64,000 bases of DNA from Myxococcales bacterium (GCA_021787845.1 JAJYLH010000015.1:6059-70058), one strand, 5' to 3'. Positions 1 to 64,000 are shown, numbered from the stretch's first letter. Notes: generated by a model not told the origin, from the sequence alone. Program-made: numbers and translations.

Positions 1-2
1 GC

Positions 3-917
3 GAGCGGGTTGGGCAGCGCGGTCAAGGACGAAATGGTGGGCGCGTCGTTGCCCGTCGTCGAGAGGGTCGCGGTGCCCGTCGCCGTCGCGCCGAGCGGGT
101 CGGCAACGACCACCGTCAAGGTCGCCGTTTGGCCGTACGCGTTGGGCGCGGTCACCGTCACGCTCGCGCCGGAACCGGCGATGGTCCAGCCGTCGGGCGC
201 GCTCCAGGCGTAGGTGAGCGCGTCGCCGTCCGGGTCGGCCGCCTCCACCTGAGCGGCGACGGTGCCGCCCGGCGCCACCGCCGATGGCACCGCCTGCACC
301 TGGGCGATGAGCGGCGCCTGGTTGGCGCTCGTCGAGAGCAGGATCGATCCGGTCGCGGTGCCGCCCTTGCCGTCGTCGACGGTCACCCGCACCGTCGTCG
401 AGGCGTTCGGAGTGTCCGGCGCCTGGACGGTTGCCGTGCCCGCGCTCGCGCCGGGCTCGAGGGTCCAGGCGTCGTCGGCCGCCGTGAAGGTGTAGGTGAG
501 CGCGTCGCCGTCGTCGTCGGTGGCGACCGCGAGCAGGTCGGCCGTGCCACCGCGCGCGAGGACCGACGGATTGGCGGAGAAGCTCGCGAGGACCGGCGCG
601 TGGTTCTCCTTCTTCAAGGTAAGGGAGACGGTGACGGTCTTGCCCGCGGCGACGGTGACCGACTGGGATGCCGTGACGTAGCCCGCCTTCGAGGCACTCA
701 CGACATAGGTGCCCGCGACGACCGAGAACTGGAAATGGCCGCCCGCATCCGGCGCGAGGAGGGTGCCGGGGATGGAGACGACGGCGCCCGTCAGATCGCC
801 TCCATCGACGGCGAGCGTGCCGCCGATGATGCCTGGCGGGGGGGGCGCCTTCGGTGGCGCGCCGCAGGCGGCGAGAACGCTTGAAACCAGGAGAATCGTG
901 ACGAGCGCCCGACGCAT
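3..917 (-). CDS. Lipoprotein with a carboxypeptidase-regulatory-like domain and tandem Ig/PKD-like repeats (runs off the window)
   Basis: Not in the ORF track because it has no stop in the window. ATG at 917 with GAGGAGG upstream. MRRALVTILLVSSVLAAC lipobox, then GTYVVSASKAGY and repeated NxAP...D(D/P)DGDALTY units. Confidence 0.8.
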   Translation of the reverse strand, partial: MRRALVTILLVSSVLAACGAPPKAPPPPGIIGGTLAVDGGDLTGAVVSIPGTLLAPDAGGHFQFSVVAGTYVVSASKAGYVTASQSVTVAAGKTVTVSLTLKKENHAPVLASFSANPSVLARGGTADLLAVATDDDGDALTYTFTAADDAWTLEPGASAGTATVQAPDTPNASTTVRVTVDDGKGGTATGSILLSTSANQAPLIAQVQAVPSAVAPGGTVAAQVEAADPDGDALTYAWSAPDGWTIAGSGASVTVTAPNAYGQTATLTVVVADPLGATATGTATLSTTGNDAPTISSLTALPNPL

Positions 918-942
918 GGTGAGCCTCCTCGGTAAGCGAGCT

Positions 943-972
943 GACATAGACACAGTCGGCGCTGACTGTCAA
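943..972 (-). promoter_or_regulatory. Sigma70-like promoter with overlapping operator-like palindrome
   Basis: Minus-strand TTGACA (972-967), 18 nt, TATGTC. Palindrome ACAGTCgGCGCtGACTGT at 952-969. Confidence 0.4.
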
Positions 973-1185
973 CGCACGCGGGGCGGCCCGACAAGCAGGC
1001 ATGGAACGAGCGCTGGCGGAGGGATGGGATCCCTCGATCCGTGGCAAGGAACCTGATGGCGTCGGAACGTGGACCTCCCATCCGCCCGGGGCGGGTCGGG
1101 AATCCTGGCTGGCGGTCCCGCGACCGACGGCCTCCGGATCGGCGCGTGGTTTTCGACTATGCTGCGGCGCTTTCTAGGAGACCCG

Positions 1186-3288
1186 ATGGCCAACTCGACC
1201 GAACCGCTTCTGTCTCGCTTCCCTGAGCTCGCCGCGCTGGAGCACGACCCGGCCATCGCCGCCGCGCTGCACGGCACCGACGCCGGGCAGCTCTACAAGG
1301 CGCTGCGCCGGTGGCTCTCGCGGCACGGGGCCGCGTCCGACGCGATGACCGTGCGCCAGGTGCTCCAGAACCGCCGCCGCTTCCTGGTGCCGGTGAAGAG
1401 CGCGCCCAAGCTCGCGACCCTGAACGGCGTCGGCGCGCGCATCTACGGCGCGAGCGAGCGAAACCCGCAGGATGGCACCTACATCACGACGCTGTACTTC
1501 ACCGTGCTCTACATCCCGATTTTCCCGCTCGGCCAGTACCTCGTGCGCAAGGCCGACCGGAAGCGCTTCGCCTTCTTCGGGAAGGTGCCGCTCAGCGAGA
1601 GCCTGAGGTGGTGGCGCAAGCTCTGGGGCGTCGGCCTCGCGGTCGCGGCGGTCGCGATCGCGATCGCCGTCGGGTCCGCGTCGAAGCATTCGACCGTCCA
1701 TCTGATCAACGGCTTCGACGTGCCGGTCGAGGTGAGCGCTGCCGGGAGGCGTGTCCTGGTGCCGCCCAGCTCGCAAGTCGCCGTCGAATGGCCTTCGGGA
1801 CCGGTGGCGGTCACCGCGACGACCGAAAAGGGCGAGGTGATCGATCACGCCACCTGCGACATCGCGAGCTTGACGAGTGCGCTCCAGGCCTACGACATTG
1901 CGGGCGTGCAGCCGCTCTATCGCGAGGACATCTATTACGCCACGTCGTCGGCCACGCCGCCCAAGCCGCCCGAGCCCACGATCCTCGCCGGCCAGCGCTG
2001 CCTCAGCATCGCCAACGTCGACTACGCGTTCACCGAGCCGCCGAAATCGATCGAGATGGACTCGGACCAGGAGACCCGCGTCCACGTCGACCTGACGCCG
2101 GGCGGGTGGCGGCTCGGCGTCTTGAAGCTGCTGTTCAGCGACAGCGCCGCCGACCAGAAGACCGCGAAGACGGTGGTGGCGAACGTGCTCGCGGCTCGGC
2201 CGCAAGACCAGGACCTGGTGACGGCCGCGACTGGGATGCTGGGGATCCGGTCGAGCCCGTCCGAGCTCGCCTCGCTCCTCGGACCGATCGCCACGGCGCA
2301 TCCGAACGCGATTCCGATTCAACGTGCCTACGAGGACGCCTTGCGCGACGCCGGGAAGGAGGCCGAGGCGCTCCAGCGCTACAAGACCGCTTTCGAGAAA
2401 CAGCCGGGCTCCCCGACCGCGGCCTACCTCTACGCGCGGATTCTGCCGTTCGACGAGGCGGCTCCGATCTACATCATGGCTCTGGCGAAGTCGCCGAAGG
2501 ACGTGTGGCTGCGCTTCGCGTACGCCACCGTGCTGACCCACGCCCGCCGCTTCGCCGATGCGCTGCCGCTCTTCGAGAGCCTCTGGAAGGACGCGCCGGA
2601 GAAACGCGGACCGATGTTCGCGGACTACGCCGCCGCGCTCGCGGCCCAGCACCGGACGAGCGATGCCCTCGCGCTCGCCAAGGCGCTGAAGCGATCCGAT
2701 GAGATGCCCTGGCAGAACGCCGTCGCCTACGCCTGCCTCGTTCGCCTCTCGGGCGATGGGGCAGCGGTGTCGACCCTCGACATCGCGAAGCAGGTTCTCG
2801 ACCCGCACCAGGTGACACCCGGCACCGCCGAAGAGCTGCAGTGGCTCTCCGGCCAGCCGGCAGAGGTGAAGCCCGAGGGCGCCGCTGCCGACGACCTGAA
2901 AGCGCTCCAGCTCCTCTCGGCGCTGGCGAACGATCCGTCGGCGGCGCTGTCGCTCCATGATTTGCCGAAGCAGGTGCGGCTGCTCGGCCCAGGCGCGGTG
3001 CTGCTCGCGGGCGAAGCCTGGCGAACCGGAGACCACAAGAACGCGAGCGCCATGCTGGCAAGCGTCATGCCGTCCGAATACGCGCAAGCGGTCGGCTCGT
3101 ACTGGCAGGACGGCAAGCCACCGGCTTCCTTGGACGACATGCCCCTCGATGCCCAGGCGGCCGCCGAGTTCGCCAGGTCGCGGATGGTCACCGGCGCCGA
3201 GCGGCAGAAGCTCGTCGCCCAGGCGAAGGCGGACGACGTGCTCCACGGCCTCGTCAGCACCGCCATCGCCCGCTGGCCGGCGCCCTAG
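1186..3288 (+). CDS. Membrane-anchored TPR-like helical repeat protein
   Basis: AGGAG before ATG 1186. Hydrophobic stretches TLYFTVLYIPIFPLG and LWGVGLAVAAVAIAIAVG. TPR-like helices such as EAEALQRYKTAFEKQPGSPTAAYLYARIL. Confidence 0.7.
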   Translation: MANSTEPLLSRFPELAALEHDPAIAAALHGTDAGQLYKALRRWLSRHGAASDAMTVRQVLQNRRRFLVPVKSAPKLATLNGVGARIYGASERNPQDGTYITTLYFTVLYIPIFPLGQYLVRKADRKRFAFFGKVPLSESLRWWRKLWGVGLAVAAVAIAIAVGSASKHSTVHLINGFDVPVEVSAAGRRVLVPPSSQVAVEWPSGPVAVTATTEKGEVIDHATCDIASLTSALQAYDIAGVQPLYREDIYYATSSATPPKPPEPTILAGQRCLSIANVDYAFTEPPKSIEMDSDQETRVHVDLTPGGWRLGVLKLLFSDSAADQKTAKTVVANVLAARPQDQDLVTAATGMLGIRSSPSELASLLGPIATAHPNAIPIQRAYEDALRDAGKEAEALQRYKTAFEKQPGSPTAAYLYARILPFDEAAPIYIMALAKSPKDVWLRFAYATVLTHARRFADALPLFESLWKDAPEKRGPMFADYAAALAAQHRTSDALALAKALKRSDEMPWQNAVAYACLVRLSGDGAAVSTLDIAKQVLDPHQVTPGTAEELQWLSGQPAEVKPEGAAADDLKALQLLSALANDPSAALSLHDLPKQVRLLGPGAVLLAGEAWRTGDHKNASAMLASVMPSEYAQAVGSYWQDGKPPASLDDMPLDAQAAAEFARSRMVTGAERQKLVAQAKADDVLHGLVSTAIARWPAP

Positions 3289-3359
3289 CAGCGCGACATG
3301 CCCGACCCTGTTATGTTCGGCCAGCTCTCGCCATAGAGGAGGCCCGAAGCTCCCGCACC

Positions 3360-4352
3360 ATGACCAGCAGCGGTCCGATCGAACGTCTCGTCGAAGACGG
3401 GCTCGTCGATGAAGTCGTGCAGCGCGTGAAGACCGGGAAGGAAGCCGAGGTCTTCGTCGTCCGCAAGGGCGCCGAGTTCTTCGCGGCCAAGGTCTACAAG
3501 GAACGCGACGAGCGCAACTTCAAGAACAACGTCGGCTACCTGGAGGGGCGCCTGCTGAAGAGCTCGCGCGACACCCGGGCGGTCGAGAAGCGCACGGCGT
3601 ACGGCGTGCGCGTCGCGGAAGAGTCGTGGATGCACAGCGAGCACGACGCGCTCCAGACGATGGTCCGCGCCGGCGTCCGGGTTCCCAAGCCGGAGCTGTT
3701 CTACGAAGGCGTGCTGCTGATGGAGCTCATCCTCGGTGCGGACGGGCACCCGGCGCCGCGCTTGAGCGACGTGCCGCTGTCGCGGGAGGAAGCGCTCAAG
3801 CTCCACCGCGAAGTCGTCTCGATGATCGTGCGCATGCTCTGCGCCGATCTGATCCACGGGGACCTCTCGCCGTTCAACGTCCTGCTCGCCTGGGACGGCC
3901 CGACGATCATCGACCTGCCCCAGGTGGTGAAGGCCGCGCACAACCGGCAAGCGGAAGCGTTCCTGGTGCGCGACGTGAAGAACGCGACCGAGTTCTTCGC
4001 CCGCTTCGCGCCGGAGCTCAAGGTGCGCTTGGACGACGGCTATGCCATCTGGCGCAAGTACATGCGGCGCGAGCTGACCCCGGACTTCTTTCCCGAGCCC
4101 GGTCGCGCGCCGCGGCCAGCGGGACCGCTCCCGCAGCGCAACCATCGTCCAGGCGGGCCGAAGTCATCTGGCCCGCGCCCGAGCGGCGAGCGTGTCGGTC
4201 CTCAGGGGCGGCAGGGGAGCCGCCCGCCTCAAACGCCACGAGCGCCACGAGCGCCGCGGCCTCAGCCGGTGGCGGCGGCGCCGCACGCCAGCGGGGGAAC
4301 CCCAGGGGGGCAGCCCTCCCGCTTCCACCCGCGGCACCGGCACCGAGGCTAG
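3360..4352 (+). CDS. RIO1-family atypical protein kinase with Pro/Arg-rich tail
   Basis: GKEAEVF, AAKVY, IHGDLSPFNVL and IIDLPQ are RIO kinase motifs. GAGGAGG upstream. Confidence 0.9.
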   Translation: MTSSGPIERLVEDGLVDEVVQRVKTGKEAEVFVVRKGAEFFAAKVYKERDERNFKNNVGYLEGRLLKSSRDTRAVEKRTAYGVRVAEESWMHSEHDALQTMVRAGVRVPKPELFYEGVLLMELILGADGHPAPRLSDVPLSREEALKLHREVVSMIVRMLCADLIHGDLSPFNVLLAWDGPTIIDLPQVVKAAHNRQAEAFLVRDVKNATEFFARFAPELKVRLDDGYAIWRKYMRRELTPDFFPEPGRAPRPAGPLPQRNHRPGGPKSSGPRPSGERVGPQGRQGSRPPQTPRAPRAPRPQPVAAAPHASGGTPGGQPSRFHPRHRHRG

Positions 4353-4440
4353 CCGGGCGAGCGGTGGTCAAATTGGAACGGCGTTCATCGGCCGCCGCTC
4401 CGACTAGCGTCGGGACGGAAGCGGTGCCCGGCGAGCGCGC

Positions 4441-4586
4441 TATTAATCGTCGCGAAAGTATCTGCACCTCGCATCATCAGTCGTGGCACGGGCGTCCCCG
4501 CCCGTGTAGCCTTCATTGTGGCTTTCACAGGCGAGGACGCCTGTGCCACGAGACTCCGACTGCGACTACTTTGGCAACGATTAATA
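4441..4586. mobile_element. MITE-like element with 20-bp terminal inverted repeats enclosing a REP-like doublet
   Basis: TATTAATCGTCGCGAAAGTA (4441-4460) and TACTTTGGCAACGATTAATA (4567-4586) are 18/20 inverted. Inner inverted pair TCGTGGCACGGGCGTCCCCGCCCGTG / CACAGGCGAGGACGCCTGTGCCACGA (4481-4551). Confidence 0.6.
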
Positions 4587-6023
4587 CTGCCCCCACGCGC
4601 CGGACAGCGATACGTCGGCGACGTCGATCTGCGCGTGGTAGTCGCCGTTGCCGACGATGGAGACGTCCGCCGCGGGAAGGTTCGGCGCGCTCTGCTGGAC
4701 CGCGCTGTCGCGCACCTGCCGGTCCGGCTGGAAGAAATGCGCGTAGGCGACCACGAGCTGGTAGCCGCCGAGGGCGAAGCCCAGCCCGACCGACGCGGAG
4801 AGGCGTTCCCAGTTCGCCTGGTCGAGGGCGGTGTAGCTCGACGGGACCGCACTCGTCTCCCCGAGCACGCCCGCGCGGACCGTGAGAAAGCTCAAGGCGG
4901 ACGCGAGCGTCCCCGGCCGGAAGACGCCGCCGAACCGGAGGCTCTGGGCATCCTGGAGCCCTTTCACGAGGCGGCTCGGCTGCACCTTTGTCGTGCCGCT
5001 GTCGCTGACGATGGAAACGTCGTGCGGGTCGAGCTCGATGGCGTCGTAGCGGCTCCAGGCGTCGTAGGTGAAGTCGAGCTCCAGGTCGAACGCCGGCCGG
5101 GAGAGCTTCAGCCCGGCGCGAGCGATCCAGGGGAACTTGACGACGAGGTCCGCCTGGTTGCCCTTCTGCGTCGCCTTCGCCACGGTCAGCGCCGGACCGT
5201 TGGTGAGGGTCATCGTCCCGTGGGCGTGGATGTCGCTCGGCAATTCGAAGCTCGCGCCGACCGCGAGGCCGAAGGGAAGCGCGTAGGAGGCGCCCAGCGT
5301 TGCCGACGGCGTGAAGGCGCTCGTCGCGTCGACGGCGAGGTCCGCGTCCCAGCCCGCGTTCTCGCCGGCCGTGTTCGGGTTCCCGTAGATCGCCTGCTTG
5401 GAGACGAAGTGCGCGTACTGGCCGCGAAAGGTGACGCCCAAGTCGAGCTTCCTCATCAGGCACACGGCGACGCCGAGGTCGAAGGTGTAGACGAGCGAGT
5501 CGTTGGAGATGAGCGAATAGCGCTGCGGCGCTTCTCTCGCGACCTCGCCGGCGTAGGTGCCGCCCTTGCGGTAGCTCCCGCTGTCGTCGCGCGGGTAGAT
5601 GGCGAGCGGATCGGGAAACGCGAGCCCCGTGTAGCCGCTGGCCGGATGCCCTCCGAGAGCGATGGTGAAGGGCACCGGCAGGCGGGTCAGCGCATAGGAG
5701 AGGCCGAACATCGGCGCGATGGTCGGGCCGCCCGCGTTCGACACCGGGAGCCAGCCGTCTTCGTTCGAGCCGTCCGCGTTCAGCCGCTGGAAGGTGAGCT
5801 TCTCCTGCACCGCGCGCAGGTCGATGAGGGCCCGAAAGCCCTTCTGCTGGGCGAGGCCGGCGGGGTTGTAGGTGAGCGCGGTCGCGTCGGTGGGCGACGC
5901 CGCTCCCGTGGAGCCCGAGGCGAGCTCGGCCGCGCCCAGATCCGGAATGTCCAGGCCCGAGCCCCACGCGGCGCCGGGCAGGAGGGCGAACAGGGTCGCG
6001 ACGAAGAGCGCAGGCCGGAGCAT
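4581..6023 (-). CDS. FadL/OmpP1-family outer-membrane fatty-acid or hydrophobic-compound transporter
   Basis: Signal peptide followed by a FadL-type hatch motif (SGLDIPDLGA...DATALTYNPAGLA) and amphipathic beta strands. Confidence 0.8.
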   Translation of the reverse strand: MLRPALFVATLFALLPGAAWGSGLDIPDLGAAELASGSTGAASPTDATALTYNPAGLAQQKGFRALIDLRAVQEKLTFQRLNADGSNEDGWLPVSNAGGPTIAPMFGLSYALTRLPVPFTIALGGHPASGYTGLAFPDPLAIYPRDDSGSYRKGGTYAGEVAREAPQRYSLISNDSLVYTFDLGVAVCLMRKLDLGVTFRGQYAHFVSKQAIYGNPNTAGENAGWDADLAVDATSAFTPSATLGASYALPFGLAVGASFELPSDIHAHGTMTLTNGPALTVAKATQKGNQADLVVKFPWIARAGLKLSRPAFDLELDFTYDAWSRYDAIELDPHDVSIVSDSGTTKVQPSRLVKGLQDAQSLRFGGVFRPGTLASALSFLTVRAGVLGETSAVPSSYTALDQANWERLSASVGLGFALGGYQLVVAYAHFFQPDRQVRDSAVQQSAPNLPAADVSIVGNGDYHAQIDVADVSLSGAWGQY

Positions 6024-6183
6024 GCTTCGCAAATTAGCACGGCGGTCTGCATCCTTCGACGAGGCGGGCCGCTGTTCCGCTCGCGTCCGAATCGTCCAGA
6101 GATGCTTGCGCGTGCGCCGGGTCCGGTCCGATACTGCCGGCCTTTCGTGGCGGGAAGGGGCCTCGAAGGAAAGGCGGTTTGCG

Positions 6184-8409
6184 ATGCGTCACGCGCTTCC
6201 GATCGTCCTCGTCGCCGGCTTGGCCGTCGTCGGCTGCTCCAACGGACCCAGCTCGACCGGCACGCCCGACGGCGGCAACGGGAATCATCCCGACGCCGGG
6301 GCCACCGGGACCGGTCCTGCCATCCTCGGTCACTCGGATTGCGATCCGCTCGGCGAAGGGCAGTGCGGCTACCCCTTCCCGTCGGACGTCTACCTCTCCG
6401 CCGACCCGGCGAACCCGGGCCAGAAGCGCGTCGAGTTCGGCGACGCCACGCTGCCGATGTTCTCGCACACCCGGATGTCCAAGGCGGCCTACGAAGACCA
6501 CGACGGCTGGAGCCCGGGCGTCACCATCCTCGCGAACCTGCCCGGCGCCACGACCACGGGCCTGCCCTTGCCGGACAACACCAACGCTGACGGGCACGGC
6601 TCCGACCAATCGGGCCTCGCCTTGAGCGTGACCACCGCCTCGCCGACGATTCTGCTCGACACCTCGACCGACCCGCCGACCCTGGTGCCGCACTGGGCCG
6701 AGCTCGACATGTCGACCGAAGACGACACCGACCGCGCCTTCATGATTCGTCCGGCGGTGCGGCTGAAGGACGCGACCCGGTACATCGTCGCCATCCGGCA
6801 CGTGAAGGACACGAACGGCCACGACCTGCCGGCGCCGGCGGTGTTCCAGGCGCTGCGCGATGGCACCGCGTCGAACGACCCCTCGGTCGCGCCGCGCCGC
6901 TCGCTCTACGACGACCCGGCGACCGGCATCTTCGCGCTCCTGAAGAAGGCCGGCATCGACAAGACCGACCTCCAGCTCGCCTGGGATTTCACCACCGCGA
7001 GCAGAGAGAACAACACGCAGGACATGGTGGTGATGCGCGACAAGGCCCTGGCAGCGCTGCCGCAGGACGGGCCCGACTACAAGATTCTGAGCGTGGATCA
7101 AAACCCGAACTCGTACATCGCGACCCGCATCCGGGGGACCTTCCGGGTTCCGTTCTTCCTGACCCAGCTCGACCCCGACGGCGCCAAGTTGAACCGTGGG
7201 TCGGACGGGCTGCCGGCGCAGAACGGCTGGCGGGACTTCCCGTTCGAGGTGCAGATTCCGGTCTCCGTCGCGCAGGGCACCGGCGGCGCTCCAGTCCTGG
7301 AGCAGGGCCACGGCCTCCTTGGCGACATGACGGAAGGCGATGGCAGCTACTTCGCGCAGTTCGCGAACGAGAAGAAATACGTGACCGTCGCGGTCGACCT
7401 GATCGGGATGGCCCACGACGACAACGGCTGGGCGCAGATCGACGCGAGCAAGCCGGCGTGGGCGGACGACAAGAACGACAGCGCCGCCTGGGACGACGAG
7501 GACTTCATCAAGAAGATCGTCACCGGCGACATCGGCCGTTTCCGGGAGAGCGTCGACCGGCAGCACCAGGGCCTGTTGAACGAGCTGGTCGCGATGCGGC
7601 TCATGATGGGCAAGTTCCGAAACGATCCCGCGATGCAGGTCGGCAGCGACCACCATTCGGTCGTCGACCTCTCGCAGGGCGTCTACTGGCGCGGCGACAG
7701 CCAGGGCGGCATCCTCGGCGCGACCTACATGGCCCTGACCACCGACGTCACCCGCGGCTACCTCGGCGAGCCGGGCATGCCCTACAGCGTCCTCTTGAAC
7801 CGGTCGGTCGACTTCGGCGAGTTCTTCGACATCCTCCAGTACACCTACAACTCGGCGCGCGACCTCCAACTCGCGATGGGCCTGTTGCAGATGCAGTGGG
7901 ACCGGGCCGAGCCCGACGGGTACGCGCCGTACATCACCTCGAACACCCTGCCGAACACGCCCACCCACTACGTGCTGATGAACGACGCGCTCGGCGACCA
8001 CCAGGTGACGCCGCTGGGCGCGCACGTGATGGAGCGGGCGCTCCAAGCGAAGAACCTGAAGCCGGTGGTGCGCGAGGTGTGGGGCGTCGACGACGCGGAC
8101 GAGGTCGACGACAGCGCTACCGCCGACCCATCGGCGATGGGCGACGCGATGACCGAGTTCGACTTCAGCCTCCCGGCGGCGCCGGTTAGCAACGTGCCGC
8201 CGAGCCCCGCCGCCGGCCAGTCACAGAACGCGTTCGACGGCGAGGACCCGCACGACAAGGTCCGCAAGACCCAGGCGGCGTTCGACCAGACGGACACTTT
8301 CCTGCGCACGGGCGTCGCCAAGAGCTTCTGCACCGCGGGCGGCACCGTCGACCCCGGTCAAGGCGCCTGCACCTGCGTCCCCGTGGACGGTCAGCCCGAC
8401 AAGTGCTGA
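6184..8409 (+). CDS. Lipoprotein with alpha/beta-hydrolase (lipase-like) domain
   Basis: Lipobox LAVVGC, YPFPSD N-terminal motif, GHGLLG oxyanion-like motif, nucleophile elbow GDSQGG, candidate Asp (GDHQV) and His (DPHD). Confidence 0.7.
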   Translation: MRHALPIVLVAGLAVVGCSNGPSSTGTPDGGNGNHPDAGATGTGPAILGHSDCDPLGEGQCGYPFPSDVYLSADPANPGQKRVEFGDATLPMFSHTRMSKAAYEDHDGWSPGVTILANLPGATTTGLPLPDNTNADGHGSDQSGLALSVTTASPTILLDTSTDPPTLVPHWAELDMSTEDDTDRAFMIRPAVRLKDATRYIVAIRHVKDTNGHDLPAPAVFQALRDGTASNDPSVAPRRSLYDDPATGIFALLKKAGIDKTDLQLAWDFTTASRENNTQDMVVMRDKALAALPQDGPDYKILSVDQNPNSYIATRIRGTFRVPFFLTQLDPDGAKLNRGSDGLPAQNGWRDFPFEVQIPVSVAQGTGGAPVLEQGHGLLGDMTEGDGSYFAQFANEKKYVTVAVDLIGMAHDDNGWAQIDASKPAWADDKNDSAAWDDEDFIKKIVTGDIGRFRESVDRQHQGLLNELVAMRLMMGKFRNDPAMQVGSDHHSVVDLSQGVYWRGDSQGGILGATYMALTTDVTRGYLGEPGMPYSVLLNRSVDFGEFFDILQYTYNSARDLQLAMGLLQMQWDRAEPDGYAPYITSNTLPNTPTHYVLMNDALGDHQVTPLGAHVMERALQAKNLKPVVREVWGVDDADEVDDSATADPSAMGDAMTEFDFSLPAAPVSNVPPSPAAGQSQNAFDGEDPHDKVRKTQAAFDQTDTFLRTGVAKSFCTAGGTVDPGQGACTCVPVDGQPDKC

Positions 8410-8462
8410 TCGCTGGATAGCAGGCCGGGCGGCACGCTCGTCCCTCGAGCGCGCCTCCAAGG

Positions 8463-10148
8463 ATGGGCGGCTCATCTCGACTCCCACCGGAAGGCCTTCG
8501 CGTGACCCCCCTCGAGCTGCGTGATTCCCTCGTCCGGGCGCTCACCCGTCCTCCTCGCGCGGGCTCGGTTCCCGCCGGGTACCTGGTCGATCTCGACGAC
8601 GGCGGCGCCATCCTGCACCTGACCGCACGCGGGCGCGCGCTCATCCTGTTGAGCTGGCCCGACGGGTGGAACGGGCGCGAGGCGGTCCTCGAGCGCATCT
8701 CGCGCATCGCTCAGTCGAACCCGCCGCGAACGACGGAGATGGTCGTCATCGGCGGCGGCGCCAATGCGGACGCGCTCGTCAACTCGCTCCGACTAGGCCC
8801 GCGCTTCCACGTCCACCGGCTGGAGACCGACGGCGCCCTGCGGGGGCCCCGGTGGGCACCGAAAGCGCTTCAGCTCGCCGTTCGCGCGGCGATGGCCGAC
8901 CCCGCGCCGCGGCGGCTCGACGCCTCCGAGGTCTCCCAGCTCCGCACGGATTTTCGGCGGGTGGCGGTCGCCGAGCAGCAGTTCATCCAGGCGATTCAGG
9001 GGAAGCGGCCGGTCGCGACCATCGGCCTCATCGTCGCGTGCGCGGCGATCTTCCTCTTGCAGAAGCGCTGGGGGATGAGTGACTTCGCGGTCGTGCGGAT
9101 GGGCGCCACCGACGGGCGGCTCGTTCGCGCGGGCGAGTGGTGGCGCGTCGTTTCCGGCGCGTTCCTGCACGGCGGCTGGGTCCACATCGGCATGAACATG
9201 TGGGCTCTCTGGGTGCTGGGGAAGTTCCTCGAGCCCTTGTTCGGCGCGCCACGGCTCCTCGTGCTCTACACGGTGAGCGCGGCGGTCGGCGGCACCTTGA
9301 GCGTGGTCGTCCACCCGCACGACCTGAGCGTCGGCGCCTCCGGCGCCATCTTCGGGCTGTTGGGCGCGCTCGCGGCGTTGTCGTTCGGCCCGTCGACGCT
9401 GCTCCCGCCGTCGATTCGCGCGAGCCTGCGCCGGACGCTGGCCTGGGTGATCCTCCTGAACGTCGGCATCTCGCTCTTGCCGGAGGTGGACGCCTTCGCG
9501 CACCTCGGCGGCGGTGTCGCTGGGCTTCTGCTCGTGCAGAGCGGGATGCTGGTCAAGGGGCTGGCACCGCAGCGGGCAGCCAGGAGCGGTCTCGGCTGGC
9601 AAGCTGCTGCGTTCGTCTCGGTCCTGGCGCTGGCGGCCCCGGTGGCGGAGGCGTTCGTTCACGGTCGACCCTGGGAGCTGGTGGGCACACCGACCCTGGT
9701 GCAGCGCCCGGTACCGGAAACCACCTTCAGCATCGGGCTGCCGGCGGAGGTTCTGCTGGCGCACGTGGGCAGATCAGGACCGGTGCAGGGGATCGTCTTC
9801 GGCGATCTCGCGAGCGGCGAGGATCCGCTGGCGGTCGAGGTCGAAGTCGAGCCGTCGACCGGGGTCATCAGCCACCGGGACTGGGCCGAGCTTGCGCGGG
9901 CGGACACCGGCGCCCGCATCGTGGCGCCTCCGTTGGAGGAGGTGCTCGGCGGTGTGGAAACGATCGTCTCCAACGAGGTGTTTCCGAATGGCATCCGGGC
10001 ACTGCGCGCGGCGTCCTACCGGGCGGAGCATCACGTTCTCGTCAGCGTCCTGACCGCTCCCGATCTGCCGCCGAGCTGGAGCGGTATCGGCCGGCGCATT
10101 GTCGCCTCGGTCCGCCAGCGCGGGACGCGGGCGCCGGGGCCGAAGTAG
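8463..10148 (+). CDS. Rhomboid-family intramembrane serine protease with soluble N- and C-terminal extensions
   Basis: GEWWR, FLHGGWVHIGMNM, catalytic GASG and AHLGG. Start codon uncertain. Confidence 0.88.
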   Translation: MGGSSRLPPEGLRVTPLELRDSLVRALTRPPRAGSVPAGYLVDLDDGGAILHLTARGRALILLSWPDGWNGREAVLERISRIAQSNPPRTTEMVVIGGGANADALVNSLRLGPRFHVHRLETDGALRGPRWAPKALQLAVRAAMADPAPRRLDASEVSQLRTDFRRVAVAEQQFIQAIQGKRPVATIGLIVACAAIFLLQKRWGMSDFAVVRMGATDGRLVRAGEWWRVVSGAFLHGGWVHIGMNMWALWVLGKFLEPLFGAPRLLVLYTVSAAVGGTLSVVVHPHDLSVGASGAIFGLLGALAALSFGPSTLLPPSIRASLRRTLAWVILLNVGISLLPEVDAFAHLGGGVAGLLLVQSGMLVKGLAPQRAARSGLGWQAAAFVSVLALAAPVAEAFVHGRPWELVGTPTLVQRPVPETTFSIGLPAEVLLAHVGRSGPVQGIVFGDLASGEDPLAVEVEVEPSTGVISHRDWAELARADTGARIVAPPLEEVLGGVETIVSNEVFPNGIRALRAASYRAEHHVLVSVLTAPDLPPSWSGIGRRIVASVRQRGTRAPGPK

Positions 10149-10435
10149 ACGACCGGCCCGCGGACCACGCAGGCTAATCGGCTCCGCTTCTACCGAGCGT
10201 GAGTGCGACCCCCCTCGCGCGGCACCCTGGGCTGCCCCGGCATCCCATCCCGAAAAATCGAACGATCGGCCGAGCGGTCGGCCAGCCACGACATCCTGCG
10301 GCGCAAGGGATTGCCTCAGCAGGCCAAGGCGCCTATCGCTTGGCGGCACCAATCGACGGGTCTGCCATGCGACCGGTGGGCGGCCGACGGCAGAATCTGC
10401 GGCTCGCGCAAAGTTCGCGCGAGAAAACACGCCGT

Positions 10436-10451
10436 CGGCGCACGAATTGCG
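10436..10451 (+). promoter_or_regulatory. Possible sigma54 -24/-12 promoter for the monooxygenase
   Basis: CGGCGCACGAATTGCG: GG at 10437-38 and TTGC ending 10450 with exact GG-N10-GC spacing, inside a 425-bp intergenic region. Confidence 0.3.
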
Positions 10452-10573
10452 GCGGCGCTCCGAATTCCGGCCGAAAAGGACGAATCCGACGTCGGTCCGA
10501 TCTGTGCATCGACACGAGAGCGACGGCCCTCGCTCCACGACGGCGCCGGACGAGAGCCAAGGAGGAGGCGTCC

Positions 10574-11845
10574 ATGTTCGGCAGGCACAAGTGCGAGACG
10601 CTGGTCGCTGGCGCGGGACCGGTCGGGCTCCTGACCGCCGTGCTCCTTCGTGAGCGCGGGGTCGAGGTCGAGGTCGTCGACCAGGAAACGGGAACCGCCG
10701 GGCACAGCTACGCGGCGCTGCTCCACCCGTACTCGCTGCACCTGCTCGACGACGCGGGGCTCGTCAACGACCTGATCGCCAAGGGCGTGCGCGTTCGCAC
10801 GATCGGCCTGTTCGATCGGGCGGGGGCGCACGCCCAGATGAGCTTCGACGGTCTGCCGGCCGAGTTCCCCTTCGGCCTGGTCGTTCCCCAGAGCGAGCTC
10901 GAACGGGTTCTCGAGCGCCGGATCGAGGAGCTGGGCCTGCGCGTGCGTTGGAGCCATCGGCTCGAAGCCTTCGAGATGAACGGCCAGGTCACCGCGCACG
11001 TCTCCCGCCTCGAGTCGGACACCCTCGGCTACATCGTCCAGCGCACCGGCCGCGTCGTCGCCGGCGAGCCGACCTTCGATGCCTCCTTCGTCGTCGGGGC
11101 GGACGGGCACCGCTCGCGGGTGCGTCGCGCCCTCGGCCTCGAGGTGGAGACCGCCGGACCGCAGGAGACCTACGCGGTCTTCGAGTTCGAGGCGACCGGC
11201 CTGCCCGCGGACGAGATGCGGGTCGTTCTCGGTGAGCGCACGCGCGACGTGCTGCTGCCGATGCCCGAGGGGCGGTACCGCTTCAGCTTCCAGCTCGAAG
11301 GCCGCGAGCTGTCGCTCGACGACCGGCGCAAGAGCCGCGACTGGTACGACCGGCCGGAGAGCGCCTTCGCCGATCCGACGGCCGAGCTGGCGAAGCTCGT
11401 GCACGAGCGCGCGCCCTGGTGCGAGGGGCGCCTCGGCAAGCTCCACTGGGCCGCTCTCGTCCCCTTCGGCCGCCGCCTGGCGAGCCGCTACGGCCAGGGA
11501 CGCGGCTGGCTCGCGGGCGACGCGGCGCACCTGACGGGACCGGTCGGCGTCCAGAGCATGAACGTCGGCCTCTCGGAAGCGCACGAGCTCGCCTGGCGGC
11601 TGTCGGGAATCCTCCGGCACCACGCCGACTCGGCGCAGCTTGCCGAGCTGGACCGCCGCCGCCGGGCGGAGTGGCGATTCCTCTTGGGCCTCGAGGGCGG
11701 GCTGGAGTCGGACGGCGCCGAGACCTGGGTCGCTGGGAACGCGCCGCGGTTGTTGACGTGCCTGCCGGCGACCGGCGTCGAGCTCGACCATCTCGTCGGC
11801 CAAATCGGCCTGAAGAGCCGCGGGAATCCGTCGGAGCTGCACTAG
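10574..11845 (+). CDS. FAD-dependent monooxygenase (UbiH/PheA-like aromatic hydroxylase)
   Basis: GGAGGAGG RBS. GAGPVG, VVGADGHRSRVR and LAGDAAH fingerprints. Confidence 0.88.
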   Translation: MFGRHKCETLVAGAGPVGLLTAVLLRERGVEVEVVDQETGTAGHSYAALLHPYSLHLLDDAGLVNDLIAKGVRVRTIGLFDRAGAHAQMSFDGLPAEFPFGLVVPQSELERVLERRIEELGLRVRWSHRLEAFEMNGQVTAHVSRLESDTLGYIVQRTGRVVAGEPTFDASFVVGADGHRSRVRRALGLEVETAGPQETYAVFEFEATGLPADEMRVVLGERTRDVLLPMPEGRYRFSFQLEGRELSLDDRRKSRDWYDRPESAFADPTAELAKLVHERAPWCEGRLGKLHWAALVPFGRRLASRYGQGRGWLAGDAAHLTGPVGVQSMNVGLSEAHELAWRLSGILRHHADSAQLAELDRRRRAEWRFLLGLEGGLESDGAETWVAGNAPRLLTCLPATGVELDHLVGQIGLKSRGNPSELH

Positions 11846-11866
11846 TGTAGCTGCACTAGTGTAGCT
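11835..11866. repeat. 14-bp tandem duplication of a near-palindrome containing CTAG
   Basis: AGCTGCACTAGTGT twice plus AGCT. Overlaps the monooxygenase stop codon. Confidence 0.8.
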
Positions 11867-11992
11867 CGTTGTAAGCCTCCTGGTTGTTCGTTTTGCGTTC
11901 GCCCTTCTCCGAAGCGGCCGCGCCCGCCGGACTGCTCATTTCAGGGTCGAGCGGGGTCGTGCAAAATGAAGGATTCTTGTGACGGGTTTTCC

Positions 11993-13369
11993 CTAATTCT
12001 GGTTTCGCCCGACGGCTTTCTGGGACTTCGGCCCGCCCGCCTTGGGAGCCGCGGCGGAGGGCGCGGCCGCGGTGCGCACGACGGCCACCCCCGGCGAGCC
12101 GTAACGGCCGTCGGGGTACGCGGCCCAGAGGTCGCCCAGGGCAGCGGCGGCGGTCTCGTACCGCTCCTCGGGCCGGTCGGCGGTCATCCGCTCGAACCAG
12201 TCGTCGATCTTCTCGCTCAGGCTCGGCGCCACCTTCGACGGGAGCGGCGAGCGCCGCCCGGGGATGTTCCCGGTCAGCGCTTCGTAGAAGAGGATGCCGA
12301 GGGCGTAGACGTCCGCCGCGGGACCGGCCGCGCCCTTCTGGAGCAGCTCCGGCGCGCGATACCCGACGGCGGCGGCGTCGACGAACGCCGGCCCTTCCCC
12401 CGAGCCGATCCGGTACAGCCGACCGAAACCGAAGTCGCCTAGCTTGGCGTTCCCCATCTCGTCGAAGAGGATGTTCTCCGCCTTCAGGTTGTGGTGGACG
12501 ACGCCCCGCTCGTGCGCGAAGGCGAGCCCCGCCAGGAGCTGCGCGAACGCCCGCATCACGTCCTCCGGCGGCAGTCCCACTCCCCGGAGGCCCTCCAGCC
12601 CGGCTCGAAGGTTCCCGCCCCCGCACAGCTCGAGGACCGCGAACGGCTGCGGCACCGTCAGGTCCAGGTCGTGGACGCCGACGATCGCCGGGTGCTTGAG
12701 CTTCGCCTGGCTCGACAGCTCCGTCTTCAGCCGCTGGACGAGCTCCTGCGGGTCCTGGTGGAACTTGCGGCTGGCCGCGTCGCGCAGCTCCTTGACCGCG
12801 ATGTCGGTCCCCAAGGTCGCGTGCCGGGCGCGGTAGACGACGCCGTGCGGGCCCTGGCCGATCGGTTCGCCCCGGACGTAGAAGAGCTCGTCCTCCGCCG
12901 GGGGCACCACGGAGAGGTCGCCCGCGAGGGCGGCGAAGGTCGGGGCGGGTCCGGGCATCGGCGTCAGGTCCTCGGGTGGTGGTGGCGGCCGCGCGGTGCT
13001 GACGAGCCCGGCGAGATTCTGCCGCTCCTCTTCCTCGCTCTGAATCTCGACCACGCCGTTCTTGAGCTTGTCGGCGAAGAACTCGTCCAACTCGCCGAGC
13101 AGATGCGCTGCCGGATCCCCTTGCGCGGCGAGGTCGCCTTCCGGGGTCAGCGCCAGGGTGTGCTGGTCGCGGTCGAGCGTGACGTATCCGAACTTGCGCA
13201 AGAACTTCAGGTAGTCGGAGAACTCGAGGGTCACCGAGCTCGCGATGAAGCCGCGCACGTCGAGCATGTGCGTCGACCGGCCCTCGCGCTGACTCTCTCG
13301 CAAGTACTGGAGGATGAAGACCGCGTCCTGCCCGAGGTCGTCGCGGGTCACCAGAATCTCGGCCGGCAT
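11993..13369 (-). CDS. Cytoplasmic Hanks-type Ser/Thr kinase-fold protein, probable pseudokinase, with N-terminal winged-helix-like domain
   Basis: GQGPHGVVY, AVK, DFG, APE and DVYALG present. Catalytic loop reads HHNLKAEN instead of HRDLKPEN. No TM segment. Confidence 0.85.
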   Translation of the reverse strand: MPAEILVTRDDLGQDAVFILQYLRESQREGRSTHMLDVRGFIASSVTLEFSDYLKFLRKFGYVTLDRDQHTLALTPEGDLAAQGDPAAHLLGELDEFFADKLKNGVVEIQSEEEERQNLAGLVSTARPPPPPEDLTPMPGPAPTFAALAGDLSVVPPAEDELFYVRGEPIGQGPHGVVYRARHATLGTDIAVKELRDAASRKFHQDPQELVQRLKTELSSQAKLKHPAIVGVHDLDLTVPQPFAVLELCGGGNLRAGLEGLRGVGLPPEDVMRAFAQLLAGLAFAHERGVVHHNLKAENILFDEMGNAKLGDFGFGRLYRIGSGEGPAFVDAAAVGYRAPELLQKGAAGPAADVYALGILFYEALTGNIPGRRSPLPSKVAPSLSEKIDDWFERMTADRPEERYETAAAALGDLWAAYPDGRYGSPGVAVVRTAAAPSAAAPKAGGPKSQKAVGRNQN

Positions 13370-13410
13370 CGACGTAACGCTCCCTAAAAACCCTTGAAAA
13401 AAGCCGACGC

Positions 13411-13440
13411 ACTCTACGCGGGCGAGCGGCCGACGGTCAA
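13411..13440 (-). promoter_or_regulatory. Sigma70-like promoter of the kinase gene
   Basis: TTGACC-N18-TAGAGT about 40 nt upstream of the ATG. Confidence 0.4.
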
Positions 13441-13557
13441 TTCCCGGGCGGCGAGCCCCCGCGGCTCGTTGCGCGCGCCGGAGCCTCGGTTTCTCGCGGG
13501 TCGGCGACCGGACGCCTTCTCGAAGCGCAATCCCGCGACCGGGTGAGCCGCGTCAAG

Positions 13558-14009
<452 letters not shown>

Positions 14010-14013
<4 letters not shown>

Positions 14014-17000
14014 CGTCTTCTCCGCTTGAAGGCGAACGCGAGAGCGCCCGCGAGGAGGCCGAACAAGGAGGTGGGGTCGCCGGCGCAGCCGCAGCCCCGG
14101 CTGGCGGCGCCGAGCTGAGCGGCTCCGGTGGAGCCGTCCGTCGGCTCAGCGTAGGCGGTGACGGTCGCCGTGTCGGTCGCGCAGGCACCCAGGCTGTCGC
14201 AGGCCTGGAGCTGGACGACGATCGGCGCGTTCTTCGCGGTCGGGCCGGAGACGTCGAGCTTGGTTGTCGCCTGGCCGGTCGATTCCAGCTTTGCTCCCGC
14301 ACCGGAGACGATGCTCCACGCGTACGAGAGCGGGTCGCCGTCGGGATCGTACGAGCGGGAGCCGTCGAGGACGAAGGGGACGCGCGCGGGTCCGGTTCGA
14401 TCGCCACCCGCGTCGGCGACCGGCGGACGGTTAGCGGGAGCGCCGCTGGTGATCGTGACCCGGGTGTCCGCGGTCGCGCAGGCCGAGCGGTCGTCGCAGA
14501 CGGTCAGCTCGAACGCGAGGACGCCGGGCGTCGCATCGGCGGGGACGACGAACCGGGCGCGCGGCGAATCGGGCGCGACGAGGCTCATCGTGGCGCCGGA
14601 CTTCTGGGTCCAGGAGAAGGTGAGCAGGTCGCCGTCCGGGTCGTAGGAGCCGCTCCCATCGAGCACCACGGTCTGGCGCCGGGCGGCCGACTGATCGGCG
14701 CCGACGACCACCACCGGCGGGACGTTGACGGTGTTCTTGACGAGGCCGTTCAGGGTCGTCGCGGCGCAGTGGTTCGCGGTATCGCAGACGCTCGCTTCCA
14801 GGGTGAACGCGGCGCTCAAATCGACGAGCGGCGCGTGGAAGGTGAAGCCCGAGGAGCCGACGCGGGAAATCGCCGGTCCGGAGACGACCCGCACCTCGCC
14901 GCCGTCGGCGCAGGGCGCGGCGGGGCAGGCGACCTTCAAGGCGACTGTGAAATCGGCGTCGTCGTCGACCACGTTGTCCGGGTGTCCTTCGATGCTGGCG
15001 GCGATGGTGGGGGCAGTGGGTCCGGCCGGGAACACATCGACCAGGGTGGAGTCGGTCGAGCAGGCGCCCTCGGGGTCGCAGACCCGGAGAGTGAAGGTGA
15101 GCTTCTCTTCAGCGGTGACGAAGGGCAGGTGCGCGGGCGTCCAAAGCGAGCTCGGACGCTCGATGGTGGCCCCGCTGCCAGCGGCTGCGCTCCAGGTAGC
15201 CATGAGCGCTCCTCCTTCCGGGTCGAGACTGCCCGTCCCGTCGAGGATGATGTTCGTGCCGCCCATCGCCTGCTGGTCGGGTCCGGCGTCGGCGATGGGA
15301 GGGAGATTCCCGTGGCTGACGACGTTGACCGTGGTACTGGCGTCGGCACAGTCTTGCCCGGCGCAGACGGTGAGGGTGAAGCCGAGCTGCGCGTCGTTGG
15401 CGGGCGCGTAGAACGTCGCGATGGCCGCGTCTGCTCCGGCGAGGGTGATGCCGGCGGGCGCCTTCCAGGAGAAGGTCAGCGGCCTGCTGGCGGGGTCATG
15501 GGAACCGCTGCCGTCGAGCTGCACCCGTGCTCCCCAGCCGACGGTCTGCTCCGGGCCGGCGTCGGCGATGGGCTCGACGGGACCGCTGACGGTGACCTTC
15601 ACGCTGTCGCTCGCCGTCTGGCCATCGTTCCCGGTGACCGTCAAGGTGAACTCGAGGTCGCCAGCGGTGATGGGCGCGGTGAACGTCGTCCTCGCCTGAT
15701 GAGCGTTGGCAAGCTGGACGGTAGCGCCGCCGGTCTGTTTCCAGGCGTAGCCGGCGATGGGGCCGGTGGAAGCGCTGCCGTCGAGGGTGACCAAGGCGCC
15801 GGGCGAAACGCTCTGATCGGGCCCCGCGTTCGCGACGACGGCCGCGAGAGGGGCGACGACGACGGTCGCGCTGGCCGTCGCGCAGGCCTCCGGATCGCAG
15901 GCGGTGACGGTGAAGCTGAGCTTCATGTTCGCGGCCGCCGGCGGGACGGTGAAGGTCGCGTCCGCCGGTCCGGACGGCTGGAGGTTCAAGCCGAGCTGCG
16001 GCTGGTTGTCCGTCCAGCTCACCCTCACCTGCTCGCCGTCCGGGTCGCTGGCGATCGCCGAGAGCGCCACCTGGTCGCCGACGTTGGCGTTTTGCAGCGG
16101 GTGGACGACCTCGACGGTCGGCGGCGGGTTGATGGGGGGAGGCCCGGTGGAGACGACGACGTTCATCGCCGCTTCCGAGCACGCGTTCTGCAGGTCGCAG
16201 ACGCGGACGGCAAAGCGATAGGAAGTGCCGGCGGATCCGGCCGTGAAGCTCGCGACGGCGTCGGTCGGGGTCGTGATTTGCACGGGCGGGCCGGAGACCT
16301 CGCGCCAGGCGAACGACGCGATGGTGCCGTCGGGATCGTACGAATCGCTCGCATCGAGGGTGACGTTCGTGAACGGCGGCACGACCAGGTCGCCCTTGGT
16401 CATCGCGACCGGCGGCGAGCTCTGGCCGGGCAGGGAGACGACGACGGTCAGCTCGATGCTGCCGCAGAAATTGTCCGGGTCGCAGACGGTGAGCTGGAAG
16501 ACCAGGTTGCCCGGCTTGTCTGGCGCCGTCGCAATGAAGACGGGACCGGTGCTGGTGCCCTGGACCGCCGCCGGCGTGCCGGAGAGCTGCTTCCAGGCGT
16601 AGGTGAGCGTGTCGCCGTCGGGATCGAACGAAGCGGTGCCGTCGAGGAAAATCGGCTGCCCGGTCTCGACCGCGGTCCCTTTCGCGACCGCGACCGGCGT
16701 CTGGTTGCCGGTGGTGCCGGGGCCGGAGTCGATGATGGCGTCGGCGGTGGCGCAGGCGCCGGCGCTGTCGCAAACGGTCACCCGGGCAGCAGCCTTGGTG
16801 CCCGACGGCGGCGCAGCCGCCCAGCTCACGGTGGTCGCGGCTGCCGTTGGCGAGCCGAAGGCGAGGCCGGCGCCGTTCGGGTCGCTCCACGCGTAGGTAA
16901 GCGGCAGCCCTTGCGGATCCGTGGCGGTGGCGAGGAGCTTTCCGACCTGGCCCGGAGGCAGGATCATCGAAGGCGGGGTCACGGTGACGACCGGCGAATT

Positions 17001-19232
17001 TCCCAGGCAGCTCACGGTAAACGTCGCCTGGTTCGAGGTCAGGCTCTGCGGCGCAAGGACGACGAGCTGTTCCCACCCGGAAAAACTCGGAAGGCTCGGG
17101 CCGCCGAGGCTCCACGATTCGGTGACGGTCTGCGTGCCCGACGCGGCGAAGGTGAGCGTCTCTTTGCCGCTCGTCGCGCCGTCGCTGCGCTGCCAGGCGT
17201 AGGTGACGGTGCCAGACCCGGTGGCGGTGATGGTGCCGGTGAACCGAACGGTCGTCGGGCACGGCCCGCTGTAGCGCTGCGGCTGGGCGGAAGCGGTGAC
17301 GCTCGTCACCTGGAACGCGGGCGGCGACACAAAGCCGTCGTCGAAGCCGAGCAGCGCGCCGTAGTCGCCGTAGGCGACGGGCGCGGGATGGGTCAGGCCG
17401 CTGGCATCCATCACCGTGCGCGCGGCGAGGCCGTTGAGGCTGACGCCCGCGTCGAACACGCTCGACTCGCTGCCGTCGGGAAGGATCTCGGAGACGTGGT
17501 TGTCGGCGAAGAGGGCGAACAGACGGGTGCCGACGGCAGCGAGCGACCGGACCGGGTGGCTCGTCAACGCAGTGAACCTGGTTCCGTCGGGCCGAAGGAA
17601 CTCGATCCCGCCTCCAGCCCCATTGCTGGAGATCCCACCCGCAACGATGGTGCCATCCGCGAGAAACGCGACGCTGCCGAACCGCAGTCCGAAGGCAGAG
17701 AAGCGCAGGGTCCACGGGCCGCTCGTCCAGATGGCGCTGTCCGCGACCGCCGCCGCCTGGTCCTCGGGCCCGGTCGCGACCGACGCGAAGGGGACCGACT
17801 GCGGTGGGACAACGGTCTGCCAATTCCCACCACCATCGGTGGTTTCCAGAATGCCGTTGCCCGCCGCATAGCCGGTGGTCGTCGAGGAAAACGCGATGGC
17901 GGTCGGGTTGTTGGAGAGCGTGATCGGCATGTTCCAGTTCGCGCCGCCGTCGTGCGTGGCCCAGAGCCAGCCGCCCTGGAGGAGCCCGAAGCCGTTCTTC
18001 GCGTCGAGCCAGTCGACCTCGAGAATCGGCATCGGCGAGGACTGGAGCGGCGTGATGGTGTTCAGGCCGTCGGTCGTGACGTCGCCGACGTAGGAGGAGC
18101 CGGCCTCGGAGGCGAGACATCCGAACTGCCCGTCCGCGGTGGGGAACGACGCCGACGTGTACGACTCGGTGTCGCCTCCGTTGACAATGGTCGCATGGCC
18201 TTGGCCGTAGAGCGCCTTGTAGATGCTGCCGCCCTGCCCGACCGCGAACGCGAGGCCCCGGGTGGCGGTGGCGACCGACAACACCCGCGGGTCGGTCTGC
18301 GCGAGCTGCTGCTCGACTTTCTGATCGCCAGCGCGCATGTCCCACAGCCCGTCGTCGGCGGCGAACCACAGCTCGGGCGCATCATTTGGGTTACCCAGCG
18401 CGAGGGAGACGGCGTTGACGGGTCCGATGGGCAGGTCGTTGTCGGTCCAACTCGCCGGCGGTCCATCGCTGGGCCGAAGCATCGAGACGCGAGCGCTGAT
18501 CGAACCAGCCGCGACGACCGTTTGCCCGACCCCGGTGACCGCGCGGTACTCGCCGCCGAACGCCGTGTGGACGACGTTGAAGCTCGTGCCGCCGTCGGTG
18601 GTCTCGACGATGGCGCCCTGGGCGAGAGGGCTGCCGCTGTTCGCGCTCCCGACGACCCAGCCCATCTTCGGGTTCGCGAACCAGAGTGCGGTCGGCGTGA
18701 GTGCGGTCAGGGTCCCGGCCGGCTCGAGCGTCTGGAATCCGTCGCTCGTGGTGAAGAAGGAGCCATCGGCGGCGACCAGGACGCCGTCTTGCGCGTCGAT
18801 GGCCTGGAGGCCGACGAAATCCGGTGGCGTTGGGTCGAGCGGCGATAGAACCGGGCTGAACGTGGAGCCGCCGTCGGTCGAGCGGATCAAGGTGCCGTTC
18901 TTGCCGCAGGCGACGACGAGCTGCCCGTAGGCGCTGACGGCGAGGAGGTCGCCGGTGCCGCTGGGCGTCGGGCGCGCTTCCCAGGTGCCGCCGCCGTCGT
19001 TCGTACGTAGGACGGTACCGCCGTCGCCCACCGCGTAGCCGTGGCCGGTTTCGGGGAAAGTGACGTCGTTCAGGGTCGCGGCGCCGAGCGGCGGATGAAT
19101 CCACCGCCAGGTCCCGGTGTTCACCTGGATGGGCGGAATCGGCCCCGGGGTCGGCGGCGAGGCGGCCTGAGCGGCGAGCGCCAGCCCGAGAGCGAGAATG
19201 GCGGATAACCGCCGGAAAAGGCGCGGCGACAT
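14010..19232 (-). CDS. Large surface protein: YCF48/BNR-type propeller region, tandem PKD/Ig-like domains and MYXO-CTERM-like tail
   Basis: Signal peptide from ATG 19232. TxDGGxxW/F Asp-box repeats. PxADAGxDQ...LDGSxSxDPDGDxLTYxW repeats. C-terminus [28 protein letters not shown]. Confidence 0.85.
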
Positions 19233-19321
19233 GGCCGGCGATGGTACCACCGGGGGCGGACACGAGCGCGGGTGCCCGATTCCCTGGCCGCATCGTGGGC
19301 CATACGAGACGCGCCGCACCG

Positions 19322-19366
19322 CGGACCAGACCGATCCGTCGGATCCGACCGATCGGTCTGACCGGT
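19322..19366. repeat. GATC 9-bp-period palindromic array 1
   Basis: GATC at 19333, 19342 and 19351. 34-bp palindrome 19327-19360 with one mismatched pair. Confidence 0.9.
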
Positions 19367-19466
19367 GCCGGCGCCGCCCTACCGGACCTCCCCGGCCGCA
19401 CGTGCGCGCAGGCGCGCCGCACTGCCTGGATGGAGTGCAGCTTCCCCGCTTGATCACGCGCCGCCG

Positions 19467-20043
19467 ATGCGCCTGACGTTCCCCGCAACCGGCCACCGAC
19501 AGCGTTCCCCCCCTAAGCGACGGACGCTGAGCTTGAACGGGCGCTGGCAGCAACGACACGCGCTCGACGACGAGAAGTCGTCACGCCGGTCTTCGCCCGC
19601 GCCGGAGGAGCGACTGGGCATCGCCGCGACGCGAGGCATCTTCCGCTTCGGCATCACGCCCTACTGCGCCGCTCTCATGGACCAGGGGCACTTCTGGTGT
19701 CCGATTCGGTGCCAGGCGATACCGCTCCCGCAGGAGGCGACCGCTCGCGCCGAGGAGCTGCTCGATCCGGACGGCGAGGACCGGCATCGCCCCCTCCGGC
19801 CAACGTCCACCGCGATCCTCACCGGGTGCTGCTCCTCGCGTTCGACCGCGGCAGCGTCTATTGCCGCCACTGCACCCTCCGGCGGCTGATGGGCCACGGC
19901 GCCGCCGATTTCGATCGCGAGGCGCTGGACGAAGCGGTCGCGTGCGCGCGCGCACCCGCGGGTCCGCGCGGTGCTCGTGTCGGGAGGGAATCCGCTCCTG
20001 CTCTCCACCGAGCGGCTGGCGCGGCCGCTCGACGATCGGCGCT
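19467..20043 (+). pseudogene. Frameshifted, truncated duplicate of the 5' half of the kamA-like gene at 23763
   Basis: Long near-identical DNA blocks (e.g. GGCATCTTCCGCTTCGGCATCACGCCCTAC, CTGCTCTCCACCGAGCGGCTGGCGCGG). KamA peptides are split across several frames. Confidence 0.9.
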
Positions 20044-20064
20044 TGCTGCTAGTCTTTCGCGGCT

Positions 20065-21603
20065 GTGAGCGACCGGCTGGCGCGCAACGCGTTCTACCTC
20101 ACCCTTTCGAGCATCGGCCAACGAGTCGTCTCGTTCGTCTACTTCCTGCTCTTGGCGCGCGTGCTGCAACCCGAGCGGATCGGCCGCTACTGGATTGCGC
20201 TCGCGCTGGTCGGCGCCTTCCACTTCGTCGCGGACCTCGGCACGCCGTCGTTCATCGTTCGCGAGATCGCGAAGGACCCTGCGCAAGCGCTGCCGCTGGC
20301 CCGCCGGACGCTCGCGCTCAAGCTGCCGGCGACCCTCGTCGCGCTGGCTGCCGCGAACGCCGCCGCCTGGCTGCTCGGATACGAGGCGGCCGCGCGCTGG
20401 CTCGTGCTGCTCGCCGGGATCGCGCTCTTCATCGATTCCCTCAACGCGCTTTTCTACGCCGTCTTGCGCGGCTTGCACCTGCTCGTCCACCAGAGCATCG
20501 GCGCATTCACCGGCCAACTGCTGGTGCTCACGGCCGGCGGCCTGGTGCTCGCTTTCCACCCGTCGCTGACGCTGCTCGTGCTGGTGCTCCCGCTGGGCAG
20601 CCTCGTCAACCTGGCGATTTCCGCTGGCCAGGTCGGGCGCCGGCTCGGATGGAAAGCGCTCGTGCCGTCGTGGACCCTCAGCGGCCTCGTTCAGATCTTC
20701 GCCCTGTCGCTGCCGTTCTTCCTCGGAATCACCTTCTCCGGCGTGTCGGAGACGCTCGACGTGCAGCTCATCAAGATCTTCTGGGGCAATGCCGTCGTCG
20801 GCGTCTTCAGTGTCGCCACGCGTTTCACCTTCGCCTTCCAATTCCTGCCGCTCTCGTTCACGACGGCGCTGGTGCCGGGCATGAGCGCGCTCGTCGGACG
20901 CCGCGACCAGGCCGGCCTCGCGACCCTGTTCGAGAACGCGGTGCGGTACCTGCTCCTGTTGGCCGTTCCGTTGGCGCTCGGCATCGGCTTGGTCGCGCCG
21001 GACGCCGTGCGTCTGGTCGGCGCTTCCTACGACGCCGCGGTGCCCGTGCTCTCGCTCCTGCCGCTGGTGCTGATTCCGATTTTCCTCTCGTTCGCGACGG
21101 GAGCGCTCCTGAACGCGACCGGCCGCCAGTACACGCAGACCGCGCTCGTCGGCGTGACGCTCCTCGCGAGCCTGCTCCTGGAGCTCTGGCTCGTGCCGGC
21201 GAAGGGGATGACCGGCGCCGCGATCGGGTCCATCGTCTCGATGTCGCTGCTCGCGTTCGGCGGCTTTCTCTTCGTGCCGCACGTGATTCCGGACTACCGG
21301 CTGCGGCGAGTTGCCAGGCTCGCGCTGCCGATCGTCGCTTCGGGGCTGGCGATGCTCCTGGCGGGCCACGGACTGCGGTCGGCGCTCGCGCGAACCTCGT
21401 CGTCACCGGTGCTGCGGGTGGCAGTGGTCGTCGCCGGTTCGGCCTTGGCGTACGCGGCGGTGCTTCTGGTCACGCGAGGGCTCCACGCCGACGACTTGCG
21501 GATGCTGCTTCGGCTCGCCCGCGGAGGCTCGCGCGGCCGCGAGCCCACCGACGCGATTTCCACGCCCAGGGGCGACGCGGATATCGCCTTGGAGAACCGA
21601 TGA
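20065..21603 (+). CDS. Wzx/MATE-like oligosaccharide flippase
   Basis: LARNAFYLTL, ADLGTPSFIVREIA, AVVGVFSVA and many TM segments. Confidence 0.88.
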   Translation: MSDRLARNAFYLTLSSIGQRVVSFVYFLLLARVLQPERIGRYWIALALVGAFHFVADLGTPSFIVREIAKDPAQALPLARRTLALKLPATLVALAAANAAAWLLGYEAAARWLVLLAGIALFIDSLNALFYAVLRGLHLLVHQSIGAFTGQLLVLTAGGLVLAFHPSLTLLVLVLPLGSLVNLAISAGQVGRRLGWKALVPSWTLSGLVQIFALSLPFFLGITFSGVSETLDVQLIKIFWGNAVVGVFSVATRFTFAFQFLPLSFTTALVPGMSALVGRRDQAGLATLFENAVRYLLLLAVPLALGIGLVAPDAVRLVGASYDAAVPVLSLLPLVLIPIFLSFATGALLNATGRQYTQTALVGVTLLASLLLELWLVPAKGMTGAAIGSIVSMSLLAFGGFLFVPHVIPDYRLRRVARLALPIVASGLAMLLAGHGLRSALARTSSSPVLRVAVVVAGSALAYAAVLLVTRGLHADDLRMLLRLARGGSRGREPTDAISTPRGDADIALENR

Positions 21604-21806
21604 AGCCGGGCGCGGTTGCCATCCCGTTTGGCCGCCATCTGCCGGTCGTCTTGGCGTCTTGCGCGGCGCGGCGCCTTCCCGGTCGGCGTCGGTCAGCACC
21701 GCGAGCAGCGCTTCCGCGAGCAGCCGAGCGCAACGACTTCCGCGCCGTGGTCGACGCCTACCTCGACCTCTTCGGAGCGCGCCAGGCAAAAGAGGCGATT
21801 TCGTAG
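21600..21806 (+). pseudogene. Short ORF, probable remnant of a GT4 glycosyltransferase
   Basis: GGAG RBS and ATGA overlap with the flippase stop. The 68-aa product ends NDFRAVVDAYLDLF, resembling the GT-B/GT4 C-terminal helix. Confidence 0.4.
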
Positions 21807-21902
21807 CTCCTTGTCGGTCTATCGATATCTGCTCAGACTCCACGGTTTCGGTCGGTGCGTGAACCGGAGAGGCATGGGTCTTTCTTGCCGCTCGCGTGTC
21901 GG

Positions 21903-23330
21903 TCACCTGCGGGGCAGAGTCACGAGCCAGTGGGCGTGCGGCGGGCGCAGGCGCTGCTGCCCGAGGTCGATCCACAGGTCGTCGCCGTCGGTTGTTCGCA
22001 CGGTGCCCTCGAGGCCGGCCGCGTCCAAGGCGGCATGCAGCTCGTCCTCACCCAGCGCGTAGCGTTCGCCCAGCCGCTCGGCGAACCGCGCGTTCGGCGC
22101 CGCCGCGAAGGTCCGACCGGCGACCAACATCTGCACCTCGTTGCGGCAGGCGTTGCGGCACGCTCGCAAGAACTCGATCCGCTCGCTCTCCGGCAGCGCT
22201 TCCAGGGTGTCGAGGACCACGAGCGCTTGCAAGCTGCCTGCCCGGCGCGTCTGGACCGCGCGCAGCGCCTCGAGCCGAACGACCACCGCGGGGCCGGCCG
22301 CACCGAACTTCACGGTCGAATTCCCGCTCAGGAGCGGCACCACCGAGTCGGCCGTCACCCAGCCACTGAACGCGTCCTGCGCCCGGCTCACGACGAGCCG
22401 CGGCTGGCGCGAGAGCGCGTGGTCGAGCGATACCTCTTGCCACGCCGGAGCCGACGCGAGCGCCGGACCCAGCCGCGGAACGCGGCCGTCGAAGAGCGGC
22501 GCCAGCGCTCGCCGCACGAGCCAGGGATGCTCCACCACCCACCGCTCGGCGCGCGCCCGCAGCGGTCGCTCGATTCCAAACCGGACCGTCCGAGCCGCCG
22601 CCCTCGCTTCCAGGCGCGCCGCAGGAGGGCGCTTCTGCTGAGCGGCTTCGGCCCAGGAAAGGTAGTCCGGGGTCCCAAACGCCGATGCGGCGGCGAAGTG
22701 CAGGAGCCCGGGCCGAGCGACCAGCTCGCGCATCGAACGGGGGGCGTAGCCGCGTGCGGACAGGTGGTGGATGACGAGGCGGTTCAAGTCCGCGGGCCCG
22801 AGGGCGCCGTTCGGCTCGCCGGTGAGGTGGAAGCTGAACGGCCCTTGATCCCAGCGACCGCCATAGCCGTCGAAGAGGCCGCGCAAGAGCGGGCGGTGCT
22901 CGCGATTCACGACGAACAGGCCGGTGTTGACGACAACGGCCGGCCACGCGCTCTCGGGCAGGAATCCGAACCACCATCGCCGGCCGAGCTCCGCCTGCGC
23001 GGGGATGGCGTAAGTGTCGTCGTCGACCGCGAGCCAGCCGTCACCAGCGAGCGCGAACGGATCCGGCGGCTCGCCCAAAACGAACACGTCGGCATCGAGC
23101 CAACAGAGCCGGTCGAACCGCGCAAGCTCCGGCTCCTCGAGGACCTTGACCTTTTCCCAGCTCGCATGGGCGTGATCGACAGCGCTGGCCGTCTCGAGCG
23201 GCCGCTCGAACACCAGGAGCGGGCAGCCCAACTGGCGCGCGAACCGCTCGTGGCCCGAGCGGATGTGCTCTTCGTAGAAGCGGCGATAGCTCTCGCCGAG
23301 AACGACCGTCACCAGCGCCCGTCGCTCCAT
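21903..23330 (-). CDS. GT-A glycosyltransferase (GT8/GT34-like) fused to a degenerate methyltransferase-like domain
   Basis: SWEKV, WLDADV (DxD), NTGLFV, DQG and LHFA. C-terminal LDTLEALP...EFLRAC resembles class I SAM-MTase post-II motifs. Confidence 0.6.
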   Translation of the reverse strand: MERRALVTVVLGESYRRFYEEHIRSGHERFARQLGCPLLVFERPLETASAVDHAHASWEKVKVLEEPELARFDRLCWLDADVFVLGEPPDPFALAGDGWLAVDDDTYAIPAQAELGRRWWFGFLPESAWPAVVVNTGLFVVNREHRPLLRGLFDGYGGRWDQGPFSFHLTGEPNGALGPADLNRLVIHHLSARGYAPRSMRELVARPGLLHFAAASAFGTPDYLSWAEAAQQKRPPAARLEARAAARTVRFGIERPLRARAERWVVEHPWLVRRALAPLFDGRVPRLGPALASAPAWQEVSLDHALSRQPRLVVSRAQDAFSGWVTADSVVPLLSGNSTVKFGAAGPAVVVRLEALRAVQTRRAGSLQALVVLDTLEALPESERIEFLRACRNACRNEVQMLVAGRTFAAAPNARFAERLGERYALGEDELHAALDAAGLEGTVRTTDGDDLWIDLGQQRLRPPHAHWLVTLPRR

Positions 23331-23762
23331 CGGCCGCCCTTCCGTTCCTGCCTACGCTCCCGAGGGACTCGCGGAGGAAAAGGAGACTTCCATCCAGGAT
23401 GACCGTAAGGCACTGGTCGCGCCGGCAGTCAAGTGGGGCGCCGAGACGGAGCACGCTCATCGCCGGGAAGCTGCTTGCCGGGTCGATAGCACTCCGCTCG
23501 CCGATCCGGCGCGTCGCTCCCTTTCGGTCACGGCACGGATCCCGCTGCCCAGCTCGACCACCGGTCCCTACCGCGACCTCGAGACAGCGCTATCGATGGC
23601 ACCTCGGGGCTCGGGTCTTCCTCTGCCTGTGCCCTACCCGGACACTCGCGGGTCCGGCTTCCGCGTTCGTGTCGGCGGGTGACCGGAAAGACGGGGCGAC
23701 CTCGGCCGCCCGTCGGCAGCTTGACGCGGCGGCGCTTCGCCGCTTAAGCACCCGAGCTTCCG

Positions 23763-24971
23763 ATGCGCCTTTTCTTCCCTGCGACCGACCACCGACAGCG
23801 CTTCCCCGAAGCGACGGACGCCGAGTTTGGCGACTGGCGCTGGCAGCAACGGCACGTGCTCGACGACGAGGAGAAGCTGTCGCGCCGGTTCTCGCTCGCG
23901 CCGGAGGAGCGGCTGGGCATCGCGGCGACGCGAGGCATCTTCCGCTTCGGCATCACGCCCTACTACGCCGCTCTCATGGACCAGGAGCACTTCTGGTGCC
24001 CGGTTCGACGGCAGGCGATACCGCTCCCGCAGGAGGCGACCGCTCGCGCTGAGGAGCTCGTTGATCCGTTGGGTGAGGACCGGCATCGCCCTGTCCCGGC
24101 CATCGTCCACCGCTATCCCGACCGGGTGCTGCTCCTCGCCCTGGACCGCTGCGCCGTCTACTGCCGCCACTGCACCCGCCGCCGGCTGACTGGCCACGGC
24201 GCCGCCGATTTCGATCGCGAGGCGCTGGACGAGGCGGTCGCGTACGTGCGCGCGCACCCGCGGGTCCGCGACGTCCTCGTGTCGGGAGGGGATCCGCTTC
24301 TGCTCTCCACCGAGCGGCTGGCGCGGCTCGTCGGCGACCTGCGTTCGATTCCCCACGTCGAGCTGATTCGCGTCGGCACCCGCGTTCCGGTGTGCAATCC
24401 GTTTCGCGTCGACGACGAGCTCGCGCGCGCGCTGCGCCGGGCGGAGGCGTTCGTCGTCACCCATTTCAACCATCCGAAAGAGCTGACCGCGGAGGCGAAG
24501 GAAGCCTGCGAGCGGCTCGTCGATTCCGGCGTCCCGGTGGAGAACCAGACCGTGCTCCTCCGGCGCCTCAACTCGTCAGCGCGGATCATCGCCGACCTGA
24601 ACCACCGGCTCCTACGCCTGCGTGTGCGACCGTACTACTTGCACCAGGGCGACCTCGCGCAGGGGCTCGACCATCTGCGCACGCCGCTCTCCAAGGGCGT
24701 GGAAATCCTGAAAGCGCTCCGGGGGCACACCAGCGGCCTCGCGGTCCCGCACCTCGCGGTCGACCTGCCGGGTGGCGGCGGCAAAGTCACTCTGCAGCCC
24801 TCCTATCTGGTGTCACAGTCCGATGTGGGCGCGCGGTTTCGCAACTACCTCGGCGAGACCTACGACTACCCCGAGCCGCTCGACCGCGATTGCAGTGTGC
24901 CTTACGAGAGCGTGTTCTATGGCGAAGAAGGACGGGAGCCGGAGCGTCCTTCTCTCGCTTGCGGGCCATGA
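23763..24971 (+). CDS. KamA-family radical SAM/PLP amino-acid 2,3-aminomutase
   Basis: HRYPDRVL, CAVYCRHC (CxxxCxxC), SGGDPL, HFNHPKE and DLPGGGGKV (PLP Lys). Substrate cannot be assigned. Confidence 0.93.
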   Translation: MRLFFPATDHRQRFPEATDAEFGDWRWQQRHVLDDEEKLSRRFSLAPEERLGIAATRGIFRFGITPYYAALMDQEHFWCPVRRQAIPLPQEATARAEELVDPLGEDRHRPVPAIVHRYPDRVLLLALDRCAVYCRHCTRRRLTGHGAADFDREALDEAVAYVRAHPRVRDVLVSGGDPLLLSTERLARLVGDLRSIPHVELIRVGTRVPVCNPFRVDDELARALRRAEAFVVTHFNHPKELTAEAKEACERLVDSGVPVENQTVLLRRLNSSARIIADLNHRLLRLRVRPYYLHQGDLAQGLDHLRTPLSKGVEILKALRGHTSGLAVPHLAVDLPGGGGKVTLQPSYLVSQSDVGARFRNYLGETYDYPEPLDRDCSVPYESVFYGEEGREPERPSLACGP

Positions 24972-25030
24972 TCCGACCTTGATTCAAAGGACGGAAACGG
25001 CAAGTCGTGGCGCACGCGCGCCAGTCGATC

Positions 25031-25423
25031 TCAGTATTCGAGCGCGGCAACCGGTAGCGCTGTCAGCCAAATCGCGACACCCAGGGCAACCACGAAGATC
25101 GCAAGCGCGAACCAGCGTAACGGACGACGGATCGCTGGCGCGAGCACCACCGCGAACGCCACCAGCCACGCATTGCAGGCGGTCGTGAAGTGGAGAGGTG
25201 AAAGACGAGGGTGAGCATGGCCTAGGCCCCAAACCAACTTGGATGGGTACTGGCGAGTCACTCCCTGCTAGAAAACACTTATCCGGTCCCAGCGGAAGGA
25301 GAAGGCCATACCCGCACCAAGGATGGCGATCGATGCAAGTCCGACCGAAAGGCGCGCGATGGACACGACCTTACGAAGTCCTGCAAAGATCTTTGACGTC
25401 CTTATCGAACCAGACGCGCCCAT
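25031..25423 (-). pseudogene. Small membrane-protein ORF interrupted by one in-frame TAG
   Basis: ATG 25423 to TAG 25270-25268, then the same frame continues (QGVTRQYPSK...VAALEY stop 25031). Hydrophobic segments lie on both sides of the stop. GC is lower than in the flanks. Confidence 0.4.
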
Positions 25424-25431
25424 CGGCACCG

Positions 25432-26424
25432 CTACCTTGGGGGGTAAGTCCTCCAGCCGGACCGGACCGCATCGGCATAGCGGACGGCGTGCTGGATGAT
25501 CATCCCCGCGACGTCGAGCCCGGTCGCCGTTTCCAGCCCCTCGAACCCGGGCGAGCTGTTGAGCTCCATCACCTTGGGCCCGTGGCGGCCTTCGAGGAGG
25601 TCGACGCCCGCCACTTCCAGCCCCACCACCCGCGCCGCGCGCACCGCGCAATCGGCGTACTCCCTCGGCAGGTCGATGGGCACTCCCGCGCCGCCGCGAT
25701 GGATGTTCGACCGGAACTCGCCCTTGCGCGCCGTCCGCCGCATCGCGCCCACCGCCCGGTCGCCGATGACCAGCACCCGCACGTCGCGACCACGCGACTC
25801 CGCCACGAACTCCTGGAGCACGATCTCCTGGCCCAGCTCCCACATCGTGTCGAGCAGCGTCGACAGCTCCGCCATCGAGTGGGCAATCATCACGCCGATC
25901 CCCTGGGTCCCCCTCGTCAGCTTGACGATGGCCGGCAGCCCTCCTACCCGGCGGATGGCCTCCTCCAGGTCGTCCTTGTTCCTGGCCATCACCGTCCGCG
26001 GCACGTCGATGTCGTAGCGCGCGAGAAGCTGCAGGCAACGCAGCTTGTCCCGGCTCGTGGCGATGGCGGAAGCGCTGTTGAGCACCGGTACCCGCATCAG
26101 CTCGAGCTGGCTCACCACCGCGAGGCCGTAGCTCGTCACCGACGCGCCGATGCGAGGGAGGACCACGTCGGCCTCGGTGAGCGCCTCGCCGCCGACCAGG
26201 AGCGCCGGCTGGCCCCGCTCCACGACGACGGAACAGGAGAGCGTGTCGACGACCCGAATCGAATGGCCCTGCTGCGCCGCCGCCTGGGCGAAGCGGCTGG
26301 TCGAGTAGAGCTTGGGGTTACGCGAGAGGACCACGATGCGCCGGCCGCGATAGACGCCGCGCTCGACCGCGAGCGGCGTCGGCGGTCGGCGGAGCGGACG
26401 GCGTTTCTTACGGGGCTTGGCCAT
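25432..26424 (-). CDS. rimK: RimK-family alpha-L-glutamate ligase (ATP-grasp)
   Basis: LSRNPKLYST, PRIGASVT, SRDKLR, GTQGIGV, EFRSNIHRGG and ELNSSPGFEGLE. Confidence 0.9.
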   Translation of the reverse strand: MAKPRKKRRPLRRPPTPLAVERGVYRGRRIVVLSRNPKLYSTSRFAQAAAQQGHSIRVVDTLSCSVVVERGQPALLVGGEALTEADVVLPRIGASVTSYGLAVVSQLELMRVPVLNSASAIATSRDKLRCLQLLARYDIDVPRTVMARNKDDLEEAIRRVGGLPAIVKLTRGTQGIGVMIAHSMAELSTLLDTMWELGQEIVLQEFVAESRGRDVRVLVIGDRAVGAMRRTARKGEFRSNIHRGGAGVPIDLPREYADCAVRAARVVGLEVAGVDLLEGRHGPKVMELNSSPGFEGLETATGLDVAGMIIQHAVRYADAVRSGWRTYPPR

Positions 26425-26475
26425 CTCTAAGGGGCGGGAGCAGAGCGCGAAAGCGCGGGAAGGCGCAAGGTGATT

Positions 26476-28119
26476 TCACCAGCGCCGGCGAACGTAGACG
26501 ACAATCTGCGTCGCTTGATCGATTCCGAACGACAGCGCCGGGACGCGGGTGCCGAACTCGGTCCAGATTTCGAACTCGCGGTCGCGAAACTCCCGCATGT
26601 ACTGGTAGACGGCGATGGTCGCGTCCTCCGGGCTCCAAGCGTAGCGGATGTCCTTGCGCAAGGCCCCTTCGCGCTGGTAGGCGGAAAAGCTCTCGAAGTT
26701 CACCTCGTGGAAGAAGACGAGCGCGCCGCGGGGCGCGTGCTGGTTCAGCCAGGGCAGGACGGCGGTGACGTTGTTCGACCAGAACTGCCGTTGCATCCCC
26801 AGCATCGCCCCTCCGGCAGCGCCGCCGGCCAGCTCGTTGTAGGCGCTCGTGCCGTAGGGCTGGAAGTGCGCGGTGGAGATGGCGCCGGGCACCAGGACGC
26901 AGGTCGCGAGCCCCACGGTCGCCAAGCGCCGATGTGAGGGCAGAAGCGCTCCCGCTGCATCGACCGCGAGCCGCGCCCCGAAGACGCCGAGCACCGCGAT
27001 GCCCGCCATCCAGTGCTTGATGCCGCCGAAGATGGGCGTCGAGCCGACCATGAAGGGGACGATGGCGACCAGGATCGAGAAGAAGAGCAGCCAGTCGACG
27101 CGGTCGAGCGCACCCGCGCGCGCGCGTAACGCGCGGGAGAACGAGCCAGCGCCCTGGGCGAAGAGCTTGATGGAAGCGAAGCCGAGGAGCAGGAGCGTCG
27201 CGACCGGCAGCGTCACCGCCTCGACCCCGAGCGGATAGAGGTGCGGGAACGGCGGCGCCCGAAGCTCCTTTCCGAAGTACTCCCAGGGATAGTTCACGTG
27301 GTGCAGGTGGAAGCGGATCCACGAGGCGACGCGGTCGATGGGGTGGTGCCAGAGAAAGGGCCAGAGCACGTACAACACCGCCGGGCCCGCGATGGCCATG
27401 GTGACGAACGGCTTCGGGATGCGAATGAGGAGGCCCTTGAAGCCCGCGGCCCAGAGGTCCTTGCGGTTCGTGACCAGCCAGTGCGCGAGGATCGCGGGTG
27501 GCATCAAGAGGGCGTTGTGCTTGGTCGCGAGCAAGAGGCCGAACAGCAGCCCTGCCGTCCAGGCGCCGCGGCCCGTCCGCAGCCAGTGGGCGTAGCCGAC
27601 CAGGAACAGGCACCACATCGCCGCGACCGGGATGTCGAAGCAGGCGATGTGCCCATGGAAGAAGTGACGCGGCACCGCCCAGAACAGCGCGGGGGCCAGG
27701 AGCGCCGCCGCCCTACCCCACGGCAACGCGAGCAGGAACAGGGCGAGCGACAAGAGGCCGGCGAAGAGAAACGCCGGCAGCCGGTAAGCGGTCTCGCCGT
27801 CGAGCCAGCCCAGCGTCCGCGTGAACAAGAGGTGCGAGAGTGCGAAGGATTCCTTCGCGAGCGGCGGATGCTCCTGGTTGTAGGACCAGTCGTGGACGAT
27901 GGTCCAGTCCTGGAACGGCCGCGCGACTTGCCCGTGCGCGAAGTCCCGGCCGAGCTCCCGGAACCAGCTTTCGTAATCGTGCGCGGCGGTGAAGTAGTAG
28001 CCCTCGTCACGCACGTGGCCGATGGGCTTGTTCGTCGCCCACATCAGGCCGGCGGTCGCGAGGACCAGGCCGAACGCGAGCGCGCGGTCGAGACGCGACA
28101 GCCGCGAGGGAGGGGACAC
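26476..28119 (-). CDS. GT-C (ArnT/PMT-like, GT39/83) membrane glycosyltransferase
   Basis: DEGYY, EHPPLAK, AYRLP, LLLATKHNA and multiple TM segments. Confidence 0.8.
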   Translation of the reverse strand: MSPPSRLSRLDRALAFGLVLATAGLMWATNKPIGHVRDEGYYFTAAHDYESWFRELGRDFAHGQVARPFQDWTIVHDWSYNQEHPPLAKESFALSHLLFTRTLGWLDGETAYRLPAFLFAGLLSLALFLLALPWGRAAALLAPALFWAVPRHFFHGHIACFDIPVAAMWCLFLVGYAHWLRTGRGAWTAGLLFGLLLATKHNALLMPPAILAHWLVTNRKDLWAAGFKGLLIRIPKPFVTMAIAGPAVLYVLWPFLWHHPIDRVASWIRFHLHHVNYPWEYFGKELRAPPFPHLYPLGVEAVTLPVATLLLLGFASIKLFAQGAGSFSRALRARAGALDRVDWLLFFSILVAIVPFMVGSTPIFGGIKHWMAGIAVLGVFGARLAVDAAGALLPSHRRLATVGLATCVLVPGAISTAHFQPYGTSAYNELAGGAAGGAMLGMQRQFWSNNVTAVLPWLNQHAPRGALVFFHEVNFESFSAYQREGALRKDIRYAWSPEDATIAVYQYMREFRDREFEIWTEFGTRVPALSFGIDQATQIVVYVRRRW

Positions 28120-28175
28120 TACGCGGCCTCCGATGAGTGCCGAGGCCGCCCGTTACCCGCCGGGTTGCGCCCGGC

Positions 28176-28205
28176 GTCCGATCGGACCGATCGGTCCGAT
28201 CGGTC
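28176..28205. repeat. GATC 9-bp-period array 2
   Basis: GATC at 28180, 28189 and 28198. Confidence 0.9.
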
Positions 28206-28246
28206 ATGGATGATGCCCCAGGCCCGCAGCCTTTCGTGGACGGTTC

Positions 28247-30802
28247 TCACTCCCACGAAACCGCCTCCACGATGTCCAGCCGGGACGCCCGCCTGGCCGG
28301 CCAGACCCCGCCGAGCGCCGCGAACGCGATCGACGCGGCGGCCGTGGCGAGCGCGATGGCGACGGGGAACACGGTGGGGAACGTCCAGCCCGTCGTCTGC
28401 ACGCCGATGACCTGCACGAACACCCTGCCCATCAGGAGCCCTGCCGGAATGCCCAGCGCCACGCCCGAGACGCCGAGCAGCGCCGCTTCCAACACCACCG
28501 CGCCCACCACCTGCCCCCGCGAGGCGCCCGTCGCACGCAGAATGCCGATTTCCCGCGTCCGCTCCAAGACCTGCGCGAGGAGCGTCCCGACGACGCCCAG
28601 GACGCCGACGCCGACCGCGATGAACAAGAGCGCGTAGAGCAGCGAGAAGAAGTCGTCGACGAGCTTCATGATGATGCCCCGCAGCTCGGCGTTGGTGGCG
28701 ACGCGCAGGTCATAGCGGTCGCCGAGCGCCCGCTCGATTTCGTCGCGCACCCCGGAAGCGCTCGCGCCCTTCGCGAGGTAGACGTCGACCGCGTCGACGA
28801 GGTGGTCGCCGAAGAGGCGGGTGAAGACCGGCCGGTCGAAGATGATCGCGCCCTGGTCGTTCGAATAATCCACCACCGCTCCGGCGACCCGGAACCGCTT
28901 CCGCCCCTCGGGCGTGACGATGCCGATCCGGTCGCCCACCTTGAGCCGGACGTTGCGCGCGAAGTTGTCGCTCACCAGAACCTCCCCCGCCTGGAGGGCG
29001 CGGGTGAAGGTCGAAAGCTTCCCCATCGTCGCCAGCGGGTGCGCGCGCTGGACGTACGGCGCCCATTCGAGCGCGTAGACCGCCACCCGCCGGCCGCGCA
29101 CGTCGCTCCAGATCATCCGCACCCGCTGCACCTCGCCGACGCCGGGGAGCTTGGCGATGTCGTCCGCGACCTCGGGCTGCATCGGCGTGTTCGCGAGGCC
29201 GATGTTCTGCGAGCCGCTGGAGACGAAGACGTCCGCCGGAATCGCGTTGTCGATCCACCGGCGCATCGCGCTCTCGAACGAGCCGACGAAGGTCGCGAGC
29301 GTCAAGACCAGGGCCACGCCGAAGAGCACCGCCCCTGCCGCTACCCCGCTGCGCCGCCGCTCCCGAACGAGCCCGGCGAGGGCGATTCTGCCCGGCGCTC
29401 CGAAGAGCCGCGCCACCGGCCGCTTCATCGCCCAATGCACGACCTCCACCGCGGTCCCCGCGAGCATCGCCCCGCCCAGCGCGACTACCGCGAGGGCGAG
29501 GTTTCCGAACACCGGCGCCCCGCCGACGAGCGGCAGGTGGAGGAGCGGAATGCTTCCGAGCGCCACCGCGACGCCCAGGAGCCGCGCGGGGGGCGAGAGC
29601 GGTTTCGACCCCCGCGGAGAAAGGTCGCGCCGCAACGCATCGACGGGCGCCACCCGGGCCGCTTCCCAGGCGGGCACCAGAGCCGCCAACACCGCGCCGG
29701 CGATGCCGAGGCCGATCGCCGCCAGGGCGAGGCCGAGGGAGACGTGGACGTGGCCGACGTTGACCGAGAGGTAGGCGCTGTTGATGCTCGCGAGAGCCTG
29801 CTTGACGGTCATCCGGGCGAGGAGCATCCCGAGGCCGACGCCAGCGGTGCCGCCTACCAGGCCGTAGCCGGCCGCCTCGATCGCGAAGAGGAGGACGATT
29901 TGCGCCCGGGTGACGCCGAGCGAGCGGAGGGTCCCGATTTCGCGCCGCCGCTGCGCCACCGCGAACGAGACGGTGTTGAAGACCAGGAAGAGCCCCACCA
30001 TCAGCGACACCGCCGCGCCCATCGCGAGGCCGACCTGGAACGAGCGCAGCATGTGCTCGACCGGGTGCCCGTGCGGCTTGTTCCGGCGGACCGTCGGGCC
30101 AGGACCCAGCGCGCGGCGGATCGCGTCGCGCACGCCAGCAGCGGTAAAGCCCTTCGCGACGTCGACGTCGATGCGATCGACGTGCGGGCCGCGGCCGAAG
30201 GCAGCTTCCGCCGAGTAGAGGTCCATCACCGCGACCCGGCCGCCGAACGCCTTCGCCGCGGGGCCGTCGGGCAGGATGCCGAGGACGTGGAAGTCGTGCA
30301 CGCCGCGGCTCGTGCGCATCGCGAGCCGGGCGCCGACCTTCAGCGAGCGCTCGCGGGCGAACGACTGCGACACGAGAACCGCGTCCGGATCGTTCAGGAA
30401 CTCGATGGGGTCCGGCATCTGGGCGCCAGACGCGAAGGCGTTGAAGCCGCGAGAAGCATCGCCGGCGGCGAGGTCGGCGCCGAAGACCTGGAGCCGCGTG
30501 CCGTCGGTCAGCTTGGCGATCTCGACGATGGCAGGGGAAGCGCTCTCGACCCCCGGGACCGCTCTCACCTTGTCCGCGAGGTCGTCGGGAAGCCCGCCGG
30601 GAACGCCGCCGGTGACGACGAGGTCGGCGCTCCCGGAGACGGCGCCCAGGGTGGAGCGAAAGCCCCGGAGAATCGCCTCGTTCGCCGCGCCGGTGGCGAC
30701 GGTGGCGGAGACGCCCGCCGCGATGCCGAGCACCGTCAGCGTCGCGCGCAGGCGCATCTGGAACAGGCGCCGCCAGGAGACGTATCGGAGGAGCCGGCGC
30801 AC
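28247..30802 (-). CDS. FtsX/MacB-like ABC transporter permease (duplicated architecture)
   Basis: TLTVLGIAAGV, QRRREIGTLRSLG and ERTREIGILRATGAS. C-terminal PARRASRLDIVEAV. Confidence 0.9.
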   Translation of the reverse strand: MRRLLRYVSWRRLFQMRLRATLTVLGIAAGVSATVATGAANEAILRGFRSTLGAVSGSADLVVTGGVPGGLPDDLADKVRAVPGVESASPAIVEIAKLTDGTRLQVFGADLAAGDASRGFNAFASGAQMPDPIEFLNDPDAVLVSQSFARERSLKVGARLAMRTSRGVHDFHVLGILPDGPAAKAFGGRVAVMDLYSAEAAFGRGPHVDRIDVDVAKGFTAAGVRDAIRRALGPGPTVRRNKPHGHPVEHMLRSFQVGLAMGAAVSLMVGLFLVFNTVSFAVAQRRREIGTLRSLGVTRAQIVLLFAIEAAGYGLVGGTAGVGLGMLLARMTVKQALASINSAYLSVNVGHVHVSLGLALAAIGLGIAGAVLAALVPAWEAARVAPVDALRRDLSPRGSKPLSPPARLLGVAVALGSIPLLHLPLVGGAPVFGNLALAVVALGGAMLAGTAVEVVHWAMKRPVARLFGAPGRIALAGLVRERRRSGVAAGAVLFGVALVLTLATFVGSFESAMRRWIDNAIPADVFVSSGSQNIGLANTPMQPEVADDIAKLPGVGEVQRVRMIWSDVRGRRVAVYALEWAPYVQRAHPLATMGKLSTFTRALQAGEVLVSDNFARNVRLKVGDRIGIVTPEGRKRFRVAGAVVDYSNDQGAIIFDRPVFTRLFGDHLVDAVDVYLAKGASASGVRDEIERALGDRYDLRVATNAELRGIIMKLVDDFFSLLYALLFIAVGVGVLGVVGTLLAQVLERTREIGILRATGASRGQVVGAVVLEAALLGVSGVALGIPAGLLMGRVFVQVIGVQTTGWTFPTVFPVAIALATAAASIAFAALGGVWPARRASRLDIVEAVSWE

Positions 30803-30806
30803 TTTC

Positions 30807-31511
30807 CTAGGCCGCTCCCGCCTCGGCGCGCCGGTCGGAGACGACGAGGCCGTCCTTGAGCGCGAGCACCCGGTCGGCTCGCGCGGCGGCGGTCGGATCG
30901 TGCGTCACCATCACGATGGCCGTGTCGTGCTCGCGCGCGAGCGAGCGGATGAGCGAGAAGACCTCCGCGCCGGTGTGCGAGTCGAGGTTCCCGGTCGGCT
31001 CGTCGGCGAGCAGCAGCTTGGGCCGCGTCACGAGCGCCCGCGCGAGCGCCGTCCGCTGCATCTCGCCGCCGCTCATCTCATCCGGCCGGTGCTCCATCCG
31101 CGCCGCGAGGCCGACCCGCTCGAGCAGGTCTCGCGCCCGTCTTTCCGCCTCCCCTGGGGGGACCCCCGCGAGGAGCGCCGGGAGCATCGCGTTCTCGCGC
31201 GCGCTCATCGTCGGCAGGAGGTTGAAGAACTGGAAGACGAACCCGAGCGTCGTCCGCCGCAGCTTGGTCCGCTTGTCGTCGCCGAGCCCGCCGAGAGCGG
31301 TGCCGCCGACATAGACCTCTCCCGAGGTCGGTTCGTCGAGGGCGCCGGCGAGGTGGAGGAGCGTGCTCTTCCCGGAGCCGGAAGGCCCGACCACCGCCAA
31401 AAACTCGCCGCGAGCGACCTCGAACGACACCCCCTGGAGGGCCGGCACCAGCGCCTTCCCCCGCCGAAAGGTCTTTTCCACCGCGTCGAACCGGAGCATC
31501 GCCTCGCCCAT
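30807..31511 (-). CDS. ABC transporter ATP-binding protein (LolD-like)
   Basis: GPSGSGKST, MSGGEMQR, LLADEPTGNLD and VTHD. Confidence 0.93.
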   Translation of the reverse strand: MGEAMLRFDAVEKTFRRGKALVPALQGVSFEVARGEFLAVVGPSGSGKSTLLHLAGALDEPTSGEVYVGGTALGGLGDDKRTKLRRTTLGFVFQFFNLLPTMSARENAMLPALLAGVPPGEAERRARDLLERVGLAARMEHRPDEMSGGEMQRTALARALVTRPKLLLADEPTGNLDSHTGAEVFSLIRSLAREHDTAIVMVTHDPTAAARADRVLALKDGLVVSDRRAEAGAA

Positions 31512-31575
31512 CGCGGGCGGGAGACTAGCCCAAGGCAGGCGCGAGCTGACCGGGCGAGTCGCCTTGCCCGTCAAT

Positions 31576-31637
31576 GTCCGATCGGTCGGATCGGTCCGAT
31601 CGGTCGGATCGGTCCGATCGGTCCGATCGGTCTGTTC
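31576..31637. repeat. GATC 9-bp-period array 3
   Basis: GATC at 31580, 31589, 31598, 31607, 31616 and 31625. Confidence 0.92.
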
Positions 31638-31709
31638 AGCAATGCCAGAGCCCCGCCCGGTCGAGGGCCGCACGAGACGGGGCACGCCTTTAACCATTCG
31701 GCCTCCCGC

Positions 31710-31737
31710 TTGTCAAAACCGGCCGCGCGCTGATAAT
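31710..31737 (+). promoter_or_regulatory. Sigma70-like promoter of the tolC-MFP-RND operon
   Basis: TTGTCA-N16-GATAAT about 65 nt before ATG 31805. Confidence 0.5.
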
Positions 31738-31804
31738 GCGCGGCGCTCGAGGCTCGCCCGGGTTACGGGTCCGTTCGGCACGAGGAGAGGATCGCAAGCT
31801 TCCG

Positions 31805-33295
31805 ATGCATCGCACGTCCTGGTTCGCCGCGCCGTTCCTCGTCCTCGCCTGGTCGACCTCCGCCCTCCCGGGTTGCGGGACGACGCTCGCCTCGTTGTCG
31901 TCGCCGGTCGGGTACGCGCCGGCACCGTCCACGCCGTGGGCGCCGCCCACCGGCTACGCCGTTCCGCAGCCGCTTCCTTCCGCTCCTCCGCGGCTTCCGC
32001 CGGGGCTCTCTCTGGACAAGCTCGAAGGCGGCGCCGAGGTGTCGCTGGCGGACGCGGTCGCCATCGCGCTCGCGAACAATCCGGCGACCCGGGATGCCTG
32101 GCTCCAGGCCCAGGTCGCGGCGGCGAACGTGGCGGGGGCGAAGGTCGGGTACCTGCCGAACCTCTCGGGCGACGTGAAGGGGCTGGTGCAGCATCAGGCG
32201 GCGTTGGGCGGCAAGTTCAACTTCACGCAGAAGGTGATCGACCCCGGATTGACGCTGAGCTACCTCCTATTCGACTTCGGCGGTCGGGCGGCGCGGGTCA
32301 CGCAGACCGAGCGGACCCTGGCGGCGGCGGACTTCACCCAGAACCAGACGGTGCAGGACGTGATCCTCGCGGCGGAGCAGGCGTATCTGAGCTACGTCGC
32401 GGAAGAGGCGCTGGTGAGCGCGGAAGAGGACGCGGTGAAGTCGGCGCTCGCGAGCGTCGATGCGGCGAAGGCACGGGAGAAGGCGGGGCTCGGAACCGAG
32501 GCGGACGTGTTGCAGGCGCAGACGGCGCTGGCGAACGCGAAGCTCGACTACGAGACCGTGGCGGGTCAGCTCGGCATCGTGAAGGGTTCGCTCGCGACCG
32601 CGATGGGCCTGGCGGCGAACGTGGAAATCCAGGTGAAGGTCCAGCCGCCGGCGGAGCCGCGGGAGCTCAAGGTGCAGGTGAAGACGCTGATCGACCAGGC
32701 GCTCGCGAATCGGGCGGACCTCGCGTCGGCGCGGGAGAAGGCGCTCGCCGCCCGGGCGCAGATCGACTCGCTCAAGGCTTCGATGAAGCCGTCGCTGTCG
32801 CTCGCGGGCACGGTGGACCAGGTCGTTTTCCTCGGGCCGCCGAGCGTGACGACCGCGACGAACTATTCGGTGTCGCTCGACGTGAGCGTGCCGATTTCGG
32901 GAGCCATCGCGACCCTGGCGGCGATCGCGGGGGCGAAGGCGCAGGCCGAGGACCTCGCGGTGCAGTCGACGCTCGATGACGAGAAGGCAGTGCAAGAGGT
33001 ATGGACGAGTTACTACAACCTGAAGACGGCGGCGCGGCGGACTCAGGCGGCGAAGGACCTGGTGGCGAGCGCGACCGCCGCGAGCGACGTGGCGCTCGGG
33101 CGGTACAAGCAGGGACTGGGAACGATACTGGACGTGCTCTCGGCGCAAAGCGCGCTCGCGAGCGCCAAGGGAACGCTGATTCAGGCGCAGGCGCAGTGGT
33201 CTTTGGCACTCGCGCAGCTCGCCCACGACGTCGGCGCGCTCTCGCCCAGGAACCTGTCGCAACCGCTCGCGCCGGCCGGCCGGGAGACGAAATGA
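31805..33295 (+). CDS. TolC-family outer-membrane efflux protein
   Basis: SLADAVAIALANNP, YLPNLS, LLFDFGG and RYKQGLGTILDVLSAQ. Confidence 0.92.
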   Translation: MHRTSWFAAPFLVLAWSTSALPGCGTTLASLSSPVGYAPAPSTPWAPPTGYAVPQPLPSAPPRLPPGLSLDKLEGGAEVSLADAVAIALANNPATRDAWLQAQVAAANVAGAKVGYLPNLSGDVKGLVQHQAALGGKFNFTQKVIDPGLTLSYLLFDFGGRAARVTQTERTLAAADFTQNQTVQDVILAAEQAYLSYVAEEALVSAEEDAVKSALASVDAAKAREKAGLGTEADVLQAQTALANAKLDYETVAGQLGIVKGSLATAMGLAANVEIQVKVQPPAEPRELKVQVKTLIDQALANRADLASAREKALAARAQIDSLKASMKPSLSLAGTVDQVVFLGPPSVTTATNYSVSLDVSVPISGAIATLAAIAGAKAQAEDLAVQSTLDDEKAVQEVWTSYYNLKTAARRTQAAKDLVASATAASDVALGRYKQGLGTILDVLSAQSALASAKGTLIQAQAQWSLALAQLAHDVGALSPRNLSQPLAPAGRETK

Positions 33296-34635
33296 ACGAC
33301 TGCCCGAGACAAGACGACCGTGCACCGGCGCGTCCTTCGACCAAGGGTGGTGTCGGACCGCTGGCCCGGCGCCAGGCCGGCGGCCTGGCACCACCGATTC
33401 CTCTCATGCCCGATGGTGACCGCCAAGCCATGCCGTCTCGTCCGATCAGACCGATCGGTCGGATCGGTCCGATCGGTCTGATCGACGGCGCGTCGCCCCG
33501 TTTCCTCGGCGCGCTGCTCGTCCTCGCCCTGGTGGCTTGCGCTCCGCACGGGGGTCCCCCCGGGGCGAAGAACCCGTTCGCGATGGGGCCGGTCCCGGTG
33601 CGGGTGGCGACGGTCGCGCGCAAGGCGGAACCCCTTCAAGCCCGGGCGGTGGGCCAGGTCGCGACGTTGCAGGACGTGGCGGTGATTCCCCAGGTCGACG
33701 GGCGCCTCTTGGCGGCGCATTTCCGGGAAGGAGGGGAGGTGGCGCGGGGGCAGCTCCTCTTCACCATCGACCCGCGGCCGTACCAGGCGGCGCTCGCGCA
33801 GGCGCAGGCGAACCTGGCGCGCGACCGGGCCCAGGCGGCGCAATCCCGGCGGGACGCCGCGCGGTACGCGGCCATCGTCGGCAAGGGCTACGTGACCGAG
33901 CAGCAGGCGGCGCAGGCGAAGGCGACCGCCGAGGCGCAAGCGGCGACGGTGGCGGCGGACCGGGCGGCGGTGCAGACCGCTTTGCTCAACCTCTCCTACT
34001 GCCAGATTCGCTCGCCCATTTCCGGGAAGACGGGGCTCTTGGGTGTCAAGGTCGGCAACGTCGTCAAGGCGAATCAGGCGACGCCCCTCATCACCATCAA
34101 CCAGCTCAAGCCCATCGGCGTGACGTTCTCGCTCCCGTCGAAGGAGCTCCCGTCGATTCAGGCGAACTTCGGGAACGGGCCGCTCGCGACGCAGGCGGTG
34201 GTGCCGGGCGCAACCACGAGCGCGTTCGGTGGGCTCTCCTTCATCGACAACACCGTGAACACCCAGACCGGCACCATCACCCTTCGGGCGACGTTTCCCA
34301 ACGCGGATGAGCTGCTCTGGCCGGGCGAGCCGGTCGACGTGGTGCTGACGGTGGCGGTGCAGAAGGATGCGGTGGTGGTCCCGTCGAGCGCGGTGCAGGA
34401 GGGGCAGCAGGGCACCTACGCGTTTGTCGTCAAGCCGGACAAGACGGTCGAGGAGCGCGCGATATCGATCGCCCGGACGGTGGGCGAGGACTCCATCGTG
34501 CAGACCGGCCTCGCGCCCGGCGACGTCGTGGTGACGGACGGCGCCCTCGCCCTGGTGAACGGCTCGCACGTCCAGATCCTGGGGGGCGAAACCCCTGTCG
34601 CTCCCATTCCCGACGGCGGCACCGAGGTGCATTAA
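33292..34635 (+). CDS. RND periplasmic adaptor (MdtA-like); start is 33292 or 33430
   Basis: PQVDGRL, GQLLFTIDPRPYQAAL, IRSPISG, FIDNTVNTQTGTI and LWPG. Lipobox LVAC. Confidence 0.9.
   Translation: MNDCPRQDDRAPARPSTKGGVGPLARRQAGGLAPPIPLMPDGDRQAMPSRPIRPIGRIGPIGLIDGASPRFLGALLVLALVACAPHGGPPGAKNPFAMGPVPVRVATVARKAEPLQARAVGQVATLQDVAVIPQVDGRLLAAHFREGGEVARGQLLFTIDPRPYQAALAQAQANLARDRAQAAQSRRDAARYAAIVGKGYVTEQQAAQAKATAEAQAATVAADRAAVQTALLNLSYCQIRSPISGKTGLLGVKVGNVVKANQATPLITINQLKPIGVTFSLPSKELPSIQANFGNGPLATQAVVPGATTSAFGGLSFIDNTVNTQTGTITLRATFPNADELLWPGEPVDVVLTVAVQKDAVVVPSSAVQEGQQGTYAFVVKPDKTVEERAISIARTVGEDSIVQTGLAPGDVVVTDGALALVNGSHVQILGGETPVAPIPDGGTEVH
33440..33486. repeat. GATC 9-bp-period array 4, in frame in the adaptor N-terminus
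   Basis: GATC at 33444, 33453, 33462, 33471 and 33480. Translates as [14 protein letters not shown]. Confidence 0.9.
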
Positions 34636-37600
34636 GTGAACCTCTCCGAGCCCTTCATCCGGCGCCCGGTGGCGACGACGCTGGTGTCGATTGCCATCGT
34701 CGCGTTCGGCGTGGTCGCCTATCGGACCCTGCCGGTCAGCGACCTGCCGAACGTCGACTTCCCGGTCATCCAGGTGTCGGCGCAGCTTCCCGGCGCGAGC
34801 CCGGAAACGATGGCCTCCGCCGTGGCGACGCCCTTGGAGCGGCAGTTCTCGACCATCCAGGGCTTGCAGTCGATGACCTCGACCAACTCCCTCGGGTCGA
34901 CCTCGATTGCCCTGCAGTTCGTGCTCGAGCGGCCGATCGACGCGGCGGCGCAGGATGTCCAGGCGGCCATCGCCGCGGCCTTGCCCCGCCTCCCGCCGAT
35001 GCCGACGCCGCCGTCGTACCAGAAGGTGAACCCGGCGGACCAGCCGATCATGTACGTCGCGCTCACGTCGAAGGAATTGCCGCTCTACACGCTCGACGAA
35101 TACGCGGAGACGCGCCTGGCCGAGCACATCTCGACCATCTCCGGGGTGGCGCAGGTGCTCGTCTACGGCGCGCAGAAGTACGCGGTGCGCATCGAGGTGA
35201 ACCCGCAAGCGCTTTCGAGCCGTGGCATCGGCCTCGACCAGGTGCAGCAGGCGATCCAGAGCGCCAACGTGAACCTCCCGACCGGCCTCCTCTCGGGCCA
35301 TTCGGTCTCGTACACGGTGGAAGCCAACGGGCAGCTCACCCGCGCTTCCGCGTACGAACCGATCATCGTCGGCACCTCGAACGGCTCGCCGGTGCGACTC
35401 TCCGACGTGGCGGCGGCGAAGGACAGCGTCGAGAACGATCAGGTCTCGGCGTGGTACTCGGGCCAGCGCGCGGTCGTGCTGGCCATCCAGCGGCAGCCGG
35501 GAACCAACACGGTCGAGGTGGCTTCCAGCGTGAAGACGCTCCTCCCGAAATTCGCGAAAGAGCTTCCGGCGAGCGTTTCGTTGCATGTCCTCTACGACCG
35601 CTCGGTGTCCATCAAGAACTCGGTGAGCGACGTGAAGCTGACGTTGCTCATCACCCTGTTCCTCGTCGTGGCGGTGATTTTCATCTTCCTGCGCACCCTG
35701 CGGGCGACGATCATCCCCAGCCTGGCGTTGCCGATGTCGGTCGTCGGCACCTTCGTCGCGATGTGGCTCCTCGGCTACAGCATGGACAACCTGTCCCTGA
35801 TGGCCTTGACGCTCTCGGTGGGCTTCGTCGTCGACGACGCGGTGGTGATGCTCGAGAACATCGTCCGCCACATGGAGCTGGGCGAAGGGGTCCTGGAGGC
35901 CGCGCTCAAGGGCTCGAAAGAAATCGGCTTCACCATCGTCTCGATGACCCTCTCCCTGACGGCGGTGTTCATCCCGGTCTTGTTCATGGGCGGCATCGTG
36001 GGCCGGCTCTTCCGCGAGTTCGCCGTGACCATCGCGGTGGCGATTCTGATCTCGGGCTTCATCTCGCTGACCCTGACGCCGATGCTGTCGAGCCGCTTCC
36101 TCCGGCCGGTCCACCACGAAGACGACAATTGGATGAAGCGCATCGCGGAGCGCGCGTTCGACAAGCTGCGTGACCTGTACGGGAGCTCGCTCGCGCTCGT
36201 GCTGCGCCATCGGGTGATCACGATGCTGGTTTCGCTCGGCATCCTGGTCGCGGCGGGCTACCTCTTCACGAAGATTCCCAAAGGCTTCCTCCCCAGCGAG
36301 GACAACGGCCAGATCTTCGCGCAGACGGAGGCGAAGCAGGGCATCTCGTTCGACGCGATGAAGAAGCATCAGCTCGAGCTGATGCAGATCGTCGAGCACG
36401 ATCCGAACGTCAAGGAATTCATGTCGTCGGTGGGCGCGATGCCCGGCCGTCCGAGCAACACTGGCTTCATGTTCATGCATTTGAAACCGCTCGGTAAGCG
36501 GTTGCCGGTCGACGCCATCATCGCCGAGCTGCGTCGCAAGTTCGCGAAGGTTCCCGGCATCCGGGCGTACATCCAGAACCCGCCGCCCATCCGCATCGGC
36601 GGCAAGCTGACGAAGGGCGAATACCAGTACCAGCTCCAAGGCACCGACACGCACCTGCTCTATGCCGATTCCGCCAAGCTCGAAGCCGCGATGCACAAGA
36701 TCCACGGGCTCATCGATGTCACGAGCGACCTCGAGCTGACCAACCCGCAGCTCAACGTCGAGGTCGACCGCGACCGCGCCTCGCTCCTCGGGGTTTCGTT
36801 GGAGCAGGTGGAGGACGCGCTCTACACGGCCTTCGGAACGAGGCAGGTGTCGACCATCTACGCTCCGGAAAACGAGTACCAAGTGATCATGGAGCTGTCG
36901 CCCCAATACCGCCGCCGGCCGAACGCCTTGAATGTTCTCTACGTCCGGTCGAACACTGGCAAGCTCGTGCCGTTGAGCGCGGTGGCGAAGCTGACCCACA
37001 CGGTCGGACCCTTGACCGTCAACCACGCCGGGCAGCTCCCCGCGGTGACGCTCTCGTTCAACGTGCTCCCGGGAACCAGCATCGGCGACGCCACCGCCGC
37101 CGTCGAGCGCGCCGCCCGTGGGATTCTGCCGCCCACGATCACCGCGAGCTTCCAGGGCAACGCGCAGGCGTTCGCCTCGAGCTTGTCCGACCTGGGAACC
37201 CTGCTCCTCCTCGCGGTGCTGGTCATCTACCTGGTGCTGGGCATCCTCTACGAGAGCTACCTCCATCCGATCACGATTCTCTCCGCCCTGCCCTTCGCCG
37301 GCTTCGGCGCGCTCCTGACGCTGTGGATCTTCCACACCGAGCTCTCGCTCTACGCCTTCGTCGGCCTCATCATGCTGGTCGGCCTCGTCAAGAAGAACGG
37401 CATCATGATGGTCGACTTCGCCATCGACTCCCGGCGGACGGGCAAGGGCCCCCGGGACGCCATCCACGAGGCGGCGCTGATCCGGTTCAGGCCGATTCTG
37501 ATGACCACCTTCGCGGCCTTGATGGGCGCCTTGCCGATTGCCCTGGCCAGCGGCGCGGGCGCGGAATCGCGGCGGCCCCTGGGCCTCGCGGTCGTCGGCG

Positions 37601-37749
37601 GCCTCCTCTTCTCCCAGCTCTTGACCCTCTACGTGACCCCGGTCTTCTACACCTACATGGAAGGCCTGAGCACGCGGGTCGCCGCCTGGCGAGCGCGACG
37701 GGCCGCCCGACACCACCCGCCTCCCCCGGAAACCCCGGCGCCGGCGTAG
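34636..37749 (+). CDS. RND efflux permease (MdtB/MdtC-like)
   Basis: FIRRPVAT, LPGASPETMASAVATPLE, GFVVDDAVVMLEN, KKNGIMMVDFA and RFRPILMTT. Confidence 0.96.
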   Translation: MNLSEPFIRRPVATTLVSIAIVAFGVVAYRTLPVSDLPNVDFPVIQVSAQLPGASPETMASAVATPLERQFSTIQGLQSMTSTNSLGSTSIALQFVLERPIDAAAQDVQAAIAAALPRLPPMPTPPSYQKVNPADQPIMYVALTSKELPLYTLDEYAETRLAEHISTISGVAQVLVYGAQKYAVRIEVNPQALSSRGIGLDQVQQAIQSANVNLPTGLLSGHSVSYTVEANGQLTRASAYEPIIVGTSNGSPVRLSDVAAAKDSVENDQVSAWYSGQRAVVLAIQRQPGTNTVEVASSVKTLLPKFAKELPASVSLHVLYDRSVSIKNSVSDVKLTLLITLFLVVAVIFIFLRTLRATIIPSLALPMSVVGTFVAMWLLGYSMDNLSLMALTLSVGFVVDDAVVMLENIVRHMELGEGVLEAALKGSKEIGFTIVSMTLSLTAVFIPVLFMGGIVGRLFREFAVTIAVAILISGFISLTLTPMLSSRFLRPVHHEDDNWMKRIAERAFDKLRDLYGSSLALVLRHRVITMLVSLGILVAAGYLFTKIPKGFLPSEDNGQIFAQTEAKQGISFDAMKKHQLELMQIVEHDPNVKEFMSSVGAMPGRPSNTGFMFMHLKPLGKRLPVDAIIAELRRKFAKVPGIRAYIQNPPPIRIGGKLTKGEYQYQLQGTDTHLLYADSAKLEAAMHKIHGLIDVTSDLELTNPQLNVEVDRDRASLLGVSLEQVEDALYTAFGTRQVSTIYAPENEYQVIMELSPQYRRRPNALNVLYVRSNTGKLVPLSAVAKLTHTVGPLTVNHAGQLPAVTLSFNVLPGTSIGDATAAVERAARGILPPTITASFQGNAQAFASSLSDLGTLLLLAVLVIYLVLGILYESYLHPITILSALPFAGFGALLTLWIFHTELSLYAFVGLIMLVGLVKKNGIMMVDFAIDSRRTGKGPRDAIHEAALIRFRPILMTTFAALMGALPIALASGAGAESRRPLGLAVVGGLLFSQLLTLYVTPVFYTYMEGLSTRVAAWRARRAARHHPPPPETPAPA

Positions 37750-37751
37750 AC

Positions 37752-37809
37752 GCCCCCCCTCCCCGACCCTCCCCCGCAGAGAGCGCGGGAGAGGGATTGG
37801 GGAGCGGGG
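37752..37809. repeat. CCCTC(C/T)CCC...GGGAGAGGG REP-like hairpin between convergent genes
   Basis: CCCTCCCCCGC-agaga-GCGCGGGGAGAGGG. Related units occur at 42915-43083. Confidence 0.6.
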
Positions 37810-37817
37810 TGCTTTGC

Positions 37818-38879
37818 CTACGGCGCCGCGCCAGCCGTCGTCGCGCCGTCGATGGTGATGCTCTTGATGCGGGCGAGGACCTTCTGATCCACGTCCGGCG
37901 GCAGCGGCGCGTAGCCCAGGGCCGCGGCCGACTTCTCGCCTTCGGTCAGGCCCCACTCCCAGAATTTGAGCATCGGCGCCGCCTTGTCGCCGCTGAGGTG
38001 CTGGTAGAGCAGCACGAAGGTGAACCCGGCAATCGGGTACGCCTGCGCGCCCGCCGGGTTCGTGATCGAGACCGAGAAGTCGTCCGGCATCTGCACGCCC
38101 GCCGCGGCGGCCGAGGTCGTCTGGGTGCTCGGGAGGATGTAGTTACCAGAGCTGTTTCGCATCGCGATGATCGGCAGGTGGTTGTCCGTCGCGTACGACA
38201 GCTCGACGTATCCGATGGCCCCCGGGTTCTGTTGGACGATTCCCGTCACGCCCTCGCTCCCCTTGCCGCCCAGGCCCAGCGGCCACTTGACCGCCGTGCT
38301 GTGCCCGACCTTCGCCTTCCACTCCGGCGAAACCTTCGAGAGGTAGTCGGTGTAAATCGCGGTCGTCCCCGAGCCATCCGACCGATGCGTCACCACAATC
38401 GGCAGGTTCGGGAACTTGACGCCCGGATTCTCCTTGGCGAGCCGCGGATCGTTCCAGTTCGTGATCTGCCCCAGGTAGATGCCCGATAGCGTGTCCGGCC
38501 CCAGGTGCAGTTGCGTCGTCATCAGCGCCGGGACGTTGTAGGTGATGGCCACCGCGCCCAGGACCGTCGGCAGGTTCATCAGACCCGGCGCCGCCTCGAC
38601 CTGCTCCGCGGTCAGCCACGCGTCGGAGGCGCCGAAGTCCACCGTGCGCTTGGTGATCTGCTGGATGCCGCCCCCCGAGCCGATGGACTGGTAGTTGAGC
38701 TGCATGCTCGGATGCTTCTGGTGATAGTCGTACGCCCACTTCGTGTACAGCGGCGCCGCGAAGGTGCTGCCCGCGCCGTTGATGAGGTAGGTCTTGCCGC
38801 TCGCGGAATTCGCTCCGCTCGCGTTCGAATGGCAGGCCGCGATCGCCAGCGCCGCCCAGATGAGGGTGAACCGTTTCAT
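37818..38879 (-). CDS. pstS: Phosphate ABC transporter substrate-binding lipoprotein
   Basis: GAGSTF, YQSIGSGGGI, DFGASD and HRSDGSGTT. Lipobox IAAC. Confidence 0.96.
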   Translation of the reverse strand: MKRFTLIWAALAIAACHSNASGANSASGKTYLINGAGSTFAAPLYTKWAYDYHQKHPSMQLNYQSIGSGGGIQQITKRTVDFGASDAWLTAEQVEAAPGLMNLPTVLGAVAITYNVPALMTTQLHLGPDTLSGIYLGQITNWNDPRLAKENPGVKFPNLPIVVTHRSDGSGTTAIYTDYLSKVSPEWKAKVGHSTAVKWPLGLGGKGSEGVTGIVQQNPGAIGYVELSYATDNHLPIIAMRNSSGNYILPSTQTTSAAAAGVQMPDDFSVSITNPAGAQAYPIAGFTFVLLYQHLSGDKAAPMLKFWEWGLTEGEKSAAALGYAPLPPDVDQKVLARIKSITIDGATTAGAAP

Positions 38880-38898
38880 CGTACGCTCCTATGCGGCT

Positions 38899-40032
38899 CT
38901 AGAACGAGAGCTGCGTGAAAAGGCCGACTTCCTGGTAGGTCCCGGTCTGGTCGGGCACCGCCGAACCGATGGGCCCGTTCGAGGTCGCGAGCACCGTGCC
39001 CTGCAGGGTTCCCGGCAGCGCGCTGCCCGAGTCGACCGTCTCGCCCTTGTATACGAGCGCCAGGTCCCAGAACGAGAACGGCGAGTAGTCCACACCCGCG
39101 TTGTAGTACGTATCGCGCACCGACGCGTCGGTGTCCGCGTCAGGCTGCGCGTAGTCGAAACGCCCGAAGACCGAGAGCGCCGGCAGGAAGCGCCAGCTCG
39201 CGTAGACCGTCGCTCCGCGCGCCGTGTCCTCGGCGCCGGTCACTTCCTTCGCCGTGTAGTCGTGCGCGAGGAAGCCTTCGAGGCCGACTCGGAGGGTTGG
39301 CGCATCCCAGGCGACGAGCAGGTCTTCGCGGGTGCCGGTGTGCAGCTTGAGCTTGGAGGTCTCGGCGGTGTTCTGACCGAGCTGCGAGGCCGCGCCGCCC
39401 AGGGCGACGTAGAGGTGACCGGCGAATTGCGCGTTCACCCGCGCCTCGACGCTCGGCACCTGCGCCCGGGTCGGATTGGCGTAGCCGTTGCCGTTGACGA
39501 TCGAGACCTGGTAGCCGAGCATCCCGTTCGCGAAATCGCCGAGCACGTGCAGGCCCCAGTCGGCCGAGCTGCCATAGCCCAGGCGGTCGACCAGCGTGTT
39601 CTCGACGAACCGCATCCCGTACCGATCCTCGGCATAGGGAAACCAGGGGTTGTTCGCGACGCCCGCGCGCACGATCAACGCCGGCATGAGCTTCGCCTGG
39701 ATGTAGGCGTTCTTGACGAACACGTCGAAGTGCTTCGCCTGGTCGCCGACGTCGGTGAGGAAGTGCGCGCTGAACACCGGGCTCAGGCGGTAGCTGGCGC
39801 CCAGGTAGAACCGCTTCAGGTCGAAGCCGGTTCCCGAGTCGGCGCGGGTCTTGCTCTGGCCCTCGTCGACCGCGTTCTTCCAACTGAAGTCGCTGTAGGT
39901 CTTCCCGAAGATTTCGAAGGGCAGCGTCTTGGCCGCTGCGCTGCCGCTCGCCATCGGCGCCGCGCTCGCGCTCGCCGCCGAGCCGAAGAGCAGCGCCGCC
40001 GTGAGAATTGCCGCCGACCACCTTGTCCGCAT
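38899..40032 (-). CDS. Outer-membrane porin, probably phosphate-related
   Basis: Signal peptide, GFDLKRFYL, FVKNAY, beta strands and C-terminal Phe. Directly upstream of pstS. Confidence 0.75.
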   Translation of the reverse strand: MRTRWSAAILTAALLFGSAASASAAPMASGSAAAKTLPFEIFGKTYSDFSWKNAVDEGQSKTRADSGTGFDLKRFYLGASYRLSPVFSAHFLTDVGDQAKHFDVFVKNAYIQAKLMPALIVRAGVANNPWFPYAEDRYGMRFVENTLVDRLGYGSSADWGLHVLGDFANGMLGYQVSIVNGNGYANPTRAQVPSVEARVNAQFAGHLYVALGGAASQLGQNTAETSKLKLHTGTREDLLVAWDAPTLRVGLEGFLAHDYTAKEVTGAEDTARGATVYASWRFLPALSVFGRFDYAQPDADTDASVRDTYYNAGVDYSPFSFWDLALVYKGETVDSGSALPGTLQGTVLATSNGPIGSAVPDQTGTYQEVGLFTQLSF

Positions 40033-40094
40033 GTTCTGGCCTCGTCTCCTGGTTCGCTTCCAGCGCGAACGCGAGCGGACGATGCCGGCGCTGT

Positions 40095-40121
40095 GTGACG
40101 GGCCGGTGGCCGGGAAGTAAA
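40095..40121 (-). promoter_or_regulatory. Possible Pho box
   Basis: Minus-strand TTTAC-N6-GCCAC-N6-GTCAC with 11-bp period upstream of porin-pstS. Confidence 0.3.
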
Positions 40122-40169
40122 TTGTTGGGGGCGAGGCTCCGAGCCCGGGGCCGACGTCGGCGCCGACAA

Positions 40170-40217
40170 GACCGATCCGACTGATCGGACCGATCGGTCC
40201 GATCGGTCCGATCGGAC
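40170..40217. repeat. GATC 9-bp-period array 5
   Basis: GATC at 40174, 40183, 40192, 40201 and 40210. Confidence 0.92.
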
Positions 40218-40276
40218 GTTTCACGCGCCGAGCCGCGTGGAAGAACTTCTGCGCGTGTGTCGCGCGCTTGCGCGCT

Positions 40277-41299
40277 TCAGTAGCTGTGGTGCCCGAGCTT
40301 CACTCGCCCGCGGAAGACCCAGTAGACGAGCGAGGTGTACCCGACCACGAACGGCATCCCGAGCACGGCGATGAGCGCCATGATGCCCAGCGTCTTCTCC
40401 GACGAGCTCGCGTTGAAGATGGTCAGCGACCACTTCGGGTCCAGGCTCGACGGGAGCAGGTTCGGGTACATCTCGACGCCCAGGAGCGCGACGAGGCAGG
40501 CGATGGTCACCGCCGACGAGACGAACGCCTGCAGCGGCCGGTTCAGGAAGAGCGCCCGCGGCACGTTCGCCAGAGCCAGCACGTTCGCCGCGACCAGCAC
40601 CCACGCCAACGGGAAGCGCACGAAGTTCTCTTTCGCCTGTGGCAGCGTCAACAGCGCGGCGATGGTCGTGAAGATGTAGAGCACGAAGGCGACCCCGGCC
40701 GCCGTCCAGGTCCAGGTGCGCAGCCGCTCGTGCAACTCGCCTTCGGTCTTCAGGTGCAGGTAGGCCGCGCCGTGCAAGGTGAAGAGCGAAAGCGTGAACG
40801 CGCCGACCAGCACCGACCACGGCGTCACGAGGCCCAGGAGCGTTCCCGCGAAGTTCCCCTGCGCGTCGATGGGAATCCCGTGCATCACGTCGCCGACCGC
40901 GACCCCGAAGAGGAACGCCGAGCCGATGCTCGCGAGGAAGAACAGGAAGTCCAGCGTCCCCCGCCACTTGCTCTCCGGCCGCTTCGAACGGAACTCCAGC
41001 GTCACCGCCCGGAAGATCAGCGCGAACAAGAGCACCATGAACGGCAGGTAGAAGCCGGAAAACGCCGTCGCGTAGGCCCTCGGGAAGGCGGCGAAGAGAG
41101 CGCCGCCGAAGGTGACGAGCCACACCTCGTTCCCGTCCCACACCGGCCCGATGGCGTTCATCAGGACCCGCCGCTCCTCGTCGTTCTTCGCGACCACGAG
41201 GTGGAGGCTCCCGACGCCGAGGTCGAACCCGTCGAGAATCGCGTAGCCCGCGAGGAGCACGCCCAGGAGGATGAACCACAAGAGATGGAGGTGGGTCAT
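40277..41299 (-). CDS. cydB: Cytochrome bd ubiquinol oxidase subunit II
   Basis: LDGFDLGVG, IGPVWDGNEVWL and YWVFRG. Confidence 0.96.
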   Translation of the reverse strand: MTHLHLLWFILLGVLLAGYAILDGFDLGVGSLHLVVAKNDEERRVLMNAIGPVWDGNEVWLVTFGGALFAAFPRAYATAFSGFYLPFMVLLFALIFRAVTLEFRSKRPESKWRGTLDFLFFLASIGSAFLFGVAVGDVMHGIPIDAQGNFAGTLLGLVTPWSVLVGAFTLSLFTLHGAAYLHLKTEGELHERLRTWTWTAAGVAFVLYIFTTIAALLTLPQAKENFVRFPLAWVLVAANVLALANVPRALFLNRPLQAFVSSAVTIACLVALLGVEMYPNLLPSSLDPKWSLTIFNASSSEKTLGIMALIAVLGMPFVVGYTSLVYWVFRGRVKLGHHSY

Positions 41300-41300
41300 G

Positions 41301-42710
41301 TCAGCTCTCCTGGCCGATCGAGAGGGCGGCCGCGGGCTCGAGCTGCCCTGCCGCTGGGCTGCCGGCGATCGCGGACGCGGGCTGCTCCACCGCTTCCGGT
41401 CCCCGTTGGATGCGGTCGTTCATCACGAAGATCCAGAGCGCGAAGAGCAGCAGGTAGACCACGCCGAAGAGGGCGATCGAGGCGAGGATCTGCCCGGGCG
41501 GCACGGTCGTCGAGACCGCGTCGGACGTGCGCAACAGCCCCTGCACGACCCACGGCTGCCGCCCCACGTCGGCGGAGATCCAGCCCAGGTCGTTCGCCGC
41601 GTAGGCCGCGAGAATCGAGAAGGTGAAGACCCACAACAGCCAGCGCTGCGTAAAGAGCTTCTTGCGCCAGAGCATCACCAGCCCGAACAACGTCAGCACG
41701 ATGAAGAAGACGCCCAGCCCCACCATCAGGTGGAACGAGTAGAAGACGCCGAGCGGCGGCCGGTCGCGCGGGGCGAAGGAATCGAGCCCGGTCACCGGCG
41801 CCTTCGCGTTGCTGTGGAGCAGCAGGCTCAAGCCGCCGGGAATCGAAATCGAGGCGTCGAGCTTGTCCGCCTTCGGGTCCGGGATGCCGAAGAGCGCGAG
41901 CCCCGCCGCTCCGCTGGAGTGGAAGTGACCCTCGAAGGCGGCGAGCTTGGCCGGCTGGTACTTCGCCACCTCGCGCGCGTGCAGGTCGCCCGTCACCAAG
42001 GCCGCCAGGGAGAAGACCGCGGCGAACCAGAGCGCCACCGTGAAGCTGCGGCGGGCGAACTCCTCGTGCTTCTTTTTCAAGAGGTACCAGGCCGAGATGC
42101 TCATGACGAAGCAGGCGCCGAGGATGAAGGCGCCGATGAGCACGTGGGTCAGGCGAATCATGGCCGAAGGGTTGAAGACGACCGCCCAGAAGCTGGTGAT
42201 TTCCGCGCGCGTGCCGAACGGCGTCGCGACGAGGTGATACCCCGCCGGCGTCTGCTGCCACGAGTTCGCGACCACGATCCACAGCGCGGAGAAGATGGAG
42301 CCGCCGGCGACCATGACGGTGGAGAAGAAGTGCATCCGGGGCGAGACCTTGTCCCAGCCGAAAACCAGCACCGCGAGAAAGCCGGACTCCAGGAAGAAGG
42401 CGAAGATGCCCTCCGCCGCCAGCGCGGAGCCGAACACGTCGCCGACGAAGCGGGAGTAGGTCGCCCAGTTGGTGCCGAACTGGAATTCCATCACGATGCC
42501 GGTCGCGACCCCGAGCGCGAAGCTGATGGCGAAGAGCTTCACCCAGAACTTCACCGCCGCCTCGTAGATCGGCTGGCGCGTCTTCAGGTGCAGCGCCTCG
42601 AGGATGACGAGCACCCCGCCCATCCCGATGGTCAGCGGCACGAAGAGGTAGTGGAACGTCGCCGTCAGCGCGAACTGCAGGCGCGACAGCGAGACGGCAT
42701 CGAGGCTCAT
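41301..42710 (-). CDS. cydA: Cytochrome bd ubiquinol oxidase subunit I
   Basis: [40 protein letters not shown] and GRQPW. Confidence 0.96.
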
Positions 42711-42739
42711 GGGAGGCTCCTCTCGGAAAAGCCGCGCGC

Positions 42740-42768
42740 GCTGTACCAGGCACGCACAGCTCGCGCAA
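42740..42768 (-). promoter_or_regulatory. Sigma70-like promoter of cydAB
   Basis: TTGCGC-N17-TACAGC with TG immediately upstream of the -10. Confidence 0.35.
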
Positions 42769-42914
42769 CCTTTTCCGGCGCCGCTGTCGGGAAGCGGAAG
42801 CTTGGACCGACCCGGCGATGGCGAGCCCCCGGATCGCGCCAGGCGACGCCGACGATCGAAGGCGCCCCCGGGCCTGTCGGCTCGCTCGGGTTGCTGACCG
42901 GGTCCGGCGCCAGG

Positions 42915-43161
42915 TCTCCCCCTCCCCGACCCTCTCCCGCATAGAGCAGCGGTTGGCGCCGGCATCGGCGCCCCCCCTCCCCAACCCCTCCCCCGCAACG
43001 AACGCGGGAGAGGGAGGAAAAGACTGCCTTCGCGCAGGCACCGCTAAAGCCCCTCTCCCGCGCTCCATGCGGGGGAGGGGGGGCGCAGCCGCAACCTGAG
43101 CGACCGGGAAGCCAGGTCGGGGAGGCGGGACGCAGCCGCAACCCGAGCCACGCGGGAAGCC
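42915..43161. repeat. Cluster of CCCTCTCCC/GGGAGAGGG hairpins plus a ~30-bp direct repeat
   Basis: Three CCCTC(T/C)CCCGC units. CGCAGCCGCAACC(T/C)GAGC..CGGGAAGCC at 43084-43113 and 43131-43161. Confidence 0.65.
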
Positions 43162-43226
43162 CGCGAAGACACCTTGGCCACCTCAGCGCTCGCGATCGCG
43201 GACCCGTTGCGCTATCAGACGACCAG

Positions 43227-44018
43227 ATGCCGCGGTCGGTCTTGGCAGCAGAGCTCGCGGGCCTCATCACCGCTCGCGCCGAGCGTTGCGGCCTCGTCGG
43301 GCTCTTCTTCGACTACGACGGGACGCTGGTGGACATCGTGCCGCGGCCGGAAGATGCGCGGGCGCCCGAGTCGCTCCGGCAGGCGCTGGGGAATCTCGCC
43401 CGCCTGCCGCGCGTGCGTCTCGCCATCGTCACCGGGCGCTCCCTCGCGAGCTTGCGCGAGCTGGCGGGACCGCTCCCGGGTTGCGTCGTGGCGGCGAACG
43501 GCGGATTCCACCTCCAGGGGGCAGACGGCGACTGGATTCATCCCGGCGTCGAGCCGCTGGTGCCACTCCTCCAGGCGCACGCGAGCGCGCTCGCGCGGGT
43601 CGTCGACCAGCACCCGGGCACCCAGCTCGAGGACAAGGAGCTGTCGCTCTCGGTCCACTTCCGCCGCGCTCCCGAGGCCCGCGACGCGCTCGACGAGGCG
43701 GTGCGGGAATGCGTCCAGGCGACGCCGGGGCTCTTTCGCGTCCTCGAAGGGAAAGCGATCTTCGAAATCCAGCCCGCCATCGACTGGGACAAGGGCAAGG
43801 CGCTCGACCTCCTGTGCGATCGCTGGCACGTGAGCGAAAGCGCGGTGTTCTTCGGCGACGACCGCATCGACGAGCCGGCCTTCGTCGCGGTGCGCGCCCG
43901 CGGCGGGCTCGGCTGCCATGTCGGCGTGACGGATAGCGAGAGCGCCGCCGAGCTGCAGATCGCCACCGTCGCCGAGATGCGCGCGCTCATCGCGCGGCTC
44001 GGCACTCGTCTCGCCTGA
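43227..44018 (+). CDS. otsB: Trehalose-6-phosphate phosphatase (HAD family)
   Basis: FDYDGTL, VTGRS, EDKELSLSVHFR, DKGKA and GDDRIDE. Confidence 0.9.
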   Translation: MPRSVLAAELAGLITARAERCGLVGLFFDYDGTLVDIVPRPEDARAPESLRQALGNLARLPRVRLAIVTGRSLASLRELAGPLPGCVVAANGGFHLQGADGDWIHPGVEPLVPLLQAHASALARVVDQHPGTQLEDKELSLSVHFRRAPEARDALDEAVRECVQATPGLFRVLEGKAIFEIQPAIDWDKGKALDLLCDRWHVSESAVFFGDDRIDEPAFVAVRARGGLGCHVGVTDSESAAELQIATVAEMRALIARLGTRLA

Positions 44019-44064
44019 AGGGTGGTCGCCGTCGCATGGCGCGGGCTGACCTCGCAACCCAAAC

Positions 44065-44144
44065 CGTAGGATGGGTGAAGCGGAGCGGAGCCCATCAGCG
44101 ACGGCCGCCAACGATGGGCTGCGCTACGCTCCACCCATCCTACG
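44065..44144. repeat. GTAG-type REP doublet (REPIN-like), copy 1
   Basis: CGTAGGATGGGTGAAGCG...CGCTCCACCCATCCTACG inverted arms. Confidence 0.8.
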
Positions 44145-44254
44145 AGTTGGCGAACCCGGTCGAGGACCTGCGCGCGGCGCGAGCCGTTCGCGGCTCAGTC
44201 GATCAGGCGATGCGCAGTGGCTCTTTGCCGAACGGCGCCGGCGCGGGTCTTCGT

Positions 44255-45241
44255 CTAGGTCCGCCGCTGGCGCGCGCGCGGATGGGCGGCGTCGTAAGCG
44301 CGGTGGAGCTGCTGGCGTCCGACGTGCGTGTAGATCTCGGTGGTCACGAGCTGGGCGTGGCCGAGCATCGCCTGGACCGAGCGCAGGTCGGCGCCGCCTT
44401 CGAGCAGGTGGGTCGCGAACGAATGGCGCAAGGTGTGGGGTGAGAACGTCCGCCCGATGCCGGCGGCCCGGGCCCAGGATTGCAGCCGCTTCCAGAAGTT
44501 CTGCCGGCTCATCCGCCGCCCGCGACGGGTGACGAAGAGGTCTCGCGAAGCCCTCTCGCCGAGCAGCTTCGCTCTCGCCATCGACACGTATTCGCCGACC
44601 GCTTTCAACGCCCGCCCGCTCACCGGGACCAGCCGGTCCTTCCCGCCCTTGCCGCGCACCCGCACGAGCTGTTGCCGAGCGTCGACGCTGCCGCTCTGCA
44701 ACCCGCACAGCTCGCTCACCCGCAAGCCCGACGCGTAGAGCAAGAACAGCATCGCCCGGTCGCGCACCACCTCCGGCTCCTCGCCTTGCGGCGCCGCGAG
44801 CAGCGCCTGCACCTCCTCGGCGGTCAACGATTCCGGGAGCTTGCGCGTCAGCTTGGGCCCGCGGACCTCTTCGGTCGGGTCGGGCGCGTCCTCCCGCCGC
44901 TCGGCCCGATGCCGATGGAACGCCCGCACCGCCGACAGCATCCGCGCGCTCGACCGCGGCCCCACTCCTTCGGTCGCCAGGCGCGCGAGAAACCGCTCGA
45001 CGTGGGCGCGGGTGCCCGAATCGGCGTCGTCGATGCCCTCCTCGGCCAGCACCGCGAGATAGCGGCGTACGTCGCGCGCGTACGCCTCGACCGTGTGCGG
45101 GCTCATCGCCCGCTCCGCTCGCAGGTGGTGGACAAAGGCTTCCAGGGCGCCATCCAGCCCCGGGGGGAGCGGCACCGGCGCCGCGGGGCTCGAAGGTGCC
45201 TTGGCCACGACCGCTCCCGTCGCGGCGCGCTGGGGCCTCAA
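44255..45241 (-). CDS. xerD: Site-specific tyrosine recombinase XerD (start uncertain)
   Basis: RDRAML..LYASGLRVSEL, GKGGKDRLVP, MSRQNFW and SPHTLRHSFATHLLEGGADLRSVQAMLGHA..TTEIYTHV. Confidence 0.9.
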   Translation of the reverse strand: MRPQRAATGAVVAKAPSSPAAPVPLPPGLDGALEAFVHHLRAERAMSPHTVEAYARDVRRYLAVLAEEGIDDADSGTRAHVERFLARLATEGVGPRSSARMLSAVRAFHRHRAERREDAPDPTEEVRGPKLTRKLPESLTAEEVQALLAAPQGEEPEVVRDRAMLFLLYASGLRVSELCGLQSGSVDARQQLVRVRGKGGKDRLVPVSGRALKAVGEYVSMARAKLLGERASRDLFVTRRGRRMSRQNFWKRLQSWARAAGIGRTFSPHTLRHSFATHLLEGGADLRSVQAMLGHAQLVTTEIYTHVGRQQLHRAYDAAHPRARQRRT

Positions 45242-45855
45242 GCGAGCCCGGCCACGTCGCCCTTGCCCATCCGCAGCACCACCGGCTCGTCACCGGTCAG
45301 GTCGAGCACCGTCGACGGCTCGTCGAGCTGGTAGCCGCCGTCGATGACCAGCTCCAGCCCGTGCCCGAGCAGGTCCTGGATGTCGGACGGATCGATGAGC
45401 ACCTGGCCGTCGGGCGTCGAGGCGCTGGTCGAAATCAAGGGTCTGCCGAGGCCCTTCACCAGAGCGAGAGCGATAGGGCTGTCCGGCACCCGAATGCCCA
45501 CCGTCTTCTGCTTGGTCACCGCGATCTTCGGCACCAGGTTCGTCGCCTCGAGCACGAAGGTGTACGGACCCGGCGTCAGCCGGCGCATCGTCGCGAAGGC
45601 CGGGTTCGACACCCGCGCGTACCGCGACACGTCCGACAGGTCGGGGCAGATGAAGCTGAGCGGCTTGGACCGCGGCCGGGCCTTGAGCTGGTAGATGCGC
45701 TCGATGGCCTTCTTCTCGAAGAGGTCGCAGCCGACGCCGTAGTAGGTGTCGGTCGGGTAGGCGACGAGCCCGCCCGCCTCGAGCACGGCGACGCACCGGT
45801 CGATGTGCCGCGGCTGCGGGTGGCGCGGGTCGATGGAGAGAATCGGAGCCGACAT
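45238..45855 (-). CDS. Sua5/YciO/YrdC-family threonylcarbamoyl-AMP synthase
   Basis: YPTDTYYG, KARPRSKPL, PGPYTF, GIRVPD, STSA and PSTVLD. Confidence 0.9.
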   Translation of the reverse strand: MSAPILSIDPRHPQPRHIDRCVAVLEAGGLVAYPTDTYYGVGCDLFEKKAIERIYQLKARPRSKPLSFICPDLSDVSRYARVSNPAFATMRRLTPGPYTFVLEATNLVPKIAVTKQKTVGIRVPDSPIALALVKGLGRPLISTSASTPDGQVLIDPSDIQDLLGHGLELVIDGGYQLDEPSTVLDLTGDEPVVLRMGKGDVAGLA

Positions 45856-45911
45856 CGGCGACGCAGGCTGGCACGACCGCGGTCGAAAGTCCAGCGGTAG
45901 AGTAAGCAAGC

Positions 45912-45996
45912 CGCAGGATGGGTGAAGCGCCAGCGAAACTCAGCGGCTGGCGACCGCACAGAACGATGGGGTCCGCTCTGCTCCACCCATCCTACG
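45912..45996. repeat. GTAG-type REP doublet, copy 2
   Basis: CGCAGGATGGGTGAAGCG...GCTCCACCCATCCTACG, same orientation as copy 1. Confidence 0.8.
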
Positions 45997-46041
45997 TCGC
46001 ACCGGATGGTCGGTCCTCGCGGGACGGACATCCGCGCTCGG

Positions 46042-47244
46042 TCAGGTCCGGTATTCGGCGTTGATCTTCACGTACTCGGCCGAGAAGTCGCAGGTATAGA
46101 TGCTCTTCGAATAGGTTCCGCGCCCCAGCCGCACCACCACGGTGAAGGCGCGCTTCTTCATCTGCTCCTGCGCGTCGGCCTCCGCTTCCGGACCGAGGCC
46201 CACGCCGTTTTCGACCAGGTCGGCGCCGTCGACGGAAATCGAGACGCGGGCGGGGTCGAGGGTGAAGCCGCAGGCGCCGGCGGCGGCCATCATCCGGCCC
46301 CAGTTCGCGTCGGCCGCGTGCCAGGCGGTCTTCACGAGCGGGCTGTTGGCGATGCGCCGCGCGACCTGGTCCGCCTCCAGCGGGCTGAACGCCTCCTCGA
46401 CGCGCACCTCGACGAGCTTGGTCGCGCCCTCCCCGTCCGCCGCAATCTGCTTCGCGAGGTCGAGGCACACGTCGAACACGAGCTGGCGCAAGGCGTCGTA
46501 GCCCGGCCCCTGCGCCTCGGTGATGGGCGGGCTCTTCGCGACGCCGCTCGCCAGCAAGTAGAGCGTGTCGTTGGTCGAGGTGTCGCCGTCGACGGTGACC
46601 GCGTTGAAGGTGTCGGCCGCACAGGCGCGCAAGAGCTCCAGGAGCGGTCCCGGGGAGATGGTGGCGTCGGTCGCGAGGCAGGCGAGCATCGTCGCCATGT
46701 CCGGCATGATCATCCCGGCGCCCTTGCAGGCGCCGGCGACGGTGACCCGGCGGCCGAACAGCTCCCCCTGCCGCCAGGCGACCTTCTCGTGGGTGTCGGT
46801 GGTGGTGATCGCCCGAGCGAAATCGCGCAGCCCCTCCGGTCTGAGCGCCGCCACCAGCGCCGGCACCGCCGCCTCGATGCGGTCCACCGCGAGCGGCGCG
46901 CCGATGACCCCGGTCGACGCGATGAGCACCTCCGCCGGGTCGACGCCGAGCGCCTCTTCGAGGCTCCCCGCCATCCGCTCCGCCGCGCGCTCACCCGCCT
47001 CGCCGGTGCAGGCGTTGGCGCCCCCGGCGTTCATCAGCACCGCTCTCGCATAGCCCGCCGCCGCCTTCGGCCTGGACAGCAAGACCGGTGCCGCTGCCAT
47101 GTCGCTCTGGGTGAAGATGCCGGCGCAGGTCGCGAGCTCGTCGGCCACGAGCAGCGCGAAGTCGGGCCGCCCCGGCCGCGTCCGCAACCCCGCTTCCACG
47201 CCCGCCCAGCGAAAGCCGGGGACCACGACGTCGTCTCGGTTCAT
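46042..47244 (-). CDS. argJ: Glutamate N-acetyltransferase / ornithine acetyltransferase
   Basis: ANACTG, STGVIG, KGAGMIMPDMATML, DGDTSTND and DGEGATK. Confidence 0.96.
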   Translation of the reverse strand: MNRDDVVVPGFRWAGVEAGLRTRPGRPDFALLVADELATCAGIFTQSDMAAAPVLLSRPKAAAGYARAVLMNAGGANACTGEAGERAAERMAGSLEEALGVDPAEVLIASTGVIGAPLAVDRIEAAVPALVAALRPEGLRDFARAITTTDTHEKVAWRQGELFGRRVTVAGACKGAGMIMPDMATMLACLATDATISPGPLLELLRACAADTFNAVTVDGDTSTNDTLYLLASGVAKSPPITEAQGPGYDALRQLVFDVCLDLAKQIAADGEGATKLVEVRVEEAFSPLEADQVARRIANSPLVKTAWHAADANWGRMMAAAGACGFTLDPARVSISVDGADLVENGVGLGPEAEADAQEQMKKRAFTVVVRLGRGTYSKSIYTCDFSAEYVKINAEYRT

Positions 47245-47259
47245 CTGCGCTCCAGGCAG

Positions 47260-47299
47260 GTCGGACCGATCGGACCGATCCGACCGATCGGTCTGATCG
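47260..47299. repeat. GATC 9-bp-period array 6
   Basis: GATC at 47268, 47277, 47286 and 47295, just upstream of the argJ RBS. Confidence 0.9.
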
Positions 47300-47341
47300 T
47301 GCCAGTGGCCGCCGCGTCGGCCCGGCCGCGTCGGGCGCGAC

Positions 47342-47809
47342 TCACCACGTGGTCGTGACCTCTCCGGAGAGCGTCGCCCGGTCGATCACCAGGTCGAACT
47401 TCGCCGCCTGCGTCGTGCCCCGGGGCGGCTGGGCGCTCGCGCCGAGACCGGCGATGCTCGAGCTGCTGTCGGACGCGAGGGTCTTGCCGCCGGACAGCTT
47501 CGCTCCTGCCGTCCAGGGGTTGCCCTGGCGAAAGTGGACGAGGAGCTTCACGTTGCCGCTGTCCACCGTCCAGGCGAAGCCGTCGTTGCAGCTCGAGCGC
47601 GTGACCAAGGCGGCACCGGCGCAGCTCACCGTCACGCCGTCGGCCTTCCCCGCGCAGGTGTCGAACCGAGACTCGGTCACGCCGAGCTGCTGGAGGCTCG
47701 CGGGGTAGAGCTGGACGCCGCCGGTCGCCACCGCGCACGGGTCGTCGGTCTGGCCGCAGCCCGCGAGGGCGAGCGCCAGTATCAACACGAGCGGGAAGCG
47801 CCTCCTCAT
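47342..47809 (-). CDS. Hypothetical lipoprotein
   Basis: MRRRFPLVLILALALAGC lipobox. Beta-rich mature part with several Cys. Confidence 0.65.
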   Translation of the reverse strand: MRRRFPLVLILALALAGCGQTDDPCAVATGGVQLYPASLQQLGVTESRFDTCAGKADGVTVSCAGAALVTRSSCNDGFAWTVDSGNVKLLVHFRQGNPWTAGAKLSGGKTLASDSSSSIAGLGASAQPPRGTTQAAKFDLVIDRATLSGEVTTTW

Positions 47810-47958
47810 GGGCCGGCGAATGTACGCCATCCCAAGGCGGCGCGGCCGGTCGGTCTCTCGAGGCGCCGGGGCCGCTTTCGCAGCGCCGTTTATTTGCCGC
47901 GCCCGCCAGCGTCGGCGTAGAGTCCGGCGCCGCAGGTTCGTGGTCGTCGGAGTCGCTC

Positions 47959-48642
47959 ATGGCGGTCCTGAGGGGCCTGTCCGAGCAAGTCTCACAGGAG
48001 GTGGTGGAGCTCGATGCCGACGGCACCAGCGTCGGCCGCGCGGACAATCAGCAGCTCGTCCTGCACGACGGCAGCGTTTCTGGGAAGCACGCGCGCATCT
48101 GGTGCGAGACCAAGTGGCTGGTGCAGGACCTGGGCTCGACCAATGGCACCCTCTTGAACGGCGCGATGCTGGACGCGCACGAGGTCTTCGAGCTGGCCGA
48201 CGGCGACCGGGTCTCGTTCGGGCGGGTGACGATGGAGTTCCAGGCGGCGGGGGCCAGCGGCGCTCTCGCCGAGGCGCGCGCGGCGCTCGACGCGGCGGAA
48301 GCGGCGCTCAACGCGATGCGCGACGAGATTGCGCTGTTGCGCGACCACGCCGCCAAGCAGGACGAGGCGATTCGTTCGCGCGACGAGGCGCTCGCCGAAT
48401 GGGAACGGCGGATGGAGTCGGTCAACTCGTCGTGGGTGAGCAAGGAGGACTTCCAGAAGGAGCTCGCCCGCGAAAAGGAGAAGCTCGACCTCGCGGCGCA
48501 AGGGCGGATCGACGCGGCGGTGCGCCGGTACAACGAGATGGAAGCGCGCTACGTGCAGAGCCAGGCCAAGCTCGAGACCGCGGAGAAGAGCCTGCGCGAG
48601 AAGGAAGACGAGCTTCGGCTGCTGGCGCTCAAGCGCGCCTGA
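47959..48642 (+). CDS. FHA-domain protein with C-terminal coiled coil
   Basis: VGR, SVSGKHA and DLGSTNGT FHA motifs, followed by an E/K/R heptad-rich tail. Confidence 0.88.
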   Translation: MAVLRGLSEQVSQEVVELDADGTSVGRADNQQLVLHDGSVSGKHARIWCETKWLVQDLGSTNGTLLNGAMLDAHEVFELADGDRVSFGRVTMEFQAAGASGALAEARAALDAAEAALNAMRDEIALLRDHAAKQDEAIRSRDEALAEWERRMESVNSSWVSKEDFQKELAREKEKLDLAAQGRIDAAVRRYNEMEARYVQSQAKLETAEKSLREKEDELRLLALKRA

Positions 48643-48653
48643 AGGCTTTGGGA

Positions 48654-49970
48654 ATGCGACTCGTCGCCGGTTTGAGCATCCTCCTCGGGGCTCTCGCCTG
48701 TTCGAACCCAGCGGGTGCGCCGCCGGGAAGCGGAAAGCCGGACGCCGGCGCAGGGGACGCCGGCTCGTCCGGTCAGGCAGCCCAGGAGCCCTCCTGCACC
48801 AAGCCGGCGAAGGCGGGTGAGGCGTTCGCCGTCGACCCGGCGCACCAGACCGAGATCCCCGGGCGGGTCGCCTTCGACGGGACGCTCTGGCTCAGCTACT
48901 CCCACGCGGCCGACGACGGCTCGGCGGACTTCGACGTCGCGCTGACGCGCCTGGGCTGCGACGGCACGGTGGCGATGTCGCCGGAGACGCTCAGCCACGC
49001 GGCGAGCTCCAACGACGTCGATTCGACGATCGCGCTCGGCGCCGACCGCCTCCTGGTCGCCTGGAGCGCGGACGACCACGGCGACCAGCCGAACCTCTCG
49101 CTGCGCTACACCGAGCTCGAGCTCGACGGGAGCGCTCTCGTTCCCGAGACGGCGCTTTCGACGACCAGCGGCGGCGAGCCGGCGAGCGCCAACGTGTGGC
49201 AGCCGTCGGTCGCGCCGCTTCCCGGGGGCGGTTTCGTCGTCGCCGGCACCCGCGGCATCGTCGGCGAGCCCGGAGGCTTTCGGGCGTTCATCCAGAGAAT
49301 CGACGCGGAGGGCAGACCCTCGGGGCCGACGGTGGACGTCCCGGCGAGCGCCGACTCGCAGAGCTCGATGTCCAACCCCGCGCTCGCTAAGGACCCGGCG
49401 GGCGACCTGATGCTCGCGTGGTCCGCCGAGCCCGCCTCGGGCGCGCCGACGATGCAAGAGGCGTTGCTGGAATCCAACGGCACCTTCTTCGGCCCGACCA
49501 CCGCCGTCGTCGGCGCCGGCGCCGGCTACGGCCAGTATCCGAGCGCCGGTTTCGCGCCCTGGGCGCCGCGCGCGTTCCTGGCGTTCGAGGACGACGCCGA
49601 TTCTCCCTCGACGATCCTGGTCAAGGACGCCTTCGCCGGCGGGACCGCGGCGACGCTCGAGCTCCAGTCCCCGCCCGGGTCGTTGAGCACGGGCCCAGCG
49701 GTTGCGGTGTCGAAGACCGGCGGCGCCGTCGCCTGGTTCGGCGAGAACCAGACCACCGGCGGCCGGGCGATTCTGGCGCAGGCGTTCGCCTTTGACGGTA
49801 CGAGCTTTACGGCAGGGGCGCAGGTGACCGTCTCGGGGACCGGCCGGGTCGCGCCCGACGCGCCGACGCTCGCGCACGTCGATGGCGACCTCTGGTTCGT
49901 CGCCTGGGCGCAAGGAACCGGGTCGGACCTGACGATGGAAGGGCGGTTCGTCGAGCTGCCGCAAAGCTGA
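48654..49970 (+). CDS. Hypothetical lipoprotein with beta-propeller-like repeats
   Basis: [16 protein letters not shown] lipobox and repeated P-x-(V/L)A...(V/L)AW blades. Confidence 0.7.
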
Positions 49971-50035
49971 GGGGGAGAGCTTGCGGGTGGTTCGCCCACG
50001 CTGGTCCTGGCGTGGGGGCCGGAGCTGCCGCCATC

Positions 50036-50093
50036 GACCGATCCGACCGATCCGACCGATCCGACCGATCGGTCTGATCGGTCTGATCGGTCT
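50036..50093. repeat. GATC 9-bp-period array 7, at the end of the truncated spc operon
   Basis: GATC at 50040, 50049, 50058, 50067, 50076 and 50085. Confidence 0.92.
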
Positions 50094-50141
50094 CGCCGAC
50101 GGCGGCGCTCTTAGGCGGCAAAGGCGAGGGTCGGCCGGCCG

Positions 50142-50327
50142 CTACCAGCTCGACTTCGTCACGCCGGGGATTTCGCCCTTGAGCGCGCGGGAGCGGAAGC
50201 AGATGCGGCACATCCCGAACTTGCGCAAGAAGCCGCGGGGCCGGCCGCACAACGGGCAGCGGTTGTAGGCGCGCACCTTGAACTTCTGCTTGCGCGTCGC
50301 CTGGACGATTTTCGAGGTCTTGGCCAA
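50142..50327 (-). CDS. rpsZ: 30S ribosomal protein S14 type Z (zinc-binding)
   Basis: 61 aa, RCPLCGR...[18 protein letters not shown] start. Confidence 0.97.
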
Positions 50328-50380
50328 GCTTCAAACTCCCTTGGAGCCCTAGCGCCTAGTGGCGCCGCTCCTGCCCCACG

Positions 50381-51112
50381 CTACTGCCGAAACGGCATCC
50401 CGAGGTGCTTGAGGAGCGACCGCGCCTCCTCGTCCGACCGCGCGCTGGTGACGACGGTGATGTTCATCCCTTTGATCTTGTCCACCTGGTCGTAGACGAT
50501 TTCCGGGAAGATGATCTGCTCGCGCAGCCCGAGGGTGTAGTTGCCCTTGCCGTCGAAGGCCTTGGGCGAGACGCCCTTGAAGTCGCGCACGCGCGGCAGG
50601 GCGATGGAGACGAGCCGGTCCAGGAACTCGAACATCCGGTCGTTACGCAGGGTCACCATCGCGCCGACCGACTGGCCCTGGCGGAGCTTGAAATTCGCGA
50701 TCGACTTGCGGGCCTTGGTGATCACCGGCTTCTGCCCGGTGATCGTCGCGAGCTGCTCGACGCCGCTGTCGAGGATCTTCGCGTTGGCGATGGCCTCGCC
50801 CAGACCCATGTTGACGACGATCTTCTGCAGCCTCGGCACCTGCATCGCGTTCTGGTAGCCGAACTCCTTCATCAGGGCGGGCACGATTTCGTCGCGGTAC
50901 CGCAGGCGCAGCCGCGCCGGCACCTTGCCCCGCGCCGCCGGCTGGGCGTCGAGCGGACCGCCGAACGCCACCTGGCCCTTCTTGTGCCCGCCGCCGGCCG
51001 GCTTCTTGTCGCCCTTCTTCTCGGGCTTCTCGGCTTTGCCCGCGGGCTTCGCTTCCGCCGCGGGAGCCTTGGCTGGCTTCTTCTCTGCCTTTTCCTTCTT
51101 TTCCTCGGCCAT
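50381..51112 (-). CDS. rplE: 50S ribosomal protein L5 with ~60-aa N-terminal extension
   Basis: [26 protein letters not shown] and GNYTLG. GGAGG before MAEEKK. Confidence 0.96.
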
Positions 51113-51245
51113 CAGGTCGTCCTCGCCGCCGGGACCGGTCGAGCTTCGAGAGGCTCGCCGCACCGGCGATGTCCGCGCGACGAAAAGGCGCGCGGGGGTG
51201 TCAAGGAGGCCGGCACCGCTCTCGCCGGTCTCCAGCCGTGCCGTT

Positions 51246-51572
51246 CTACTTGGTGTCGAGCACCGCGCCCTTGAGCGGGCCCCGCCCGACCCGGACCTTG
51301 TGGTCGCCTTCGAAGCGGATGCCGATGCGGGTGGTCTTCCCGCTCGCCGGGTCGACGATCATCACCTTCGAGGCGTCGATGGTGCCGTTCTTCTCGATGA
51401 TGCCGCCTTCCGGGTAGTCCTGGTTGCGCCCGGCCTTGTAGTGGCGCTTGTACATCGCGACGTGCTCGACCCGGAGGCGGTTCTCCTGGGGCAGCACCTC
51501 CAGCACCCGGCCGGTCTTCCCCTTGTCCTTGCCGGAGATCACCTTGACCGTGTCGCCCTTCTTGATCTTCAT
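51246..51572 (-). CDS. rplX: 50S ribosomal protein L24
   Basis: [20 protein letters not shown] motif. Confidence 0.97.
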
Positions 51573-51618
51573 CGCTTCTCCTCGGGACCGCTGCCGCTGA
51601 CCTTCGCCCCAGGCGAAG

Positions 51619-51987
51619 CTACAGGACTTCCGGCGCCAGCGAGATGATTTTCATGAACTTGCGGGCCCTAAGCTCGCGCGCCACCGGCCCGAAGATGCGG
51701 GTGCCGATGGGCTCCATGTCCTTGTTGATCAGCACCGCGCTGTTGCCGTCGAACTTGATGTAGGAGCCGTCCGGCCGGGCGACCTCGCGCCGGGTGCGCA
51801 CGACGACCGCCTTCACCACGTCGCCCTTCTTCACCTTGGCGTTGGGGATGGCCTCCTTCACCGAGACCACGATCACGTCGCCGACCGACGCGTACTTGCG
51901 CTTGGAGCCGCCCAGCACCTTGATGCAGAACACGCTCTTCGCCCCGGAATTGTCGGCCACGTCGAGGCGGGTGGTCGTCTGGATCAT
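51619..51987 (-). CDS. rplN: 50S ribosomal protein L14
   Basis: [20 protein letters not shown] and ISLAPEVL. Confidence 0.98.
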
Positions 51988-52037
51988 CGAAACTCTCTCC
52001 TGCGGAGAAGACTCCGCTTCGAGGGGGGCTTGAAGCC

Positions 52038-52298
52038 CTAGACCTCGGGGGCCTTGGTCAGGGTCTCGGCGACCCGCCACCGCTTGTCCTTCGACAAGGG
52101 CCGGGTCTCGACGATGCGGACCACGTCGCCGACCCGGCGGCCCTCCTCCTCGTCGTGGGCCTTGTAGCTCTGCCGGCGGGTGACGTACTTGCCGTACTTC
52201 GCGTGGCGCACCCGCCGGTCGACCTGGACCACCACCGTCTTCTGCATCTTGTTCGAGGTGACGACGCCGATGCGGCTCTTGGGACGACCCCGTTCCAT
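52038..52298 (-). CDS. rpsQ: 30S ribosomal protein S17
   Basis: KMQKTVVV and [11 protein letters not shown]. Confidence 0.97.
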
Positions 52299-52338
52299 CT
52301 CTTCTCTCCTTGGAGCTTTCGCGCCTCTCAGAGCGCTC

Positions 52339-52536
52339 CTACGTTCGCTTCTGGGCGAGGATGGTCTTGACCCGCGCCAGGTCCCGGCGGGTGGTCGAAA
52401 TGTCGGCGTTCGACTCCAGGGTCCCGGCCGCCCGGCGGATTCTCAGGTTGAACAGGTTCTCGGCCTTCTCGGCCGCCAGCTTCTCGAGCTCGTCGACGCT
52501 CTTGTCGCGCAGCTCGCTCGATTTGGTGTGCTTCAT
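52339..52536 (-). CDS. rpmC: 50S ribosomal protein L29
   Basis: [15 protein letters not shown] and RRDLARVKT. Sits between rplP and rpsQ. Confidence 0.93.
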
Positions 52537-52554
52537 CGCCCTTGAATCCTTTCG

Positions 52555-52977
52555 CTAGACGAGCTGGGTGTCGGCGCGGGTGACAATCTTGGTGGCGATG
52601 GGGAGCTTGTTCATCGCGAGCGAGAACGCCTCCTTCGCCACCTCGGGGGTGACGCCCTCCATCTCGTAGAGGATGCGGCCCGGACGGACCACCGCCACCC
52701 ACTCCTCGACGTTGCCCTTGCCGTGGCCCATGCGGGTCTCCAACGGCTTCTTGGAAATCGGCTTGTCCGGGAAGACCCGGATCCACACTTTGCCGCCGCG
52801 CTTGATGGAGCGGGTGACCGCGATGCGGGCCGCTTCGATCTGCCGGGCGGTCAGGCGCCCCTCTTCCAGGGCCTGGAGGCCGAAGGTGCCGAAGTTCAGG
52901 TCGCTGCCCCGGTACGCGAGGCCGCGCATCCGCCCCTTCATCTGCTTGCGGTACTTCGTGCGCGCGGGCTGCATCAT
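52555..52977 (-). CDS. rplP: 50S ribosomal protein L16
   Basis: [15 protein letters not shown] and RMGHGKG. Confidence 0.98.
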
Positions 52978-53018
52978 CGCTCGATACTCCTAGAAAGCGC
53001 TCCTGCTCAAGGGAAGCG

Positions 53019-53660
53019 CTACCGGTGGATGCTGTGGGGGAGCACCTCGCCCCGGAAGATCCAGCACTTGACCCCGATTTTCCCGTAGGTGGTCTTGGCC
53101 TCGCTAAAGCCGTAGTCGATGTCTGCCCGCAGGGTGTGCAAGGGCACCCGCCCCTCGCGGTACCACTCGTAGCGGGCCATCTCCGAGCCGCCGAGCCGCC
53201 CCGAGCAGGCGACCCGGATGCCCTTGGCCCCGAACTTGAGCGCGGTCTGCACCGCCTTCTTCATCGCCCGGCGAAAGGCGATGCGCCGGACGAGCTGGGT
53301 CGCGATGTTCTCCGCCACGAGCTGGGCGTCCACCTCGGCCTTGCGCACCTCGACCACGTTCAGGAAGACCTCGTTCTCGGTGAACCGCTGGAGGTCCTTC
53401 TTCACCTTGTCGATTTCCACCCCCCGCTTGCCGATGACGATGCCCGGCCGCGCGGTGTGGACCGAGACCTTGGCCTTGTTCGCCGCCCGCTCGATCTCCA
53501 CCTTGGAGATGCCCGCCTGGTTCAGCTTCTCCTTGACGTAGGCCCGGAGCTGCAGGTCCTGGTGGAGCCACTTCGAGTAGTTTTTCTCCTCGAACCACTT
53601 CGAGTCCCAGGAGCGGATCACCCCCAGGCGGAAACCGACCGGATTGACCTTCTGACCCAA
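53019..53660 (-). CDS. rpsC: 30S ribosomal protein S3
   Basis: [13 protein letters not shown] and [17 protein letters not shown] start. Confidence 0.98.
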
Positions 53661-53832
53661 GCGACACCTCGATGGCGGCCTCGTCTTGCCCTTGGCGCCC
53701 TTTGTTCCCTGCCCAGAGGCCTCGGCCCCAGGCGAAAAGGGGCGCAGCCTCTACCACACTTCCCTGCCGATGTCTCGCGAGAAGCTCGGGCGCCCCCCTC
53801 TCGCCTCTCTTCGCGCGCGCAAAAAACCTTCG

Positions 53833-54165
53833 CTAGGCCTTCTCGTCCAGCTCCACCTGGACGTGGCTCGTCTTCTTGTTCACCCGAAACGCCCGCCCCA
53901 GCGCCCGCGGCATGAACCGCCGCATCCCCGGCCCCTGGTCGACCGTGATCCTGGTGACGAAGAGCTTGTCGACGTCCTTCCCCGCCTTCTCGGCGTTCGC
54001 CACCGCGCTCTTCAGGAGCTTGGAGACCGGCAGCGCCGCCGCCTTGCGGGTGTACTGCAGGAGGTTGATGGCCTCGCCCACCGCCTTGCCCCGGATGGTG
54101 TCCACCACCACCCGCACCTTGCGGGGTGCGACCCGAAGTCCCTTGACCCTGGCGCTCGTCGGCAT
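53833..54165 (-). CDS. rplV: 50S ribosomal protein L22
   Basis: APRKVRVV, SAVANAE and PRALGRA. Confidence 0.97.
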   Translation of the reverse strand: MPTSARVKGLRVAPRKVRVVVDTIRGKAVGEAINLLQYTRKAAALPVSKLLKSAVANAEKAGKDVDKLFVTRITVDQGPGMRRFMPRALGRAFRVNKKTSHVQVELDEKA

Positions 54166-54260
54166 CGTTCTCTCCACTTCGCCCGGCCCCACGAAAACAG
54201 CCGAGCCGTCAATCCGAACCGGCGCTCCACCGAAGAGCGCTCCCGGTAAGTCCGTCCGCT

Positions 54261-54542
54261 CTACTTCGCGGGTCTCGCCTTCTTGTCGGCGCTGTGGCCG
54301 TGGAACGTCCGGGTCGGCGCGAACTCCCCGAGCTTGTGTCCGACCATGTTCTCGGTCACGAAGACCGGGAAGAACTTCTTCCCGTTGTGGACGGCGAAGG
54401 TGTGCCCGACGAAGTCCGGCGGGATCGTCGACCTGCGCGACCAGGTCTTGAGCACCTTGCGCTGGTTCAAGCTGTTGAGGTCCGTCACCTTCTTGAGGAG
54501 GTGGCGGTCCGTGAACGGGCCTTTCTTGATCGACCTTCCCAT
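54261..54542 (-). CDS. rpsS: 30S ribosomal protein S19
   Basis: [15 protein letters not shown] and [11 protein letters not shown]. Confidence 0.98.
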
Positions 54543-54592
54543 CGCTCCACCTTTGGCTCGAGCTAGACGCCAGCGCTCCTGAAGACAGCTTC

Positions 54593-55426
54593 CTACTTCG
54601 CGCCCTTGCGCTTGACGATGTACTTGTCGGTCCGCTTGTTGTGCCGGGTCTTGTGCCCCTTGGTCGCCTGGCCCCAGGGCGAGACCGGATGCGGGTTGCC
54701 TTGACCGCTCTTGCCCTCCCCTCCGCCGTGCGGGTGGTCGACCGGGTTCATCACCACCCCGCGCACCGTCGGCCGGACGCCCAGCCACCTCGAGCGTCCC
54801 GCCTTCCCCACCCGGACGGTGGAGTTCTCGACGTTGCCGAGCTGGCCCACCGTCGCCCGGCACTCGAGCGGCACCTTGCGGACCTCGCTCGAGGGGAGGC
54901 GGACCTGCGCCCAGCCGCCCTCCTTGGCCATCAGTTGGCCCCAGCTTCCGGCCGAACGGATCATCTGCGCGCCGCGGCCCGGCTTCACCTCGACCGCGTG
55001 GATCACGGTGCCGAGCGGGATGCTCGCGAGGGGCAGCGTGTTGCCGGGCCGGATGTCCACCTGGTCGCCCGAGACCACCCGGTCGCCGACTTTGAGCCCC
55101 ACCGGCGCGAGGATGTATGCCTTGGTCCCGTCGGTGTAGTGCAGGAGCGCGAGCCGGGCCGACCGGTTCGGGTCATACTCGATCGCCGCGACCTTCGCCT
55201 CGATGCCGTCCTTCGACCGCTTGAAGTCGACCAGCCGCAGCCGCTGCTTGTGGCCGCCGCCCTGGTGGCGGGTAGTGATGTGCCCGTGCGCGTTGCGCCC
55301 GCCCTTGCTCGTAAGCTTCGCCGTCAGCTCGCGCTCGGGCTTCTTCTTCGGGGTCAAGTCGGAGAAGTCGACGGCGCTCATCCCGCGGCGGCCGGGCGAG
55401 GTCGGCTTGTAGGTTCTCAGTGCCAT
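54593..55426 (-). CDS. rplB: 50S ribosomal protein L2
   Basis: IEYDPNRSA and [13 protein letters not shown]. Confidence 0.98.
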
Positions 55427-55482
55427 CCCAGGAATCCTCATCGCGCAAAGGCCGCGCCGCTAAAGGCCGGCCGGCAGCGCTC

Positions 55483-55779
55483 CTACTTTCCTTCGAAGAG
55501 CGAAATCGCGTCGCCTTCCTTCAGGGTGACGATCGCCCGCTTCCGGGTCGGCGTCTTGCCGACCACGTGCGCCGTCACCCCGCTGCGCTTCTCTTTCCCG
55601 CGCAGAATCTGGGTCGTCACCTGGGTGACCGAGACCTTGAAGAGGGTCTCGACCGCGTGGCGGACCTGCATCTTGGTCGCGCGCTGGTCGACCTCGAAGG
55701 CGTACTGGTTGAGCTGGTCGCGCGCGCGGTCGAACTTCTCGGTGTCCAGCGGCCGCTTGATGACGTGATAGAGGTTCAT
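55483..55779 (-). CDS. rplW: 50S ribosomal protein L23
   Basis: [20 protein letters not shown] and KRAIVTL. Confidence 0.95.
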
Positions 55780-56396
55780 GACAGCCTCGCCTCGATGGCC
55801 TTCGCCGTCGGCACGGTCAAGACCAGCGCCTGGTGGCGCAGGACGTCGAAGAGGTTCAGCCCCTCCGGCGGCAGGAAGGTGAACTCGTCCAGGTTGCGCA
55901 CGCTCTTCGCGAGGGTCTCGTTCTCCTTCCCGTCGACGATGAGCGCGTTGTCGAGCCCCAGCTTCGAGAGCACCTGCAGTGCCCGCTTGGTCTTGATCTC
56001 GCCCAGGTCGAAGCGGTCGACGAAGATGAGCTTCTGCTCCTTGGCCCGGAGGGACAGCGCGCTTCTCAAAGCGCCCTGGCGCACCTTGCGGGGGACCTGG
56101 TAGCCGTAGTCGTGGGGCTTGGGGCCCATCGCCTTGCCGCCCCCGACCCATTGGCTCGCCCGGTTGGAGCCCTGCCGGGCGCGGCCGGTGCCCTTCTGCT
56201 TGTAGGGTTTCTTGCCGCCGCCCGAGACCAGCGACCGGTTCTTCACCGCGTGGGTGCCCGCCCGCCTCTGCGCGAGCTGGCTCTTGATCACCTCGTAGAA
56301 GAGGTTCTCGTTGACCTCGCCGGCGAACACGCTGTCCGCCAGCTCGATCGTCGAGACCTTCTCCTTCTCGAGGTTGTAGACGTCGAAAGTCGCCAT
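55776..56396 (-). CDS. rplD: 50S ribosomal protein L4
   Basis: [16 protein letters not shown] and SVRNL. Confidence 0.97.
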
Positions 56397-56460
56397 CGAA
56401 TCACCCTTCGTTTTGTCCCCGAGAGGAGCGTGGGGAGCGCCGACGAAGCCCAACTCGCCT

Positions 56461-56769
56461 CTAGCTCTTGATCTCCACGTCCACGCCGGCGCTCAGGTCG
56501 AGCTTCATCAGCGCGTCGAGCGTCTGCTGCGTCGGCTCCAGGATGTCCAGGACCCGCTTGTGGGTGCGGATTTCGAACTGCTCCCGGCTCTTCTTGTCGA
56601 CGTGCGGCGAGCGCAGGACGGTGAACTTGTTGATCCGCGTGGGAAGCGGAATCGGTCCCGCCACCTTCGCGCCGGTGCGCTTGGCCGTCTCCAGAATCTC
56701 CCCCGTCGACTGGTCGAGGAGCTTGTGGTCGTACGCCTTGAGGCGGATGCGGATTCTCTGTGCTGCCAT
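56461..56769 (-). CDS. rpsJ: 30S ribosomal protein S10
   Basis: [17 protein letters not shown] and [14 protein letters not shown]. Confidence 0.98.
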
Positions 56770-56934
56770 CGGCAACCTTTTCTGGCGCGCCGGCGCTTCG
56801 CGAAGAGCCGGACGCGACGACAAGGGCTTGACCCTTCCAGCACCTTTCCCCGCCAGGAAGGGCGTGCCCGCACCGGACTGGCCCTAAGGCACTTCGGAGC
56901 CCTTCTTCGAACGGCGCCCCGGGCCGAAAAAACG

Positions 56935-58140
<1,206 letters not shown>

Positions 58141-58170
58141 CGTCCTCTCCTTTTCGAATAGCTCCCGCCG

Positions 58171-60246
58171 CTAAAAGCCGCGCGTTCGCTGGATGAGCGC
58201 CTCCGCCACGTTCGGCGGCACCGGCGCGTACTCGTGGAACTGCATGGTGAACGTCGCCCGGCCCTCGCTCGCGCTGCGCAGGCTCGTCGAGTAGCCGAAC
58301 ATCTCGGCGAGCGGCACCTCCGCCTGGACCACCTCGACCCCGCCGCGGGGGAGCATCCCGAGCACCTTCCCCCGCCGGCTCGCCAGGTCCGCGATGACGT
58401 TGCCCATGTACGCGTCGGGGGTCGAAACCTCCGCCGCCATCACCGGCTCCAAGAGAATCGGAGCCGCCTTCTTCGCCGCGTCGCGAAAGGCCATCGTCGC
58501 GGCCACCTTGAACGCCACCTCGGTCGAGTCCTCCTCCCGATAGCTTCCGCCGACCAGCTTCGCCGTCAGGTCGATCAGCGGGTAGCCGGCGACGGCGCCG
58601 CTCTGCATCGCCTCGCTGACGCCCCGCTCGACCGCCGGGACGAACTCCTTCGGAAGGACGCTCTCCTTGAGCGCACTCGAGAAGCGAAAGCCGCTGCCCC
58701 GCGCGCCGGGCGCGATGGATAGCACAACGTGGCCGAATTGCACCTTGCCGCCCAGTGGACGTTCGAAGACGTGCTCGGCGGTGGCCGGCTGGGTGATCGT
58801 CTCCCGGTAGCTGACCTGGGGCTTGCCGACGTTGGCGTCGACCTTGAACTCGCGCTGGAGCCGGTCGACGATGATGTCCAGGTGCAGCTCGCCCATCCCG
58901 TGAATCAGGGTCTGGCCGGTCTCCTCGTCCAGCGAGACCAGGAACGACGGGTCTTCCAGCGCGAGCCGGCCGAGCGCGTCCGACAGCTTCTCCTGGTCCG
59001 CCTTGGTCTTCGGCTCGACCACGAGCTGGATCACCGGGGTCGGGAACTGCATCCGCTCGAGGACGATCGGCTTGTGCTCGCTCGAGAGCGTGTCCCCGGT
59101 GACGACGAGCTTCAGCCCCGCGATCGCCCCGATGTCGCCCGCGCCAAGCTCCTCGATCTCCTCCCGCTTGTTCGCGTGCATCCGCACGAGCTTGCTCACC
59201 CGCTCGCGCTTGCCTTTCGAGGAGACGAAAGCGCTCTCGCCCACCTTGAGCGCTCCCGAGTAGACCCGGACGTAGGTGAGCGTCTTGAAATAGGGGTCGC
59301 TCGTCACCTTGAAGGCGAGCGCGCTCAAGAGCTCGTCGTCGCGGGTCTCGCGGGTGACCTCGACGCCGTTCTTGTCGTGCCCGGCGACCGGCGGGATGTC
59401 CAGCGGGCTCGGCAACAGGTCGACCACCGCGTCGAGCACCGGCTGCACGCCCTTGTTCTTGAACGCCGCCCCGCAGAACACCGGGAAGCACTTGAGGCCG
59501 ACGGTCCCCAGCCTGAGCGCGTGCCGCACGTCGGGTGCCGAGAGGTCGCCCGCCTCCAGGTACTTCGCCAGCACCTGGTCGTCGTATTCCGCCACCGTCT
59601 CCACCAGCTCGGCGCGAGCGCTCCTGGCCTCCCCCTCGAGCTCGGCCGGGACCTTGCCGCGCACCACCGTCTCGCCCCGCTCGCCCTCGAAGGTCACCGC
59701 CTCCATCGAAACGAGGTCGACGACACCGCGGAAGCTCTCCTCCCTGCCGATGGGGAGCTGCACCACCACCGGCTTCGCGTGCAGCCGCTCGACGATGGAC
59801 CCGACCGACGCCCGGAAGTCGGCGCCGACCCGGTCCATCTTGTTGACGAAGCAGATGCGTGGCACCCGGTAGCGGTCCGCCTGCCGCCAGACGGTCTCGC
59901 TCTGCGGCTCCACCCCGTTGACCGCGTCGAACACCGTCACCACCCCGTCGAGGACGCGCAAGCTGCGCTCCACCTCGACCGTGAAGTCGACGTGGCCGGG
60001 CGTGTCGATGATGTTGACCTGGTGGTCGCGCCAGAAGCAGGTGATCGCCGCGGCGGTGATGGTGATGCCGCGCTCGCGCTCCTGGTCCATCCAGTCCATG
60101 ACGGTGGTGCCCTCATGGACCTCGCCGATTTTGTGGGAAACGCCGGTGTAGTAGAGGACCCGCTCGGTGGTGGTCGTCTTGCCCGCGTCGATGTGGGCCA
60201 CGATGCCGATGTTGCGCATCTTTTCGAGCGCGATTTTCCGCGCCAT
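58171..60246 (-). CDS. fusA: Elongation factor G
   Basis: [28 protein letters not shown] and GMGELHL. Confidence 0.96.
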
Positions 60247-60395
60247 GGCCGACTCCATCCGACGCGCGAGACGCCTCCTCGAGGTCACGCGCTCTTTTGC
60301 CGGCCCGGTCGGCCGGCCTTCTTGTCCAGTCGCTGCTCGCCCATCGTCCTGGCGAGGGGCAGCCTTCAGCGGGTTCGCTGCCCTGGCTCCGCTGC

Positions 60396-60433
60396 TCCGA
60401 CCGATCGGTCGGATCCGACGGATCGGTCCGAAC
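60396..60433. repeat. GATC 9-bp-period array 8, in the rpsG-fusA spacer
   Basis: GATC at 60403, 60412 and 60421. Confidence 0.88.
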
Positions 60434-60560
60434 CACCTGCGCTCGTCTTCCGACTCCGCTCCCGCTCACCTTCAGCGCAGTCGGGGAACGCGCGCTTCGT
60501 GCCGCACCCGGACACTCACCTGTCCGGCTTCCGCCAGCCGCTATACGACTGGGCTCCTGC

Positions 60561-61031
60561 CTACCAGCGGTAGTGCGCGAAGGCCTTGTTCGCCTCCGCC
60601 ATCTTGTGCGTGTCTTCCCGCTTCTTCACCGCGGCGCCGCGGTTGTTGGCCGCGTCCATGATTTCCGCCGCCAGCTTCTTGTCCATCGACTTCTCGCCCC
60701 GCGAGGCGGCGTAGCCGATGAGCCAGCGCAGGCCCAGCGCGACCTTCCGGTCCGGCCGCACCTCGACCGGGACCTGGTAGGTGGCGCCGCCGACCCGCCG
60801 GCTCTTCACCTCCAAGGTCGGCTTCACGTTCTCCAGCGCCTTCTTGAAAATCTTCAGCGGGTCGTCGTTGAGCTTGGCTTGAATGTCGTCGAAGGCGGCG
60901 TAGGCGATGCCCTCCGCGGTCGACCGTTTCCCCTGGCGCATCAGGTCGTTGATGAGCTTGGTCACCAGCCGGTCCTGGTACTTCGGGTCCGCGAGGATCT
61001 TGCGTTTTTCGGCGACGTGACGGCGAGGCAT
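60561..61031 (-). CDS. rpsG: 30S ribosomal protein S7
   Basis: [12 protein letters not shown] and [15 protein letters not shown]. Confidence 0.98.
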
Positions 61032-61127
61032 CTTCTTTTTCTCCAGCTCGAACCCCAGGCTCGACAGGAGCGCTGGAGGAGGGCCCGTCCCTTCCGGACG
61101 GCCGAGGGCCCTTTTTCGTTTCGGCCG

Positions 61128-61499
61128 CTAGCTCGGGCGTTTCGCGCCGTACTTCGAGCGGCTCTGCTTGCGGCCCTGGACGCCGACGGAGTCCAGCGTG
61201 CCGCGGATGACGTGGTAGCGAACGCCCGGCAGGTCCTTGACGCGGCCGCCGCGGATCATCACCACCGAGTGCTCCTGGAGGTTGTGGCCGACGCCGGGGA
61301 TGTAGCTCGTCACTTCCATCCCGTTGGTCAGGCGGACGCGGGCGACCTTGCGCAGGGCGGAGTTCGGCTTCTTCGGGGTCGTCGTGTAGACGCGGGTGCA
61401 CACGCCGCGCTTCTGCGGGCAGGACGCCATCGCGGGCGCCTTGGTCTTCTGCCGCACCCGCTCGCGGCTGGCGCGGATGAGCTGGTTGATCGTCGGCAT
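61128..61499 (-). CDS. rpsL: 30S ribosomal protein S12
   Basis: [17 protein letters not shown] and GGRVKDLPG. Confidence 0.98.
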
Positions 61500-61577
61500 C
61501 CTGACCCTTCTTCTTCCGCTCGCTCGAAGCCGAGCTCTCTCCGCCCTCCGGGACCCCCCGGAAAAACGGAGCGGCGC

Positions 61578-61605
61578 AGCATATGGATCGCGCGGCGCGT
61601 GTCAA
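61578..61605 (-). promoter_or_regulatory. Promoter of the str operon with GC-rich discriminator
   Basis: TTGACA-N16-TATGCT followed by GCGCCGC. Confidence 0.7.
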
Positions 61606-61725
61606 GCGAAATCGACCTGGCGCTCGATTCCCGAGCCTTCCCAGCCGTTTTTCGTGCGATCGTCCGGCGCGGCCCGACCTTGGCCTCCGTCGCTCTCGAA
61701 CCCGTTCGCCCACCCCTCCTGCCCC

Positions 61726-62502
61726 ATGAACCTCGTCCTCCTCGAGCCCGCCGATTTCCCGCAGGGCATCACCGGTCCTGCCCCCCTTCGCGGGGAGGCC
61801 GAGGTCCGCGGCCGGCGCGCCAAGCACATCCGCGAGGTCCATCGGGTGCGCCCGCGCGACGTGCTCCGGGTCGGCCTCGTCGATTCCCTCCTCGGCGAGG
61901 GCGAGGTGCTCCAGGTCGACCGCGACGAGGTGCGCCTGAAGGTCGAGCTGACCGAGCCGCCCCCCGAGCCGAGCGGCATCGCTCTCGCCCTCGCGATGCC
62001 CCGCCCGAAGGTGCTGCGCCGCCTCTTGTCCCAGGTCGCCTCGATGGGCCTCAAGAAGGTGGTCGTCGTCCGGGCGGCGCGGGTGGAGGAGAGCTACTTC
62101 GACTCGCCGCTCGTCGCGCCCGACGCCGTCCACAAAGCGCTCCTGCTCGGCTTGGAGCAGGCGCGGGACACGAGGCTGCCCGAGGTGGAAATCGGCCTTC
62201 GCTTCCAGCCGTTCGTCGGGGATCAGGTGCCCTCAAGGTGGCCGGGACCGGTCCCGAAGCTCGTCGCCCATCCCGCCGGCGAGCGGCTCCTCGAGGCGTG
62301 CCCGGTCGGCCGCGAGCCGGACCCGGTGCTGGTCGCGGTCGGTCCCGAGGGCGGCTTCGTTCCCTTCGAGGTCGAGCTGCTCGAGCGGACCGGCTTCTGC
62401 GCGTTCTCCCTCGGCCCGCGCATCCTCCGGGTGGAGACCGCGGTGCCCGCCCTCGTCGGCCAGCTCGACCTGCTCCGCCGACATCCAATCGGCCGCACCT
62501 GA
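61726..62502 (+). CDS. rsmE: 16S rRNA m3U1498 methyltransferase
   Basis: VAVGPEGGF and LGPRILRVETA SPOUT motifs. Confidence 0.92.
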   Translation: MNLVLLEPADFPQGITGPAPLRGEAEVRGRRAKHIREVHRVRPRDVLRVGLVDSLLGEGEVLQVDRDEVRLKVELTEPPPEPSGIALALAMPRPKVLRRLLSQVASMGLKKVVVVRAARVEESYFDSPLVAPDAVHKALLLGLEQARDTRLPEVEIGLRFQPFVGDQVPSRWPGPVPKLVAHPAGERLLEACPVGREPDPVLVAVGPEGGFVPFEVELLERTGFCAFSLGPRILRVETAVPALVGQLDLLRRHPIGRT

Positions 62503-62608
62503 GAGCCGCGTTGCCGGCCGCCCGGTCGGCCCCCACCATGTCATCTGGCCGTGCTCTTCCGCGGCCCGGCGCGACCTGACCCGCGGTCCCGCCGGGGAGC
62601 TTCGCCAA

Positions 62609-64000
62609 GTGTGGTGCCGAACGGCAGCGTTGGCGCTCTTCGTTTGCGCCGCTCCTCGCCTGGCACGAGCGCTGCCGCTCCTCAGGCTGGCCCTGGCGGG
62701 CGGCGCGACCGAGGTGGGGGCGGGCGGGCTCGACGCTTTCGTGCCGGCGCGGACGGCGGCGCTCACCCTCACTCGGCCGGCGCTGTTGACCGACCTGACG
62801 CGGCCGATCTTCTGGCTGACCGGCGACGACGAGGCGACGCTCTCGATCGGCGGGGACGAGTTCTGGGCGGGCACCCGGGCGGACGGCTTTCGCTCGCAGG
62901 CGACGCTCGCGGCGCCGGTCCGACTCGCGAAGATGAAGCTCGTCCTGGCGGCGAGCGGCCGGTTCGAGACCGGCACCCTGGCGCTACGCAACAAGAGCCA
63001 GGGCGAGCTCATCCGGGTGACCGAGAAGCGCACGACGGGGCAGGCGGCCGTCGCGGTGAAGCCGCTCGAGTGGCTGCGGCTGGGCGGCGAGGTCGGGTTC
63101 GGGCTCGGGCACGCGTACGGCATCGAGGTGCAGGCCCGCGACGGACCGTTCCGGCTCGGGTTCGTGCGCCGGGCGGAACAGCTCGTGTTCGACGCCAGCG
63201 CTCCCGAGGGGCCGAAGCTCGGATTCCAGCGGCCGCAGCTCGACTACGTCATCGAGCAGGACCGGCAGGTGGCGGCGATCACCGCGGCGGTGCGCCTGCC
63301 GCTCGGTGAGCTGAGCGGCAGCGCTGACCTCCTGCACCCGGGCGACTTCACCACGCAGGGCGCGCTCAGACTGTGGCGCCTGGCGTTTCGCGCGCGGCTC
63401 GAGTCGACCCGCTACGACTTCCTGAACGGCGCGACCACCGGCGGCCAAGAGATTGCGCGGGTGAGCCTCGGCGTTCGCGTCACGCGGTTCTCGGTCGCGA
63501 CGGACCTGCGCCTGGGCGCCAGCACCTTTCGCCTCGGGCACCTGGAAACGGCGGTCTCGACCGGCAGCAGTTGGGCCGACCTCGGGGCGATCACGGGCGA
63601 GCGGCTCTTGTCGCTGGACGCCGACCTCGAGCTCTATCTGCGCCACGCCTACGGCGTCTCCCTCGTCTCCGACGGCCTCGGATGGAGCTGGCGGCACGGG
63701 CGGCTCGGGCTCGCCGCCGGGCTCGAGCACCTGAAGCTGACGAGCGGCGCCGGCGGTCTGACGTACGGTTCCAAGGTGCTCAAGTCGCTCGACGGGAAGA
63801 GCACGCTGCCGGAGACCATCGCCGACCTGGTGGGCCTCACGGCCGGCGCGAGCCTCGAGCTGGGGAAGATCGAGGTCAGCCTCGCGCTCGCGCAATTCGT
63901 GCCCTACGCGAGCATGGAGCTCGGCAGCGGTCCCGGTGGGAGCCACCGCGCGGGCTCGCCACCGAAGACGACCTCGACGGGCAAGCTCGGCTCGCAATGG
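62609..64000 (+). CDS. Probable outer-membrane beta-barrel protein (runs off the window)
   Basis: Not in the ORF track. GGGGAG RBS, GTG 62609, signal MWCRTAALALFVCAAPRLARA, GC3-rich codons, amphipathic strands (AVKPLEWLRLGGEVGFG). Confidence 0.6.
   Translation, partial: MWCRTAALALFVCAAPRLARALPLLRLALAGGATEVGAGGLDAFVPARTAALTLTRPALLTDLTRPIFWLTGDDEATLSIGGDEFWAGTRADGFRSQATLAAPVRLAKMKLVLAASGRFETGTLALRNKSQGELIRVTEKRTTGQAAVAVKPLEWLRLGGEVGFGLGHAYGIEVQARDGPFRLGFVRRAEQLVFDASAPEGPKLGFQRPQLDYVIEQDRQVAAITAAVRLPLGELSGSADLLHPGDFTTQGALRLWRLAFRARLESTRYDFLNGATTGGQEIARVSLGVRVTRFSVATDLRLGASTFRLGHLETAVSTGSSWADLGAITGERLLSLDADLELYLRHAYGVSLVSDGLGWSWRHGRLGLAAGLEHLKLTSGAGGLTYGSKVLKSLDGKSTLPETIADLVGLTAGASLELGKIEVSLALAQFVPYASMELGSGPGGSHRAGSPPKTTSTGKLGSQW

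Follow-up and report, generated by a model that had tools for sequence, protein, structure and literature searches.

MITEs, such as the Correia elements, are non-autonomous, hairpin-forming, high-copy sequences. They can be transcribed together with adjoining genes, and they have terminal inverted repeats and target-site duplications made by DDE transposases. The intervening sequences (IVS) of 23S rRNA consist of a small gene dropped into transcribed DNA, with self-complementary bounds; to our knowledge their stems are not 9-bp arrays and no dispersal of solo IVS ends has been described. Avd, the DGR protein, works with a reverse transcriptase, and we know of no explanation for the role of the four-helix-bundle/zinc-ribbon relatives of Avd and the IVS proteins. 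The Rickettsia palindromic elements (RPEs) are about 100-150 bp long, non-periodic and confined to Rickettsia, with no associated gene that we know of; as Ogata et al. reportedly described in 2000, they lie in frame in conserved protein genes and are translated as extra peptide segments. REP/BIME sequences and REPINs with their RAYT (TnpA-REP) are short imperfect palindromes present in hundreds of copies (PMC3733652, PMC3116915, PMC8266576), and the GGGNATC heptamers of Xanthomonas and Nostoc are, in abstract, G-rich, quadruplex-forming and strand-asymmetric (Rehm et al. 2015, PMC4692102).

We analyzed a 64-kb stretch of Myxococcota DNA (the window) containing runs of three to six nonamers of the form GATC-N-G-W-C-N. 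The eight arrays, 35 GATC and exact 9-bp spacing reported in a first-pass annotation were all recovered in place. The pattern GATC-N5-GATC-N5-GATC has 19 matches in the window, as compared with a mean of 0.01 in 100 dinucleotide-preserving shuffles, none of which reached 19. GATC-GATC spacings of exactly 9 bp number 27, all inside the eight arrays, and any other spacing occurs at most four times. All eight arrays fold as hairpins (-23 to -44 kcal/mol). According to our gene calls, which throughout are a crude approximation based on GC3 and codon use, two arrays lie in divergent, five in tandem and one in convergent contexts. Beyond the half-units GWCC...GGWC the flanks have nothing in common, in agreement with the annotation. 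Its description of both the 4-mer and the 5-mer as palindromic holds for GATC but not for the linker, where the GWC core alone is palindromic and GGTCG, CGACC and GGTCT are not.

Array 1 (19322..19364; three GATC in the run 19333-19354, plus degenerate half-units; RNA hairpin -27.6 kcal/mol, z -3.4) lies between divergent genes for a giant PKD-repeat protein (14010-19232, - strand) and a Wzx-like flippase (20065-21603, + strand). Array 2 (28176..28205; three GATC, run 28180-28201; -23.7 kcal/mol, z -2.7) is found 3' to an FtsX/MacB-type permease gene (28247-30802, -) and 5' to a gene at 26476-28119 (-). The other divergent gap, between genes for an ABC ATPase (30807-31511, -) and an outer-membrane efflux protein (OEP; 31805-33295, +), holds array 3 (31576..31632; six GATC, run 31580-31628; -41.6 kcal/mol, z -5.0). 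Array 4 (33440..33487; five GATC, run 33444-33483; -36.9 kcal/mol, z -4.6) is located within a single efflux operon, between the OEP gene and a HlyD-family fusion-protein gene. The annotation had placed seven arrays between genes in mixed orientations; divergent, tandem and convergent settings were indeed all found, but array 4 may form the N-terminus of the HlyD-type gene, given an ATG at 33430. Array 5 (40170..40217; five GATC, run 40174-40213; -35.7 kcal/mol, z -5.2) is 3' to cydB (40277-41299, -) and 5' to a gene at 38899-40032 (-). Array 6 (47260..47299; four GATC, run 47268-47298; -30.2 kcal/mol, z -4.0) begins 16 bp 5' to the start codon of argJ (46042-47244, -) and is 3' to a small gene (47342-47830, -). 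The convergent gap past rpsN (S14, 50142-50327, -), at the end of a ribosomal-protein operon, contains array 7 (50036..50093; six GATC, run 50040-50088; -44.4 kcal/mol, z -6.3), whose left arm is (CGACC-GATC)x3-4 and whose right arm is (GATC-GGTCT)x3. Array 8 (60396..60428; three GATC, run 60403-60424; -22.9 kcal/mol, z -3.2) is within the str operon, between rpsG (S7, 60561-61031, -) and fusA (EF-G, 58171-60258, -).

A genome-wide scan found 354 arrays in the 6.2-Mb genome: 52 with three GATC, 120 with four, 156 with five, 19 with six and seven longer. GATC pairs 9 bp apart number 1465, whereas no other spacing between 4 and 39 bp exceeds 349; a four-GATC pattern has 501 matches genome-wide and its backward-read control has none. 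The nGWCn linkers noted in the window proved to be the sole linker type in 336 of the 354 arrays. Each array is an imperfect palindrome of GATC-N-GWC-N units, 30-50 bp long (mostly 31-40 bp), that forms a strong hairpin with 8-bp helices and single mismatches between them. Either strand can fold in this way because GAC-type units favor the left side of the array and GTC-type units the right: linker switches from A to T number 435 versus 213 from T to A, and among 344 arrays scored the order is A before T in 160 and T before A in 21. The commonest layout (the 'ATAT' pattern) has two 12-bp palindromes, GACCGATCGGTC, 18 bp apart. Unit number ranges from 3 to 10, and the arms can be unequally expanded, as in array 7 of the window and the 10-GATC array on contig C24. 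The family is apparently a real, dispersed and undescribed kind of selfish DNA. Its novelty, suspected in the annotation, is borne out insofar as we found no published description of a GATC nonamer array family, and a gathering-score search of the entire window against Rfam 15 gave no matches.

The arrays answer to the description of a REP palindrome (20-40 bp, high copy, mainly extragenic). Like REPs and REPINs in the sources consulted, they are mostly extragenic (316 of 354, about 90%, outside genes as crudely called), favor 3' ends and are rare in divergent gaps; there is also a single-copy gene flanked by the repeats, as in the REPIN-RAYT arrangement outlined there. Where the RAYT system has a Y1 HUH transposase gene, the gene bracketed here encodes a four-helix-bundle/zinc-ribbon protein. 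Unlike REPs, the arrays have no GTAG/CGTC end tag and their stems are built of 9-bp periodic units: GTAG is absent from the flank profiles of the array ends, which consist of GWCC...GGWC half-units, and CGTC is confined to a minor linker variant. The excerpted text of PMC3733652 makes no mention of the word GATC. The GGGNATC heptamers, as abstracted in PMC4692102, are similarly scattered intergenic tandem units with a preferred copy number (four in their case), over-represented between aligned ORFs and under-represented between divergent ones, but they are not palindromic hairpins, and the abstract mentions neither in-frame coding copies nor an associated gene. The arrays resemble MITEs in being non-autonomous, hairpin-forming and high-copy, but they lack target-site duplications; outside the element, direct repeats of 3-6 bp at any boundary offset did not exceed shuffled controls when arrays less than 30 bp from a contig end were omitted.

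At least 14 arrays are read in frame as part of linkers between the domains of housekeeping proteins, PolA, UvrD, GlnD and FAS among them. The type I FAS has five arrays between its Pfam domains, and in eight of 14 further ORFs tested (GlnD, DinG-like, UvrD, GltD-like, ACC fusion, CysG, PolA and kinase-cyclase) Pfam domains flank the array on both sides. The PolA array is within a 28-residue insertion that is missing in nine of nine relatives. Survival in frame is possible because the reading frame GAT-CNG-WCN never holds a stop codon and encodes a hydrophilic D-x-S/T. Insertion in frame in conserved protein-coding genes (FAS, PolA, eight of the 14 ORFs) is a likeness to the RPEs; in their length of 30-50 bp and periodic build the GATC arrays differ from the RPEs as described. 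Since conserved genes hold arrays in frame and the insertion in PolA has no counterpart in the nine relatives, element-driven or enzymatic dispersal, one of the annotation's suggestions, is the best fit.

The annotation saw no cognate protein, which is correct for the window only. The product of P0001, a gene outside the window, is a candidate; P0001 is the single PF05635 match in a profile search of the genome and its only gene combining a four-helix bundle, a suffix domain and a topoisomerase-type zinc ribbon (253 aa; TIGR02436 6e-8, TIGR04258 6e-19, Zn_ribbon_Top1 3e-9). A gap of 3 bp separates its stop codon from one array, and a second array overlaps its start; only 31 of 4486 called genes have arrays on each side at 250 bp or less. 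Four-helix-bundle genes were among the candidate partners listed in the annotation, and the sole one in the genome is thus bracketed; reverse transcriptases were also listed, and none was found. P0001 shares its protein superfamily (PF05635/TIGR02436) with the S23p ORF of the 23S rRNA IVS and with Avd. As with the IVS, a small gene in transcribed DNA is bounded by self-complementary sequence; unlike Avd, it has no reverse transcriptase in its genome.

Homologues of P0001 at 64-69% identity occur in Desulfuromonadales, Acidobacteriota and Verrucomicrobiota. Eighty metagenomic homologues (53-69% identity) carry about 124 arrays in four fixed slots: the N-terminus has 25, the two interdomain linkers 44 and 37, and the downstream slot 18. 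The N-terminal count may be inflated, since the search used six peptide probes of which one was array-encoded. Their far flanks contain nine arrays in 244 kb. Homologues without strict arrays have decayed D-x-S/T remnants, and these remnants, together with the recurrence of the four slots, argue that the arrays are inherited with the gene, which is both bracketed and split at its domain borders by 9-bp GWC-core tandem arrays. More distant paralogues have other period-9 units (GTCCGACAA, GGACGTATA, TGTCCACAC) in matching places at 15 of 20 loci, with period 9 in 28 of 64 tandem-repeat rows. GTCNGAC-type arrays number zero in both G000 and G041; three genomes in which the gene itself has that unit contain 10, 4 and 19, and all 19 in the last are within 17 kb of the gene. 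In five of five genomes tested, the dispersed arrays agree with the unit of the resident gene. The gene is present in none of 40 array-free relatives. Among 121 Verrucomicrobiota, TIGR04258 occurs in 14 of 16 array-positive and 38 of 105 array-negative genomes (Fisher p 1e-4), a correlation that is partly circular because arrays sit within the gene itself. Neighbour genes are not conserved (the biggest shared group is at 7 of 80 loci). This genome has no further fragments of the gene, and the five arrays within 20 kb either side of it, versus 2.3 expected, are no significant excess (P 0.08). The protein model (mean pLDDT 86) has a bundle similar to Xcc0516/S23-family structures and a zinc ribbon similar to the Zf-GRF domains of NEIL3 and APE2, domains that bind single-stranded DNA.

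From these observations, we think it probable, at roughly 60%, that the arrays are solo copies of a REP/RPE-like selfish palindrome that is the cis element of a four-helix-bundle gene cassette. The cassette would comprise a single gene moving between phyla, its product joining the four-helix bundle (TIGR02436) and suffix (TIGR04258) to a topoisomerase/GRF-type zinc ribbon, with nonamer arrays making the two gene ends and the two interdomain linkers. Within this genome the small palindrome would have multiplied to about 350 copies, persisting where it does little harm: at gene 3' ends, in operon spacers and in flexible in-frame linkers of multidomain proteins. The protein may use its zinc ribbon and multimeric bundle to bind the array, folded or single-stranded, and may promote copying of the array; alternatively, solo arrays may be leftovers of cassette insertions from which the gene was deleted by array-array recombination. 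Any effects on mRNA ends or Dam methylation would be by-products. More tentatively, these proteins could be the trans-acting factor of a new class of transposase-less mobile elements with 9-bp-periodic hairpin ends, each protein recognizing the array type that belongs to it, in single-stranded or hairpin DNA form, and driving the copying of that array, and the solo arrays being miniature derivatives. If so, the solo arrays, being stop-free, would double as ready-made in-frame linkers in host proteins.

The tie between array and gene is not absolute. Six of 11 GATC-array genomes examined hold a gene with the same unit; a close (at least 58%) homologue with GATC arrays is missing in the other five, which are Oligosphaera G041, with the largest expansion (909 three-GATC matches, runs of at least 14 units), G410 and G433 (255 and 60 such matches), and G068 and G086 (10 and 32 four-GATC matches). 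G086, which is 98% complete, has no suffix-domain gene whatsoever. An independent selfish palindrome, spread by another mobiliser or by host replication or repair with the four-helix-bundle gene as victim or passenger, would account for G041, G410 and G086, for a protein with no recognizable catalytic domain and for in-frame entry into unrelated genes such as PolA and FAS. We nevertheless judge it unlikely in view of the identical slots and decayed remnants in the 80 homologues, the other period-9 units at corresponding places in distant paralogues, and the agreement of dispersed and resident units in all five genomes.

The nonamer is patchily distributed. Arrays were found in 0 of 40 same-order relatives, a comparison the annotation had proposed, and in 3 of 401 Myxococcota, yet they occur at no fewer than 117 loci across many phyla, including Verrucomicrobiota, Planctomycetota and Acidobacteriota, in genomes of 45-77% GC. 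This pattern counts against a lattice of phased docking sites at which a chromosomal protein, either the four-helix-bundle/zinc-ribbon protein or a reader of GATC or methyl-GATC, would serve regulation, roadblocks or nucleoid organization, because a host lattice should be conserved. Fixed 9-bp phase, conserved GATC and GWC with free N positions, the two 12-bp palindromes 18 bp apart and the narrow size of 4-5 GATC would all suit such a lattice, as would the orphan, D12-class Dam-family methylase in the genome. However, a Dam-family methylase is equally common in array-free relatives (19 of 40) and so appears not to explain the arrays, and copies in coding linkers of at least nine unrelated proteins and in the str operon make little sense for binding. 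We consider a lattice improbable; the annotation's methylation-reading version is likewise unsupported, and nothing points to its decoy.

Placement is biased. By the crude gene calls, 109 arrays are convergent, 176 tandem, 31 divergent and 35 coding, with three at contig edges; density per kb of gap is 0.70, 0.33 and 0.12 in convergent, tandem and divergent gaps, a 5.8-fold ratio of convergent to divergent. In tandem gaps the median distance is 59 bp to the upstream stop versus 102 bp to the downstream start. With the strong hairpins, this would fit host-serving RNA structures, either terminators without a U-tract or 3'-end mRNA stabilizers as proposed for REP elements, but purifying selection on insertions predicts the bias equally well. 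Copies also lie between rpsG and fusA, within the efflux operon, in the 31 divergent gaps and in coding sequence; Rfam gave no match, and all 40 relatives manage without arrays. No T-run follows the arrays: at +5 to +20 of the right flank, T is found in 9-27% of copies (31 to 94 of about 354). An intrinsic terminator was rejected for this reason. A host-serving hairpin is thus quite improbable. Simple repeats that arose on the spot through slippage and hairpin-templated repair at GATC palindromes, with no transfer between sites, could yield 3 to 10 units, unequal arms (array 7, the C24 array) and the long Oligosphaera runs, but are very improbable (the annotation, too, had found simple slippage the poorer fit), since copy size peaks at 4-5 GATC (276 of 354) with no decay, the backward-read control is empty, 354 independent origins of one nonamer would be needed against none in 40 relatives of similar GC content, the same unit occurs in genomes of 45-77% GC from many phyla, and the PolA insertion came as a ready-made 28 residues.

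RAYT genes were a further candidate in the annotation. The sole Y1_Tnp match over cut-off (C24:50245-50709) has no GATC array beside it; this RAYT-like gene is flanked instead by a different, GTAG-type repeat with about 168 half-sites genome-wide.

The eight runs of GATC at 9-bp spacing listed for the window by the first-pass annotation were all confirmed in coordinates and spacing. In order they hold 3, 3, 6, 5, 5, 4, 6 and 3 GATC, 35 in total, in DNA of 69% GC. The three-GATC pattern is matched 19 times in the window, against a mean of 0.01 in 100 dinucleotide-preserving shuffles, none of which reached 19, and all 27 of the 9-bp-spaced GATC pairs fall within the eight runs. Tandem Repeats Finder recovered all eight, assigning periods of 9 or 18; it also reported a C-rich tract at 42971-42999, with consensus unit CCCCCCCCCCCCAA in about 2 copies. 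One array lies between rpsG and fusA, another in an efflux operon between the outer-membrane gene and the fusion-protein gene, and others downstream of cydB, 16 bp ahead of argJ and after a MacB-type permease gene; two occupy divergent gaps. An array of six GATC (50036-50093) fills the junction past rpsN, where the ribosomal-protein operon (L5, S14; 50142-51112) stops. Since the gene beyond is convergent and unassigned, S8, L6 and the remaining ribosomal genes must be elsewhere.

Across the source genome (G000; 6.24 Mb in 153 contigs, 98% complete), 354 arrays of at least three GATC at 9 bp were found, with 3 (52 arrays), 4 (120), 5 (156), 6 (19) or more (7) GATC each. GATC pairs at spacing 9 number 1465, whereas no other spacing from 4 to 39 exceeds 349. 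GATC itself is not avoided, with 28,565 occurrences observed and 17,694 expected from base composition. Four linkers, GGACC, GGTCC, GGTCG and CGACC, make up 861 of 1227, followed by GGTCT and AGACC; the N-G-W-C-N form noticed in the window is kept by every linker in 336 of the 354 arrays. The arrays end in half-units, GWCC ahead of the first GATC and GGWC behind the last. Outside these the sequence is unrelated among copies, which bears out the absence of shared flanks proposed earlier. No target-site duplication was found at the arrays.

The linker W switches along the arrays from A to T 435 times and from T to A 213 times. Among the 344 of 354 arrays with clean W strings (10 were left out as unclean), 160 have no T-to-A switch and 21 no A-to-T switch. 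Because this polarity is identical when read on either strand, each copy is an imperfect palindrome: 6 copies are perfect and 288 have one to three mismatched pairs. The most frequent pattern, A-T-A-T, amounts to two 12-bp palindromes, GACCGATCGGTC, 18 bp apart. As RNA, all eight window copies are predicted to fold into a single hairpin (-23 to -44 kcal/mol, z -2.7 to -6.3), with single mismatches at the N positions between successive 8-bp helices. CRISPR, iteron and DnaA-box readings were dropped, as the arrays lack spacers, are dispersed, and have a unit with no known resemblance to a DnaA box.

A role in termination was considered in the light of array placement, for which we used our own codon-usage gene calls (4486 genes, 83% coding). 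Arrays are densest in convergent gaps (109 arrays, 0.70 per kb of such gap), followed by tandem gaps (176, 0.33 per kb) and divergent gaps (31, 0.12 per kb); 35 lie inside called genes and 3 at contig edges. In tandem gaps the median distance is 59 bp to the upstream stop and 102 bp to the downstream start. A dedicated terminator is hard to square with the copies found within operons and in divergent gaps. Flank composition revealed no T-run after the arrays, and an Rfam scan of the window gave no matches.

Known types of mobile repeat and methylation system were also weighed. The first-pass annotation had named RAYT, methylase and reverse-transcriptase genes among the families to profile for co-occurrence with the arrays. 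A RAYT-like Y1 transposase gene of 155 aa, with the motif YRRHLPHW, is located at 50245-50709 of contig C24, flanked by a GTAG-type palindrome (CAGTAGGATGGACAGTCC...). This palindrome has about 168 half-sites across 49 contigs of the genome and none in the window, and with the RAYT-like gene it forms a second, classical REP system. As this is the only RAYT-like gene in the genome and its flanking repeat is of this different type, the GATC arrays are not its REPs. The genome also has an orphan Dam-family methylase, but the family occurs in 19 of 40 array-free relatives as well. The methylase gene (D12; contig C21, 18908-19777) lies among sugar-metabolism genes, with a GATC array at 19800-19821 directly downstream. 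No reverse transcriptase was found, and PADLOC defence models gave no matches.

Copies in coding genes are read mainly in the frame GAT-CNG-WCN, which encodes D-x-S/T and in which a stop codon is impossible. A type I fatty-acid synthase of 3718 residues has five arrays between Pfam domains, one of them read DRTDRTDRSDR... The enzyme has the fungal/CMN layout and precedes a fused acetyl-CoA carboxylase of 1907 aa (contig C82, 796-18313); together the two contain seven in-frame arrays. Fourteen further ORFs were chosen for an array deep within a long reading frame. In eight of them the array is flanked on either side by Pfam domains: GlnD, UvrD, CysG, DNA polymerase I, a DinG-like helicase, a GltD-like oxidoreductase, an acetyl-CoA carboxylase fusion with two arrays and a kinase-receiver-cyclase protein. 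Sulfite reductase probably belongs with these, and five gave no evidence. Comparison with empty sites succeeded only for PolA, where the array lies within a 28-residue insertion missing from all nine aligned relatives; the fatty-acid synthase linker region, with no homologue in 12 same-order relatives, and the argG synteny adjoining the P0001 cassette described below, which is not conserved, gave no usable comparison. Thus the in-frame copies behave as an inserted element tolerated in linkers. In this they resemble the Rickettsia palindromic elements.

The four-GATC pattern has 501 matches in the source genome and none in 40 relatives of the same order; read backward as a control, it gave no matches. 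Only 3 of 401 sampled Myxococcota genomes have it (501, 32 and 10 matches). At least 117 array loci, with a surrounding GC content of 45-77%, emerged from a scan of one genome per species; their sources include Planctomycetota, Verrucomicrobiota, Lentisphaeria, Hydrogenedentota, Acidobacteriota and Desulfobacterota. There are 482 matches in Oligosphaera ethanolica DSM 24202, 56 in a Limisphaerales genome and 50 in an acidobacterial MAG. Within Verrucomicrobiota, 16 of 121 genomes have the three-GATC pattern, five of them as expansions (909, 255, 60, 46 and 14). This patchy spread points to horizontal transfer and lineage-specific bursts. At two Oligosphaera loci (L120, 7880-8200; L121, 8260-8410) composite elements are repeated in tandem, each built of arms (GATCNGACG)n on the left and (GATCAGTCC)n on the right, the latter with up to 14 units, about a fixed centre CGACGACCT; their outer flanks are conserved.

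The earlier statement that no cognate protein is visible stands for the window; genome-wide it does not, since a candidate four-helix-bundle gene lies outside the window. The sole PF05635 match in the genome is on the minus strand of contig C24, at 17167-17925. Its product, P0001, has 253 residues and matches the four-helix bundle (TIGR02436, 6e-8), a suffix domain (TIGR04258, 6e-19) and a zinc ribbon (Zn_ribbon_Top1, 3e-9). One array ends 3 bp from the stop codon, and a second overlaps the start of the gene and is read as peptide; arrays within 250 bp on both sides are found for only 31 of the 4486 called genes (0.7%). Homologues sharing 64-69% identity were found in three genomes, one each from Desulfuromonadales, Acidobacteriota and Limisphaerales; the Limisphaerales gene has arrays at each end and inside. 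A metagenome scan gave 80 homologues (53-69% identity), 57 of which have an array inside the gene. Their approximately 124 arrays fall at four fixed positions: at the N-terminus or upstream (25, a count that may be inflated as one of the six fishing peptides was array-encoded), between bundle and suffix (44), between suffix and zinc ribbon (37) and downstream (18). The 244 kb of far flanks contain just 9 arrays. Inside the gene the arrays are translated as D-x-S/T linkers, with a decayed D-x-S/T repeat where the strict DNA pattern is gone. The gene has no conserved neighbours, the biggest shared group comprising 7 of the 80 loci.

The structural model of P0001 (pLDDT 86) resembles the Xcc0516/S23-family bundle and, in its zinc ribbon, the Zf-GRF fingers of NEIL3 and APE2, which bind single-stranded DNA. 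A PDB sequence search gave matches at E 0.2-0.8 only. The nearest solved bundle, Xcc0516 (PDB 2gsc), is from Xanthomonas campestris, which PMC4692102 places among organisms rich in dispersed heptamer repeats.

Co-occurrence profiling of the four-helix-bundle family, also suggested earlier, bore fruit: the suffix-domain gene is commoner in array-bearing genomes, although the link is not absolute. TIGR04258 scored above cut-off in 31 of 40 array-locus genomes (40 of the at least 117 loci, one per genome, in list order) and in none of 14 control genomes; in the 40 array-free relatives no copy of the gene was detected at E 1e-8 or better. Among Verrucomicrobiota, TIGR04258 is carried by 14 of the 16 genomes with arrays and 38 of the 105 without (odds ratio 12, one-sided Fisher p 1.2e-4), and by 5 of 5 expansion genomes and 47 of 116 others (p 0.013), figures in which related genomes are non-independent and arrays within the gene introduce some circularity. 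Period-9 repeats were found near 15 of 20 further suffix-domain genes, the top-scoring 20 of 88 listed hits and all from different genomes; 28 of 64 tandem-repeat rows round these genes have period 9, with units such as GTCCGACAA. Oligosphaera paralogues have units GGACGTATA, ATGGGACAG or TGTCCACAC (x52). The repeat family is therefore broader than the GATC type. GTCNGAC-type arrays are absent from the source genome and from Oligosphaera (G041), and number 10, 4 and 19 in three genomes whose resident genes carry the GTCNGAC unit and which have no GATC arrays; the dispersed array type thus follows that of the resident gene. At one locus of a 5.2-Mb verrucomicrobial genome (L279; G455, contig C3, 177500-197000), all 19 GTCNGAC-type matches lie in 17 kb round the four-helix-bundle gene, several in ordinary intergenic gaps and others in the gene, which suggests local spread or an acquired island.

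Several observations count against the gene link. A close homologue with GATC arrays is missing from 5 of 11 GATC-array genomes examined (Oligosphaera, G410, G433, G068 and G086), and G086 has no suffix-domain gene at all. Oligosphaera is the largest expansion and a one-contig isolate genome, yet lacks such a homologue; its copies also differ in build, with the CGACGACCT centre and conserved outer flanks. P0001 has no recognisable catalytic domain, no gene remnants were found beside solo arrays (dispersed copies away from the cassette), and the local array excess round the gene in the source genome is not significant. The negative results for reverse transcriptase, PADLOC models and target-site duplications also weigh against the link. 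Searches for a vehicle gave one weak viral locus, matching in the zinc ribbon only, and one plasmid suffix-domain gene (Prevotella nigrescens, 41% identity); in the other plasmid records listed, the match is confined to the zinc-ribbon end of the query.

On the best-supported reading, the array is a selfish palindrome of REP/RPE-like kind and serves as the cis element of a four-helix-bundle/zinc-ribbon gene cassette that travels horizontally; in the source genome it has been amplified to about 350 solo copies. New copies might arise when the protein assists the copying of a hairpin or single strand, or through insertion of the cassette and subsequent array-array deletion. No description of the arrays or their gene link was found in the open full-text literature searched; the word GATC does not occur in PMC3733652, and the passages searched of PMC5524665 and PMC3936711 describe neither. 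Among published systems, REP/RAYT and the dispersed heptamers of Xanthomonas and Nostoc (PMC4692102) come closest.

Should the link hold, the very widespread orphan family TIGR02436/TIGR04258 (PF05635) would gain a first function, and there would be a further repeat/gene partnership, one without a recognisable transposase. A bacterial repeat can be built for tolerance inside essential proteins (PolA, UvrD, GlnD, fatty-acid synthase), which bears on the origin of interdomain linkers and domain fusions. The arrays, GATC-dense and strongly hairpin-forming, recur in many uncultured phyla and can affect genome assembly and methylation analyses, as well as gene calling through false N-termini and fused ORFs. 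At 33430-33490 of the window, the ATG at 33430, if it is the true start, puts an array-encoded peptide at the N-terminus of an HlyD-family protein, before a lipoprotein-like signal; such starts may be mis-set by automatic annotation.
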